Source of the DNA: Phoronis australis
Lineage: Eukaryota; Animalia; Phoronida
Length of the DNA: 64,000 bases
Direction: 5' to 3'
Assembly: GCA_002633005.1 (NCBI GenBank)
Contig: NMRA01000650.1
Coordinates: forward strand, 20,850-84,849
Shown here: in pieces, positions 1-64,000 of the stretch
Position numbering within the stretch: the first letter of the stretch is position 1
How the letters are laid out: each line of letters starts with the position of its first letter
Program-made: the position numbers and the translations under genes
Notes under the pieces: model-generated
Databases searched by the model: none
What the model was told of the DNA's origin: nothing
What the model saw: only the letters and a program-made list of their open reading frames with translations

Positions 1-955
1 TTTCAGCCCCTCCCACTCCTCTGGGTCTGTGGTTTCAGCCCACTAGGTCAGGACTGTTGTTGCAGCCGGCCTCCTCCCGTTCGCAGGTCTGTTGTTGCAG
101 CCTGTGGCCCAAGGCCTGTAGTTGCAGGCTTCAATTTCTAGTCATTAGTTCTAGTTAACTTTACATACATTTCGTTATGTTCTTGTTTTTTATATTCTAG
201 ACTTATGTATTCTAATTTCCTGTTATCCTGTTTAGTACCTATATTTTATCATAGTCTAACCTTGTTATTGCCCGGGTTGCGCTTCCTCGGATGGGCGATG
301 TCAGCATTTCGTGCTGCCATTATGGCGTTTTTTGCATGCCCATCTTGCAGAGTCTTAGTTAGTTTTATCTATTACGTCATAATAAGTGACAATATTCGCA
401 ATCCTCCTCTTGTTTTACTCTGCAACATAGCTCGTGGCGTACCCCGGGCAAAATAGATTACGATAAACATACTTTGTGTAGTATTCTCACTGTTTATTTT
501 GGAATTTTGTCGATATATATTTTCAGAATTACACATCGTAGGAATGAAATGTTTTACAACATCTAATAAAGCACGAAGATTGAGGACACCGAGTGGAAAG
601 TCTTAGTTGAGAAGGGAATGGTTTACCTGCGGACAACATTACTTTTTCTGTCTGCAATCACAATCTCTGCTCGGTTTTGCCACGTTTCAATCCTCATTGT
701 TTTTCATTAAAATTTGATTCGCTTATTGTGTATTCTGTTTTTGAAGAGCAGTTTGGTGTACACATTGTACTGGGATATAGACTTACGACAACTGTTGTTT
801 TTGAAGGATAGGTTGGTGTACACATTATAATGGACAATAAAATTACGACTACTTTGACGGTCTCAAAAGTCTGCTAATCTTCAGAAATTTGTCTGAAAAA
901 TGTCAAGCATCACAAAAATATATTCATGTTTAAACCTTAATTTTCACATTGACAG

Positions 956-1341
956 AAACGAGAATGCATTGTCTTTTTGAGCATGACGAATTAAAGCAAA
1001 GAAGTTTTGGCTTCGACGTCTTGCCGAAGTTAGATGATGGCCGCCGAGCACTTTACCAAACCACTTCAAATTTCGGTAAAGGTAGTTCTGGATGTCCCGG
1101 TTTCGTGGCTGACGATAAACAGGAAACTAGCGTGGGCGCAATGCAAAGATTAAGTTTTCCCAATGTGTCGCCCGCCCAAACTGTTCCGTTAGATGAAACA
1201 TTCGCTAGTTCCGTTGAACAAGGGAATCGCATGGAGGCCATTTACGACGCCATGAAAAACTCCCTCAGCGACACAGATGAAAAACTATGCAGGAAACTTT
1301 AAGCCAAAGGAAGACCGTGTTAAACTAGTTTGAGCATACAT
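956..1341 (+). pseudogene. Possible exon or pseudo-exon of an upstream gene, product unknown
   Basis: Acceptor ttttcacattgacag, ~115 open codons, TAA at 1300 and 1321, then an in-frame CAT|GTAAGT donor. Confidence 0.35.
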
Positions 1342-1741
1342 GTAAGTTGTAGTAATGCCCAAACACCTGTTTATCACATATTGGTAAAAAATAAACCAGG
1401 GCATCATATGGGTCGGTTACTTATAAACTTGTCTCAGAACCTAGGTTTGCTATCGGACAAAGCTTTAAGAGCGAGTCAGTAGAAAAAATCTGGAATGCAG
1501 TGTAGACTGGCCTTGGTGCATGTACTAAATCTTACAGTTAGATGTGCTTGGAGAGAAGAATTGTTTTAGGTATACTTAGATAGGCATACAGAAGATATAC
1601 TAAGGATTAAATACACAGCGCCTGGCACCACTCTTTAGCAAACAAATGCCTTGCAATTATGGTTCTTGGGGAATGACCACGAATAATGCTGCTTGTATTT
1701 TAACATGGACCGCAGTTCAAATTTGACCACGAAAATGAGAA

Positions 1742-2212
1742 GCAGATGTACACACTGTAACCACTGTGATCCAGTAAGGGACATTGCAGACAGCCGCGGA
1801 TGTACATACTGTAATCATGTTAATCTTGTAAGGGGCATTGCATACAGGTGCAGATGTACATACTGTAACCATTGTGGTCATGTAAGGTTCATTGCAGGTA
1901 GCCGCAGATGTACATACTGTAACCATTGCGGTCATGTAACGTTCATTGCAGACAGCCGCAAATGTACATACTGCAACCATTGTGGTTATGTAAGGGGAAT
2001 TGCAGACAGCCGCAGATGTACATACTGTAACCATCGCGGTCATGTAAGGTTCATTGCAGACAGTCGCAGATGTACATAATGTAACCATTGTGAACATGTA
2101 AGGGGAATTTCAGACATCCGCAGATGTACATACGGTAACCATTGTGGTCATGTAAGGGAAATTGCAGACAGCCGCAGATGTACATACTGTAACCGTTGTG
2201 ATCACGTAAGGT
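1742..2212. repeat. 54-bp minisatellite, ~8.5 copies (gcagatgtacatactgtaaccattgtggtcatgtaagg...)
   Basis: Directly visible tandem units; 18-aa periodicity in the ORFs on both strands. Confidence 0.95.
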
Positions 2213-3199
2213 CTCTTGAGGTTCTTTTGAGGCCCTTGTCTCTTTCGGTTCTCCTCCAATTAACCCTTATTTTTATAGAGGACTGGCGTACAAAGTTCAG
2301 CAAAAACGAGGCAGTAATACCACTATCATATCCCGAGGGAGCACCCAAGAGCTCAAAACTCGAACTTCCGCACCTGAAGCCACATCCAGTTGTGCTTGGA
2401 TCTGGCTAATTAAACCCCGTCAAGAAGGGACCGAGGTACGCTGATAATCCGTGTGTAGAAGCGTAGATTCAAGACCTTCTCCGCTTTCACCTCATTCGTG
2501 AGATGGTACCAAGGCCGATCCACTAGGTCGTCCCGAACCACGAATTTATAGGACACAACTGTAGTTCGACAGCTCCCAACTCGGTTCAAGCGGATGTCGA
2601 ACTCCCCACGTAAGTGTTTGCCATCTCAAAGGAGTTATCCCCAGTTTGGCACGTCTACATCCAGGAACAGATCATTGCTATACCTGCTATAGATAACTGT
2701 GTAGAGTGTAGAACCCCAATACAACACTCGCTATTCTGGGCACTGCAGCTCTGCGTTGTCACCAATCCTGAGAATGATAACAGGCGCTAGCTGGAAGGTA
2801 CTGCAGGATTTGATGACCATCTGACCTTCAACAGCCCACAGCCACTTATCCAAGGCTCTAGAATTTTTCCAACCTAATCTTCCCCCTCGCAAATTTTCAA
2901 GGAGGCCAGTACGACGAGAGACCGAAAGGCACCGAGCCGACCTTAGGGGATAGTGAGTTGTCATTGGCTTGACCTCTACCTTGCAAACTGCCCCGCACCG
3001 GTGACCTTTCTGGAAGTATGATACTCCCGCCAGTATAGGTTTAGAGATCACAGAAAAACACACGCTGTTCCACCACGACACGGTACACAGAACAGACCAC
3101 AGACACCATGTGCATGTTTCATAAGAAAGTACCACATTTATACCAAGTGACACGTTTGAGTTGCCATTTTAAACCTGATAAAGGAAATAATTCTCTTCA

Positions 3200-3686
3200 G
3201 ATTTTGTCAATAAAACAGAAAATTATATGTACTGCAATCCAGATAGCATTGCAGAGAGTGATGGTGACCAAGGAAAGCAACAACATTGTCAAAAATTGTT
3301 CTTTGTGGGAAACTGCGCTCGTGTAATCAATCTGGATGAAAAGTCTGTATGCTATTGGTATGAAGCAGATGTATTCTGTTTTAAAATTTATTGAAGATCC
3401 AGCGAAGGTGCGACCTGAAGAGTTTGAAATACGAAAAAGCCACGGCAGAGTTAGATAGATGTTGGATTGACAATAAATAGACAAGTCATGTGCTGTTTCT
3501 GTGCATCCCGATAGGCTGCTGGTCGTTGCTAGATCAAACAATGACGCCTACAATTTTCAAATCGAAACTGGATCTTGGAAATGCACTTTTAGTTTGAAAG
3601 ATTTTGGCTGTATAGCAAACGGCGATTTCATGTCGAATTTCTTTGCTGGTCGAGCGCAGACCATATACGCACAGAACCCGGTGTGA
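3200..3686 (+). pseudogene. Possible decayed NHL/beta-propeller-like coding fragment
   Basis: Translation ...SCAVSVHPDRLLVVARSNN... resembles the NHL pattern (V.V.PDG.L.V); interrupted by stops. Confidence 0.25.
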
Positions 3687-5029
3687 AAGTTACTACTGTC
3701 ACCCTGTCCGGTTTGTATTTGAATGAAGCATCCGGGTAATCTACTGAATGTTTTGCCCGTATGCTGGCATTGAAGTACATGCAGCTATTAAATTATCTAC
3801 TGGGGGGGGGGGGACAATCACAACTGCCACACTGGGAAATGCAGGCCCCGCGAACACCAGACCCCGGTAGACACAGAACTCCGTGTGATGCAGGACAAAC
3901 TGGACATACATGAACGTGTATAGAGCAAAGGACACAAAAAACCCTGGTATCCATAAAACGGGACACGTTGAACCGGCCACATTAATCACAGAACACTACA
4001 ACAAGGGATACATGTAAGTACATGTACCACCCGGGACACATCGAGATGACCCCGTATCTCACGAGGAACAGTGCTAAGAGCTGAAATGTTACCATTGTAA
4101 ACCTGTGGTGTAAACTGTATTACAGTGTATAAGACCAAGGCATTGAATGCAGTAAACAGTTCTGATTCTGATTCTGTTCTGTATCACAACCTATCCAGAC
4201 CAGAGTAACCCACATTTTATGCACATTTATTACATCTCTATATTGATTAAACGCGAAAGGTACAGTGTACGTCATGTTGGCTATGCAATTTATTATGACG
4301 CTTGAACAGAAATGCCCTTATGCTTTGATTTATTAACCGATCTCACCCGAGAAGAACATTTAAGACTTCTTTTCTCTGAAAGTGCAAATTCCACAAAGTG
4401 ATCAGATTGAGATATGCAATTTATATCACATGGCACACGTACTTTAAGACACGTGTATGAAAGCAAATTATACCAAGCCCAGCAACGAAGGACCGTGATG
4501 GAATTTGAAAGTTTCTGACGGCAACTTTTAGGTCTCAAAATAACGAAGTCGGTTATTCTGATCTGCAATAGTAAGAAAATGGAGAACAATTTAGATTGCT
4601 AATACATGATCATTTAACTTTTAAAGCAACTGTTGCGTTGAAAAAACAAAACTTTTCGTCAATGATGAAAGCGAAAATGGTATGCCTTGTGTGGGCAAAT
4701 ACTTAAAAAATGCTGTGGCTCTATTTCAATACGAGCTTATTTCGCGTTTGCCTCCCCTCCCATGCACAGAACTTGTCTTCCTTGGTAAACTTCATCGCAT
4801 CTCGCTCAAAGGGCATACAATTCATCAGCTAGGTATTCGCATTCTCACGACGTTTTCCTTTTCAAAGAGTGAAACAAAGTTGCGGAAGTTTTGCAGCAGG
4901 TTAGCGAGAAATCGTGCTCTGTACACCAAAGAGCACCAAACAAATTCTTCAACAATTCAAAATATGCTCGAAATTCATCCTCCTGAGTTCTGTCTGACTC
5001 TGTTTCCATGACGTCAGATGGTAACATCA

Positions 5030-6437
5030 AGAAGTGTACATAGAATTGTTTTCAATTTTCATAAATGATTTGATTAATGATTTGAACAGTTGTAGCAAAG
5101 GTATCAATTTTGATGGATGTAATTTATCATTTCTGTTGTATGCAGATGACATTGTGATTTTTTCTGGTAATGAAGCCTATTTGCAGGATTTACTGAACGT
5201 ATTAAGTAATTGGTGTGCAAGGTGGCAAATGTCCGTAAATTTTTCCAAGACTGATGTGGTTCATTTTCGCAAGAGGGGACATGTAAGAACGAGTTTTGAA
5301 TTCATTTTGTGTGATCGCATTGTGAATTTAAAAGAATGTTAAGTATTTGGGTGTAACTCTGAATGAGTTTATGGATTTTAGTTTGACAGCTGAGATACTG
5401 GCGGACTCCGCGTCCAGAGCGTTGGGAGCTCTGGTGAGCAAGTACAAACATATTGGTAACATGGGTTTAAACAGTTACAGTAAATGTTTTGAAATGCCCG
5501 TAGCTTCAATTCTAGAACATGGATCTGGAATTCGGGGATACTCTCAATACTCCTAATGTGAAATGATCAGAACGAGAGATCTACGTATATTTTTAGGGGT
5601 TCACAAGTATGCTGCCAATGCAGTACTTTATGGCGACTCGGGTTGGCCAAATTCACACTACAAACAACAGAAAAATATGCTACGGCTCTGGAATCGTTTA
5701 GTTCTAATGGATGAAAGCAGAATTGCAAAAAAAGTCTTTTTATGGGACCTTAAACATCGGAACTGCAACTGGTAAAGTTCAATATTTAAAATTATGGAGA
5801 AGTGCGACTTTTTAGAAAATTTCAGGAACAAACAAGTTGTGTCTCTCGAAAACTTCAGAACATTCAGGTTCCACTTAGAAGAGTTAAATTGGTTAAAAAT
5901 AATCACTGAGAAACCAAAACTGTACTTATATAGATCTATTAAGAATGACTATTGTGTAGAAGAGTATTTACGTCTGCCGGTGTCTCAGAGGTCCGTCATA
6001 GCTCGATTGAGAGCAGGTATTCTACCATTAGAGGTTGAGGTGGGGCGGTACTTCGGAATTCCTGTGAATGAACGGATCTGTCGATTTTGTAAAAAAGGAA
6101 TTGAAGATGAAGTTCATTTCATTTTTGATTGTGAAAAATATACTCACATTCGACCATATTTTTTACGGCGTTCTGCCATACCTCAAATATTCCAAAATAA
6201 CTTGAAAGGTCTAGCGAAATTCATTCAAGACGTTTTGCAGGTTAGAAGTAATTGTTTGTTTATAAACTAGTCTGAAATGGTCATATTTGAGCTTGTGCAA
6301 TTTGTTATGTAATGATTTAAATATTATTAGGTGACTGAGTAAGCCCATTGAGGCTGGGGGGTGTGGTGAATAATCTGTCTTTGATTGTATTTACTAGTAC
6401 ACTTATGTCACTATAATAAATAAATAAATAATAATAG
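5030..6437 (+). mobile_element. 5'-truncated CR1/L2-group non-LTR retrotransposon (RT C-terminal part), decayed
   Basis: LFSIFINDL, LLYADDIV and RIC.FC...EDE.HF.FDC motifs across four broken ORFs; (AATA)n tail at ~6413-6437. Confidence 0.9.
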
Positions 6438-9400
6438 AATAATACACTGTCTGATATATCCCCACCAACATCTATATTAATTAGAAAGGGATACACGAAT
6501 GCGTGAGCAGCCATCGATATAAAACTCGTTACCAATAAAATATGAGTGCTGGTTTGCCCGTAAAAAGCTTAGAATGTCACAATGCAAGTCTTGAAAGTTC
6601 GGAGTTTATTGTCTGCAGTAACATACTGTAACTTTCGAAAACAGTGTTCCAATCAGTGTTCTTTACTGAAATGCATACGCTACGCTGCTGCATGTATAAC
6701 AATCGCTATTATTCTCTTAATGGAGGGGGTCGAATTAATTGATGAACTACTATGTAGGAAGTCCTATACTGTCACCCAAGTAGTGATCGATCCACAGTAT
6801 TTTGTTGTTAAGTAAGTTTTTCATACAAAAGAACGAAATTTAACAACACAAGTGAAGAGGGAAGCACCTACCGTCCTTTTCACACTCCTTATACCCGCTT
6901 GGCTAAAAGTTAACAGTTAATTTCGGGGGGTCTCCAAGAGATATGCCAAACGGTGGTTCATTTACTTTTATACATTTCAATATCCTGGCAGTGGTTGCAT
7001 AGCCAGAAAATTTCAATTACATTTTGTCTCACGTCACTGAAACAGAGGACTAGAGCTGGTCGTGGAACTAGTATAAATAAAGGTTTACTCTAGAGTGCTT
7101 TTGTGATTGACTTTGCAAAATAATCTCCAAAGTATGCAATAATAGGTAGTTTAATCATGTAACATAATGCTGTTGCATATTACAGGTACGTTTTAAAGTA
7201 AACTTTGTAATTCGTTAAAAAATTCAACTAGGTGCCCGCATTCCAAAAACATGAAAGCACAGCCTCGGCACATTTCATTTCGTATTACCTTCAATTTATT
7301 TAAATGTAAATTATCAAATGTTTCCATTAACCTTTACAATTGTGTGAACACTTCACAAAAACCTACCTCGCCAATCCAATATAATAAATATTGACTACAA
7401 ACCCACTATGAATCTAACAACTGTTTATACACTTCACAGAATCTTCCTTGCTTTCCAATGAAAACAATATTTATTATAAAGATACCATGGATCTTACAAC
7501 TGTGTCAACACGTGTCAATACATGCTAATCTGCTATAATCAGTTGCACATTGATTTTGCCTCTGACTCAATTTTTGCAGTAATTCATTTTCCACTTCGGA
7601 GAACAAGCGCCATCGATCATGTGTTTACCTACAGTATAGGTCGCATTTTTTCTATAGGCTGGTCGATCAACGTGAAATAAGACCAATACTTTTAATTAGA
7701 AGAACATAATGACATGTCTCTTGCTTTAAATTCCTGAAGTTGAAAGGCATAAAATATGGATGAAAGAAATATTCGATCAATGAGCATTGATTAAGCTGTC
7801 TCTCTGCCCTTGCAGTGTTAATTCTTGATTACAAGTTGTAAATGTATTTGTACTATCAATGACGTAATACCTTTTTATTCCAATGCCGGGGATGCAAACT
7901 TGTCTTAGACGTACAATAGAAAACGTTGGGTTTTAGCCCTTCTCCAATAGTACGGGCATTTCTATTGGCAGATATTCGAAAAACGGCTCTTCAAAAACGT
8001 AAAATGTTATCTCCCGTATTTTTGTAAAGGAACAATATTTTAGTAGATTGTATCAAGCATTCTGTGTTACAATTTATCTTTTTATCTATGGTAGTTGTAT
8101 TGCACTAAAAAATATCCACCCTTTAATTTTCATTCAGTGAGCACAGTTTATTAAAACTATACTTTATGCTGTGCAAATACAGTTAGTTACTAACGGAATT
8201 CCAGTATATCTCCTTAAATGATAGTCACGTGTGGGATCAAGAATATAACATCTGGCCAAAGTAAACAATATTTAACATCCACCTACATTACATAAGAACT
8301 TTACATCTGACCGTATTACAAAAGTATTTTAATACTTTCCAAAAAGATTTTAAAAGAGATGCGCCCGATTGCATAATTTTGTAAAGTTATCCCAAAATAT
8401 GCCCACGGGCTCACTTTAGGCTGCATTTACTTTTTGGCGATTCCAGATGATGTTTCGGTTCGGAATTTCTGTCCGTTGGGAGATTGGACTGGATCCGTGA
8501 ATTATGTTGCTTTACCATGGCAATGAGTTATCTGAGAAGTCAGTCTTAAATGTACCCAGAAAAATGTCTGCACAGACAGCGAATTGGGTGATTTGGGAGC
8601 ATAATGTGTACTACCATTCCTTCTACAATCATGGTGGTAATTCAAAATTCACACAAAATTGTACGTTTACAACATGTAGTTGTTGAAATGAATCATTTAC
8701 CGAACTCCATTCACCAAGCAAGAAAACGATTGCTGTTGGGTAGTAGAATACATGTAATTGGTAAATGTACTTATTCATCCTTCATTTTGTGTGGTTGATA
8801 ACGTTGCTTTAGATTTCAGTGTACGTACCTGGACGTATATCTTTTTTGTATGTCCTTGTAATGGTTGGTGTGTTAGCACTTACAGAAAGGTTCCCTGCCA
8901 TGAAACGCTATTCTCTTATTTAGCGGTTGCTGTGTTATAATCTGAATAAATTTCACCTCTTCTTTTGAGTTAAATAAACACTTCCGCTTCATTCCGTAAT
9001 GTCGGCTTTAACCTATGATAGTTCAGCTAAAATTTAAGCCCAAATAATTCTAATCTTACACAATCTAAAATATTTTCAAATTTAACTGAACTTTCAATAG
9101 TTTTTTAGGTCATTTTTATTTCTGAAGTGCACCACAGTCTAAATTGTCATCGTTTTGAGAAAGACCTAACACTTTGCAACTAGATGTGTTACCTTTGTGT
9201 TGTCAATACATGTAGGTTTGACAGTTTGATTTTTAAAGTCCTTATTTACTCTAACTAAATATTTTTAGACTTTTGCATTCTCTTAAATAAATATAGGAGA
9301 CTTATAAATTAGGCTATCTCATTTGTGGGAATTATGCAGAGTGCAAAGTTGCTTTCCAAAGACGTTTAAACATGGATTGACGAGGGTTATCAAAAGGTAA

Positions 9401-11311
9401 CCTCTTTGTACAAGTTTAATGAGTTTCAACTTGAAAATGTTTCTGGGAAGGGCAAGAACTTTGCTTCTGACGAAGATGGACGGAAGTCGGACGGTGTTTT
9501 AACGAGCATTGAAATCCGCTTTTGAGTTAAGAAATACCATTCAAGCGGATCCGAATAGCTACATGTATTATCAATGTGTATTTCTATGGGCACTGAGCAG
9601 ATGAAATTCTTTTGCAAAATGTTTTCACTCTGTTGCAAAATCAGATGGAGAGAGGGTGTTTTAGGTAAATAGTGCACGTTAGTGGAGACGTCTATTGATC
9701 GGCGACCAGAAAATGAGTGTCGAAACTGTGTGGAAAAGAAATCTTTGCGTTCAACGTTGCATTAATTTTTTGTTTAAATACCCTATCTGTAATAATTATT
9801 AATAGCCTTTAAGGATTAAGAGGAAAACGTTCAGAAAATCTACCAAGTTCTTGTGGTTGTTCGACTTAGATGCTAGTGTATTCAATGAATGTGACCATGG
9901 TAACCGTCATCTAAGTAGATAAAATAATTCAACATTAAGTGTACAATCGTCTAATTATTCATCAAATTCAATGGTCAATACTTGTCATGTATTGTTTTCC
10001 CAATAAACTTGATATTAAATATCATTTAACAATGCGGTGAACTTTAGTTTAAACGATATAATTCTTGGTGTTGAGACAACCACAACTGAGTGACTGTCCC
10101 TAATTGACAGCAGATGAATGGAAAAAAGCTCTTGATGTCAAAAAGGCATAATGAGTTGTAATGCCTGTAATTCAGTTTTAGATGTTACGTAATACCCGTG
10201 GTGTTGAGATTAAATATTCTGTGGGTATTTTTTGTGAAAAGTTTGTACTTATATCTAGCTTTTGTTAATTAGGCAGTGAAGTGAAATTGTATTCCAATTT
10301 ATAGCTTATAATGTCGCAAGCCTTTGGGGAGCACGTGTCACCTGACTTTGGCACCAAGCCAACTTTTATTGCGACTATTATACCACGTTCCGCCCGAGAT
10401 TTTCGCAAACTCACCAACTATTACAAAAATAACCTCAAACTGCTTCTTCAGGTTGCGTCCAGTTGGTTATTTTTGCTATGTATACACATTTCTTCAAAAT
10501 GAAGCTTTGCGTTAAAATAATAATATTGATAATGCTCATAATAACACGTAATATAAAACATGTTTTCGTAATTCTAGGACTTTTTAAGGAGTTCCCTTCA
10601 TACATTTTCTTACTTTTTGAGGATTCATTTAACTAATACGAAATGAAAACCATAAAATCTCAGCAAATAACCACTTTTTATGCCAAATAGCCACATTGAC
10701 TCATTAAACGATGTTGGCATGTTATGATGACTCCAACATCAACCAAATGAGGTCAGCCAACACGACCCAATGACCAACAAAACTAAAGGAATTATTGAAT
10801 GTGCATTAAACATTACGACGTGTCACTGGTCATTAACGTGACAACTGCCGTCTGTACCAACTGTTCTCGGGCTAATTAAGGACATATAGGTAGCATACTG
10901 CCCAAAGGGTCCATTACGCGAATGGCCCGTAGGTGTAAAGAGTGATCCTTTCAGGTGATTTTTTAGGGATATTCCCTTAAACAGGAAAGTTTGCAACACA
11001 ATGAAGAGAGCTTCGACACTGCCAACAAAAAGACTGGGTGAATGGTGACCATAGGGGAGAATCTGAAAATTGGATCCCAGACCTCCACTAACGTTACCTG
11101 CCGGTATGCCTGGAGAATTTAAGTGAAAACAACTCGGCTGACCGGCATACGCAGTATTCCTTATCATACACGCTTGATCGATCGTCAAACAAGATTCGAG
11201 TATCTCCAATAGTAACACAAATGATGTCAATGGGTTTTTACAATGACAAATCACAACCTGTAAATAACAGTCCCGTCGTACAGAGTTGGCACAGATTCAA
11301 AGGCACATTGA

Positions 11312-11383
11312 ATGAAGATGGCAGCAAAACAGGCAAGTGGCGGATCTGAAGGTTACCTCCTCACCGAAGATGAAAAGAAAGAG
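11312..11383 (+). CDS. Putative first coding exon, MKMAAKQASGGSEGYLLTEDEKKE
   Basis: ATG in AAGATGG context, open frame, donor GAG|GTAGGT in phase 0 matching the next exon; no recognisable domain. Confidence 0.55.
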
Positions 11384-14300
11384 GTAGGTACAGTGTCTGT
11401 GCTTTTGTAAATCGTATGTTTGACCTTGAATTCTTATTGTACAACGATGTTAACCCGCAATCCCGAATTTCCGTGAACAGCAAGAAATCGAAGCCTTCAG
11501 CGTCTCATGAAAATGCTCCAAAGATTGTCATTAGTCAACACTAAAACTGCGAATTCGAAAAGCACACAAGTACGTTTGCTTGTTACTTCAATAGGCCTGG
11601 GAAACATAATTATTTCATAAACAATGTTAAGAAATCAGTTTTACAAGAGTAAAACATGCCTTTCCATGTATTTATCCTAAACAGCTAGGTATGGATATTT
11701 TGAAATCCAAGACACTTCGTATTCATGCAGATCACTGTCATATTGCCAAGTTACAAAAAGAAAAAGACATTCGAGCGCTCATTTTGTCCTCACCGTTGAG
11801 TCTATCGCAGTTTGTTATTAAACCTTTAATATCTACACTATACTAAAGTTATCCACTATTATCCTGTTACTGACTAGAATATTTATAATATACTAAGGTT
11901 ATCCACTGTTATCCTGATACTGACTAGAATATCTACACTATACTAGTGTTGTCCACCGTTATCCTGTTATTGACTAGAAAATCTATGTTATACTAAAGTT
12001 GTCCACTGTTATCCTGTTACCGACCAGAATATCGAAACCCTCAGCGACTCAGAGCTACATGTATAACACAGCAAAATTCGTAATGTTTCTATGACTTTAT
12101 TATAAGTCACCAATTCTCTTACAATTGCATCAAGAATTGGGAATTTCCTGACGTCATATAACAGTTGGGTCGGAGCTCAGTGCCGTTTGCATGAAAGTGC
12201 TCCAAATAGCAAATTGACTAAGTTTTCTAAATCTAATGTGAGCCTCAGGACTTGTGAAACCACCGCTTTTTCAGCACTAATTAAGCAACCGTTGTAGGGG
12301 GCTTCTCAGTGTCATTTGGGAAGTTTATCTAGGAAACGCAGTGAGTGTGACGTAGACACACATAGGAGCTGTACACCATTGTTCTTAACGTAGTATACAT
12401 AGTGTTTTCATGCAGTGTGACGTAGACACAGTAGGGTACATGTAGCAGAGGGAGGGGAGCCGACAGAGCATTGACAACGGGAATCAACTAAAAATATTGT
12501 TTTTAGAAATTGTAGCTGATTTGTAGTTAAATTGAATGAGGTTTGTATTTTATGTTGCATCTGTTTTACTTTTCTTAGTGTTAGTGTGCATTTGAGTAGA
12601 GATAGAGTGACGTCTAGTAAACGTAGTCCCGTACACCACTAAACCTCTGCACGCTACTATGTAGACGCACTGGACATCACCAACATCACCAAACCTCTGT
12701 ACGCTACTATGTAGACGCACTGGACATCACCAAATCTCTGCACGCTACTATGTAGACGCACTGGACATCACCAAACCTCTGCACGCTACTACATGCATGT
12801 AGAAGTGCTGAACACCTTTTCACCTAGCGTATCAATGCTGGTTAAGGCATATATATACTGCTTCTTACCACAGGCGGAAAAGGTTGGAAAACGTGTAAAC
12901 CCACTTTACTGAAAGTCATTATTCCTATCATGGGAGGGTGTGGTCTCTGTGTCTCATTTGTATTGTGCTTCAAAAATAATTTTAGAAACTGCGTTAGATT
13001 TTACATTACAAAACTAAAACATATACGCACACGACGGCACTGAAGCAATGAGTGCAGAGAGGAGAAACGGAATTTATAGAATATTTTGTGGTTGAACATA
13101 CAATTTATGTCAAATTGAGGCATCCGTGTTTTGTTACAGTAATGTTGATAGACTTTTCAAGTAGAGTATTTGAAATGTATGGAAATATTTGTAAATTAAC
13201 ACGTAGTTGTGAACATTTTAATCATCATTCGTATATTTATGTACGATGATCGCAGAGACCAAAACTTATATAAAGGTGAAAAACCACGCAGTCTTAAATT
13301 CATTGTAAATTGGAAATTTTTACAGAAGAATGATAGGTCGTCGCTACATATTTATGTTATTGGCAATATCGCTTACAGTTCACGTTTTGATATAAATGAG
13401 CGTGCCAAGTTGTAAACGATCAAATGCGCAATTCAAAACTGTGTGCTGATACGCCGTACCTGGGGTGAATATTTACATTTTAGTTTAGCATCGCACGGAA
13501 GAGGATACGGTGTGTGCATACACCACCTGCTGGTAGCTAGGGGCAGACTAAAGATGTTCTCCCGGGTTTTGTCGGCTGGTACAGTTTTCAAATACTGGCC
13601 AAGTTGGTTGTTTACTAGAACTGAGTAAAAGCCCCCACGTGCTTTCAATAATGTATCTACTGACTCAAAAACTGACGTGGTTCCGCTACGAGTGTGTATT
13701 TGTGTCATTGTCTAAGCTACACTTTAAATAGCTGTAGACAGTAACCGTGTATTTTGTGGCGAGCATAAACTGAAAGAGGCGGTCTGAGTTGTTCACAGTA
13801 GTAACCCGTGACACGTGACTGAAAACAACCACTCACAGATACTCCTCTATCATAATGCACATGTACTGGCAAGCTGAAGATATTTACATTCTCAGTAAAC
13901 TTCCCAGGAGAACAAGAAAGCTTTTTAAAAGTAGTAAAATATTCAAATGTCACGGGAGTGGAACATTACTCCTCGTTGTTGCGGATTCTTCGCTTGCTTC
14001 TGAGAAAACTACCAATCTGGAATCTTAAAATGGCTGTAAAATTTGGCCAATGAAGGTAGTTCAATTGACCCGTTACCAGTGTCACTTGTCATTTTGCACG
14101 CAGCTCTTCATTGATTGGTTCTGGTAACTGCCAAAGGTATAGTTTTTCAAAATCCTTTCTCATACCCTTTGTCAGCCCATGAAAGAGAAGAAAGCGCTCT
14201 TTCATGTAAACAACGCTCGATAACATCAGCCATTTGCTCAAGCGCGTGGTCCGGGGTCGATGCGTCAACTCTTTTACTTGCTGTGTGACTAGAAGGTTGT

Positions 14301-17300
14301 AACCTGGCGTGCTGTCAGGAGCGCTAGGACCTACGCTAGGACCTACGCTAGGACCTACCAGAATCACGTGATCTCTTTGAAAATACACGGCAATACCTCA
14401 CGTAATATCACAAAGTCTTGTTTTTTAACGAGGCAGTTTCAAGTAGCTGCACCCGCCCGCGTTAAATTGTACTGTATATGCCATGCGGTGTAGCCCTGCC
14501 ATTACACGTTGAATTGTATATGCAATGCGATGTAACCCTCCCAAAACACGTTGAATTGTATATGCAGTGTGATGTAACCCTGCCAATACACGTTGAATTG
14601 TATATGCAATGCAATGTACTTCTAACAATACACGTCGCTTTTTGACACCACCAAATTCAAAATCAGGAAGCCATCAAGTGCGATCAACAACGTTAATCTA
14701 AACTGTTTGTCTAACACCCGTGTACTAGTCGGTGGGCCAGATTTTGTAGGGCCTCTAGAAAATGGTTTTTGTGAGTACTTTAGGGGGGCAATTTTATTTT
14801 GGTGTTTTTTAGTTCATTTATTAGAGTGTTTTCAAAATCTAAAAAGTTCCCACATATAAAGTTGCACATTTTTGAGAAATTTGAGTTTGAAGTTACCTAA
14901 TAATCACCAAAGACCTTAGTAAACTTATATTTGTAAAAACAACAGTTTTGGTGACTTTTTTGTAAAACAAGTAATATGGTCCCATCAGTGCCATTGTATT
15001 GAACAATATTACACTCACATTACATGTTTTACTATTGTAAATTAATTGTAAACAGTGAAATTTAAAAAACGCAAAGAGACACCTAGTGGCAAAAATACAA
15101 ACTAAGTCTGAATGTTTCTAGGAAGTTATTCTGGCCTTGTCAGGCAACAAAAATAACACAAAACACTTGAGACTGGGCAAAATTTGTGCCTCAATGACTA
15201 AAACATTGACTAATGGTGTAAAATACAGCTTGTTTGCATAATACACCAGAAATATGTTATAGTACAAAAACAATATAGTTGAATGATCTCTGTGAATGTG
15301 CACGAAGACTGTATTAAAATAGATTAATCTGACAGCGTTTATTAAGCAGTATGAGACAAATACATGACAATGATCAAAGTATGTACTTTCTATGACTTAA
15401 TCAACAAATAAAATTAACTTTTTAATACAAAAAAGGAAATAACGGGGTTGGAGGTCTATTTAGGGTTGGCCTGTCAAAGAACTATCCAATGTTATGCAGT
15501 CAGTGTTGCTGATGTTACTACAGTTGTCACAGCTGCACATTTCTGTACAGTTTGACCCAGCATTGCAGCACAAACTCAGTTTCCCAGCACACATGTTCTT
15601 TTTGCACTTGCAGCGTTCATCGTTTAGTACTGTCAATGGAGATGCGGTCATTGCCATACATATTAACTGCAAAGCTCCACCGCCAAGGAGCCAACTATGG
15701 TCGATTAGAGAGGGTACAGCACTGCACACTGGTGATTAGCCCGCAGGCAATGAAGGGTCAAACACTAAGTCCTTGTTTGGAGGCGGGCACTATTTGGGCA
15801 AACGTTTGATTCAAAATATGTTACAATGGGCTGTGTTAATTAGAGTCAGCAAGTGAATTATTGAACACTAGCCTCAATTCACTTTCGTATCTCTTAGTCA
15901 GGCACAAACTACAACAGTGAGTAGCTTCAACAATATTTCTTAAGATTGCCTGTCCAAATAACTTCATGCACACCAGCTTTCTGAAGAACAGCTTCAAAGT
16001 CTTGCTTTATTTTTGAAAGGCAAATGACATCTCCATGTGCTAGAAGCTTTGATTCAATGAACTCCAAACAAAACTGTAGAAAAACATCTCTGAAAACTGG
16101 GGATTCGTCACTCTCCACAATCTTTGTCTTTCTCTTTTTTACAGCATGATGATCTGTGGTACTTGGCTTCTAAGACACAAGGTCTTTATCTTTGAATTTC
16201 ATTTGCATATTCAGGGCTCTGGACTGAGCTGTTGCTTGCGATACAAGTCCAACTGAAAAAAACCCGAACTGTTAACACTAATTTAACATTCAACTATGAG
16301 TGAGTTGGCATGCAACTTTTTCAGACGGACGTATCAGGAGCTGATCCACCACCAGCCTAACAAATTTACATGCCGTTTGATCTGTAGCCTAATAATGTTG
16401 ATCGTCTAATAATTAGATCAGTAGATGCAGCTGAAAATAAATCAGCTGATATACCTGTGCAGTGATTGAAATTTAATTTTTTTTAAATCAGATGCTCAAA
16501 CCATAGTCAATCGATTTACACTTAAGGTAATCGACGTTTGACGAAATGGACAGTGGCTTCCATCGTCCTCAAATTTCGACGGCGACGATGGCCACTTAGG
16601 CACTTTAATTTAATTATCATTGCAGCTGCTACCTAAGTAATTAATGTTTACAAAAAATTGAGACTACGGCAGGGGATGACGGCCACTTGGGCATGTTGTT
16701 TGCAACTATCTACTCCATTTAACCTTCTCAAAAATTTTAGACTTAAAGTGCTTTAAAATCACACCCACAGTATAACGCCATAGGATTATCCCTTAGCGCA
16801 AGCAGTGTCGATGTGGCAACTGAATGGAGTGTTCGAAAAACAGGATTGCAGGAGTATTTGTTTAAACTGGGAACAAATGAAAACATTAACGACCTCCTCA
16901 GAGGCATCTCTCTACGCGGTACTTCTAAACTTATAGGAACATAATTTGCCGAAAAGTATCCGGCATATGAAGTACCTATAGTATGATCATCGTCTCTACT
17001 GGGTCAGCAGTATTGTCTAAGGCCTAGGCAGTCAAGGGGCTGAACAAGTTAAAAAACAACTGGTGATAATACTGAATCACACGTGGAAAACACCAAAATG
17101 TATTTTTAAAAAACACGTACCTGTTTTTGAAAGCTATACTTCTTTCTCTTTCTTGAAATGTGGCCCATAATGTACTTTTCCTGCTAACAAATGATGCACT
17201 CATGTTTCAGAATGTTCCTATCTTGTTCAGGTTAATTGGGTGTTTCAGATTTTGGAAGTGATTGATTTTCTTGGGAAATCTTGGATAACATCTGTATCAC

Positions 17301-20300
17301 TTTCAGCAACTTCAGCTTTAGTACTACTGTTGGTGCCTTGAAACGTTGCTATGCCGTTCTATGTCCTTTCAATTTTCTGGTCTGACACTTGGTATTCTAG
17401 TCTATAGCACTCAGCAGTATACTGTGTAGGCTACCAGGGCATGCAGCTGTTTTCTGCACAAACGTTTGTGACACCTCTTCTTCTTTTTGATCTACTGATC
17501 TACAGAGTTCCACAGTCAATCAGCTTTCGTCAGGAAGCTTTCCTAAGCTTCTTTAGGCTCTGACATCACAATTTTGTGCTGTTTGATAAACCTTGAATTA
17601 TACAGACATCACATTCCATGGGAGCAGCCATATTGAAGTAACTAAGCACAACAATACAATCTGGCTCTCTGATTGGTCAATTCACTAGAAAAGCGCCATC
17701 AAGTGGCAGGAATATGCATCATATTTTGTGCAACAAAAACACCTTTTTTTAAAAAAATGTGCAAGTGTAGACGTGGGAACTTTTTGGAATTTGATTTTTA
17801 GTTATATTATCTAGCCACATAGAAAAAACTAGGTTGCCCCCCCAAAGTACTCACAAGGGTGAACGCTATGAGATTTGGCCCACCGACTATACCTACATGC
17901 ATGTGCTCCTATAGCATTCAGTACATATGTGTACTTCTTTCAAGGCATACTGACTGTGCTGGAGCCTTACCGGAATGTTGATTCATTTTGACTTTCCATT
18001 AGTGATCGATATTAAAATAGTTTAAACAAGATGACACATCTCGCACTACAAGTCAGAATTTATTTGTCCACCCCACCCCACATCTGTATGTTTTTGTAGA
18101 CAGGCACCAAGTGCGTACTGATCTTTTACTTGTAAATATTTTACAAAATGATATAAACTGTGTTTCGAAACCTTGATTTTGCAAAATAGTAAAACAGCTT
18201 TGTTCCTTCGCAGTGAAAATGTAGACACCTGACAGTTGGAGGATGCGTTAGCTTTAACGAAAAACAATAGTATATCGAAATCTTCTACTGATTATCGTCC
18301 AAGCATTTCAACTGTCAGTGTCACGGCAGTCTTAGAGATTGATATTTTTTCAACCATTTTCACTCTGCGTTTCAGAAGTTGAAAGGTTTATATATACCCG
18401 TGTTTTGTATGAAAATAACTTGACGTAAAACCAGTCATCATTCAAGCAGTCCGATCTCACTGTCCCTCGATACATTTCTCCCAACTCTAGAGCAGTGAGG
18501 ACTGAGAAAGGGGTGATCGACTGCCGCGTTGTAATCACGTGGACATTAGGATGCTAAACCATTTAGATATTGAACCCCAAAAAGTGACCGATTTGAGTGG
18601 GAGCAGTTTCCATGGAAAGTTAATGTACTGCATTTCTATTGGTGTTTGGAATTGACAAATGTTGTACACATTTTGCAATGAAATTGTGTACTCCAAAATG
18701 AGTTTTTTGTGGAAAATCAAATAGATAAAGGTTCTATTTTGTTGGTAATTTTGTCAATAAAGCCCCTTAATAGTTTTTTTGTTGGAACTGATATGCGCTT
18801 CCTTCGTAAGGAGGCAAGTTGTAAAACTTTTAACCATCTGAGCGACACGCCCCGGTAACAAGCCAGTTTACTTTTTCAAATAACAGAAAAACGCTGCTTT
18901 AGGCCCTATATGTAGATCTTTGTACTCTTTCACCTTCATAAGGGTCGTATTCTCGTTCTAGTGATGATATACAAAAGGCAATGTGGAATTCACAACACCG
19001 TGTTGTGACAACAAATACACTGTACATGGTGGTCCTGGAATGTTCGTTACTTGGATCCTGGTTACTTTGCAGTGACAATGCCGATCCATAATTTCCCGGT
19101 GTGATGAACCACGTGTTCTTCAGTTACTGCCTTATGTTTAAGAAAGTTCAAGCATGATGTTCAACTACAGAGGACTTGGCCACTAGTTAACTCCACCCCC
19201 TCCCCCAAAACAGCTGGAGCTCTCAGTACGTGAGCGGAGCATCAAAGCGTATTCGGACATATAGGAACGTTTTACGTAATTATGCATGTGCCGACAGCCA
19301 TGAATAATTCGAAGCTATTTGAGATCTACATGAAACAAATATATTCATTCGGTTACGCTATATAATCCTTTCAACAACTATTTAAAGTCCGATGCCATTT
19401 TATTCATCTATTATAAAAATGCAACGTTTGCACAAACTCCGTCTTCCCAGCTCCACTACAGACTTTCGTTGCGCCCGTTTCGGCACTGTCTTTGTCCCAG
19501 GTATTGCACCGGCCCCCTATTTGGATTCAAGGTGGTCTAGGAAAAAGCACACATGCGAATGTAGTTTTTTAGTGCCTCAGATTTCCAGCGCCCCATGCGC
19601 TGGATCACCGGTTCGGGGACGAGATACTAATATCATAATTGCGGGGATGCTCAAACAATGTGTAGATGGCACTTGAATGTATGAAGCAATGTAATGACTA
19701 GGTGGCGATAGCACATGTACACTGGGTGAAATGTAATTCGTATTTATTTGTAATTATTTTCAGGTTATAAAAGCAGTGGAAGATGGTGACTCTGCGCCTC
19801 TGCAGAAATTGATCAAGAATAAATGGAACCTTAACCAACCACTGCGGAGAGATGTAAGTATGCATACATGAACACTCCCCTAAAATGAACCTTGAAAATA
19901 TTTTTCGCAACCGTTGCCTTTCAAATTAGATGACTTTATGTTGAATATTATATGTGTCGCCAAAACATGTTAACCATTTTTTGTCATATTTGATATGATT
20001 AATCGATTCCATAACTTTGTTGTCTATTAGTTACAATAAAAACATTTAATTTTTTTCATTTGTTATTGGGTTTGACGTACACGTAATTTGATTTCAAATG
20101 ACCTCGAGGTTCCCTACCATTAACATGAATATTCATTTCTCTATCTGATCACTTTTTGGACTTTTGCGCTTTCCAAGAAAAGAAGTCTGAAGTCCTCCTC
20201 TCGCGGACCACCAGTTACCGAAAGAGCTAGTGTTTGCGTTAAAACGTTATTATCAATTGCATACTGAGTATAACCTGCGCAAAGACAGAACGGTATTCCG

Positions 20301-23300
20301 TCGATTACGAATCCCCAGTTCAGTCGCTACTTGTATGTAGAGCTCCTACAAATACGCATACTACTTAGTTTTGGTGTAAGTTGTCTAGAATCTTTTGGAA
20401 GATTGTTGCGTTTTAATAGATGCACTTTAGCGCATGTTTAAAAACGCTGCACTCTTGAATGTATTTGCGCATTTTTATTTTCACGCGTTCGTACCACAAA
20501 GTCATACAGTGCAGCCACTGATATATTAGACTCTCTCCGGTGTCTCTCCGGTCTAGCCACCCGTGACCGTAATCGGAGACAGACCGGAGAGTAAGGCGTA
20601 AATCAACCGTGACAGCTGGCGTGAGCCTAAGCGTGACTGTACCCGGAGCTTACCGTGAGTTAGGCTAGAACGAAGTGCGAGCCAGCCGTGAGCCAGGCGT
20701 GAGTTTACCTGCATCGCAGATGAAAAAGTAATTTATTAAAATTATATCAGTAACTAGTAGTGATGTGTGTATTCTCTTAGACGTTTGCTCATGTGAGGTT
20801 TATTTTTTTTTGAAATCGCTACGTTCAGTAAAAGATCAAAATTTCCGTCTCAAATCTTAAGTTACTTCAGGAAACAGTCCTGTGGACTTTTTTTCACTTA
20901 TATATAAGTATTTGTTTTTATATATGAACTAATAAAGAACAATTCTGAGCACATTGATCCCAAGTTCCGGCATCCTGCGTGAGGAAGGCGTTATTTAAGC
21001 CGGAGGTAAGCGTGAGGACTACCCGGAGAGTAGGCGTGAGGCAACCGTGACTGATTTCTGTCACGCCTGCGTTCCGGTTTCGCTCCGGTCTGGCCAGGCG
21101 TGAGGTAGCCCGCACGAAGTCTAAAAATTCAGTGGCTGTACTGTAATTCAGGAATATCCCTGCGTGAGGACCATTCATTTCTTTTAAAGTCAGTTTTGCG
21201 GCAGTAAAAGCTACATACGTGTCCATGAATATTTTTTTATCTCTCTTATGATGTTGTTGACTTAAGGTTTGTGTCTTCGCTTTACTTTAGTTTTGAACAT
21301 TATTATAGGATATGTTCATACATGTATAGGGTTTCGAAAGACGTTCTAACAACTGAAAATGCGGATGTGTTGATGACGTTGTTTTCAATAATAAGGTTCT
21401 GGTTTGTAGCATTCACGATATGGAATTTATTAATTCCAATTTCCTTCGCGCACAAGTGTTTATTCTTAAAAGTTCACAGAAATTTAGGCATTGTTGTTAT
21501 CAGAATTCCCTGTAGGTGGCAGGGTCGTTAAGGCGTCGGGATTAAAAAGTTTAGAACCTGTTTAGCGGTCTTCAGCATACCAGATGCTGTTTTTGGATCA
21601 TGTTTTGTGAGTCCAATCCCGTGTTTGCGAGTCAGTGAACGGTGTTTGCAGGTACGTTTTTGTTCCATAAACAAGTTGAATTCTTTGCATGATGTTCAGC
21701 TGAAGTTTGCCATAGCTTGACTTCATTGATTTATGTGATCCTGCTGATCAATTTATAGTTGTCCGTCTCATAAAGTTCTGGTATGCGGTGGGCGTACACG
21801 TACTAATAACTGCGAACCAGAATCATGGCTGTAGCCAAGGGCGTGTGTTGGTTGCGAAGAGCCCCCATCGGCAAGTGTCGTTCCAAAGATTCATGATGTT
21901 AGCAAAAATGGAACTAGCATTTATTGTGAAAGATATAACTGGTATCTTGAAAAACGTGAAATGCGAAAAACCTGCCAGTTCCGATAGATTTACAATGTAT
22001 TGTTTTCTGAAAAAATTGAAACCCTTTTTAGGGAATACTGCGAACTAGGTTAGAGGACTCACTGAATCAAAAATTCGTGCTATAAAATAGGCTTATTCCT
22101 TAGAAGAAAATTCTCGATTTCTTGAACAGCTAAAAAATTGGAGACATCTCATTTTGCTTGATGCATGTTTTTCCAGTGTTGTTGCTGAACCAGTTCTGAT
22201 TCCAATTCGCGGGAGGCTTTATCGGAGAATTGTTTACATACATTTTATATGACACCATGCACAATATTATTGAACAAGATATCCTTGCACTGGTGTTTAT
22301 AATCTATAGCGGAAACAAATGGTACATCTTTGATTTTGCTAACTTTGCTAAAAAATACCTGAAAGTGATTTTAAGCACTATTAGAAAACTCAAAGCATGT
22401 TGTCATGCAGCAAGGTATATATTTTAAGTCTTTCCGATCAACCCCTTTTGTGGAATGTATCCTTATTTTGGTGATATGCTGTGAGCAGTGATATAAGGCA
22501 TCGGGGCCATCCTAATGCAGAATGGTGTATGTTGGCCAAGACCCTTTTGTCCATGACGTCACACGCATGCTGGCGCCCTCCAATGGAGGTTAGGAGACTT
22601 TGCACTGTTGACCTGCCCTTGTAGAGTCTGCAGTTTGTTTACACAACTGGTAATTCGACTCAGGGTGATAAAATCATTTTGAATCAAATAAAGATACTCA
22701 TTGCCTCCACGGGGGGGCAGGGGGACGGTGCTGTCTGGAAGTTTATTAAACTAGAGCATAGTGCATACGCGCACCCAGCCTCCAATATGGGGGTGCTCCA
22801 ATTTCCGACATTGTGGGCCTCTTGGTAACAAAAATGTAGGCGGACTAAAAAAAAGGAACACCATTGTGAATTACGCGTTTGCGCATGTTTAATGGACATT
22901 TGCCTCATTTTCTCGGACTTTTTTAGCTCTCAGAGGCGGACCTTTTAGCCCACTTCGGTGCGCGCATGTAGTGCACACGTAACTTGCCCCACTTTGGGCA
23001 TCTTAATTACTCCAGATACTGTTCAGGAAAAAAATCATTTTGCCAATGAATAGAATTTGAAAATATTCAATGCAAATTTCTGCAAGATACAGCATGATCT
23101 CGACGGATTGGACGGTTTAGTCAAGTTATCGCTCTCTTTTGTGGACCCGTCTGCAAATTACTCAGACTTTGTGGTAACTGTCTTAGTACATAGTCGGCAT
23201 GTCTTCCATCTAGTTGTTAGAGACCTCGTTGTCAGTTCGGGTCTGGCTGTTGGCCAGAACCCATGTGTACTCATCGTTGCGCAAATAAATATATGCATAT

Positions 23301-26300
23301 AGTAAATGTGATGGTTTTAGTTGGTAATGTACATTCGGTCATGGCAGACTTGAACCTCAAATTTGATAAATTTGCCTGTGTTTTGTCAAGCTCCATGCGG
23401 ATATCAAACAGGTTGTGTCCAATGTACATGAAGACCTGACGAGGGGAAGTAAGAATTTGATTTTTTTTCAGGATATAAGCTTTATATCCTACTTGAAAAA
23501 TATGGTGAAGTTAAATTATGATAGTTTTCCAGTACTAATAAAACAATTCCCTATCGATCTAAAATGCTGTTATTGATTTAAGCTTTGATAATAACAAAAG
23601 TGGTTTGCCTTTTTTCGCAGTATCCCTTCTTCGCCTTTCTCCGGCTAAGAAAGTGTTACCAGTTTTGTCTGGCTCACGCGACGAAGTTGTCATTCAAGAC
23701 TATGGCTTGGGTAGATTGAAGATGACCATTATTACAATTTTATATAAGCTTGATCATGTAATTGGATACGGAAAAGTTTGACCTACACTGATCAAACCTT
23801 TTGAGAACCTACGCTACGAAACGCGGATGACATGAACAGAAGCATTGCTTATTGTTTGTTTTTGTTTTATCATTTGTTCAATATTTTTACGAAATTTATT
23901 TATCCAAGCAATTATATTTTTAAACAATGCTTAAAATTTTGGTCATTGAAAAGGCAAAACTAATAATAACTCGTTTTATGTCCGCATTTTGTGACCTAGC
24001 CAAGATGGCATCAAGCCGTCACGAAATTCAGGTTTCAAGAAATTAAGTTAAACCAAATGCTTCAAATTAAGTTTTAGGCCGTCGAGAAAATGTTGAGGTT
24101 ATGATTTTACCTGCGGCGTTAAGTAATTCCAAATTTCAGGTCGCATAATCGAGTTCTTTCTGTTTGGTGTAACTGTATTTTTCTCTACCGCCATTGAAAT
24201 CCTTTAGAGCTTCGAAATAATATCCAATCCAAGCGGCTTCCCATTACCGGGTAATACCGGATACACTGTACGTGCCATATAATTTTGCACAATATAGCTC
24301 AACCTCGAAACGACTCGTGGTCCCAACATGCATGTCGCATGGGGCTACTTATCCTTCGGAGACATCAACAGAATCTGGGAATTTGCTTTTAAACATTGAT
24401 ACAAGAGGGGTTCCTTTGGAAAACGAATTGGTTCTAAAGCAGAAGATGTGTGTGATCCGCTGTAGACATCGTAGATGTCAATTTGAAACTACGCGGTCGC
24501 TTACGGGATTCGATGTCTCCGTGGACTACGACACACTTATTACACTGCGATTCGAAACATTGGTCCGGTTACCGGTATTAAACGCATCTTGCACTGTTGA
24601 AAATTAAATTATTTGATGGAAATTAATGGTGGGGGCTTGCCAGAGCTGTTGGCGGTTTATTGGTTTTTGTCAAAAGTTAAGAGTGGCGATTAGTAGACCA
24701 GTGGACGCTTTTTACAAAACGTTTCAAAGGTAGAGAATAGGCGCAAACTCGAATACGGTCGTTTTCTGAATATTTGCCTATTAAAAAATCAAAAGACTGC
24801 AATAGCAAGAAATGATGCAACACCATATTTTTGTCCAACGCACACCACCACGGCGTGAATGTGTAGGTTCGTTAACATCCACGTGTTTTGTATTCACCCG
24901 CAAAGTTTCTTATTCCATTTGGCTTACGTTCCAGTCGGAACAATCTTTTTTCCAAGCGAGTTTTAAAAATCAGTTGCATAGTCGACTGGTGATCTGGGAA
25001 GTAAAAATTGGCATGGTGTGTGCAAATAGAAGAATAAAATGATCGCTCAAAATTTTATGTCTGCTTGTTTAAAAAATAAGTTGCAATCGTTACTGTACAT
25101 GTACATGTAGAAACTAAAAACTTGTGTGCTGAAAAAGAGGTCGTTTGCCTATTACTGGATTTAGGGTTGCAATTTACTCGCTTTCTGTCTTTTGCAAAAA
25201 AAACAGGACGCGTGGTCAAACAGGCCGTTACTTTACATTTCCGAACCATGTTCCGCTGCCAGGACTCGACCGTGCGCACAAACAACAAAACCAAGTAGTG
25301 TCGCAATCGGAACTACTATCTGCATAGGCGTCGCACCATAGGGGTTTTGGGGGGGGGGGGCAGTAGCCCCCCCCTGTTTTCAGTACTTCGCCACCCATGG
25401 CCTACGGTCGTTTTCCAAGACAAAGTTTGGTAAAATTATCGTTTCAGAATTATTGGAAATGTCGCTGTTTTGTGACGTTTTATCACGTGCTCGGAATATT
25501 CCTCGGCACATCAGAAAATTTGCAAAATTATACAAAAATACAACATTTCAACAAAACGCGTCAAAAATCCATTCCTCATTATTTCATGTTTTTGCAATAC
25601 CTGTACATTTACAAATGTTAGACATTTATAGCTCCGTTCTCACTTAGTGTCCTTTTGAACTTAATTTTGCAACAACAAAATTATTGTCAGACCCACATGA
25701 ATTGCTTTATATTTGCCAGGTTTCTGCCGAGAGGTGAACATGTAAAAACTCAGTACGTAATGTTGAAAATTCAAGGTCGCATATTGCGACTTGACACGAG
25801 TAGCCAAAATCTCAGCTCGCATGAAAAGTTGGGTCTGTACAGTAGTACTATAGTACGGTGTCGAGAATGAATGGCAGATATACATGTAGTGATATACGTT
25901 GCAGATATAGGATATCATAAGGGGGGGTGACATTTTGTCAGGGGCAAATGCGACCACGCCTGCATCGACTTACCCAGGATAAACCGGAATTCGAATCTCC
26001 TACTGAAAACCAACCACTAAAAAAGTGAACAGGCGGTCTGAGACTCAAAACCAAATTAAAACTGGGCTCATTGTTGAATCTTGTCTCAGCGTATGTTCAT
26101 TACGGCGGTTAATTAATGAACTCAATATTTCTTCACGCCCTTGCTGTTTTATTTTTGAAGCAGGCACACCTAAAACAAACACAATGACAGTGGCTTGATT
26201 TGTATATTGTGGCATCTTTGTATCAGATTTTGATAATTGTAGTAAGACGCAGTATTGTACATTGTTGACGTTCAATTACATCTTTAATTATCGATTTCCA

Positions 26301-29300
26301 ACTTGTCTTCTCGTAAAACATGGACAGATGTTCATGTTACGCATTGTACTTCTTGGGAGAATTTTCATGAACGATGAAATTTTAAAGATTTACTTACAAG
26401 TAGATGTTTTTCAAACAGGCAGTTGTTTTAAGGTTGAACATGTTATTATAATGTTCGGTATGGGTGCCATGTTCTATTACGCATTATTTTTTATTTATTT
26501 TGTCCATTTACTAACCGTGTGGTCGAAGTGGCCGTCCGCAAGACGAGAAGTAACACCAAAGTATGACTTATGTTAGACGTAGATTTTTTGTACCCCTCGT
26601 TGATTTGTCATAAAACAAATCGTGATCTTCCTTTGCATATGAAATACTTTGAGAAATCATTTTTTTAACATTTCCCTTTTTAAACACCATCCTAGGGTAA
26701 AATATCGACCATCTTAAATTTCTGCTACATTGATGCCCTGCAATTCCAAATAAGGAGACGTGTTTTGCCTTGTGTGTTGACATATGGTATTTTGGAAATT
26801 TGGAAATAAAAGAAAATGCTCTGACATGAACAGAAGTTAAACATATTTACAAACAAACCCTAAAAAGACCAGGTGAGCAGGCTAAATTCTGTTCATGTGG
26901 TAGAGAATTACTTCCAATATTTTAATTTAGCTTGTTTATCGGGTTCTAAGCCTCTAATGAAAGACATTTTGGAAGTTAATAGCTAAACATTCTTTGGACG
27001 TCAACACTAAATTTCATATGACTGAAATGTTCAAAACCAGATACATATTTTAGCATCAAATGGCTTCTGAACTAAATCAAGGAACGCTATTGTGATCGTT
27101 TTAATCGTGTTGAGAAATAAACATTGAGTTCACAATACATTAGTAACCATTAGAACAGAGCATCGGGTTTAAAGATCAATAATTGGCCCATGTCGCTTCT
27201 TACTTTACAAGCGTAATTCCCAGACCCGAGTGTTCACTAATTACATGTACCTACAGCAGGGGGAGAATCACTCGCAGTGATTAATTTCATGACCCGCTTT
27301 CATCATGAAAAGACAGCCACGCAACCATGACAAGAACATCCTTTTTTAAAACCACAATTGCGTCATCACAGTTAGCTAATATTCTCTGCACGTTAGAATG
27401 TTGCAATAATAAAACTGTACAGACTCAAAGTCTCATGCAACCTGAGGATTTTGCCACCAGTATCAACTTGCAATATGCCGATTGGAATCTCTAACATATG
27501 ATTAGCGAGTTTTTATATGTACACTTCTGGCAGATACCTGGCAAACATCTAGCAATTGGCGTTGCTCCTTTCATCACTTAGTTGTTGCGAAATGAATTTC
27601 AAAACAACACTAAAAGAGAACAGTCTCATTGATGTCTTTGGTGGTAAACACACGTCACGTGTGAGTATGAAATAGTGCAGAATACATCTTTGACGCGTTT
27701 CGTTGACTAGTATTTTTGGATACTTTTGCAAGTTTTCAGAAAGGCTGAAAAAAGTTCTGGAACACAACAGAATACGTGATCACAGGTCACAAAACAGCGA
27801 CGTTTCCAATAATTCTGTCACCATTAACATAACAAACTATCAAACTATTTGATGGGAAAACGTATTATGTTGAGATTATCCAATTACAGTATCCCAGACA
27901 GCATCGCATTGCTACTGTACTCTGCTCGGTCCCGTTGTTTGAACGCACGGTCGACGTAAATGCTGAGGATCAGCCTGTTTGAACATATTTCACATTGTTT
28001 CTTTTGATCGCAAACGACATCAAACGCTTGGATTACAACCCTGGGCTCACTAATAGCCGAACGGTAGCCACGACCTGTGTTTCAGCAGACTAGTTTGGGT
28101 TGCCAACTATTGCAAATAAGACGCGACATTTATTGGAACAAGCGCCAAGTCCTCTACAAATCGCCCCCTGTAACTCTTGATCATCTTCAATAAGGCGCCA
28201 ATAGCTTTGGCAAGCACCCACCTCTCATTTAACTCTCTGAAATTGATACTCAAATCTGCAAGACGCGTTTAAAAAGCGGTAAACTGATCAAAGTTTCGAG
28301 TCGCAGTGTTTAAAAGGGGACTGTAGTCAAAATAATGTTGCAGTTAATCGGTTCAAACATACAAATAAAACTCACATTTGCCTGACTTGCGTGCCAAACT
28401 AAAGCCAATTCGAATTCATGGTCAAAACACTGAATTCTGAAAGCGATCGCTGATTGGCTGATGCGTCAGTGACGTGAACGGCGGGGTATCGGCTGCTTTA
28501 CACATTCATTGCTTATGTCATATTTGAAGAGTTTACATCGTAATTTATNNNNNNNNNNNNNNNNNNNNNNNNNNNNNNNNNNNNNNNNNNNNNNNNNNNN
28601 NNNNNNNNNNNNNNNNNNNNNNNNNNNNNNNNNNNNNNNNNNNNNNNNNNNNNNNNNNNNNNNNNNNNNNNNNNNNNNNNNNNNNNNNNNNNNNNNNNNN
28701 NNNNNNNNNNNNNNNNNNNNNNNNNNNNNNNNNNNNNNNNNNNNNNNNNNNNNNNNNNNNNNNNNNNNNNNNNNNNNNNNNNNNNNNNNNNNNNNNNNNN
28801 NNNNNNNNNNNNNNNNNNNNNNNNNNNNNNNNNNNNNNNNNNNNNNNNNNNNNNNNNNNNNNNNNNNNNNNNNNNNNNNNNNNNNNNNNNNNNNNNNNAC
28901 TGGATGGCTAGAGTCCACATTGCCCTCGGCACAGTCACTGACACCAGTTGCACCGGCAAATTTTCGTCTGACGATGACGATGACTGGGTATCACTTTGTG
29001 TTGCCTCGGCTCAAACAGGTATCCCTGGTGTCCCGACATTTCACACTAAAATTTCTTATTCCGACAATATGAAAAACGCTACTTGATTGCACGCTAACAT
29101 ACTGTAGGACAATGACTTTGCCCCCGCCAAATACGTCACGAGACTAAGCAGCGCTCCAAGCCGATAATTTTTTTAGCTTCGTTAGAGAATATAAGTTTAA
29201 TTTTTGGTGTTGAATTATTTGTGAAATTAATCAACAATTCATAGAAAACTATCTAGAATTTATTCAGAATAAAGTACAGTTCCCTTTTAATGTTTGTAGT

Positions 29301-32300
29301 GGATGTCGTTAAGGTCAGAGTTACGGTTCCGAGATAGGGATCGGGGTTAGGGTTACGGTTCTGCTCTTATCCGTCTTGAAACTACGTGGCACTGGTGAAC
29401 GAAACGTTGCTTTTAAAAATAGCGTCTTGCCATAGGCTACAGTTTTCACGTGTACACGCGATCAATTGATACATTTGCCTATACTTGAATATTTTTAAAG
29501 GGGCATTTTCTTATCACAATTAACCAATTAAAGAGACCATGGCCAATCACCATCAAGTTATAATTCTTCAATTTGAGTTTTTTGAAATTTGTTTGACATG
29601 CAGTCGTTCTAAATGGGGTTTTGGACAAGGTTACAATATGGAAAATTTGGTCGTTGACATCAAGCGACTTCTAAGAACTGACTGTGAGCACATACAGTAA
29701 GCCCATTTATCATATGTTGGAGTCAGACTAGAAATTGCGTTTTGACTACATAGTTTTTTTCTTAAAATGTATTTCAAAATTTTTGGAATGTTTTGATTTT
29801 TCTGTAATTTTTTAAACAAGAGGAAAGTGAATTCCTTTGTATTAGATGTTGCGTGGTGGTACTTTCACGACAATTTGTTTAAAAGATATATTTGCCGAAC
29901 TTTCGCGTTCCATGCCTCTTTTATAAGTTTACTGACATACCACCACACATTTTACTTCTTGGGTGATTTTAGTAAACATTGAAATTTACAAGATTTATTT
30001 AGATCATTTCGAAAAGGCAAATGTTTTACCGGTGCAACATGTTATCATTGTTTTTGGTATGGAGGATATGACTCTGTGACACTTAATTTTGAATTTGTGT
30101 ACATTATTTATACGTCTGTTTTCTATATGTTTTCCAAGTAACCGTCGGGTCCAAGTGGCCGTCGGCAAGTAGAGGCGTAACATCAAAATGCAGCTTATGT
30201 TGAATTTGACATTTTTGTATTCCTTGTTTGCATGTCATAAAAAGGTCGTTATCGTTCCGTACTGAATATGAAAGTCTTGGACACCGCATATTTTTTACTT
30301 TCCGTTCTTTACGGAATATCAAAATAAAATGTTGAATAAGGTAAATCAACGATCATGTCAGTATTTTATACAAAATAGAAAATGGTGTCCATGCCAAATT
30401 AGAACATTTAGAATGTCAAACGAGTGTCAAAAAACTCAAGATGCAACCAGTTTCATGATATTTGTCATGGTCATAGTCTCTTTAATTGGCTCCTTTTGAT
30501 AAGGAAATGCCCTTTTAAATATATTCAAGAACAGGCGAATGTATCAATTTATCGCGTGTACACGCGAAAACTGGCCGGCAAAGCGCTCTTTTTAAAAGCA
30601 GCAGTTCACTTGGCCAGGCCACTGCCTCGACGTCTGGAGACTCAGAACAGCAGAACAATGCGTTTGCATTTTTGGCAAAATGGGAACTACGTGATGTATT
30701 GACTTTGCTGAACATCAATCTTGATAAGAGGAATGGTTTTGGTAAAGTGTGTTTAATTTGTAGAGAAGAGTTTGTCCTGTTCCAGGACGTTTTCTCACTT
30801 AGCAATTTGTTCAATACCATTGTCAATAAGAAGTTGAATTGTTAATTTCCTTAAACTACTTCACACTTCAGTTGTATTTTAATAATAACCTAATCCAATA
30901 TCATTTTTATAATGTATTGGTGTTCTGCCATAAGTCTATAATTCTATTCCCGATTGTTAATGACCCAAATTTGTTAGAAACTATTTTCGACCTCTGGGAG
31001 AAGTGAAACTGGACTTATAATTTAGTTTCACAGTGTTTTTGAATTGATACACTCAGCAGGTATTCGGGTAGACATACTAATAAAGCTAGGCGACCCCGTA
31101 AGTTTTACCATAGATTATAGACAACTATCTGTACTATAGTCTATGGTTTTACCCATATAATCGCTGCTTTCATATAGAGCACATTGCTGTCTATTACATC
31201 GTATTTTATGTAAAAAATATTTTCCGGCAATCTACATTTCGTCTTGTTTAGCTGGCTAAAAAACAAAAATTCAATTAATTCCTTTACTCTCATCAAATTG
31301 ATCTCATAAAGATTATTATTAAGTTTGAATAAAGTCACGTTATTGTCAATAAAAGTGATATACTGTAGCTTGGTTTAGCTATAACTAGTCGTCCAGACTT
31401 TGATAAAAGTGTTCATATTTCTAAGTTCATGTATGTCTTCGCACTGAGAATTATTAACATTAACGAACACACTACGAGAGTGACGTGACCTTGTTCTTTA
31501 AAATGATGATCTATACAAAACCACGAGTAATATATTACCTGGTAAACAAAATAGATTTGGTAATTGTGTGTACAATTGTGGTATTTCAACCTTTGCATGG
31601 CGAGTAATAAAAATTCACAGTGAAGTTAGTGATTGTGAAGTCTTTTACTATAACTTGTTCATTGTTTCTGCAGGGCCGCAGAGCACTTCACCTGGCAGCA
31701 GGGAAGGGCAGGACGGAGGTGGTGAGGGTGCTGTTGCAGGGTCGGGCCGATGTAGACGTGCAAGACGAGGTAATAGAAACTACTTGAGACGACATTAGGA
31801 TTAAGACAATGTTATCTTTGTTACAAAAGCTGTAGACTATCTGAAGTTTAAATAAATATTTTGTGTGTAAATGCACTTTTCATATCTCATGATTTCAACA
31901 TGTATTTTTCAATCTGTACCGTGTACATGCATCTTAAGAAACAGTGAGGTTTAAATTGTGTCAACACGTTGATATTTTTTGTATTCTTAATGACAATCGT
32001 CCATTCAACAGTACAACTTTATATTAAAAACGAAGCCAGTAAACCGGTGAATAAACACAACATGGCGGGATCGCTGTCAAGTTATGCAGGAACTCTGTAA
32101 TTTCTGGCAATTGACGTCTACAACATGTTCTGTTGTTACAGCGACGTTTTAAAATTTCCTGCAACACTTGAGTGTTGAAATCATTACAAGTATTGTAGCG
32201 TCTTAGAGGTGTCAGTAATGTTTCATTTATGTCACCTTACAAGTTCACTTTCCCCCTTGTATGTTAATTAGCTCCAAACGTTGATCGTCCATTCACACAT

Positions 32301-35300
32301 CTCCATTATATATTACAAAGGTGTGCTGGACACCGCTGTACTGGGCAGCAGTGGAGGGTCAGACGGACACAGTGAAACTGCTGTTGGCCAACAAGGCCAG
32401 TGTAGATGTACGTGATGTGGTAAGTAATGACACACAGGTTGTTTAGTTGAACTAGTTGTTTACAAAAGGATAGTTTAAAATGTTTAAGGACATATTTCCT
32501 TGATCTTTTTCTCAATTTAATGTCCCAAAAGCGCGACAAATTAAATGTTGTCTGCTTAACATTCGTGAACCGCCAAAGCTGCGTAGACTAGTAAAGACAA
32601 AGCAGTGTGACTTACCTGTACAGGTTAAATGATATATAAGGTAATTAAACTGTCCCTAATTCGTTTGAACGAAACGAGCATTACACCTCGATTGTCCAAC
32701 ACTTTACACAAGTTCACTTTCCGCCGTGTATGTTAATTAGCTCTTAACGTCGATCGTCCATTCACACATCTCCATTATATATTACATAGGGGGGCCAGAC
32801 ACCGCTGTACAGGGCAGCAGGGCGTGGTTATACACAGACAGTGGAGGTGCTGCTGGCCCACAAGGCCAGTGTAGATGTACGTGATAAGGTAAGTAATGAC
32901 GCACAGGTTGTTTAGTTGAACTAGTTGTTTACACACATGAAGGTTTAAAATGTTTAGGAACACATAATGTTGATATATTTTCACAATTCAGTGTCCTAAA
33001 ACAATGACAAGTTATATGTCGTCTGCTTTTCTTGGTGAAGAACCAAAGCTGCGTAGTTGTAACATGTTCTGTAACGTTTTAAAATCTGTAACGCTTGATT
33101 CTTGAAATCATTACAAGTATTGTAGCGTCTTAGAGGGTTCAGTAATGTTTCATTTATGTCACCTTACAAGTTCATTTTCCCCCGTGTATGTCAATTAGCT
33201 CTAAACGTTGATCGTCCATTCACACATCTCCATTATATATTACATAGGAGTGGGGCCGGACACCGCTGCACTGGGCAGCACAGCGTGGTTATACAGACAT
33301 AGTGAAGGCGATGTTGGCCAACAAGGCCAGTGTAGATGTACGTGATAAGGTAAATAATGACACACAGGTTGTTTAGTTGAACTAGTTGTTTACACAACCA
33401 TGATGAACACACAACATGTGACTTGACTGAATCATTCAATGATTTAATTAATCGTGATTTATGATTTCATTTTAAACATTGACATTTTTGCTGCATTCCA
33501 GCGAATGCAACTGATTTGAGAAGCCAGCAATGAATAAATCACTGCTTTACCGGCTTTAGGTGCAATGAAACTAATTGACGGGACACCGACCGAGGCCGTG
33601 TGAGCTAATGCTAAATTTCGTGTTTGCTGGCAGAAACTGTTGCGAAACAACCCGATTTCCATCCCACTGACAGGTGTTAGGGGAATCTTTATTTACATTT
33701 ACATAACTCAAATAATGATAGTCAATGTACAACTTCTGCCCTGACGGTGCTGTGGCCAAAGCGCGAACCTGAATTCGCGGCCCCCGACGCCAAGTAGACT
33801 TGCAGTTTCGTGGCTAATTCACCAACATAATCAGGTGCGCATTACTTTAGCTCACTAGTATAGTATTTTCTTGACTTGAAGTTTAGTTTCCAGTGAACTT
33901 TATTAGTTTATGTTCGTGATGTCTGATCAGTTTCCGAGCCACTGGTCGGGATAACGGTGGAGTCAATCCGACCGGCCGCGACGGGCCAGGATAACAAGCG
34001 TTTTGTGTTAAGAACTAAGAAAATCACTAGTCTAAACAACACAGATCTAGGCTCTCCTGTCTGTATCTCACGGAAAATAGTTCGAAATTATCTCCGAACA
34101 GACGCCAAACTCCTGCTAGGACCTCATTGGCCTGCCGAACTTTGTAGGCTACGGTGTGTCCAAATACCAATAAATCCATAAGAGCGAAATAAAACAACAC
34201 ATTTTTATAAGAACTCGGTGTATTTTTAAGGGTTTTACATCGAAGTTTGATGATTTATTGGTGTTAAACGGTGAATTCAAGCGATAAGCTGACACCAGTA
34301 ACCCTTGTTGTGAACTGCTGAACAAACTGCGTGTGAAACCGATGACGTCATCGGATAATTTTAACTCGTCCGTCTTCCGTCAGGTGTCAGGTAACGCAAC
34401 CGTACGTGTCGTTATGGAGTAGAACTACTCGATCTAAATTGATACAAATTAAGTTGTTTTTTTTGGGTGGCACGCTCCTTTAACTAATTATAAACAGTTT
34501 TTAGTTCACCTAGACTTGCACAGTGACTTGGTTCTTTACTTGCATTTCCACAGCACTCATTAAATGAATGTCACTCTGTTGTAATGTATAAGATCAAGTT
34601 GTTATATTTAAAAAACTTTTCAATCACGTGACTACATCAGATCAGAGGAACTTTTAAAAAATCCCGCACAAGTTATGTCTGAGCTTAAATGTCAGGTTTT
34701 AGTCTCGACCTGTTGAGTCACACCCTTCATAAGTATTGCAACTGATGTTGAAGTTTGAACTGGAAAAGTATAAAACTCGACGACTTGTTCACCCACCCAC
34801 ATCGCTATGTATAATGCTGATCAACATTATCTATTTTTGTTCATTTACTGTAGTCGGGTAACACACCGCTGCACGTGGCATCTGAAGGTGGACATACAGA
34901 GGTAGTGGAACTACTGTGCAGGGAAAGCGGAAGCGATGTCAATACCGTCAACAAGGTATCGCAAGAGTGTTGTACTTCTTGATTAGTTAAGACAGCAATA
35001 AATGTGTTTTAAATGGACTATGAGTTCGAGAATCTATTCATTCGTAATAAATATCAAAAATGATCTGTCTCCTACTTACAAAGAATCTCTTCTTCACTGG
35101 ACGTACCATCCCAGAACACTCAGTGGATCAAAGCAGCTTGTCTAATCGTAATAATTTGGCAGAAATAAAACATACCAAACGCGCCATCAATGGTCGAAAA
35201 CAGCCTCAGGTTCAGATTTCCTCACTTCATTAATTATAACACATGCAGGTTTTTATTCGGTTCACTGCAAGGAATCAGATGCGCGTTTAGGAAGGAAATC

Positions 35301-38300
35301 TTGGAAGGTTTTAGTCTTGCCGTTTAATATAACGATAATTTAGCAATCCATTTACCCATGTGTTTTATCCCCATGGCTTAACTGTACATGTATTTCAACC
35401 CCACCACACAACCGTGTTTGTTCCTGCCATGGTCGGATTTACTATTGTATGATGTTGAAATCTAGGGCGTGACTGAGGCAAAGTCACGACGCGCAAAAGT
35501 CCTTTTACCACGGTGCCAAGCCGAGCACTCTGAGCCTGGTAAACGAGCTGTAATCCACAATACATGTAAATCCAAAGTCTGTGTATATATGTGCAGCTTC
35601 TTTAAAATGTGTATACACTGAAGCTGAATTGTTTACGATTTGTTCGTGGATGTTGTTGTATTAAACAGTACCGTGTTTTTCACCTATCGTCTGCTTCACT
35701 TGTCTCAAAAATATGGTATCTGTTTTATGTTGTTGATCTTTCGTCTTGTTGTTATGTCAGCAACTTTTATTGTTTATTTGCGGAAATTTTAAAGTTATCA
35801 GAATGTATTTCATCAATTCAATGCGGGGCTTGTGTTGTCGTACCTGATTTCTTTTTGAAATATCTTGAATAGGTCTGGACGTGATTTGTGTTGGTGGCCA
35901 CGTTATCAAAAGTTTCATGTGTCAAACATACATTAACCAGTCCAAATATCTCATTTACTGCTTTTAAAATGTACAACAGAAACTTCAAAATGATGTGGGA
36001 ACTTATCCGAGTTCCACCACATTGGAGAATGAATACACCTGATGTTGGGAACTGATTTTACAGTTTTGTGGGTAGTGCTCACACGGTACTCTGAGTTTGA
36101 GTATTTGTTCATTTATTAACAAAGTATTTCATCAAAAAGACCTACATCTTGCTTTAAAACAACTCCTGTACATATTTAATCTCAGTTATTAAATCGAAGT
36201 GTCATTTATTTCTTTATAAGCCATGAAATGTGTTGGTGAACGCCATTTTCATTCAAACTGTTATTTTTGCTCTATGCAGTGTTCTTTAAAGTTCCTCTCG
36301 CGCAAGCCAGTGATGTCAGGATATTTTGCATTGGAAATCCCTTCGTAATCGCTACATGCAGTAACAAAACTACAATTACCGACTGCTTGTTATAAGTGAC
36401 ACGTTTTTTGCCCTTATAATATCAATACAACTATTTAAGTTCGCCAAATTCAAGCTGAAAGAGTTCAAATTTATGCCGGAATATTTTGCATAAAAATAGA
36501 TTAATTACGAGTGGGTGCCTGCTTTAATAAAAACCTTGAAATAGACAAATATATCACCGAGATGGTATTTTTATGTTTCAAAAGTCCAGGCTGATGCCCT
36601 TCTCCTGTTGTTTAAGCAAAAGATGGCGATATGTGAGTCTCGATGGTGTTCATGTGTCGGTGAGGTTGACTTTACTTGGAAACATGGAATTGATAGGATT
36701 TTATATTGATTACCCAAATTCAAAAAAACACGACTTGAGTAGAGCAAAAACTGTTAATTTTAGATCGATACAACGAGAAACAAAATCAAGGAGTAGAATC
36801 CTCGCTTTCCTAGGTTTTTACAAACTCCCAAGGGAATAACGGACTATTTCGTTTGCTCAGTTGCAGTTGATTAGGCGAATTTAGTTGGTCAAGGTGAATG
36901 CACTTTTGATCATTTTAATCATTTTGTTTTCCTTCCGACTTAGGCGGATATATTTGTGTACTAGTTGTTGGACATCTGGATGAGCTTAACAGTATTTTGT
37001 CTCACTCTTAACGTAAATAATGCAAATGACAAATCTGATTGAAAATTGTCACAATCAGTCAGGCAGTGTACGCTGTGTAAAAATAAAAACTAGGTGTCGA
37101 ACACACCTTGGTGCGTCGTCAAGCACTCGAGAGCTATCATTCATAATCTGAGTAAACAACGGGTTTTTGCATCACGTGTTCAGCCAAGCCAGCTCAGTGT
37201 ATTCTACATTTTTAAGTAGTTATAGTTATAGTGTATGATATATTGGTAAATAAAAATCCAATACAGTTGGCAGTCGACTAAATTAAAAAAATTCTTGCGC
37301 TTGGGCGTTACGACACTCGTAATCTTCGTTCGACAAAACGTTGTAGGGTCGTTTCTTCTGTTGCTGCAATCATTTCACTCGTTTTTTTAGGAGACCCAGA
37401 TTCTCCGCTTTTTATCAAGTTGTCACTATTCTTTCTCCAACACTGACAACTATGACAGGAGGTGATCTAAGTAACACTGACTATTTGTCACGGACTAAGT
37501 TATATTGTTATTTTTCACAGTGCAGACTCTTTAACAACACAACAACCGTAAAGTAAGTGGCAGTGTCTCTTGTTTACCGTAATGGCAATTATGGCTGTTG
37601 TCATAATTTATGAAAAAGTTAGTTCATTTTTATGTTTACGCTTGTCAACAGTGTCTTCGCTCTCCTCACTGGTCCAAAGTCATATTATTGAAATAACGCT
37701 ATAATACGGAAATTTAGTGTGGGTTTTTAAGGTGTCATACTGGTAACTGACATTCGCCTACAAAAAAGACGTAACTGACATTCGTCTTCGACTTTGTCAT
37801 CCAGTTAATAATCCTATATTTAATCAAGAACTGATTTTTCGCTAACTAAGCAACAAAAAACATTGTGATGGGTGTGCTCACTTCGGGCGCCAAATACCGA
37901 CCCTGGGTGTCCTTTGATGAAACCGCTACATAACTTTTCAATAAATCACAGATTCTGGATTCTCAAGTTGCACATTCTGTACCAATCTGAAGTAAAACTG
38001 AAGTTTGATGTTTCTGCTCAATTTGACTCAGGGTAAAGGAATTGCACGCCTTTCTTATTCTCCGCCAACGAACGCTTCCGGTTTGTGCATACAAAAATAC
38101 AGTATTGACGTTTTATGAAGTCAAACACGAAATTGTCTGCAACTGCATTCCACTCATTGTGTATGTCCAATAAAATTCAACCTAGGCAAAATGATTGTGA
38201 CTCGTAATGTGTCGAGTATATATTGGGTTAGAAACTCCAAATATTGGTATGTGACACCCCCAGTTCGCACGCAAATCTGTTGAAGAACGCCTGAAGAACA

Positions 38301-41300
38301 TCGTGCAATCTTGTCCATACTGATTTTAAAGCGAAAACTTTCAAATCTGCAAGCTCTGCCAATTTCACTGAGTCGGCCGTCGTGAACAGGATTAAACGAT
38401 TTCGTGAGTAAAAATGGACTTTTCAAGTACAATTTGGTAAACGTTGACGTGTTGCTTTAAAAGCAAAATTCTGAAGATATACCTATCACGATGCAAGAAC
38501 ACTCAGTTTAAGAGTTGGTCGATTGCTAGTGGGATTTTTGAGCAATTTTTTATACAAACGCAAAACTGAAGATGTGCTTGGGTCTGAACAATAAGGAAAG
38601 AATAAGAGACGATGTGACGTGAAATTTAAAGAAGTTGTCTACTTAATGCTAATTGAAATGGATTATCAGGGTGTATTGTACAGTCATGTTGTTCTTAAAT
38701 TGTGTGTTGGGCTAGTCCTTGAATTAAAATTAAAATTAAAACGCGGCTTGATTATTGGATCATCTAAAATTTGAAAATGCATATTGGTTTCATGTAGCGG
38801 AAGACCTCAGCGGTGAAAAGAAGATGGTCGGCGACATGAACTATTCCGCGAAAAAACGCTGGTGCGGCACTTTCCGTTGAAAAGCTTGACTATTACAAAG
38901 TTATTGTCAAACTGGTGCTCGATAAAATCAAAATCAGTCGAAATGGTTTAATTTTTAAAGTCTTTGTTGCAAACTGCCCATGTGGTTCTAGTATCCGAAA
39001 ATACTTACTACATAAAATCTTATTTTCGACACCCTTTTTTTACATTCTTTTCGCCTTTCTTGCCAAAAGCGATTTTTCAACCGTATTTGACCCTTTTCCC
39101 TGAGCGTATGATTACCGGTTGTCATCGGTTATTTCCGTACCCACATTTCCGGCTCATCAGTTCAGGAACTTGTCCTGAACGCCGCCATTTTTTCCTTGTA
39201 ACTGAATGTGCTATGGCTTGCTCGAAAAGTCTTCATTATATTGTTTTATTAGTAATATATCGTGATTCGTTTGCATATGTAGTGTATTTATAGTTTGTAG
39301 TTTGTGGTCGTTGATTTTTTGGAATGTTACGCGTACTTAGTATCGATGTTAAAATAGCATTGGTGTTTAGTTCCTTACGTAGGCCGGTCGAACCTAGGAA
39401 CCAATATGGGTCGAACCTATTTTTTTCAGTTTTATTTTTTTCCTTGTTTTGAAATAGTACTTTGCTATCATCGGAAAGGTAGTACATTCTACTCAGTAAA
39501 AATCGAAAAAGTATCGAAATCGGGGCAAGCACTGTACAGTTATTGCACGTTTTGTGGCGAAATTTGGGTCACTTTGTTTGGATCGCGTCGGCCATATTGG
39601 AGGACAACGGGATGAGTTACGAGTTTAAAAATTTGTGTAATTTGTTTTCGCCAACAAATTACGGTAACATTTAGTTAGACATAACTTTACTTACTATTCT
39701 TTACGATTTAGCAGTGTTCACCAAATTCCAGCCTCGCAGTTGTTACTCATTAAGTGACAAATGTGCTCACAATTCCCGTTAGACTTCGTCTCATTTCTGG
39801 CGGCACCTACAATGTCGACTTTTGCTGAACTGAAAGGCATGTTCAATCGGCTACTTTGTAATTTGTGAAGATTTGACGTTGATACATTTTGGCAAACGTT
39901 GCTACAAAAAAGAAACTTTGTTCAATTTTTGTGTTTTTTGTGTTTGTGGCCAGCGACCAGTTAGGCCTAAGGGTAGTCTTGGTGCAAAGCTGCCGCCCGT
40001 TCAGTAACGCTGGGACCTCGCTAAAAAGCAAGACTTCGCGAGAATACGTGAGATTTCGCCGTGTATTTTGAATAAGAACACGTGACTTTGACTAGGTTTT
40101 AGCAAGGTCCTAGCGTAGGTCATAGCGTCTACTGAACGCACGCCTGTATAGGCCTACTTACAAGCTTTATTTTGACTATAGTCTTCACTGGTTGCTGGTG
40201 ACTGAGGCTAACTAAAGTCTGCCGCGGCAGTGTTACACAGGACTAACCAGCCCGTAATTTCATGCAAGTATCCGAAACTACCCTTGAATATATGCAGCAT
40301 TTATCAGTTGACCATTTTACTTCGACAAAACACCTTGCAACCGCATGCATTTACCGTTCGCCAGTGTCTGGTCTCGATCCGCACCGGGTCCGATAGGCTG
40401 CGGTCCCGAGTCTGGCAAAATAATTGCTGTCAAAGTTTTTTCGCCACATTTCTTCGGCAAATTCGATAAAATTGTCCGTAGTTTGATTTTATTAAAATTA
40501 AGGCGCGCTGTCGATCATTTTATCCCCGTTTGCTTGCTGGTAACGGAACAGGCACTGCTCGAGTCGCACTGACGGCGTTTTCTCGGCCTGGGTTCCTGAA
40601 TGAATTGTACTTCCGGGTTCGCGGCAACTTCAAAATGGCGGTGTTTCTTCGGGTGCGAATCGTGAGTGGTGCGTTCATTTAAACTGTTTTCGAGTACGGA
40701 TCGTGTATAAGTTATGGGGTAGGTACTTCTTGGATCCGTATAACATCTTCTAACCATGTAATAAGGGTTAACAACGCGTGAGACAAGGACTTAATGTGTC
40801 GATGATGTACCTGATTAATGTGTTTGATTTTTCTCTGATATCTATCTCTTTTTAGTTCTGACTGAAAGTGTCTCTTATCTCAGTTCGGCTAGAGTAAACT
40901 CTCCACTAATCCCGGGGGACTTGATTCAAATGAATAATAACTCGATCGTTTTGGTTTTGCTTAATTATTTGTCATTTCTTTATACAATTTGAAGTTTCTG
41001 CGTCACGCAATTCCACAACCGTGTTCAGCAAATGACCCGTACTATGTAAGGCGATGTCGTTACTTTGGCTAACCAATCAGGACAAAAATTTTATGTAATG
41101 GTTAAGGTTATGAAGTAATGCTTCTCTAAAGAACAATAAAATGGCAAGCAAACTATGCAGCGAATTCCAAAACGGCGAACACTGAACACTGTCTGGGTGC
41201 GGAGCACCTGGGCTGTATGGGGTTGTGCGATGTGTTCACACGTATCTTGTTTTCCTTAACTTAATCATCATTATTTTCATATTAATAATAACATTGTGAC

Positions 41301-44300
41301 GCGCATTCTGTTACACGTCTTTGTGCTACGTTCATTATGGCATTATAGGCAAAGTAAAGAACTTTTACAGAGCACTTGAAAATAGAAATGACCCATCCTA
41401 TACAGCCGTGGCCTTTAGTTTGAGTAAATGGACATACAGTACAATAAGGTCATGGCCTTGTATTCCGGGGATTACGATACATGAATGTTTACGGAAACAT
41501 TGACAATCCGTACGAGTTGCAGACATTAGACATACTCTGTGAAGTGGACCAATAGGCTAAATAGTATTGGAGTTTTTAACAAATGTATTGAATATGCCCT
41601 TAATTAGAAACTAAACGCTCGGCTTGGTTTCCGGGAGTTGTACATGTACGTGACTAATCGATTGCTACCGGTACTCAGTCGTGCATGTCCAATGGTGGTC
41701 GGCGACATGGAATATTCCGAGAAGAAAGATGCTGGTGTGGCAACTGCTAATTAAATACACGTTGATCAGAAAATTATTACTGAACATGTAAGCAGGATAA
41801 ATGAGAATCGTTTCACTTTGGTTCCTGGTAATTAACCGTATTGTTATGTTTGATTGTCCTTGTGGGTTTACTTTCCAAATCTTCACTGAAGGTGTTGTTT
41901 TTGACGCTCTGTTGACCAAGCGAAAAATCACTTTGTTCACTAAGTTCGTGGGAAGTGATGAATTATAACTAGTTCGTTTTTATTTCGGTTTAAGATATGT
42001 CAATGTTCGTTTACACTTTGCCTGAAATTGCTAAAGCATTGCCACTTACTCAACCCTGTCCAGTTACATTGTATACATGTATATAAGTATCTCGTTTCGT
42101 ACTCGTATTTGTTTATTTAAGCCTGTTTTATTTGATGTAGACTGGCGACACACCACTGCACCGTGCTTGTGAATATGGCCACCTGGATGTTGTGAAACTC
42201 CTCATTGAAGAGGATGGTGATGTCACAGTTGTCAACCAGGTAAACATGAATGTAAATGGAACTGTGTGGTAAGACACACTTTTACATGAATAGTGACCAT
42301 GTCATCTAACTTTGCCATAACTTTACCTTAATAGTGAACATGTCATCTAACTTTGCCATCACTTTACCTTAATAGTGAACATGTCATCTAACTTTGCCAT
42401 CACTTTACCTTAATAGTGAACATGTCATCTAACTTTGCTATAACTTTACCTGAATAGTGAACATGTCATTTAACCTTGCTATAACTTTACCTGAATAGTG
42501 AACATGTCATTTATCCTTGCTATATCTTTCCGATGTGGTGTTATCTTCCCGTTAGTAAAGTATCAGGTTTAGTTTTATTAGTTGTATCATGTAGTTGCAA
42601 AAACTTCTAAGGCTGTAAGGATGTATTTCATCATTTCAATGTTCATGTTTCGTTTTACACAGTGCCACGAAATATGTTGGTTCACGTCGGTTTCATTCGG
42701 ACTGTTAATTTTGTGCTATGCACTGTTTTTAATGTTCCTTCGCACAAGCAACATCAGACTAATTTGTCTGATTCATTAAACACCTTAAAATTGACCGAAA
42801 CTCTCTAAAATAGTAACCTTTAAGTCACCAAATGCTTGCTGTTATTTGTGCCTCGTTTTTTTAAAGTAAATATAGTTTTGTGTGCGAGTCTCTACATGTG
42901 TCGGTGAAGTTGGGTTTACTTTTAAATATGATATACATCTGGTGAAACAGTCTTGATCAGAGGCATTACTTGGGAGTGTCAGGACAAGAAATACATCCAT
43001 CATTGTCGCGGAAGTGTTGATAGAAATTGGTGCCCTTTATCTTGACTGATTCTCCTAGTTGTCTGTGACCGCAATTTATGAGAGATGTGTAAATTGAAAA
43101 TCAAAATACTGAGTTAACTCCGCCACTCAGTTTGTCTGGCAGTGTTCATTCGTGATTCATTGGTCTACCCTGATTAATTTGTAGACAGTATGATGCAGTT
43201 ACCTCTCGGGCTGATCTACAGTAAGTCTATTTTGAGACCCCGTTGTTCTTAATCTAGCAGGGATACCCCGCCACTGAAATTGTCTGGCAGTGGATAATTT
43301 TGATACAGTAGAATTAAAATATAAAAAAGTACGCAAAAGTATGCGCATATACAAAGAAATACAACTTAATTTACTGTATGAATGAAGCATAAGACAAGAT
43401 CCTATATGACAATACTGGAGTAAGATTTTCCCCTGATGTTCTTTTTAGTTTGATAAATGCTCCACTACTCTTTATTAAAACGACTCTTTAGAGCAATTCA
43501 AATTTGTTGAACAGGCTTTCTAATCTTCTCAAAGGATGGCGACACTGTACTGCATGAAGCAGCTTGCAGTCTCGTGAATTATCGGTCAGTTGAAAAGTGT
43601 GGTTTTGCCCCTGTTGCCAATAATATAAAATAAAAAGTCGTCAGTTCTTGGCCTCAAGATTGAAAATTCAACTATGGTTGCTTTATCCTTTGATTCTGAT
43701 GTTCTCTTCAAATGAGCTATTGTCCCTTTTACCGATAGATTTCCACGACTGCCCTCCACGGAAAACATGTACTGACTATGTCAACATACATTTCAGTGGA
43801 TTTTAAGGTAGCGTGATTATATGTTAACATACTCAATTTTCTTAAGATTTGACTGTATGGCTGAAAATCCCATCTTCCCAATGTAGCTGCACGTGTTTCA
43901 GCTTGTCGCGAAATCAAAAACTTCTCCAACTTGACAAAAAGATAAACTTAGTCGAGTTTTGCCGCTGACGCCCGGCTTGCACTCAAGAAAATACCCCTGT
44001 CAACCCCTGATTGTCGTTGATATAAGCACGAACCACACTCTCACTTTTGCTCATTAATAGGACACTGTACCTGCCCAAGTAACACGAAATGCAGCCATTC
44101 ATCTTTATCCTTCCGCTTGCTGCGTTTAGGCGTATTTAGGCCATGCGCCTTGATTGTGTTTATGCGATGCAAAATGGCAAACATTGACGTACAATTAGGC
44201 AAATGGAAAGTACTGACCCTTGATGAAAAATATAATAAAAACATCCCGCTTACGAAAGGCACCTGGACCAACAAGTGCGTCTACACTGTACGTGCAAAGC

Positions 44301-47300
44301 ATTTGAACAGAATTTATTCGTTTGGCCTACATGTAAATACGCGCACATATATGAACGGCAATTGTTAAGTTAGGTGCGATGCGGAGAAACTTCGCTAACA
44401 GGGCGTACGATTGCCATTGCGGGTGTTGAATGTTGACTCCACACTGAGGTTGATCTCAGAAAATCCCTTCTCACCTTAATTTTAAACAATTAAGGGGACC
44501 CAAATCCAGCTTTCCTACAAATTTTACTTACAAGCTGTTAGACAAACTTGAACGCATACCTAGATGAATTGCCGAGGTGGTCCTTAATGAAAAATGTAGA
44601 CTTCAACGAAAACCTTGCAACTAAACGTGTAGAAAAATGGAAAGAGTTGTAGCTTCTTTTAATTTGATAACTGTGTGTGAATTGAAGCAACACGGGAATG
44701 ATTCGTAACACATTGATTTGACTTATGTTTACCCATCTGAAAATATCGACGACATTCTACGATTCATGAATGACTATTTCCAATTACTTACAAATTGGAG
44801 AATAATTTGCAAACCTGAAACATTTTCAACATGCATACACATCATTATAATCCTTACGCCATCCGCATATAGCGCAAATCCACAAAACGCGCAGGACTTA
44901 CTAACCCCTGTGCCAGACAAGCAAGCGTTTTGTCAACTTGCATGAAACATTGCGAATTGGTGCTTGGACTTAAACTAATCGCGCATTTCTCCAAATTTGG
45001 TGATTGCTAGTCGCAATTGCGGTCCAGATGATAGTACACTGGAGCTAGGCTGTAACGGCACTGAAATGGTTTCCACCTCGTAATTATAGTCACTGCTTTG
45101 CACTATCTAACAAATCAAGTCTCTCGTACTTCATGGGTAGGTGACTTGGGCACTGACAAACGCTACGTCGATTAATGTTGCAGTCAAAACGCTGACGGCA
45201 TGTTGGTCTTCCCCTCATTTCTTCTCAAACTTGTTATGTCCAAAAGGGGCCACAGCCTTACCAAATCCTGTTTGTTAGTATTTGGCATCCAGTTTTTATT
45301 TCAATTCGAACATAAATATTTATTTACTTTGAAAATTTGAATAAAACGTGAAGTATGCAAGAAAGGTAATGAGATGCTTAGAAATATCCCCTGAAACCTC
45401 TGGTTCGCTAGGTACTTTAAATCAATGGAAACAGTGGATTTTGAAGTTGATCATCTAGATTTTTGAAGTTCTTTAATCATTAAATTTAAAAAATTCTTAC
45501 CTCATGTCTTGGACTCTGGCCCACGGGGTCTAATCTCTAAGTAAAGATGTACTGACTATGTCAACAGACATTTCAGTGGATTTTAAGGGGGCGTGATTAT
45601 ATGTTAACATACTCAAATTTCTTCAGATTTGACTGTATTGCTGAAAATTCCACCTTCCCAATGTAGCTGCACGTGTTTCAGCTTGTCGTTAAATCAAAAA
45701 CTTCTGCAACTTGACAAAAAGTTTAAATTAGCCGAGCTTTGCCGCTGACGCCCGGCCTGCGCTCATGAAAATACTCTCACTGTTTAAAATTATTACTCAT
45801 TGATAATACACTGTACCTGTACAACTACCATGAATGCAGCCATTCGTCTTTACCTTTCCGCTTTCTGCCTCTGCACGTATTAAGGCCCTTGAATGTATTT
45901 GGTTATGCGATGCAAATCAACAAAACGCGCAGCACGCTTGTAATTCTTTAGTTTCTGACAGATTTCAATCATCTGAGATGGATACGAGTAAATTGGAAAC
46001 GTTTCCTTAGCGAGACTTGGCGGTTCCGTAATATATTGTTAAATGTGTGTTTAATTTAAAATTCATTGTTTACTCAAAAGTACTGAAAATGTACCAATCG
46101 TGAAAAGAAAAACACTTGGCGGATGATCGATTACTAGTACATGTGGAATATTTGAGCATTCTTCTTTGAACAAACAGATTACATTACATTTTTATCATCT
46201 CGGTTTTCTTCTTGCACTTCTCTGACCCAGGGGCTTACATTTGTTTAGACGTTGTTGGATATAATGTTGCGCTTAACTTTATTTTGTTAAACTGGTAGCT
46301 GAACCAATAGTTGTAGATATCATTAAAGGCACATCGTCTCAATGCAAATGGCAGAAAATTGACTTAAAACACCACAGTAGGGTAGAGAGAGTGCTCTGTG
46401 TGAGGACGCGGATTTGTCGTTTTTCCGTGACTCGAGTTTTCTGAGTTCCGAACAAACTGCAGTGGGTCGTCAAGCGTTCTTGAGCTTTTAGTCAAACACC
46501 TTGTTAAAGGGACATTTCTTCCAAACTCACCGCTGACTTGGAAACTGACCCACAAAAATATTCTTCAACGTAGTGCCATCCGTTTTAACAATTGGGGAGA
46601 CCCTGCCAAGTCAGTTTCAATTAATCAGTTAATGGATTTAGAAAAAAAATGCCTACAGTGTATAATCTGGAGGAGGAAACTATTCCACGTGTGTTTTGTT
46701 ATTACTTCTAGCTAGGACCCACTAGCCCCCTCTGCCAGAACATCAAACAAATTTGGTGATTGCTAGTCCCCAATTGCGGGCCAGATGATAGTACACTTGA
46801 GCTACGCTGTAACGGCACTGAATTTTTTCCACCTCATAATTAGAGTCACTGCTTTGCACTATCTAACAAATCAAGTCTCTCGCACTTCATGCGAACACAA
46901 ATATTTAGTTATTTTGAAAATTTGACTAAAATGTGAAGTATGCAAGAAAGGTAATAAGATTCCCCTGAAACCCCTGGTTCGCTTGGTACTTTAAATCAGT
47001 GGAAACAGTGGATTTTGAAGTTGATCATCTAGATTTTGAAGTTCTTTAATCATTTTTTTAAAATAAAATGTAAAAAAAAATTCTTACGTTATGTCTTTCA
47101 CTCTGGCCCACGGGGTCTAATCTCTAAGTACATACTGATGCACTCAAATCTTTCACCCTGTTTATCTGGCTAAAAACGAAGTTCAAGTTGGTGGGCATTA
47201 TTGGCGTAAAATCCCAACTTATGAGATGAACAACTCGAGTTGAAGGCAATGAGTACACTAGCGCTACTCTCGAATGCGCAACTTATGGGATGACCAACTC

Positions 47301-47630
47301 GAGTTAAAGGCAACGAGTACACTTGTACTACTTTCGAGTGCACAACTTATGCGATGGTCAACTCGAGTGGAAGGCAATGAGTACACTTGCACTACTTTAG
47401 ATTGCACAACTTATGGGATGGTCAACGCCAAAGACTTGAGTCATTCTAATAAATTGCTGATTTTTTTAATACATTTACTGCCAGACATCACGTAGCCTGT
47501 CTGCGGTTGGGTGCCTCAGTTCTGGATTTGACAAAAGTGTATAATAGCGACTAATAGATATATAAGGCAATACAATGTAGCTGGAAAGGGAAGGGGAGCG
47601 GGGAAGGACATTCACGCGCCACTCACACAC

Positions 47631-47666
<36 letters not shown>

Positions 47667-50600
47667 ATATACATACACCCACACACATATGAAATAGAGT
47701 GTGTAACTCATCACAATAGGGGCACTTATCAGTATTAACCACCCCTATTTTGTATAAAAATTTTGTAAATATTCTTCTATGGGTAAAGAGGTATCTGAAT
47801 TTTTTAATTCGGGACTTATTGGGAGGCTGAAGGGTAAAAAATAAATTTCTCTAATTTCTTTTTCACTACAATTGTTACTTAACCGCACATAAGTGTCGAG
47901 TTTTTGTGCAAAAGTATGTATAGCACAATTTTTAATCCAATCTTTACTACAACTGGTATGATTAATTAAATGAAAGTTATTACAACCAATAGATCTTGGT
48001 TCTAGTTCACCAAGATGCTTCCTCAATTCACTAACAACAACATTGTATTGCAATATACTAAAATTCTTGAGATTGTATTTATTTTTGTTAAAATCCCAAC
48101 TAAGAATTTTATTTTTATTATCTAGAAAATCTTCAGAAAATAACAGTCCCGCTTCAACCATTTCCCGACAAAATACGGACTTATTGCTGAGCAAAATATT
48201 TTGATTATTCCACAACACATTCTTAACAACTTCTATATTCAAAGGCTCTAAGCTTTACGGCACTTCAGTATCAAAGGAATTGTTAATTGACATTTTCAAA
48301 TTTCTTAAACGGAAGTTTGAGAAGAAAATAAGACCACCACCCTGTTTAGTTAAAAGAGACTTGGGATAAAATTTCCAAGTTCAATTTCCTCCTAAATTTA
48401 AACGTTTGACTCAGTTGAACATGAGGCTCTTTTTAATTACTTGCACACTAGGATATTTCAACCCTCCTTCTTCAAATGGAAGTAGTGACAGATCTCTTTA
48501 TTCTTGGTGGTTTTCCACTAGAATCTCTAATTATTTTATCTGTTTCTTTAATCCTACCTGTTGTAACTTCGATATTGGCTAAAACGTGAACCAACTTAGG
48601 CAAACCTTAAGTTTTTACAACATGAATCCTCCTCGTGGGAGTCAAATGTCTAGTTTTCCAAATATTTAATAGATCTTTTAATTTCTGAGTTTTATTGCCA
48701 TAACTTAGCTGCTCAACTTCGTTTTCATTTTGTTCAAAATATATTCCAAGACTTTTTATAGGTTTTGGTGGCCAAGAGATATTGTACATTTTTTTAGGAT
48801 AATGGGCTCCACCTCGGGCAGAAATATATAAACCTTCGCAGTTTTCAGGATTTAAATACAAGCCAGAAATGTCTCCAAATAATATTAAAAATTTAAAATA
48901 TTCTTTTCCGGAATTCTCGTCTAGAATGAGCAAAATGTTGTCGTCTGCGTACTGGCTTATTTTGATTTCATCATTATAAATTGTTAAAAAATGAAAGTAA
49001 TTGATCTTTCTGAAAAAAATGTGACATAAGTTCTGCACATAACACAACAAGGGTACTTGACAGCGGATCATCCTGTCGTAAGCATCTTTCAATGTCGCAA
49101 CACCGAGTGGTGAATCCGTTATTTAACACACAGGATGAGATTTTATTATACAAAAATTTTATTTTACTTATTACCCCATGTCCAAAATTGAAGGCTTTTA
49201 AAGTTTTGAACATATAATCCAAACTTAAGGTGTCGTATGCCTTCTTGAAATCCAGGAATATAATTTAGCCATGTAGTTTATTTTGTTTTTAATATTCCAT
49301 CAAATCCTTAAGTAATCGAATATTTTGGCCAATATACCTTTCAGGTAATGACGTCTGATCAGGGTGAATCAATTTGTCAATGTACTTATGAATTCTATTG
49401 GTAATGGTTTTTGTGATCAATTTGTAGTCACATTTTAAGAGGGTGATTGACCTCCAGGTATCTAACAACAAAAGTTCCTCACTGTTTTTGCTTTTGGGTA
49501 TAAGAGTTATGACACTTTGTCTCTGTGACGTAGACAATTCGCCCCTCTGGAAGCTAAAATTAAAACTCTCTATTAATTCATATTTAATTACCCCCCAAAA
49601 CTTTTTGTAAAACTCATATGAAATACCGTCGTTACCCGGTGTTTTGTTATATTTTGTTCCTTGGAGAACATCGAAAATTTTTGGATCATTGAAATCTTGA
49701 TCAAGTTCCAGAGACTCTTCTTCAGAAAGTTGTTTATATTTTCGGAGTGTAAGTATTGTTGGTAGGGATCCACAATTATTTTCTTCTTTGGAATACAAAT
49801 TTTTATAATACCGGATTTGTAACTCTCTTACTCCAGTAGGAGTAGTAACACTTTGGTGACCATCTTTTAACGAACGAATTTGTTTTTGTACGCAATTCCT
49901 CACTTCGAGGTTTATAAAATACTGAGAATTTTTCCCTTCCTCTGCCCATTGAACTTTGCTCCTTATAATAGAGCCTTTAATAGACACAGTTTGTAATACT
50001 TGAAATTCCGTTTTTGCCTTGTTCAAGGCTAATTTAGCTTCTTCGTCAGCCGGGTTATTTTCGACTTGACACGTCAGCATATTTCTTTTATCAATAAGAT
50101 GGAAATGTTCTTCTTTTCTTTTCGTAAATTTTGTTTTAGCGTAATCAATAGACGCTTTTCTGATATCCGTTTTTGTCAAATCCCACACAAGATTTTTTTT
50201 CGAAGTTAGCATACATTCTTCTGGACGAGTCAACACAATCAGTATTTTTTTGGTAACCGGTGTCATCAAGATAACTATTATTACGTTTCCATTTGCTGAT
50301 GATTTAGATGTCATTGTTGTTGACAGAAATGGAATCCTATCGCAGAAAGGAGTATTATGTAATTCTTTTTTAGAGTGGAAAGCCTAATTTCATTGATAAC
50401 ATCGATTCTGACTGCGGTGTTAATAGAACTTTCTCAGAACTTTCTCACCAGTAAATTACTGAACCTTTCTGAGTCATGTCATAACACAATCTAATCGCAC
50501 CATTGCAATCCAATGAAAGAGCTTCTGAAGTGTCCTCTTAAAATTCCGAAGTTGAACCGGCGTGAAACCAGCATACCATATTGAAAACAACTTGGAATGG

Positions 50601-53600
50601 TGGGTCAAATGTCACACCGTTCAGTGACTTAATGCGCTCGTACCAAAATCCAGAAAACGAAGAGTCTGTAAAATCACCGATTGAGAAACGTCAGAGAAAA
50701 TGGTCTTTATTGCTAGATGGGCCGTGAACACAAAGTCTGAATAAGGTCACACTTTTGTAAAATGATTTGCTTGTTTTGCCACTGTTCTAATGACGATAGT
50801 GATACAACGTTTCTGCTATCTTGAGTCTGAAAATATGTCATGTTGTATTTTTCATTTTCGACATTTCCGTTCATACTGCGGTCCTTATGATTTTTTCCTT
50901 CATTGGCAATTCCATTTTTAATCCATTATTAAGTAATTCTTCAGATTATTTCATAACAAGTAAGCTCTCTGTGCCTTTGTTTCGTGTAACATCAACCAAG
51001 CCTACATATCATTTTGGAACAGAAATGGACTGTTGGAATGTTGGTGGTCCTGTTAGTAGAAATTACCCCTGTGAAAGAAAACAATCCAAACAATACACTC
51101 ATCACGTGATCAAAATGTGGACCAGTGTTATCACATATTGTTTTGTAACTCAGCAAAAATAGTCTAGTCTCAGATTACGACATTAAATTACCGTGGAACA
51201 CCAAAAATATCAACAGTCCATAAATGACTCAACACGTTGCTTGAAAAGGTGTTTGTGAGCGTATTATCATAGTGAAGTAACTAACGTGAATCCTACTTTG
51301 AGTTTAGCTCGTGGGCAGTAAAACGAGTGGCGCTGTCGTCTGAAATAACGAGCGGAAATCAACAATTGATCGAACTTCAAAACCACTTGCTGGACTGCAA
51401 AACCCAGTGACCGGTGGTCCAACTAGTGGGACTCCTATACTAGATGGTTGCATCTAAGAGCGGTGTGAGTGCTTGGCAAGTCAAGAGGAGTTACATCTTT
51501 TTAAAAGTGCTTTATTGAGAGACGTGAAACATTTCTCATTGACATTTCCACAGTTCTTCTCTGTTTCAGTTCTAAAAATAAAAAACAAAATGCATAGCAA
51601 AACTCACAGATACAGACAAAATGCAAATTCGGAAATACCAAATACGAAAACACCATGAAAAATACCTCAATACTGCCGCTCCCTGGCTCTCCTCACTGAC
51701 GCCAAATATGCACTGCCACAATGTGAGTAAATCGAGTCGGCGCACAACACTTATACTGAAATGAGGGTCAGGTCACATGCAAATTACATTCAGTCTATTC
51801 AGTCATGAATATACACGTGACCATAAGCCACCAGGAGCAAACAAAGGTAAAGTATCTTACAAGCGGGTTGGCCTGACCTAAAATGGATTGGTTGGTGCTC
51901 AATTACACAACAGGCTCCACACGTTCAAAGCGAGTCTCAGGCGGTCAGGCCGTCGTGTTTGATCTCCGACCAACTAGATATAACGCTGGCCAATGTATCG
52001 GTTCCAACCAACCATTGCTTGTGTGATTTCATCATGTTTTGAAGTCCGGACAACACGTTTGATATACCGGTCATTTGGTTCTGCAGTCCAACCGAGTGTC
52101 CGGGCAAACAGTTTTGAAATCCGACCAATAGCCGGCATCCCCATGAATAAGGTTTTGGATGAAGTCATACAAAATGCAAAACAAGCATTTTTTACAGATT
52201 TTATAGTCACGATTTTGAGGCGTTGATCCAGGTGTTTCATTCTTCAAGATTCAAAAAACGTTATTTTTTGCTTTGACAGTGGACTGTGAGAAAGTGATTT
52301 GACGAAGCAAATGTGGACTTCACGAGTGATGACATTTGGCAAAAAGACACTGTACATGTATCTCACCTTGAGTGTTTCTACTTGTCGTACCTTAGAGGTG
52401 GTATAGGTTCTCCAAATGTTATTGTTCTGTAGAACTGTTTCACACCATTGAAAATATCGACTTTCCAATCGCAAAACTTCTTTACTAAGTCCCTTATGTC
52501 CAGCATGTCACAATCTCATGGGTTCAGTCTCGTTCTTGCCGTGCTTTGTTAAATACACTACATCAGTCATACGGTACATTATGTTCCGCAGCAAACCTCC
52601 ATGTAACCCAGCATCTCCACATGTACACTGTTCTGTATGTTCTGCAGCACACCCTCGTGTAACCCAGCATCACCAGTGTACACAGTATGTTCTACACCAC
52701 TCCTTCGTGTAACCCAGCCTCATCGCGTGTACAATGTACACTCTATGTTCTACAGCACTTCTTGTAACCCAGCATCACCAGTGTACGTGTACATTGTGCG
52801 TTCTACACCACTCCTTCGTGTAACCCACCACTAGGGTTCATCATCATTTTACTGTCATTCCCGTACTAACCGTGCCTTGATTAAAACATTGCACCAATCA
52901 TAGGATACATTATGTTCCATAGCAAACCTTCGTGGAACCCAGCATCACCACGGGCCATTGACGAAATATATCAAGTCGAGTCCTTCCATTTAACTGCTGC
53001 CAATAATTTCACAAAAAGCAGACAGTAGTATGTTCATGTCTACGTAAGATCAATACACATGTGAGGTCATTTGATGTGATCTTTGTCTTTCATTCAAACT
53101 TTTTGTTACAGAAAGGAGAAACCGCTTACGACGTTTGTGGACGTAAAAGCAAAGTCGACGAATCAACTGTCGAAAACATAAAGGAATTCTTAAAGGTAGA
53201 ATTCAAAAAGATTTTCGGATGATTAGTGTATAATTCTAAGATATTGTTGACGGTATTTGTGTGATAATCTTGTGGTTTTAATCATTGGAGTCTCTTTTGT
53301 GAATTTTTCACAATTTCGAATACAGCACCTAATACCGCATGGACGCAAATTTGCGGAATTTGTTATCAAAAAATGAAGCGGTAGCTGCAAATTTGGGTGT
53401 AGGCATCTCCATCGTTTTCAAAGCTTATCTGGTAATTGAAAATCCCGGCGGTCTTTCTTTAAAATGACAATCTACCACAGAGATTGGCATTTCTAATTTC
53501 AAAATAAAATAAAACACACACACACACAATGACGTACACACAAACGGCGCATTTTTTCTAATTAAATACTGTTGCTTTACGATTTGTTTGTACTGTGTAA

Positions 53601-56600
53601 TACCACTAAAATAGACTAAGCTGCAGAGATACTCACTTTAAGGTTGTAGTGGCGCCGTGTTGTCAAGGAAAGCTTATGTCCGTGAAAATAAATACTGGGA
53701 ACGCGGTGCTCACCGCGTGAATTCCAACCGTAAACCAATGAGTCGAGCTCTGGCATATTTCACATAATCTCTACCTGTTCTCTGATTTTCTTGTTCCAGT
53801 GTTGTCCCCCTCTTGCTAATGTCTGGATTGTAGGTTCTCATTTATTCCGTTTTGATTTGAAAAATATTCTTAACTCCTCAGGTATTTCCCCTCTGCGTGT
53901 GTGCTAACTTCAACAAAGTTTTTGGGGCAATAAATCTTCCAGATGATATCACTCAATCGGTGGTCACGCCCTCATTGCTTATTTTTGAATGGTGAATATC
54001 AACCATGACCCTTTTGTCGCTCTGACTTCACACCTATGTTGGCGCCCCTAATAGAGGTCATTAAAATTCGCGAAACGGCGAGTTAACGGAGTTATCATCC
54101 ATTTTTGGGACATTATGTTTCTACAAAAAACAATGACTCAACATCCTAAAGTACAAATCGGTTCGTCTGTCAGGATCTATTCCCACTAGACTTTCCACAG
54201 AGGAGTGTTGTACAATTCTATGTACATCCCTTTTTTTTCAAACTGGTCCATGGACTATTGTGATGAGCAACTTGTTCACTGTCAGCCTCAGAAACACAGG
54301 AGACAAAGAGGTCACGTGCAACTGTGGGTTCATTCCACCAAGCTTTAGGTGCTGCTGCTGGTGAGGCCGAAAGCAATGAAATGCCTATCGACAGTATTTG
54401 CTGTATTTGTGTTTAAAAACCCAGGTCGTGTCAGCGATAAAAGAATGCCAACAGGAACTGTAACAAATTCGAAACGAATACACGCCATGATTAATACTTA
54501 TATGAAAGGCGGTATGGATTGAAGAGGGCGAAAGGCCTAAAAATACTTTTGTGGACTTTAAAAAGCACCTCTGATGATTACTTACCTAATTCATAATAAA
54601 AATGAAAAACATTCCCTCAACTATCATCGATACGTGGTGTTGCCTAAAGGCAATAAATCAAGGACATTCTTAAAATATTAGAGAAATTTCTTATTAAATA
54701 TTAGTAAAAAGCTTTTGTCAGCTTCTAATGCTGAAAGGATGAAGTCTGTTCTGAATATCTGATTCATGGTAATCAGAAGGTGTTGCTAAGAGACAGATAT
54801 GATGGGGATATACAATGGTATTTATGATATTATGCATGGTGCAGAAGACATTGATGATCTTCTTATGATGGGTAGAGTTCAGTAACGCTAGAACCTCGCT
54901 AAAAGAGCAACACTTCGGGAGATTGCGTGAGATACTGCCGTGTATTTAAAATTGAGAACACGTCAGTGTGGATAGATTTAGCGAGGTTCTCAAGTACATG
55001 TAGGTAATAGGGTTGCTGTATGCGAGACTTCATGTCTTCTGCAAACCTTAATACTCATGTAAAGTATTGTGGCAATAAATTGCGGCAAACCCCGATGTAA
55101 GTAATTTAATCTAGTATTTTTGGAATTGTTAGATCCTATGTCAAAATGCCTGGGCTCAATGCCCTTACATTTTTAACTAAGCCGTAGAGGAACTACCAAG
55201 TGACAAGCACAATCATATAGCACCAACAAAAGGACTGCTTTGAAGCTAAGGAAATAACTATGCAGTGTTTTGGATGACTATTTTCCGTGATTTGGAAATA
55301 TACGGTTTAATGAAAAATATACAAGGTATTTGGTGGCGACAAGTGTTGTCTTGTTGTGGGCTGTTTGATTTATTTCCTGGTGACAATAATGATTGTTTTA
55401 ATTGCAACTGTTCAACTTGTTCCGATAAAACTTCATGTTGACAATTGAAAGAGACTCTTTTTACCTCCTGTACCTCACAGACAGGCGTTTATGCATGACA
55501 TTTGTTTAAGTCAGTGCTTGTCCACGAGTGTACGGGTGTATGGATTGCGGCTATGCTTTTACGACTGCTTACCTTTGACCATTGGAGCAATCGATGAGAT
55601 TAGATATTTGTCTATTATCTTCGCGACTTCTGTCTTTATCTTAACTTCCATTTAAGGAAGTTCTAGTATACACGTACCTAAGTCTATGCTAGTCATTTAA
55701 TCGAAGCTTTCCAGTCAGGTACTGGAGATGGAGCAGATCGTGAAATTTGTTTATCACTATTCCATCGTAGTTTCGTGAATGTACGCCGAAACAAAACATC
55801 GCAGGGCCTAGGTTCAGTTCCATAAAACATCAAATTCAATAAAGAACTTTTTGTAATGGTGTAAAAGGATTTCCGCTCTGAAAAAACGCCAAACATTTGA
55901 CTCAAGTTACAGAAAGCGAGATCAAGTTTTTGTTCTGTTTCATGCAACGTGGCCCTGTGCATCCTTGACTAACTACTAAAGACCCTCATATACATAAACC
56001 TGTTAACACGGACGTTTTTAATGTGATTCAAGTTGTTGACTGCACCTGGCGACCTCATTTCTTTGTGATTTAATGACACGTATGTTGAAATTATTAAATA
56101 ATATCCAATTTAAAAAGCCTTACAGACGTTAAAATATTTGGACAATTTGATCACCCTTGGCGTGATGCATCTCGTAGTGTTTAATCAATGCTGATATCAA
56201 CCCAGGATTGCTTAATTTTTATATAATAAAAAGTAACGAATCATTACTAAAATCTATTGTATTGCAGCATCGAGGCTTTCAAATCTTAATTTCTCGTTTG
56301 TTCAGTTCTTTGAAGTTGAAACGTGCTATTTTATTGTATTTAAAATGAATAAATTTTAATGCAAACCAGTTTGGACCTACTTGATGATTATTATGACGGT
56401 CAATACAATATTAAGCGGACGTAATAAAGTAATTTATCAACGAGTTTAATTTAGAAATTGTCAGTCACCTGGCAAAGCATATAGGTGTAAACTCATGAAT
56501 AGTAATTTTGAGATTTTCGCAAGGTCTTGTGTTGGTCAGATTAATAGATTTATCTCAAAGATATGCTACTGCACTCGTAACTATTTCTGTGCGTTGAATT

Positions 56601-59600
56601 TCCTTTCGTTTTAGGAACACTTGTTCAGACTGGAATCTGATGCACCGCCAACTGGTAAGGAGGATTGAGGTTTCATAGCGTGAATCTGACTCACATCCGC
56701 GACCTATACTTGGAATACCTTCTGTAGACCTATTTTCTCTCGAAAAAAACAAGATATCTCAACCCTTCGCGCATTCATGCTACTCAAATGCAAATGTTTC
56801 AGAAGTCTGGCCTACTGTAGAACTGTTCCGATCACTGAACAAACTACTTTGTTGGTGAGATTGGATTGTTAAAATATGAGATTGAATTCATTGTTTTTGT
56901 ACAATAAGCTGAGGAGAGAATGTCCTGCGATCCCCCGAAATCAATCCGGAGTCGTTCTGAAGATCGCAAGCTATTATTCTGTCCTCACGGCGCACGCCGA
57001 AACATCTGAACCAATGGAATAGAAACTGCGAACTCAGTACCTTCAGGGAAGATTTTAATCCCACCAATTTGGTCAAATTCGCTATTATGTCCAAAAAACA
57101 AAGCGCAATTTCTGAGCTACAAATGGTTCAGCGTGTTTGGATACCCTAGCTTTCACAGGATACTTTTCCTAAACAACAAGCAATATGCAGCGCCACCAAA
57201 GGGTGCAAATAGGGAATTTTACCGGGATATACTTGTTAACTTCCAAGCATACACGCAAAACACTTGCACCTTTGCATCTCGTGCTTTTTTCGCTTTGCAT
57301 GCTCTTGGTATGAGCTTGCTTGTTTCACTTGGGACCTCATGTCCAGAGCGCCTTCCTGGTCAGCCTGCCTGTGTTGCTCAGACAAAGACATAGTAAAACA
57401 TTAAGATAATGAAACAGTTTTTAAGATATTGCCATACATTATACGCGAAACACGTGACCACATTAGCATTGCATCGTTTTATATGTTATTACCGCCAAAT
57501 CCCACGGTAGTGTTGTCAGCATACTCTAACAATCCACCCAAGTCGCGACTGCCAGCTCATGTGGCTATGTAATACACATGAACATATTGTTGTATGGCTG
57601 AAATATTCATAAGTGGTTATCAACGTCTTGTATTTTTAAATGTTATCTTTGCAAACAACAACGTACAGCCTGTACCATGAAAAATCTCACCATAAGCGAC
57701 AGGGCTCCGAGTTCATAGTACTCGAAGTATTGTGTAGTGGCGACTTTTCAATGACCAAATATAAACATGCCATAGACGTACATGTAATTGCGTAAGACGC
57801 CAAGGTAAAGTTGGACATTTGTTTGGAGTACTGCTTGACCTTAAAGGTGCGTGGGAACGAAAAACTTGTAAAAACTACATTTCAAAGATTGCAGAAAATA
57901 TACCTCATGGGATGATAATGTGAGAGTTGTTCATCTTTAATATTGCAAGCGGATATATGGCATGCACTAAAGGAGTTGGAATGTCTACGGCTTAAAATTT
58001 CCGTCCTTACATCTGTGTTTATATCAAGAGTCGAACGTCACATAAAAGGGCAATTTGGGATACTGGGTGCTCTGATGGGAGAGCTGTCAAAAATAAAGCA
58101 CGCGTGCCCGTTTCTGAAATCTAGGTGAGGAACTCATTGTTTTGAGTTGATCAGAAATTGTCTTTGTTGAGAAATCAACATACGTGTACATGTATGTTTT
58201 ATCGATTAACAATACTAAATGAAAACAGCGCCAGTGTACGTTTCCTGTCATTAGTGGACTTCAAAGGCGAGCGGTCGGTACCCGCGGAAATTTATAGTAG
58301 GATGCCTCCGTATTTTGGTCACAGTTTCACAAGTCGGTTTCCTTTAGTTGATTACTATAGTGGGTCCATTATCTAAAATTTGCCGTCTTTTGCGAATAGT
58401 CAGGGGACTTTTTGTTATTTAGAAGCGTCTTCGGAGACGCGTGTCCTACCTGTAAATTAGCATCAAAATATACCTTTGCTTTAAAACGAAGGGCTTTGTT
58501 GTTCATTTGCAAATTATGAATCGTTGTCCCAATAGAGGCGTGGTAGAACTGCAGTGCCTGTCCCTCAATATTCCTTAAGTTCACCCACAACCAGCTAGAT
58601 GTGATACCTTGAAGTACAAAGAAAGTTTCACAGTTGTTACAAAGGATAGTGCATGATGAAACAGGTTTTTTGTTGCATTTATTGTCATACGTTTGTGTTT
58701 ATTGTAAACTGTTGTTATCTCTGTCCTCTTGTCCAGATTAGAACTAAGAATAGAAATGAAAGATAAATTTCCATTTATAATTTTCAGTGGATGTCTAAGT
58801 TGCACGAATCAGGTTAACTATTCTGGTATCGGAGATGTAGAAAATGTAGTGAACAGTTTTAAAAACTGCACATAAGTTCGTTATGGCTTGATACAAGTAC
58901 ATATCAGTGTGTCCGCTCTTTTGGATACTTTGCAAAGTCAACAATACTCACACTGCATTGATTTGTAATGGTGCTAATGTTTAGTATCGTGAGATCAGTA
59001 GAACCACCCTGTATCGTCAAATTAATAGGATCACCCTGTACCGTGAGATCAGTAGGACCACCCTTCATCGGTAGATAAGTAGGACCATCCTGTAACTTGA
59101 GATCGTTAGGACCACCCTGCGAACTAAACGCACAGCAAGTTTTCAAGAATTTTCAAGCTGGTCTTTTGAATCAAACGGCAAGTACAGGAACTACTGTAGG
59201 CAGTGCAGCGCCCCTTGATGAATGTCTAAGAATTCCCGATGTTCTTCGTACCAATACATGTAATTGTCATTTCTATCCCTATAGCAACCATCGATGGAAC
59301 AGCCGGTGGAGTTATGCGGTACAAAGGGGTTCAAATTAGAGTACCGCCCAACGCAATATTCGGGGACATAAACATTGAGTTTGTAGATCAGTCGTTGTCA
59401 GCACGAGAAGTGAATGACAAAACTAAAGGCAGAGCTATCCTCCATTGTCAGGTAATATGTGTGGCCAGCACAGATGAAGATGCAACATTCTCAGAGCCTG
59501 TCGAAATTCGAGTACCTGTTAAAACAATGTTTGAAAAGGTGAATGATCAGCGAAGAGACAGCGAAAACTTTCGCATATTGCATGAACAAGATGGTGAAGT

Positions 59601-62600
59601 GACAGACATTACTGAAGATTGCAATGTCAGGCTGGACAAGATGGAAATAATATTCTACTCTAAAACATGTTTAATGGTTAATATTGCTTGGCTGGCAGAT
59701 TTCACATCACGTTTCGCTACTGGCGTGTTTACGACCATCAAAAATATACTCGAAGCGTCATACATGTGCAAGATATGTCCCTATATACATGTAAAAGATA
59801 GACAAGATGGAGTGTTGATAGTTCAATTATTTTGTCATGGCGTGGACGTGGAGCGTACTGATGACATTGAGCACGAGTGTACAAGTTACAAAATACGTTT
59901 GATAAATAGTGCAATGTTGTCATTTGGAGTTGATTGCTGGTCCATTAAAGATGACGAAAAGAAACAAATTTACTCCAGAGGGTTTAAACTTGAAAGGGAT
60001 CATTGTGACAGGACATGTACAGTGTTTTCGATGATAAGAACTGGTGTTAGAGCACTTGTAGCTGACGAGGTTCAACTGTATGTGAAGGAACTAGTCTACA
60101 AGGAAACGCTGATGGACAGGTCTGTGAAGGTTCATGTAAGTATTTATTCATCTTGATTGTCTTTGTGTGTGGGACTAGAGGTTACTTGTATTGTGGTGAA
60201 GTATGAATCTAGAGTCCTCGTTTTTGTTACAACGGATGGAAGGACTTGAATTGACAATGGCAAAAATGATAAAATAACCATTCATCTAACCATACTCCCT
60301 GACCAAACTCAAACAGCCGATTTCATAAAGGTGGTTTAAAGTTAAACCAGGTTTAAACTGGACTTAGACCAAGTTTAATGATAATCTGCATTTCATAAAG
60401 GTGGTTTAACTTTTAGACCAGTGGTCTTGTAAAACCTGGTTTAACTCCAGTTTAGACCTGGTCTAAGTCAGTTTTCATTTCACCAACGATGTCTATATTC
60501 TTTAGACCTGTATTAAGATCTTAAACCATGTTTAACTTTAGACTTGGTCAGACCCAGGTTTAACTGTTAAATATGTCAGACTTGCATGGTATAGGTACAA
60601 CTGAATGATGGCGCGGTGTGCAATTGCGACGCAGTTTTAGAGCGAAAATGGACTATTTTCATTATTCAGGTTTACTACGACACGAGACCAAACGTAGCAG
60701 GGGCGGATCCAGGATTTTTAAAGGAGAGGGGACGGTCAAGGACTTTTTGAAAGGGGGGACCAAGTCAACAATTTGAAAATTATAGATTTTATATCATTAA
60801 AATCAAGGAAAAGGGGGGCTCCTGACCCCTTGACCCCCCTGGATCCGCCTATGCGTAGACCAGTACGTGCTGGAGTGTGTCCTGCGGATTCCTCAGCATA
60901 CGACTGGTCGAGCAGGTCTCATCGTCGCAAGCCCTACGGATTTGACTTAAGACCGCATCCTTTGATTCTTCTGACTGAGTTCCACCTCCACTGTTCTCCG
61001 ATTCAACTTGTTGCCGGGAAGGGGTCTTGCACCCCCCCCCCTTTGGCCGCGAAAAATAAATACTAAAATGACACGGAAATAAATTTGGGCATTTATCATG
61101 TTACATCTAATCGTGAGCATGTTCTTTAATGTGGGTGTGTTGGGCACACAAATTACATTTTTCCTCATGAGAAAAGCTTTTAGACCTTTGTCGTAAATGT
61201 CTGCACTGATTCTACTGGTGCATGCCATTCTATACCCACGTGATCAAGGTTTCATTGAAGCACTTCAATAGTTTCTTTGTTGGGTTTACCCAGCTCGACA
61301 CAGTGGGGTGCCTTTGATACTTTAAACCTGGTTCTACTGAACCAGCTCCCTGGTCTAGCAAAACCAGGCTTTCAGACTCTTAAACCATGTTGGTGAAATG
61401 CAAGTTAGGTCTAATATTAGACCAGCTTTAGGAAGACCAGGTTTAAGTCTTAAACCTAGTTTTGTTAAACCACCTTTATGAAATCGGCTGAAAGTGTTTG
61501 ATCCGCTGGGACTTGCTAATATGAATGGGATATTTTTGAAGATTTATTTCATCTTAAATGCAAAGCAATGCATGCGACACGTTTGAGATGGTAATGCGTC
61601 TTTGGAATTAAGGACTTTTTATACAATAGACTGAAATTATGGTAGTGTTATGTAATCAGACGAATTAAAAGAGAACATGTTTTCTTAGGACATTACAACG
61701 GCGTGCAAATTGTGCCATGTTTAATGTGTTTTGAGTGGAGGAGGAATCGTTGTACTTACAATAGATTTCTGTCTATGCAGGGCAGACTTGTATGGCCATA
61801 AATATTGTGGGGCAGAAATAAATTCCACTTTGGGAGAGTGGTTTACCTCTGTCTAAGTGGTTCGGAATTTCAAACTATCATCGCCTCTTTTTTGCACCAT
61901 GGTGATTGCCGATTTTTAATCGCTCAAATGCGTGGGGATTTTAGTGGTTGGGCCGAAGGGTGGGGTATAAATACCTGAAATGCAATCACCAAAAACTTGC
62001 GTGCACGTTTCATCAAACATTGCTGGGAAATTGCAACTGCAAGTCGCGTACCCGTCACCCGTGTTACACCTCTATGATTCAGTTAAACTTGACACTTAAT
62101 GAGTTTTTTAAGACATTCACTTCTTTGGGGTGGCAAAAATGAAGTGACCAAGTCACTATATCAAAGTGACCCAGCAAACGCTGTCACGGCAGACAATTCA
62201 GTAGAAAAAACAACTTGAAAAGTAACAATATTTAATGAAGCTTCCAACATTAAACATTTACATACAAACGTTAATAAGTATCATGACTGGCTTGACCATT
62301 CTCCATGTGACACCCAAACTAACATTACTGAGATAGAGTTCATCTTATCAAATCACAAAGCTCGTGCATGGTGCATTTATAGCCAGATCCTTTCTTTCAT
62401 CATCCGACTTTGAGCACCATCTTCTGGTGGTCCCCAATTTGTCCGTTGGATGTTACAACATTCAATGTCGGCACAATCAATTTGTTGTTTTTTCTAGTTT
62501 TAATGGCATTGCTAGATACTACCTGTAGATGTATGTCAAATGCGTGTATGTAACGTGCCGTAACGTGTTTAACCAAGCCGTAGATTGGTTGCCTAGAGAC

Positions 62601-63839
62601 GAGCACAATCGACTATCATTCAAGTTGACCAACATGTAATGTAACAAAGGAAATACATTTTAAGCTGAACTGTTTAACTCGTTTCAAAAAATGATCTTGA
62701 CATATCAGTAGATAATTGTTACCTCCTTCATAAGATTTTATGCTTTGTGTTTGTTAATATGGGTGCATGTGCAAGGTTGTGCTTGTGTCTCGGTGTGTCC
62801 GTGTACTGTACGTGTAAACATCTCTCGTATACGGATTGCAGCAATGTTTTAACTACTACTTGTTTCTGATCATTGGAGTAATCTATAAGATTTGAGATTT
62901 TGTTAACTTCACGACTTCTGTCTTCATTTTGACTTTCATCTAAGGAACTGTCTATAATGTACAGATCTTATTTTATACTAGTAATATGGACATGCATTCT
63001 AAACTTTTGAGTTAACTACTTGAGATGGAACGGATCGTAGTATCATAAGCCCACTATTACATGGTAGTTTCCACGATGCACGCAGAAAACATATCCTGCA
63101 GCTTAGTGTCTGTTGCATAAAGGATTTAAGTCATTCAAGTACTTAATGCATTAGTTTTAAAGTGTTTTCCACTCTGAAAAAAACGCCAAGCATTTGGCCC
63201 AGGTTGCAGAAAACGGGACCAAGGGCGCTATCCCGTCTTGACAGTGTCCTGATGAAACCAGTCTCATTGTACCTTTGGCTTGGAACCAACGTCACACATG
63301 AACGTAGACGTGTTAACAATGACGTTTTTACCCTGATTCAAGTTTTTAACAGGAAATTGCGATCTCATTTTTAATTGTAAAATACAAATAAAATGTAACT
63401 AAAAAACCCAAACCGACTCCGAATTCGTTGGACAATTTGGTTCAGCCATGGCGCGATGTATGTCGTATTGTTAAATCTATACTGATAACAACTTAGGGAT
63501 CTTTTCATGTTTACATATTATAAAAAATATAACATCACTGAAGTCTATTGCGTTGCAGCACCGAAGCATTAAACGTCTAAGTTCTTTGTTGTACAGTTCT
63601 CCGAATCTTGAAAAATGCTACTTTGTTGTACTTAAAATGAATGAGTTTGAGGCAGTCTTGACCTACCTGTTGTTATTATATTTGTAAATGCAGAATGTAA
63701 TTAACTGGTAATTTTGAGATCTTCGCCAGGTTTTGTGTTGCTCAAGTTAATAAACTTTCCATGAAGAAATGTCAATGTACTAGTAATTATTTCTGTGTTT
63801 TGAATTTTGTTTCGTTTCAGGAAGAGTCGAATACAACAG
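11312..63839 (+). CDS. Multi-exon ankyrin-repeat + ZU5(/UPA-like) domain protein gene, 3' incomplete; join(11312..11383,19764..19853,31674..31769,32321..32419,32790..32888,33248..33349,34854..34955,42141..42239,53112..53195,56615..56654,59285..60135,63821..63839)
   Basis: All exons have AG/GT boundaries and compatible phases (nine phase-0 introns, then 1, then 0). They join into one stop-free frame of ~584 aa with TPLH/ALH ankyrin motifs followed by a ZU5-like GG..GVQIRVPPNAI motif. Confidence 0.8.
11828..12033. repeat. ~50-bp minisatellite, ~4 copies
   Basis: Unit aatatctacactatactaaagttatccactgttatcctgttactgactag. Confidence 0.9.
12641..12810. repeat. 41-bp minisatellite, ~4 copies
   Basis: Unit aaacctctgcacgctactatgtagacgcactggacatcacc. 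Confidence 0.9.
14460..14635. repeat. 42-bp minisatellite, ~4 copies
   Basis: Unit cacgttgaattgtatatgcaatgcgatgtaaccctgccaata. Confidence 0.85.
14726..17889 (-). mobile_element. Academ-like DNA transposon, non-autonomous/decayed (3164 bp)
   Basis: Termini TAGTCGGTGGGCCA...TGGCCCACCGACTA, imperfect TIR extending >150 bp, 3-bp TSD TAC on both sides (14723-25, 17890-92), and a Cys8-type finger CKCKKNMC...CCNAGSNCTEMCSCDNCSN on the - strand (15460..15729). Confidence 0.8.
19764..19853 (+). CDS. Ankyrin N-cap exon, VIKAVEDGDSAPLQKLIKNKWNLNQPLRRD
   Basis: Acceptor ttattttcag, donor GAT|GTAAGT; AVEDGD...L.KLI fits a degenerate first ankyrin repeat and leads into D-GRRALH of the next exon. Confidence 0.75.
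20507..21143. mobile_element. MITE with ~26-bp TIRs and TA TSD (Tc1/mariner-type termini)
   Basis: ta|CAGTGCAGCCACTGATATATTAGACT ... AGTCTAAAAATTCAGTGGCTGTACTG|ta; many internal GCGTGAG/CCGGAG motifs. Confidence 0.85.
24620..28260. repeat. Old inverted repeat pair, arms ~24620-25620 and ~27630-28260
   Basis: Collinear reverse-complement matches, e.g. gaattattggaaatgtcgctgttttgtgac (~25447) vs gtcacaaaacagcgacgtttccaataattc (~27786), and gcttgccagagctgttggcg (~24634) vs cgccaatagctttggcaagc (~28196). Confidence 0.75.
28549..28898. other. Assembly gap (350 N)
   Basis: Run of N. Confidence 1.
29385..30625. mobile_element. MITE/foldback element with ~200-bp imperfect TIRs
   Basis: 29410-29590 is the reverse complement of 30425-30600 (cgtgtacacgcgatcaattgatacatttgcct / aggcgaatgtatcaatttatcgcgtgtacacg); an internal segment at ~30140 recurs at ~26512. 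Confidence 0.8.
31674..31769 (+). CDS. Ankyrin repeat exon, GRRALHLAAGKGRTEVVRVLLQGRADVDVQDE
   Basis: Acceptor tgtttctgcag, donor GAG|GTAATA, 96 nt, canonical ankyrin consensus. Confidence 0.9.
32321..32419 (+). CDS. Ankyrin cassette exon A, VCWTPLYWAAVEGQTDTVKLLLANKASVDVRDV
   Basis: 99 nt, acceptor acaAAG (weaker than the TAG of its sister copies), donor GTAAGT. Confidence 0.8.
32790..32888 (+). CDS. Ankyrin cassette exon B, GGQTPLYRAAGRGYTQTVEVLLAHKASVDVRDK
   Basis: 99 nt, acceptor acaTAG, donor AAG|GTAAGT. Confidence 0.9.
33248..33349 (+). CDS. Ankyrin cassette exon C, EWGRTPLHWAAQRGYTDIVKAMLANKASVDVRDK
   Basis: 102 nt (99 nt if the second AG of TAGGAG is used), donor AAG|GTAAAT. Confidence 0.9.
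34854..34955 (+). CDS. Ankyrin repeat exon, SGNTPLHVASEGGHTEVVELLCRESGSDVNTVNK
   Basis: Acceptor tttactgtag, donor AAG|GTATCG, G.TPLH..S..GH.EVV.LL consensus. Confidence 0.9.
40000..40145. repeat. Dispersed repeat family member (related copies at ~14300-14455 reversed and ~54877-54995)
   Basis: Shared gttcagtaacgct..acctcgctaaaa..gcaa.acttcg.gaga.t.cgtgagat...gccgtgtattt core. Confidence 0.7.
42141..42239 (+). CDS. Ankyrin repeat exon, TGDTPLHRACEYGHLDVVKLLIEEDGDVTVVNQ
   Basis: 99 nt, acceptor tttgatgtag, donor CAG|GTAAAC, canonical consensus. Confidence 0.92.
42289..42530. repeat. 41-bp minisatellite, ~6 copies, 50 bp downstream of an ankyrin exon donor
   Basis: Unit aatagtgaacatgtcatctaactttgccataactttacctt. 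Confidence 0.95.
43767..47130 (+). repeat. Head-to-tail pair of ~1.6-1.8 kb units with shared ends and different middles
   Basis: 43767-44170 matches 45547-45920, and 44993-45543 matches 46750-47130 (direct orientation). Confidence 0.85.
47215..47427. repeat. 64-bp tandem repeat, ~3.3 copies
   Basis: caacttatg recurs at 47215, 47279, 47343 and 47407 with aactcgagt.gaaggcaatgagtacact between. Confidence 0.9.
47623..47688. repeat. (CA)n microsatellite
   Basis: Visible CA run. Confidence 0.95.
47700..50450 (-). mobile_element. Decayed L1/Tx1-clade LINE ORF2 (end of endonuclease + RT), 5'-truncated, intronic antisense
   Basis: Motifs KTPGNDGISYEFYKKFW, WRSITLLKCDYKLITK, RQDDPLS, SQYADD, IKSLGI and LWNNQNI across frameshifted ORFs; RID and WKRNNSYL remnants near 50270-50410. 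Confidence 0.92.
52570..52950. repeat. Degenerate ~50-bp tandem repeat (gtaacccagcatcaccagtgtacac...)
   Basis: Five or six aacccagc-type units. Confidence 0.8.
53112..53195 (+). CDS. Ankyrin C-cap exon, KGETAYDVCGRKSKVDESTVENIKEFLK
   Basis: Acceptor ttttgttacag, donor AAG|GTAGAA; G.TAYD...I.EFL is typical of terminal ankyrin repeats. Confidence 0.85.
56615..56654 (+). CDS. Linker micro-exon EHLFRLESDAPPT (phase 0 to 1)
   Basis: Acceptor tttcgttttag, donor G|GTAAGG; supplies exactly the phase shift needed between 53195 and 59285. Confidence 0.7.
58985..59120. repeat. 27-bp minisatellite, 5 copies (tatcgtgagatcagtaggaccaccctg)
   Basis: Visible tandem units; all three + frames contain a stop. 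Confidence 0.85.
59285..60135 (+). CDS. ZU5 domain plus downstream beta-rich (UPA-like) region exon
   Basis: Inside the 305-aa ORF 59239..60156; acceptor tccctatag (phase 1), donor CAT|GTAAGT (phase 0); motifs IDGTAGG.M.YKGVQIRVPPNAI and TFSEPVEIRVP resemble ZU5. The UPA assignment is by position only. Confidence 0.8.
60314..61490. mobile_element. MITE with 26-bp perfect TIRs, 3-bp flanking duplication AAA (PIF/Harbinger-like)
   Basis: aaa|CAGCCGATTTCATAAAGGTGGTTTAA ... TTAAACCACCTTTATGAAATCGGCTG|aaa; subterminal arrays of ttaaacc/agacc.ggt palindromes. Confidence 0.88.
60698..60853. mobile_element. 156-bp MITE nested inside the 60314-61490 element, 5-bp TSD CGTAG
   Basis: cgtag|CAGGGGCGGATCCAGG ... 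CCTGGATCCGCCTATG|cgtag. Confidence 0.88.
63821..63839 (+). CDS. Linker micro-exon EESNTT (phase 0 to 1), paralogous position to 56615..56654
   Basis: Acceptor ttcgtttcag, donor CAG|GTAAGA, embedded in intron sequence homologous to that around 56615. Confidence 0.6.
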
Positions 63840-64000
63840 GTAAGAATTATTGAGTTTTCATAGCGTGAATTAAAATCACCTTCGTGGCGTATACCGCTCT
63901 GTAGCCCTATTTTCTCTTAAAAGCAAGATACCAGAAGACAATTCAAATTCACTATAGTGAAACGCTTGTGTTTCCTAAGGTTAGTATGGTAGCTAGCTTA

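What the first reader, a model, noticed from the sequence alone, without database searches (positions are those of the whole stretch)
11312..63839. Hidden >52-kb ANK-ZU5(-UPA-like) gene with sensor-plus-signalling architecture
Seen: twelve exons join in frame, although the ORF track shows only the ZU5 exon. Established: ZU5-UPA-death domain modules occur in ankyrins, UNC5 and PIDD1 (which has an LRR sensor). Canonical ankyrin has ~24 repeats, whereas this gene has about 8 including caps and a highly divergent ZU5. Inference: a lineage-specific PIDD-like receptor with an ankyrin rather than LRR sensor; a death-fold or second ZU5 module is predicted downstream.
Basis: partly seen in the sequence, partly recalled or inferred. 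Interest (0 to 1): 0.75.

Follow-up and report, generated by a model that had tools for sequence, protein, structure and literature searches.

The report
Fast-varying ankyrin–ZU5 sensor-like gene
This spliced, expressed animal gene joins six ankyrin repeats, each on its own exon and varying strongly between copies and transcripts, to a highly diverged ZU5 domain that likely does not cut itself, so it is likely an untested intracellular sensor or scaffold rather than a PIDD1 counterpart.

Summary
The core gene is real. Six single-repeat ankyrin exons, a cap exon, a linker exon and an 851-nt exon join in frame. Stranded RNA reads link ANK6, cap, linker and the big exon. Structure searches give the first half of that exon a ZU5 fold; UPA for the second half is only a lead.

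- I find 11 exons, not 12, and six repeats plus a C-cap.
- The 11312 exon was not covered by reads; RNA points instead to a start near 30.6 kb.
- The ZU5 lacks the HFS/SFS self-cleavage motif, so it is not PIDD-like in mechanism.

New points:
- The last exon and its flanks duplicate the linker before ZU5, so a second ZU5-UPA exon likely follows the window.
- ANK2–4 are a recent 469-bp triplication. Their amino-acid divergence exceeds intron divergence (p=2e-4), but not significantly synonymous divergence.
- Reads show at least six in-frame hairpin-tip variants at one junction.

No homologue was found in 1.84 billion representatives. This scan noted a similar ANK–ZU5-UPA–death-domain architecture in sea urchins before (unchecked notes). 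Function is untested.

The parts
11312..11383 (+).
   Evidence: In frame with ANK1; best ATG/phase-0 donor candidate in 1-31600; not covered or 28
30604..30741 (+). Candidate real first exon: 5' UTR plus three codons from an ATG at 30733, phase-0 donor (inferred)
   Evidence: Strand-specific depth starts in bin 30392-31057 and 5 of 18 molecules end at 30604; in frame with ANK1; donor weak by my matrix; the joint to 31674 is not among the 15 of 68 joints shown
31674..31769 (+). ANK repeat exon 1 (96 nt, phase 0-0)
   Evidence: Pfam Ank E=1.2e-8; read depth 64 and 49 at 31743; joint from 31769
32321..32419 (+). ANK repeat exon 2; copy 1 of a 469-bp tandem triplication; weak AAG acceptor in the window
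   Evidence: all reads shown at 32318 carry T
32790..32888 (+). ANK repeat exon 3; copy 2 of the triplication
33248..33349 (+). ANK repeat exon 4; copy 3 of the triplication (possible second acceptor 3 nt on)
   Evidence: joints to 34853-34857 and joints that go back to an ANK4-like exon
34854..34955 (+). ANK repeat exon 5 (102 nt)
   Evidence: joint 34952>42139 in 6 reads of X1 (table 5c)
42141..42239 (+). ANK repeat exon 6 (99 nt)
   Evidence: joints to 53110/53115 in X1, X2 and X3
53112..53195 (+). C-terminal ANK cap exon (84 nt, phase 0-0); the cap role is inferred from its opening motif and position, with no Pfam hit
   Evidence: Joints 42240>53115 and 53193>56613; sequence
56615..56654 (+). 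Linker exon 1 (40 nt, phase 0-1)
   Evidence: GT..AG joints on both sides
59285..60135 (+). ZU5 (residues 1-139) plus likely UPA (140-284) exon, 851 nt, phase 1-0; no HFS/SFS motif in the cleavage loop
   Evidence: Pfam ZU5 21.3 bits against a cut-off of 21 on the trimmed half; Atlas 0.96, UPA half 0.85; VIA Z 9.7; Foldseek TM 0.60-0.65; joint 56653>59284
63821..63839 (+). Linker exon 2 (19 nt, phase 0-1): duplicate of linker 1 with an in-frame 21-nt gap; likely precedes a second ZU5-UPA exon beyond the window
   Evidence: joint not tested by RNA
55536..56756 (+). First copy of the duplicated intron/linker block
   Evidence: 68-69% identical to 62827-63930, E 8e-72 and 1e-25
62827..63930 (+). 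Second copy of the duplicated intron/linker block; the match runs to within 70 nt of the window end

Best explanation
The window holds the 5' part of a spliced, transcribed animal gene that encodes six single-exon ankyrin repeats with a likely cap, then a ZU5 domain with a likely UPA domain and likely a second duplicated ZU5-UPA module; it is predicted to be an intracellular sensor/adaptor whose variable ankyrin face binds a target and whose likely non-cleaving ZU5-UPA part relays that binding. Shown: the exon chain, its splicing, the ZU5 fold, the absence of the HFS motif, the duplications and the variation in the repeats. Inferred: the ankyrin array is the recognition part, remodelled by whole-exon duplication and amino-acid change at hairpin tips and helices. 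Inferred by analogy with UNC5b and NLRP1/CARD8: ZU5-UPA holds a downstream effector shut until binding and then helps it oligomerise. That effector is predicted to be a death fold beyond the window. An immune role is the most likely context but is untested.
For: Splice chain in stranded RNA: 42240>53115 (4/6/1 reads in X1/X2/X3), 42236>53110 (1/5/5), 53193>56613 (6/6/0) and 56653>59284 (8/6/0), all with the first mate on the minus strand; ANK-ANK joints. ZU5 fold: the top 8 VIA rows are ankyrin ZU5 chains (Z 7.5-9.7), with NLRP1 at 6.9 and UNC5b at 6.5; Foldseek TM 0.60-0.65; Atlas 0.96 to a 292-aa ZU5/UPA cluster. Variable repeats: ANK2-4 have pN 0.17-0.24 against pS 0.04-0.14. For ANK2/ANK4, 17 of 75 nonsynonymous sites differ against 11 of 189 intron sites, Fisher p=2e-4. 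Six different in-frame hairpin-tip readings appear among the 7 ANK4-like>ANK5 rows shown, none equal to the window's; further joints run from an ANK4-like exon back to another. In the ZU5 exon, 12 of 17 shown read differences change an amino acid. No homologue at E<=0.001 among 1.84 billion representatives fits fast, lineage-restricted evolution. UPA promotes CARD filament formation in NLRP1/CARD8 (PMC11874512, passages).
Against: No effector domain lies in the window, so 'signalling' is inferred. pN exceeds pS without significance (p=0.39 and 0.18; pooled 0.14). Gene conversion between the tandem introns could inflate the exon-versus-intron contrast. Differences also fall on helix 2 (positions 16-24), not only on the binding face. 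UPA rests on Atlas scores of 0.85 and below, which the tool calls a lead, and on a poor model. The reads differ from the window at many fixed sites, so they come from other alleles or close paralogues; alleles, paralogues and pooled animals cannot be told apart. The best structural matches are cytoskeletal ankyrins.
Confidence: 0.5

Rival explanations
1. It is a lineage-specific, non-immune adaptor or scaffold of the ankyrin type, and its variation reflects relaxed constraint plus unequal crossing-over in a tandem exon array.
For: The best folds are ankyrin ZU5 domains. The non-cleaving ZU5 resembles ankyrin and UNC5. pN/pS is not significantly above 1. One repeat per phase-0 exon makes duplication easy without any selection.
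Against: Amino-acid change in ANK2-4 is about 3-4 times the flanking-intron change for ANK2/ANK4, while codons 25-32 are identical in all three. Many non-synonymous hairpin-tip variants occur in two libraries. There is no sequence similarity to the conserved ankyrins.
Confidence: 0.27
2. The window copy is a decaying or little-used member of a multi-copy family, and the spliced reads come mainly from close paralogues.
For: At many coding sites every read carries another base, for example 59587 (44/44 and 26/26) and 60094 (25/25, 16/16, 7/7); the independent contig set X4 shares several of these. ANK2 has an AAG acceptor in the window where the reads have TAG. None of the ANK4>ANK5 junction rows shown equals the window's.
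Against: All exons are open and in phase, with intact GT/AG ends. Linker 2 lost exactly 21 nt and kept its frame. Stranded reads also cover non-repetitive introns.
Confidence: 0.13
3. It is a true PIDD1 analogue: an ankyrin sensor on a self-cleaving ZU5 platform that releases a death-domain fragment.
For: The order repeat array > ZU5 > probable UPA matches; NLRP1 FIIND is among the structural matches (Z 6.9). A second ZU5 copy, not seen here, could carry an intact motif. A Cys sits in the loop, and Cys can act as nucleophile in such systems (PMC9162469, passages).
Against: There is no H/S-F-S in the loop before the last ZU5 strand, which reads K127-T-C-L130. In the UNC5b register, Cys129 takes the Phe position and Leu130 the nucleophile position (assumes no gap over ten residues). 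No LRR and no death domain were seen.
Confidence: 0.1

Closest known systems
Canonical metazoan ankyrins (24 ANK - ZU5-ZU5-UPA - death domain; PMC5135030, passages read; PDB 4d8o, 3ud2, 6m3q)
   Same: ANK array followed by a ZU5 domain; best structural matches (Z up to 9.7, TM 0.60-0.65); no self-cleavage motif here.
   Different: Six repeats plus a cap instead of 24. One ZU5 then probable UPA on a single exon. 13-19% identity and no phmmer hit, whereas true ankyrins are highly conserved from placozoans to vertebrates.
PIDD1 (7 LRR - ZU5-ZU5-UPA - DD, HFS autoproteolysis; PMC9162469, passages read)
   Same: N-terminal repeat array in front of a ZU5/UPA-type module.
   Different: ANK instead of LRR; no HFS motif; a single ZU5 before the probable UPA; death domain not seen.
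UNC5b cytoplasmic ZU5-UPA-DD (PDB 3g5b) and the NLRP1/CARD8 FIIND (PMC3210808, passages read)
   Same: ZU5 followed directly by a probable UPA; structural match over residues 1-140 (Z 6.5 and 6.9).
   Different: No Ig/TSP/transmembrane part and no NACHT-LRR in the exons found. No SF/S motif. The module appears to be duplicated in tandem. Death fold not seen.
Sea-urchin ANK - ZU5-UPA - death-domain family
   Same: Variable ANK array joined to ZU5-UPA, with two ZU5-UPA modules per protein. The nearest Atlas cluster is mostly echinoderm among 14 members with a phylum.
   Different: 6 repeats instead of about 30-78. No death domain between the first ZU5-UPA and the duplicated linker. No detectable sequence match.
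Ectocarpus ROCO-LRR and NB-ARC-TPR candidate receptors with one repeat per exon (PMC3341825, abstract and outline read)
   Same: One repeat per exon, exon duplication and diversifying change in a putative ligand-binding array.
   Different: Animal ANK repeats on a ZU5-UPA platform; no GTPase or NB-ARC domain; family size and recombination mechanism untested here.

Membership tests
Canonical ankyrin | 24 ankyrin repeats (PMC5135030) | tested here: not met
   6 repeats plus a cap; no further repeat in six frames; reads splice ANK6 straight to the cap
Canonical ankyrin | High sequence conservation of the ZU5 core | tested here: not met
   No phmmer hit to PDB sequences, which include ankyrin ZU5 chains, or to 1.84 billion representatives; 13-19% identity in structural alignments
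Canonical ankyrin / PIDD1 | ZU5-ZU5-UPA cassette | tested here: inconclusive
   The second half of the exon has no Pfam ZU5 hit and its Atlas neighbours are UPA clusters at 0.85 or less; it was not folded on its own
PIDD1 | N-terminal leucine-rich repeats | tested here: not met
   The repeats are Pfam Ank
PIDD1 / NLRP1 / CARD8 | H-F-S or S-F-S self-cleavage motif before the last ZU5 strand | tested here: not met
   The loop between strands 121-128 and 131-137 reads K-T-C-L; the only pattern match is S-L-S at residue 37, far from the site; motif definition
PIDD1 / UNC5 / ankyrin / CARD8 | C-terminal death fold (DD or CARD) | not testable with these tools
   The gene runs off the window and no genome is held
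ZU5 superfamily | ZU5 beta-sandwich fold of about 140 residues | tested here: met
   Pfam 21.3 bits against cut-off 21; VIA Z 9.7, rmsd 3.2 over 126 residues; Foldseek TM 0.60-0.65 on a model of pLDDT 60; Atlas 0.96
UNC5-type ZU5-UPA supramodule | UPA domain directly after ZU5 | tested here: inconclusive
   5 of the 6 Atlas rows shown are UPA or FIIND clusters, best 0.85; no Pfam UPA hit; model pLDDT 25-38 in this part
Sea-urchin ANK-ZU5-UPA-DD family (AI notes) | Large ANK stack of about 30-78 repeats | tested here: not met
   6 repeats in the window; reads suggest extra copies but give no count
Sea-urchin ANK-ZU5-UPA-DD family (AI notes) | Sequence homology of the ZU5-UPA module | tested here: inconclusive
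   No look-alike by words and no phmmer hit; no family profile was available; the nearest Atlas cluster is mostly echinoderm
Exon-shuffled repeat receptors (Ectocarpus ROCO type, by analogy) | One repeat per symmetric exon with recent exon duplication | tested here: met
   Six phase 0-0 exons; 469-bp unit, 2.7 copies
Exon-shuffled repeat receptors (Ectocarpus ROCO type, by analogy) | Diversifying selection on the repeats | tested here: inconclusive
   pN > intron divergence p=2e-4; pN > pS not significant
Exon-shuffled repeat receptors (Ectocarpus ROCO type, by analogy) | Multigene family with birth and death | not testable with these tools
   No genome held; read heterogeneity is suggestive only

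The most novel reading that the evidence does not exclude
The gene belongs to an undescribed animal immune-receptor repertoire that works as a natural DARPin-like library. Single-repeat ankyrin exons would be duplicated, swapped and positively selected, giving many binding specificities within few animals, and read out through tandem non-cleaving ZU5-UPA modules.
Probability: 0.2. Interest if true: 0.8.

Novelty: new variant of a known kind. Interest (0 to 1): 0.45.

Why it matters
Invertebrate immune specificity is mostly discussed through LRR, Ig and lectin receptors (recalled). A short ankyrin array, built one repeat per exon and changing faster in protein than in its introns, on a ZU5-UPA platform would add a different kind of variable sensor. 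It would also suggest that ZU5-UPA can relay signals without self-cleavage. The ZU5 exon has no detectable homologue in very large protein collections, so annotation pipelines would likely see only 'ankyrin repeat protein'. Against high interest: every domain is known, similar architectures were noted before by this scan in sea urchins, the effector end is unseen and no function is tested.

Tried and rejected
Homologue searches with the ZU5 exon found nothing:
- 0 of 1174 longer candidates and 0 of 487 similar-length candidates
- 0 at E<=0.001 among 1.84 billion representatives
- one unrelated PDB sequence at E=1.4
- none of 112 pattern matches in metagenome contigs
- no look-alike among earlier notes

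An ANK2-4 profile returned generic ankyrin proteins only. Of 230 hits, 120 were listed; none carries Pfam ZU5, identity is at most 65%, and none matches the ZU5 exon.

The run index listed no RNA holder; the runs used were added by species label. No Rfam match.

Candidate extra exons rejected: 27.9 kb (no usable frame); 43.53 kb (partial ANK-like motif, no Pfam hit, skipped by the ANK6>cap joints); a longer reading of 30519-30741 (phase 1, out of frame with ANK1; no Pfam hit). The weak ISG65-75 Pfam match is far below its cut-off and is treated as chance.

The full-exon single-sequence model was poor (pLDDT 36). The wide VIA search was not obtained, and the UPA half was not folded alone.

Ten literature searches showed no paper on an invertebrate short-ANK/ZU5-UPA family in listings or in the passages read. 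The library lacks most subscription journals. Supplements were not opened; those of PMC3482391, PMC8195603 and PMC12909245 list ZU5 architectures and may bear on novelty.
Full report
Setting. The window is intron-rich animal DNA (GC about 38%) with LINE and other repeat remnants and one 350-N gap. No whole genome is held. The organism is coded. The nearest Atlas cluster is mostly echinoderm among the 14 members with a phylum, which is no proof of origin.

Exon chain. A motif scan and direct reading gave six single-repeat ankyrin exons, all phase 0-0: 31674-31769, 32321-32419, 32790-32888, 33248-33349, 34854-34955 and 42141-42239. All 6 pass the curated Pfam Ank cut-off. A profile built from them finds no seventh repeat in six frames; the next score is E=1.6. 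Downstream lie an 84-nt exon that looks like a C-cap (53112-53195), a 40-nt linker (56615-56654, phase 0-1), the 851-nt exon (59285-60135, phase 1-0) and a 19-nt exon (63821-63839, phase 0-1). With either candidate first exon the chain is open: 533 or 554 residues, no stop. That makes 11 exons, not 12, and six repeats plus a cap.

Splicing. Three raw RNA runs (about 18-19% of each was read) and one contig set were laid on 41900-61800. Among the 15 of 22 joints shown are ANK6>cap (42240>53115: 4, 6, 1 reads; 42236>53110: 1, 5, 5), cap>linker (53193>56613, GT..AG: 6, 6, 0) and linker>big exon (56653>59284, GT..AG: 8, 6, 0). All have the first mate on the minus strand, as expected for a + strand RNA. 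Two runs laid on 22400-42350 (15 of 68 joints shown) link ANK1 to an ANK4-like exon (11, 5 reads) and ANK2- or ANK4-like exons to ANK5; the largest of these rows has 17 and 25 reads. ANK5>ANK6 appears in table 5c (6 reads of X1). These are short-read links along a chain, not single molecules spanning ANK1 to ZU5. The joint to 63821 was outside the stretch laid. The reads differ from the window at many fixed sites, so they report other alleles or close paralogues.

The 5' end. The 11312 exon was not covered. In its favour, it is the only ATG/phase-0 donor candidate at that donor score in the first 31.6 kb (rough matrix written from memory). Against it, depth in 22400-30391 is strand-symmetric (summed bin means 46 vs 40 in X1 and 30 vs 38 in X2). 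From bin 30392-31057 on, it is one-sided (0 vs 10.2 and 0 vs 7.2), and 5 of 18 molecules end at 30604. An ATG at 30733 with three codons and a phase-0 donor fits ANK1, which is one codon short at its start. I favour a start near 30.6 kb in these samples without excluding 11312 as an alternative first exon.

The big exon. Pfam ZU5 scores 19.4 bits on the whole ORF and 21.3 against a cut-off of 21 on the first half. The Atlas gives 0.96 to a 292-residue cluster named 'UPA domain-containing' (ZU5 in 47% of members), and 9 of its ten best hits with a family share that family or clan. A single-sequence model was poor (pLDDT 36). Even so, Foldseek ranked ankyrin-B ZU5-ZU5-UPA-DD first (E=1.1e-3, not under the 0.001 line). 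VIA placed ankyrin ZU5 chains in the top 8 rows (Z 7.5-9.7), then GAIN domains, NLRP1 and UNC5b. A model of residues 1-139 (pLDDT 60) gave TM 0.60-0.65 to ankyrin ZU5. ZU5 is therefore established. UPA for residues 140-284 is a lead only (Atlas 0.85). The exon has no detectable sequence homologue.

No self-cleavage motif. PIDD1 needs His-Phe-Ser (PMC9162469, passages). CARD8 and NLRP1 cleave at SF/S just before the last ZU5 strand, and their Phe corresponds to Leu677 of UNC5b (PMC3210808, passages). Here the loop between the last two strands (121-128 and 131-137) reads K-T-C-L. The VIA range for UNC5b (545-687 on 1-139) puts Cys129 at the Phe position and Leu130 at the nucleophile position, if the last ten residues align without a gap. 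A one-residue shift would put Cys at the nucleophile position but Thr at the essential Phe. Self-cleavage is predicted to be absent; this is untested.

What follows the window. The stretch 55536-56756 matches 62827-63930 at 68-69% (E 8e-72 and 1e-25). The 63821 exon aligns with the 56615 linker, splice sites included, with a 21-nt gap that keeps the frame. The gene has therefore duplicated a unit of about 7.2 kb that contains the linker. Since linker 1 lies 2.6 kb before the ZU5 exon, a second ZU5-UPA exon is likely about 2.5 kb past the window end. The duplication could be partial. No death fold is visible.

Variation in the repeats. ANK2-4 are a 469-bp tandem unit of 2.7 copies. Between them pN is 0.17-0.24 and pS 0.04-0.14. 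Codons 25-32 are identical, while positions 1, 3, 11, 19 and 20 differ at the codon level in all three pairs. For ANK2/ANK4, 17 of 75 nonsynonymous sites differ against 11 of 189 intron sites (p=2e-4). pN against pS is not significant (p=0.39 and 0.18; pooled 0.14), and gene conversion in the introns could raise the first contrast. In RNA, the 7 ANK4-like>ANK5 rows shown give six different in-frame hairpin-tip readings, two with an extra residue, four of them in one run and none equal to the window's. Other joints go from an ANK4-like exon back to another (17 and 9 reads), which implies extra copies or back-splicing. More than two forms per run means paralogues, pooled animals or mis-assigned extra exons; the data cannot decide. 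In the ZU5 exon, 12 of the 17 differences shown are nonsynonymous; only 40 of 896 rows of that table were shown.

How it likely works. Ankyrin arrays bind proteins through hairpin tips and inner helices (recalled). A short array that changes by exon duplication and amino-acid replacement fits a recognition module. UPA promotes CARD filament formation in NLRP1/CARD8 (PMC11874512, passages), and ZU5 packs against the death domain in UNC5b (PMC3210808, passages). I therefore commit, at 0.5, to an intracellular sensor/adaptor with a non-cleaving ZU5-UPA relay and a predicted downstream death-fold effector. The rivals are a non-immune scaffold under relaxed constraint (0.27), a little-used paralogue (0.13) and a true PIDD1 analogue (0.10).

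Comparison and novelty. It is not a canonical ankyrin (PMC5135030, passages) and not a PIDD1 member. ZU5 fusions in lineage-specific candidate immune proteins are in print: a sponge expansion (PMC3482391, passages), NACHT-ZU5 in cnidarians and sponges (PMC8260672 and PMC12909245, passages), amphioxus LRR-ZU5-kinase (PMC9573974, passages) and TRADD-N with UPA-ZU5 (PMC8195603, passages). [quoted passage not shown] Ten searches showed no paper on this short-ANK/ZU5-UPA type. Earlier unchecked notes of this scan describe a sea-urchin family with 30-78 ANK repeats, two ZU5-UPA modules and death domains. I had reached my reading before seeing them, and they are not independent support. Verdict: a real gene and a new variant of a known kind, of moderate interest mainly for the variable exon array.

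Noticed in passing
window 4625-6267 (+): Broken LINE-type retrotransposon: RVT_1 hit (E=7e-13) at 5025-5339 and a weak zf-RVT hit at 5776-6267.
   Followed up: partly
window 47748-50383 (-): Broken LINE-type element with RVT_1 pieces inside the ANK6-cap intron.
   Followed up: partly
window 15463-15735 (-): Cysteine-rich ORF with a sub-threshold TCR/CXC Pfam match (E=0.001); likely a transposon remnant.
   Followed up: partly
window 1742-2211: 54-bp tandem repeat, 8.7 copies, open on both strands as a Cys/His- or Cys/Thr-rich repeat.
   Followed up: no
window 29408-30600: Element with about 195-bp inverted arms (79%) whose right end lies 4 nt from the candidate transcription start at 30604; it may supply or abut the promoter.
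   Followed up: partly
window 24542-28309 and 25424-27838: Nested inverted-repeat pairs (72% over 177 nt; 69% over 440 nt), likely DNA transposons.
   Followed up: no
window 43535-43570 (+): Partial ANK-like motif in the ANK6-cap intron without a Pfam hit; skipped by the joints shown; possibly a decayed repeat exon.
   Followed up: partly
window 30658-30702 (+): Short upstream ORF of 14 codons in the candidate 5' UTR, in the same frame as the ATG at 30733.
   Followed up: no
window 31770-33500: Introns around ANK1-4 carry one-sided RNA depth of about 10-30 reads, against 46-64 in ANK1: nascent or retained-intron RNA.
   Followed up: no
window 28549-28898: Assembly gap of 350 N upstream of the ANK exons; a small exon hidden there cannot be excluded.
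   Followed up: no
window 43763-47130: Local direct duplications in the ANK6-cap intron (43763-44173 vs 45543-45916, 78%; 44992-45135 vs 46748-46891, 92%).
   Followed up: no

Follow-up and report, generated by a model that had tools for sequence, protein, structure and literature searches.

The window analysed here, a 64,000-nucleotide stretch of DNA from Phoronis australis, contains tandem ankyrin exons of one repeat each, and the binding face of these duplicable exons has probably been under diversifying selection; the evidence for this is good, though it comes from a small sample. The explanation that we favour, and consider probable, is that the exons are cassettes that have been exchanged among one another while the binding face of the protein, predicted to be a cytosolic recognition adaptor with about eight repeats and a ZU5/UPA-like module, came under positive selection.

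The three cassette exons, A, B and C, lie on the plus strand and are enclosed by a tandem unit of 2.7 copies. They start at 32321, 32790 and 33251, with start-to-start spacings of 469 and 461 nt, and each is a 99-nt, phase-0 exon between AG and GT that encodes a single ankyrin repeat above the Pfam Ank cut-off, which upholds an earlier note on this DNA that had described them as one-repeat duplicable cassettes. Exon A (32321–32419, 33 residues, Pfam Ank E 3e-8) has an AAG acceptor and a cysteine in place of Gly2, and it may be decaying. Exon B (32790–32888) also encodes 33 residues (E 1e-7). Exon C (33248–33349, E 3e-11) has tandem acceptors, TAG and then GAG, so that it may be 102 nt long (34 residues from 33248) instead of 99 nt (33 residues from 33251), and the apparent substitution at its first codon may belong to a 3-nt insertion. 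Pairs of cassettes are 64–67% identical in amino acid sequence and 79–86% identical in DNA. Three further exons of the same kind surround them on the plus strand: Z (31674–31769, 32 residues, E 1e-8), D (34854–34955, 34 residues, E 6e-11) and E (42141–42239, 33 residues, E 2e-10). All six exons are 96–102 nt long, bounded by AG and GT, and in phase 0. A search with exon C alone returned no significant homologue, and a 26-nt cassette motif had no match in metagenome contigs. A profile of the six exons found generic ankyrin proteins only, and among the 120 listed no repeat matches at least 19 of the 33 cassette residues.

The earlier note had reported an excess of amino-acid-changing differences among the cassettes, and a recount over the 33 codons reproduced its figures exactly. 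B and C differ at 14 nucleotides and 11 amino acids, with one codon that differs synonymously only; A and B differ at 21 nucleotides and 12 amino acids, A and C at 20 nucleotides and 11 amino acids, with two such codons in either pair. Codons 25–32 (KASVDVRD) are identical in all three exons, also as described earlier. The surface classes used for locating the changes were adopted before counting from Table 1 of PMC8415598, a source available to us in part. The exon numbering coincides with the consensus numbering (TPLH at 4–7), and the concave class of that table comprises positions 1, 2, 3, 8, 11, 12, 32 and 33. Amino acids vary among A, B and C at seven of the eight concave positions, three of the nine core positions, five of the nine convex positions and none of the seven basal positions (concave 7/8 against 8/25 for all others, Fisher p = 0.009). 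Variable nucleotides number 13 of 24 at concave, 3 of 27 at core and 0 of 21 at basal codons. Change is not confined to the binding face: 11 of 27 convex nucleotide sites vary, and dN/dS at non-concave codons is about 2.

The codon model behind the latter value uses a star tree of only three copies, ignores recombination and was applied to a locus picked for looking extreme; with these limits, it gives a dN/dS of 3.5 for the whole exon (p = 0.025, a result equalled or exceeded in 5 of 499 neutral simulations) and of about 10 for the concave codons (LRT 15–16), a value of the LRT that none of the 499 null simulations reaches. The concave signal persists when any single concave codon is left out, as well as when codons 1, 2 and 33 are left out together (p ≤ 0.0006), and it appears in single pairs (B/C p = 0.015, A/B p = 0.0008, A/C p = 0.0002). 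Simple pairwise counting over the whole exon is marginal (Fisher p = 0.08–0.22); the signal sits on the binding-face codons. The earlier remark that many changes fall on the ankyrin binding surface is borne out in the three copies, and dN/dS on the concave face is far above 1. Six positions are randomised in DARPins. The part of PMC8229355 at our disposal places the randomised positions on the concave surface.

The intronic surroundings of the cassettes are a mosaic. The conserved acceptor-side flanks occupy 32144–32320 before A, 32708–32789 before B and 33074–33247 before C; their last 82 nt are common to all three, with five or six pairwise differences (five between B and C), and A and C have about 165 nt in common, with 14 differences. 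In the 37 nt immediately upstream of B and C, which the earlier note had found identical, there are 0 differences, and this is the best-conserved stretch of the upstream flank of these two exons. On the donor side, the first 45 or so intron nucleotides (+1 to +45, 32420–32464 after A) are common to all three cassettes, with one or two pairwise differences; in the 47 nt after B and C there are two, again in agreement with the previous count. The introns after A and B remain homologous for about 120 nt further (+46 to +167, 32465–32586 and 32934–33056), and here 29 of 121 aligned sites differ. This divergence of 24% is as high as that of the A and B exons (21/99, 21%; p = 0.75), whereas the proximal flanks of the same pair are much closer to each other (8/129 sites differ, p = 6e-5 against the distal intron). 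The earlier statement that the exons diverge faster than their introns is correct for the proximal flanks (−82 and +45) and fails for the distal A/B intron; as the latter is as diverged as the exons, that framing overstates the case. Because the proximal flanks are alike and the distal intron is diverged, flank, exon and flank make up a conserved unit, and the pieces of the array are of different ages. The flanks look like sequence that has been homogenised with the exon as one unit, which extends from about −82 to +45 and encloses a variable core, and constraint from splicing could contribute to their conservation. Such a mosaic would fit conversion or unequal crossing-over.

The strongest alternative, although we hold it to be unlikely, is an ordinary recent tandem exon duplication under relaxed constraint, in which exposed sites drift neutrally, splicing preserves the flanks and synonymous changes are few by chance. 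The equal divergence of the distal A/B intron (24%) and the exons (21%) is what such drift would give, the probability of at most one synonymous change out of 14 is 0.09, and exon A looks partly degenerate. A concave bias is, moreover, generic among close ankyrin repeats: the concave face takes a fraction of 0.40–0.75 of the amino-acid differences between close repeat pairs in 14 of the 19 database proteins checked, the remaining five having no close repeat pair. Against relaxed constraint stands the rejection of the neutral model at the concave codons, which no simulation of 499 matched and which is robust to dropping codons. The basal surface, which is the most missense-tolerant one in human ankyrins according to the portion of PMC8415598 that was available, has no change in its 21 nt, and divergence at concave nucleotides is higher than in the intron stretch with the greatest divergence, both for A/B (11/24 against 29/121 in the distal intron, p = 0.03) and for A/C (11/24 against 13/128, p = 0.0001). 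For B/C the concave sites (5/24) are not above the flank from −82 to −38 taken by itself (5/45, p = 0.23).

Improbable, and more so than relaxed constraint, is a patchwork of conversion tracts donated by older paralogous repeats that had already diverged; such short tracts would bring several substitutions at once into the variable core and so mimic selection while the ligand stayed the same. Codons 1, 3, 11, 12, 14, 16, 19 and 33 do show two-position differences, the history of flanks and introns is mosaic, and related transcripts are many. Old donors, however, should also have brought in synonymous changes, of which there are merely 1–3.5 per pair, and the amino-acid changes are dispersed over separate positions of the face rather than gathered in one block.

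Expression of cassette exons was followed with three RNA read sets (X6, X7 and X8; about 18–19% of each raw run) and a contig set (X5), aligned to 25000–44500 at 85% likeness. The RNA is from other samples, each read is placed on the copy that it matches best, and alleles and paralogues look alike in these data. In the bins that contain Z, A, B, C and D, RNA depth is 15–65 in the mate orientation that usually marks plus-strand RNA and of 0–2 in the opposite one; exon E has a low sense-strand depth. Among the 15 joints listed, beside 127 further ones, C-like exons are joined to C-like exons by 25, 17 and 3 reads in X6, X7 and X8, respectively, C to D by 17, 25 and 1, D-like to D-like by 21, 17 and 0, and Z to C-like by 1, 5 and 0; the A–B and B–C joints of this copy are absent among these 15. 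The earlier note had raised the case of exons missing from transcripts. What is found is that related exons are spliced in sense RNA, while this copy's own A–B and B–C joints are not among the 15 listed. The C-to-C joints may represent allelic versions of these two joints, or paralogues. As this copy has a single D exon, the D-to-D joint comes from other arrangements (alleles, paralogues or back-splicing), and so does a C-like to A-like joint in X5. Back-splicing into circular RNA is a possible source of single C-to-C or D-to-D joints; taken as a full account, it leaves the differences among junction residues unexplained. Exon skipping was rejected as the origin of the Z-to-C joints, since reads are assigned to the best-matching copy. 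D-type signal is far lower in X8 than in X6 and X7, and depth ratios per Z of about 1.8–2.5 cassettes and 0.2–1.5 D exons are too rough for counting copies.

The X5 contigs add to the variety of repeats. Ankyrin junctions decoded by hand account for nine of the 12 rows listed (212 in all), and, as rows were listed for being different, they speak for variety and not for rate. Position 1 gains L, R and M through them, position 3 gains V, M and D, and position 33 gains R, E, L and D; Gly2 is kept, and in three junctions the turn is longer by one codon. One X5 contig departs from the alignment near +47 and returns at an acceptor flank after 151 other letters, and thus reveals the same conserved boundary in another copy. 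Two X5 junctions into D-like exons have one additional codon ahead of the first residue of D, where TAG stands in this copy (34845–34856); this may point to a 3-nt acceptor shift. In X8, sense-strand reads are numerous over the acceptor flank at 32144–32313 (111 at 32210); we interpret them as transcripts from related copies that are unspliced or retain the intron. In the least likely alternative, the assembler, working on a polymorphic genome, would have strung alleles or paralogues of a single exon together as A, B and C. This view can draw on a scaffold gap of 350 N at 28549–28898 and on the listed DNA runs, none of which contains more than 0.29 of the words sampled, but an artefact of this kind, which the earlier note had raised, is very improbable because the copies and the introns between them differ, the introns hold unique sequence, RNA reads link cassette to cassette, and the X5 contig just described passes from a cassette donor flank into another acceptor flank.

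The window holds six full ankyrin repeats and two probable caps, all on the plus strand; no further full ankyrin repeat was detected on either strand. Exons beyond Z–E were assigned by splice signals and phase. Upstream, a probable N-capping ankyrin exon (19764–19853, 30 residues, phase 0–0) was read by eye and has no Pfam match. Downstream of E follow a probable C-capping exon (53112–53195, 28 residues, phase 0–0), which has AG and GT boundaries and an open frame with no Pfam match, a probable linker exon (56615–56654) of phase 0–1, which fits the next exon, and a probable 851-nt exon of phase 1–0 (59285–60135) that would encode a highly diverged ZU5(-UPA)-like module. The connection of this module to the ankyrin exons is inferred from phase. 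Its Pfam ZU5 match (E 0.0013, 19.3 bits) lies under the cut-off of 21, and in a profile of nine canonical ankyrins it matches weakly over the second ZU5 and the beginning of UPA (5.7 bits, the best of 500 shuffles scoring 4.0). None of 1230 candidate relatives of the exon was significant; it had no relative among 1.84 billion representatives and none in metagenome contigs, and one PDB match was at chance level. A structure model from the single sequence had a pLDDT of 35 and was unusable. The motif H-F-S, which we take to be the self-cleavage motif, was not seen by eye at the end of the ZU5 part. Two intron segments, at about 55540–56760 and 62830–63930, are duplicates of 68–69% identity, each with a small linker-like exon close to where it ends, the second of these exons (63821–63839, plus strand) closing the downstream segment. 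This suggests that the linker and the ZU5-like module are themselves tandemly repeated past the window, and the gene likely continues beyond it. No exon for a STAND NTPase (NACHT or NB-ARC) or for ROC-COR was recognised among the selected open reading frames of the window that were scanned with Pfam. Given the tentative ZU5/UPA-like domain downstream, a cytosolic adaptor is a likelier identity for the protein than a receptor of the NLR or ROCO class.

Exchange of cassettes combined with positive selection could work as follows. The one-repeat exons are in phase 0, so that gain, loss and reordering would keep the frame. Misaligned copies would be able to recombine or convert through the near-identical arms, one running from −82 to the acceptor and the other from codon 25 to +45, and such exchange would keep scaffold and flanks alike while cassettes are copied. 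Selection for new binding surfaces would then fix amino-acid changes at the β-turn and the first helix, which the codon statistics support. A cytosolic sensor or adaptor might pass ligand binding on to a ZU5-UPA-type module. By analogy, the likeliest driver would be a fast-changing non-self ligand, from a pathogen or in allorecognition, at about even odds. Of the diversifying recognition receptor built from ankyrin cassettes that the earlier note had proposed, the concave diversification is supported, together with transcription and splicing of related exons, and an adaptor is the likelier class of protein. It is conceivable, but a long shot, that the conserved arms are dedicated recombination substrates and that high-rate, even somatic, swaps give individuals or cells surfaces of their own, a natural DARPin-like library on a ZU5-type adaptor.

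Recognition proteins with shuffled repeats are known from fungi (ANK, TPR and WD NLRs) and from brown algae (LRR and TPR exons). In the available text of PMC4986451, the fungal ANK-NLRs of the Podospora Pa_3_8560 type are polymorphic in repeat number and have five positively selected ANK positions, all but one of the selected or polymorphic sites map to the concave face, and high internal conservation (HIC) is defined as 85% amino-acid identity over 100 residues. The cassettes share with the HIC-ANK NLRs, as far as the accessible parts of PMC4986451 and PMC13449251 describe them, ankyrin repeats under concave-face selection, which in the fungal proteins extends to the β-hairpin. Near-identical repeats in varying number are reported there with unequal crossing-over proposed as the cause, and crossing-over is also proposed here. 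The part of PMC13449251 available to us states that NLRs with highly conserved repeats occur in animals too. Unlike the fungal genes, the present one has each repeat in a separate exon with conserved intron flanks, followed by a ZU5-like module, its three cassettes are 64–67% identical in amino acids and so fall below the 85% criterion, and no NACHT or NB-ARC exon was found within the window. For comparison with the NLR polymorphism in repeat number, the joints of D-like with D-like and of C-like with A-like exons reveal that other arrangements exist, with alleles and paralogues indistinguishable.

The Ectocarpus ROCO-LRR and NB-ARC-TPR receptors resemble the cassette gene in having one repeat per phase-0 exon of equal length, in diversifying selection at ligand-facing sites (here in three copies) and in local exon rearrangement, to which we liken the cassettes, all according to the part of PMC3341825 that was available; the same text restricts shuffling in the Ectocarpus genome to LRR and TPR genes. 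A search for inverted repeat exons in the introns, such as that source describes, gave no minus-strand ankyrin match by protein HMM or nhmmer. The present repeats are ankyrin rather than LRR or TPR, and neither ROC-COR nor NB-ARC was seen in the window. The cassette gene works like the fungal ANK-NLRs and the Ectocarpus receptors and is a member of neither group, since it differs in repeat type and in level of identity and no NTPase exon was recognised in it.

Canonical ankyrins have 24 ankyrin repeats followed by ZU5, ZU5, UPA and death domains. Like them, and like adaptors of the PIDD and UNC5 type, the present gene has ankyrin repeats and then a ZU5(-UPA)-like region. It differs from canonical ankyrins in having about eight repeats, a highly diverged ZU5, of which one weak ZU5(-UPA) match is seen in a gene whose 3′ end is beyond the window, and repeats that are recently duplicated and fast-evolving; of four canonical ankyrins examined, three lack a close repeat pair and the fourth has a single one. 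Fusions of ankyrin with UPA-ZU5 occur in expanded immune-type proteins of marine invertebrates, as stated in the accessible part of PMC8195603. Another parallel is with the spider MaSp2 and flagelliform silk genes, where repeated exon–intron units with homogenised introns have been proposed to aid unequal crossing-over; these encode structural proteins with coding repeats homogenised as well, and the part of PMC9779670 available to us describes no diversifying binding face. Full-text searches of the literature, with most subscription journals outside their scope, returned no case of an animal ankyrin-exon cassette. New here would be an exon-level ankyrin version of repeat shuffling in an animal, with a ZU5-like module in place of the NTPase; if true, it would be a candidate for an antibody-free diversified recognition system, with variable sites that coincide with the positions randomised in engineered DARPins.

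Several other features were noted in the window, which has 38% GC and long introns. Stretches at 43535–43633 and 52433–52531 begin ankyrin-like after an AG acceptor and then run into stops or frame changes, with no Pfam match; they are possibly dead repeat exons. A broken LINE-type retrotransposon (47745–50383, minus strand, RVT_1 E 8e-5) lies in the intron between E and the probable C-capping exon, and a second LINE remnant with a weak zf-RVT match lies at 5025–6270. Interspersed repeats in introns, at 33500–34760 and 38950–40600, have very high RNA depth, on the plus and the minus strand alike. Downstream of the ZU5-like exon, at 60330–60570 and 61320–61490, an imperfectly inverted element rich in palindromes was found by eye, which may be a MITE, and a 54-nt minisatellite of 8.7 copies at 1742–2211 is open for about 130 codons on both strands.
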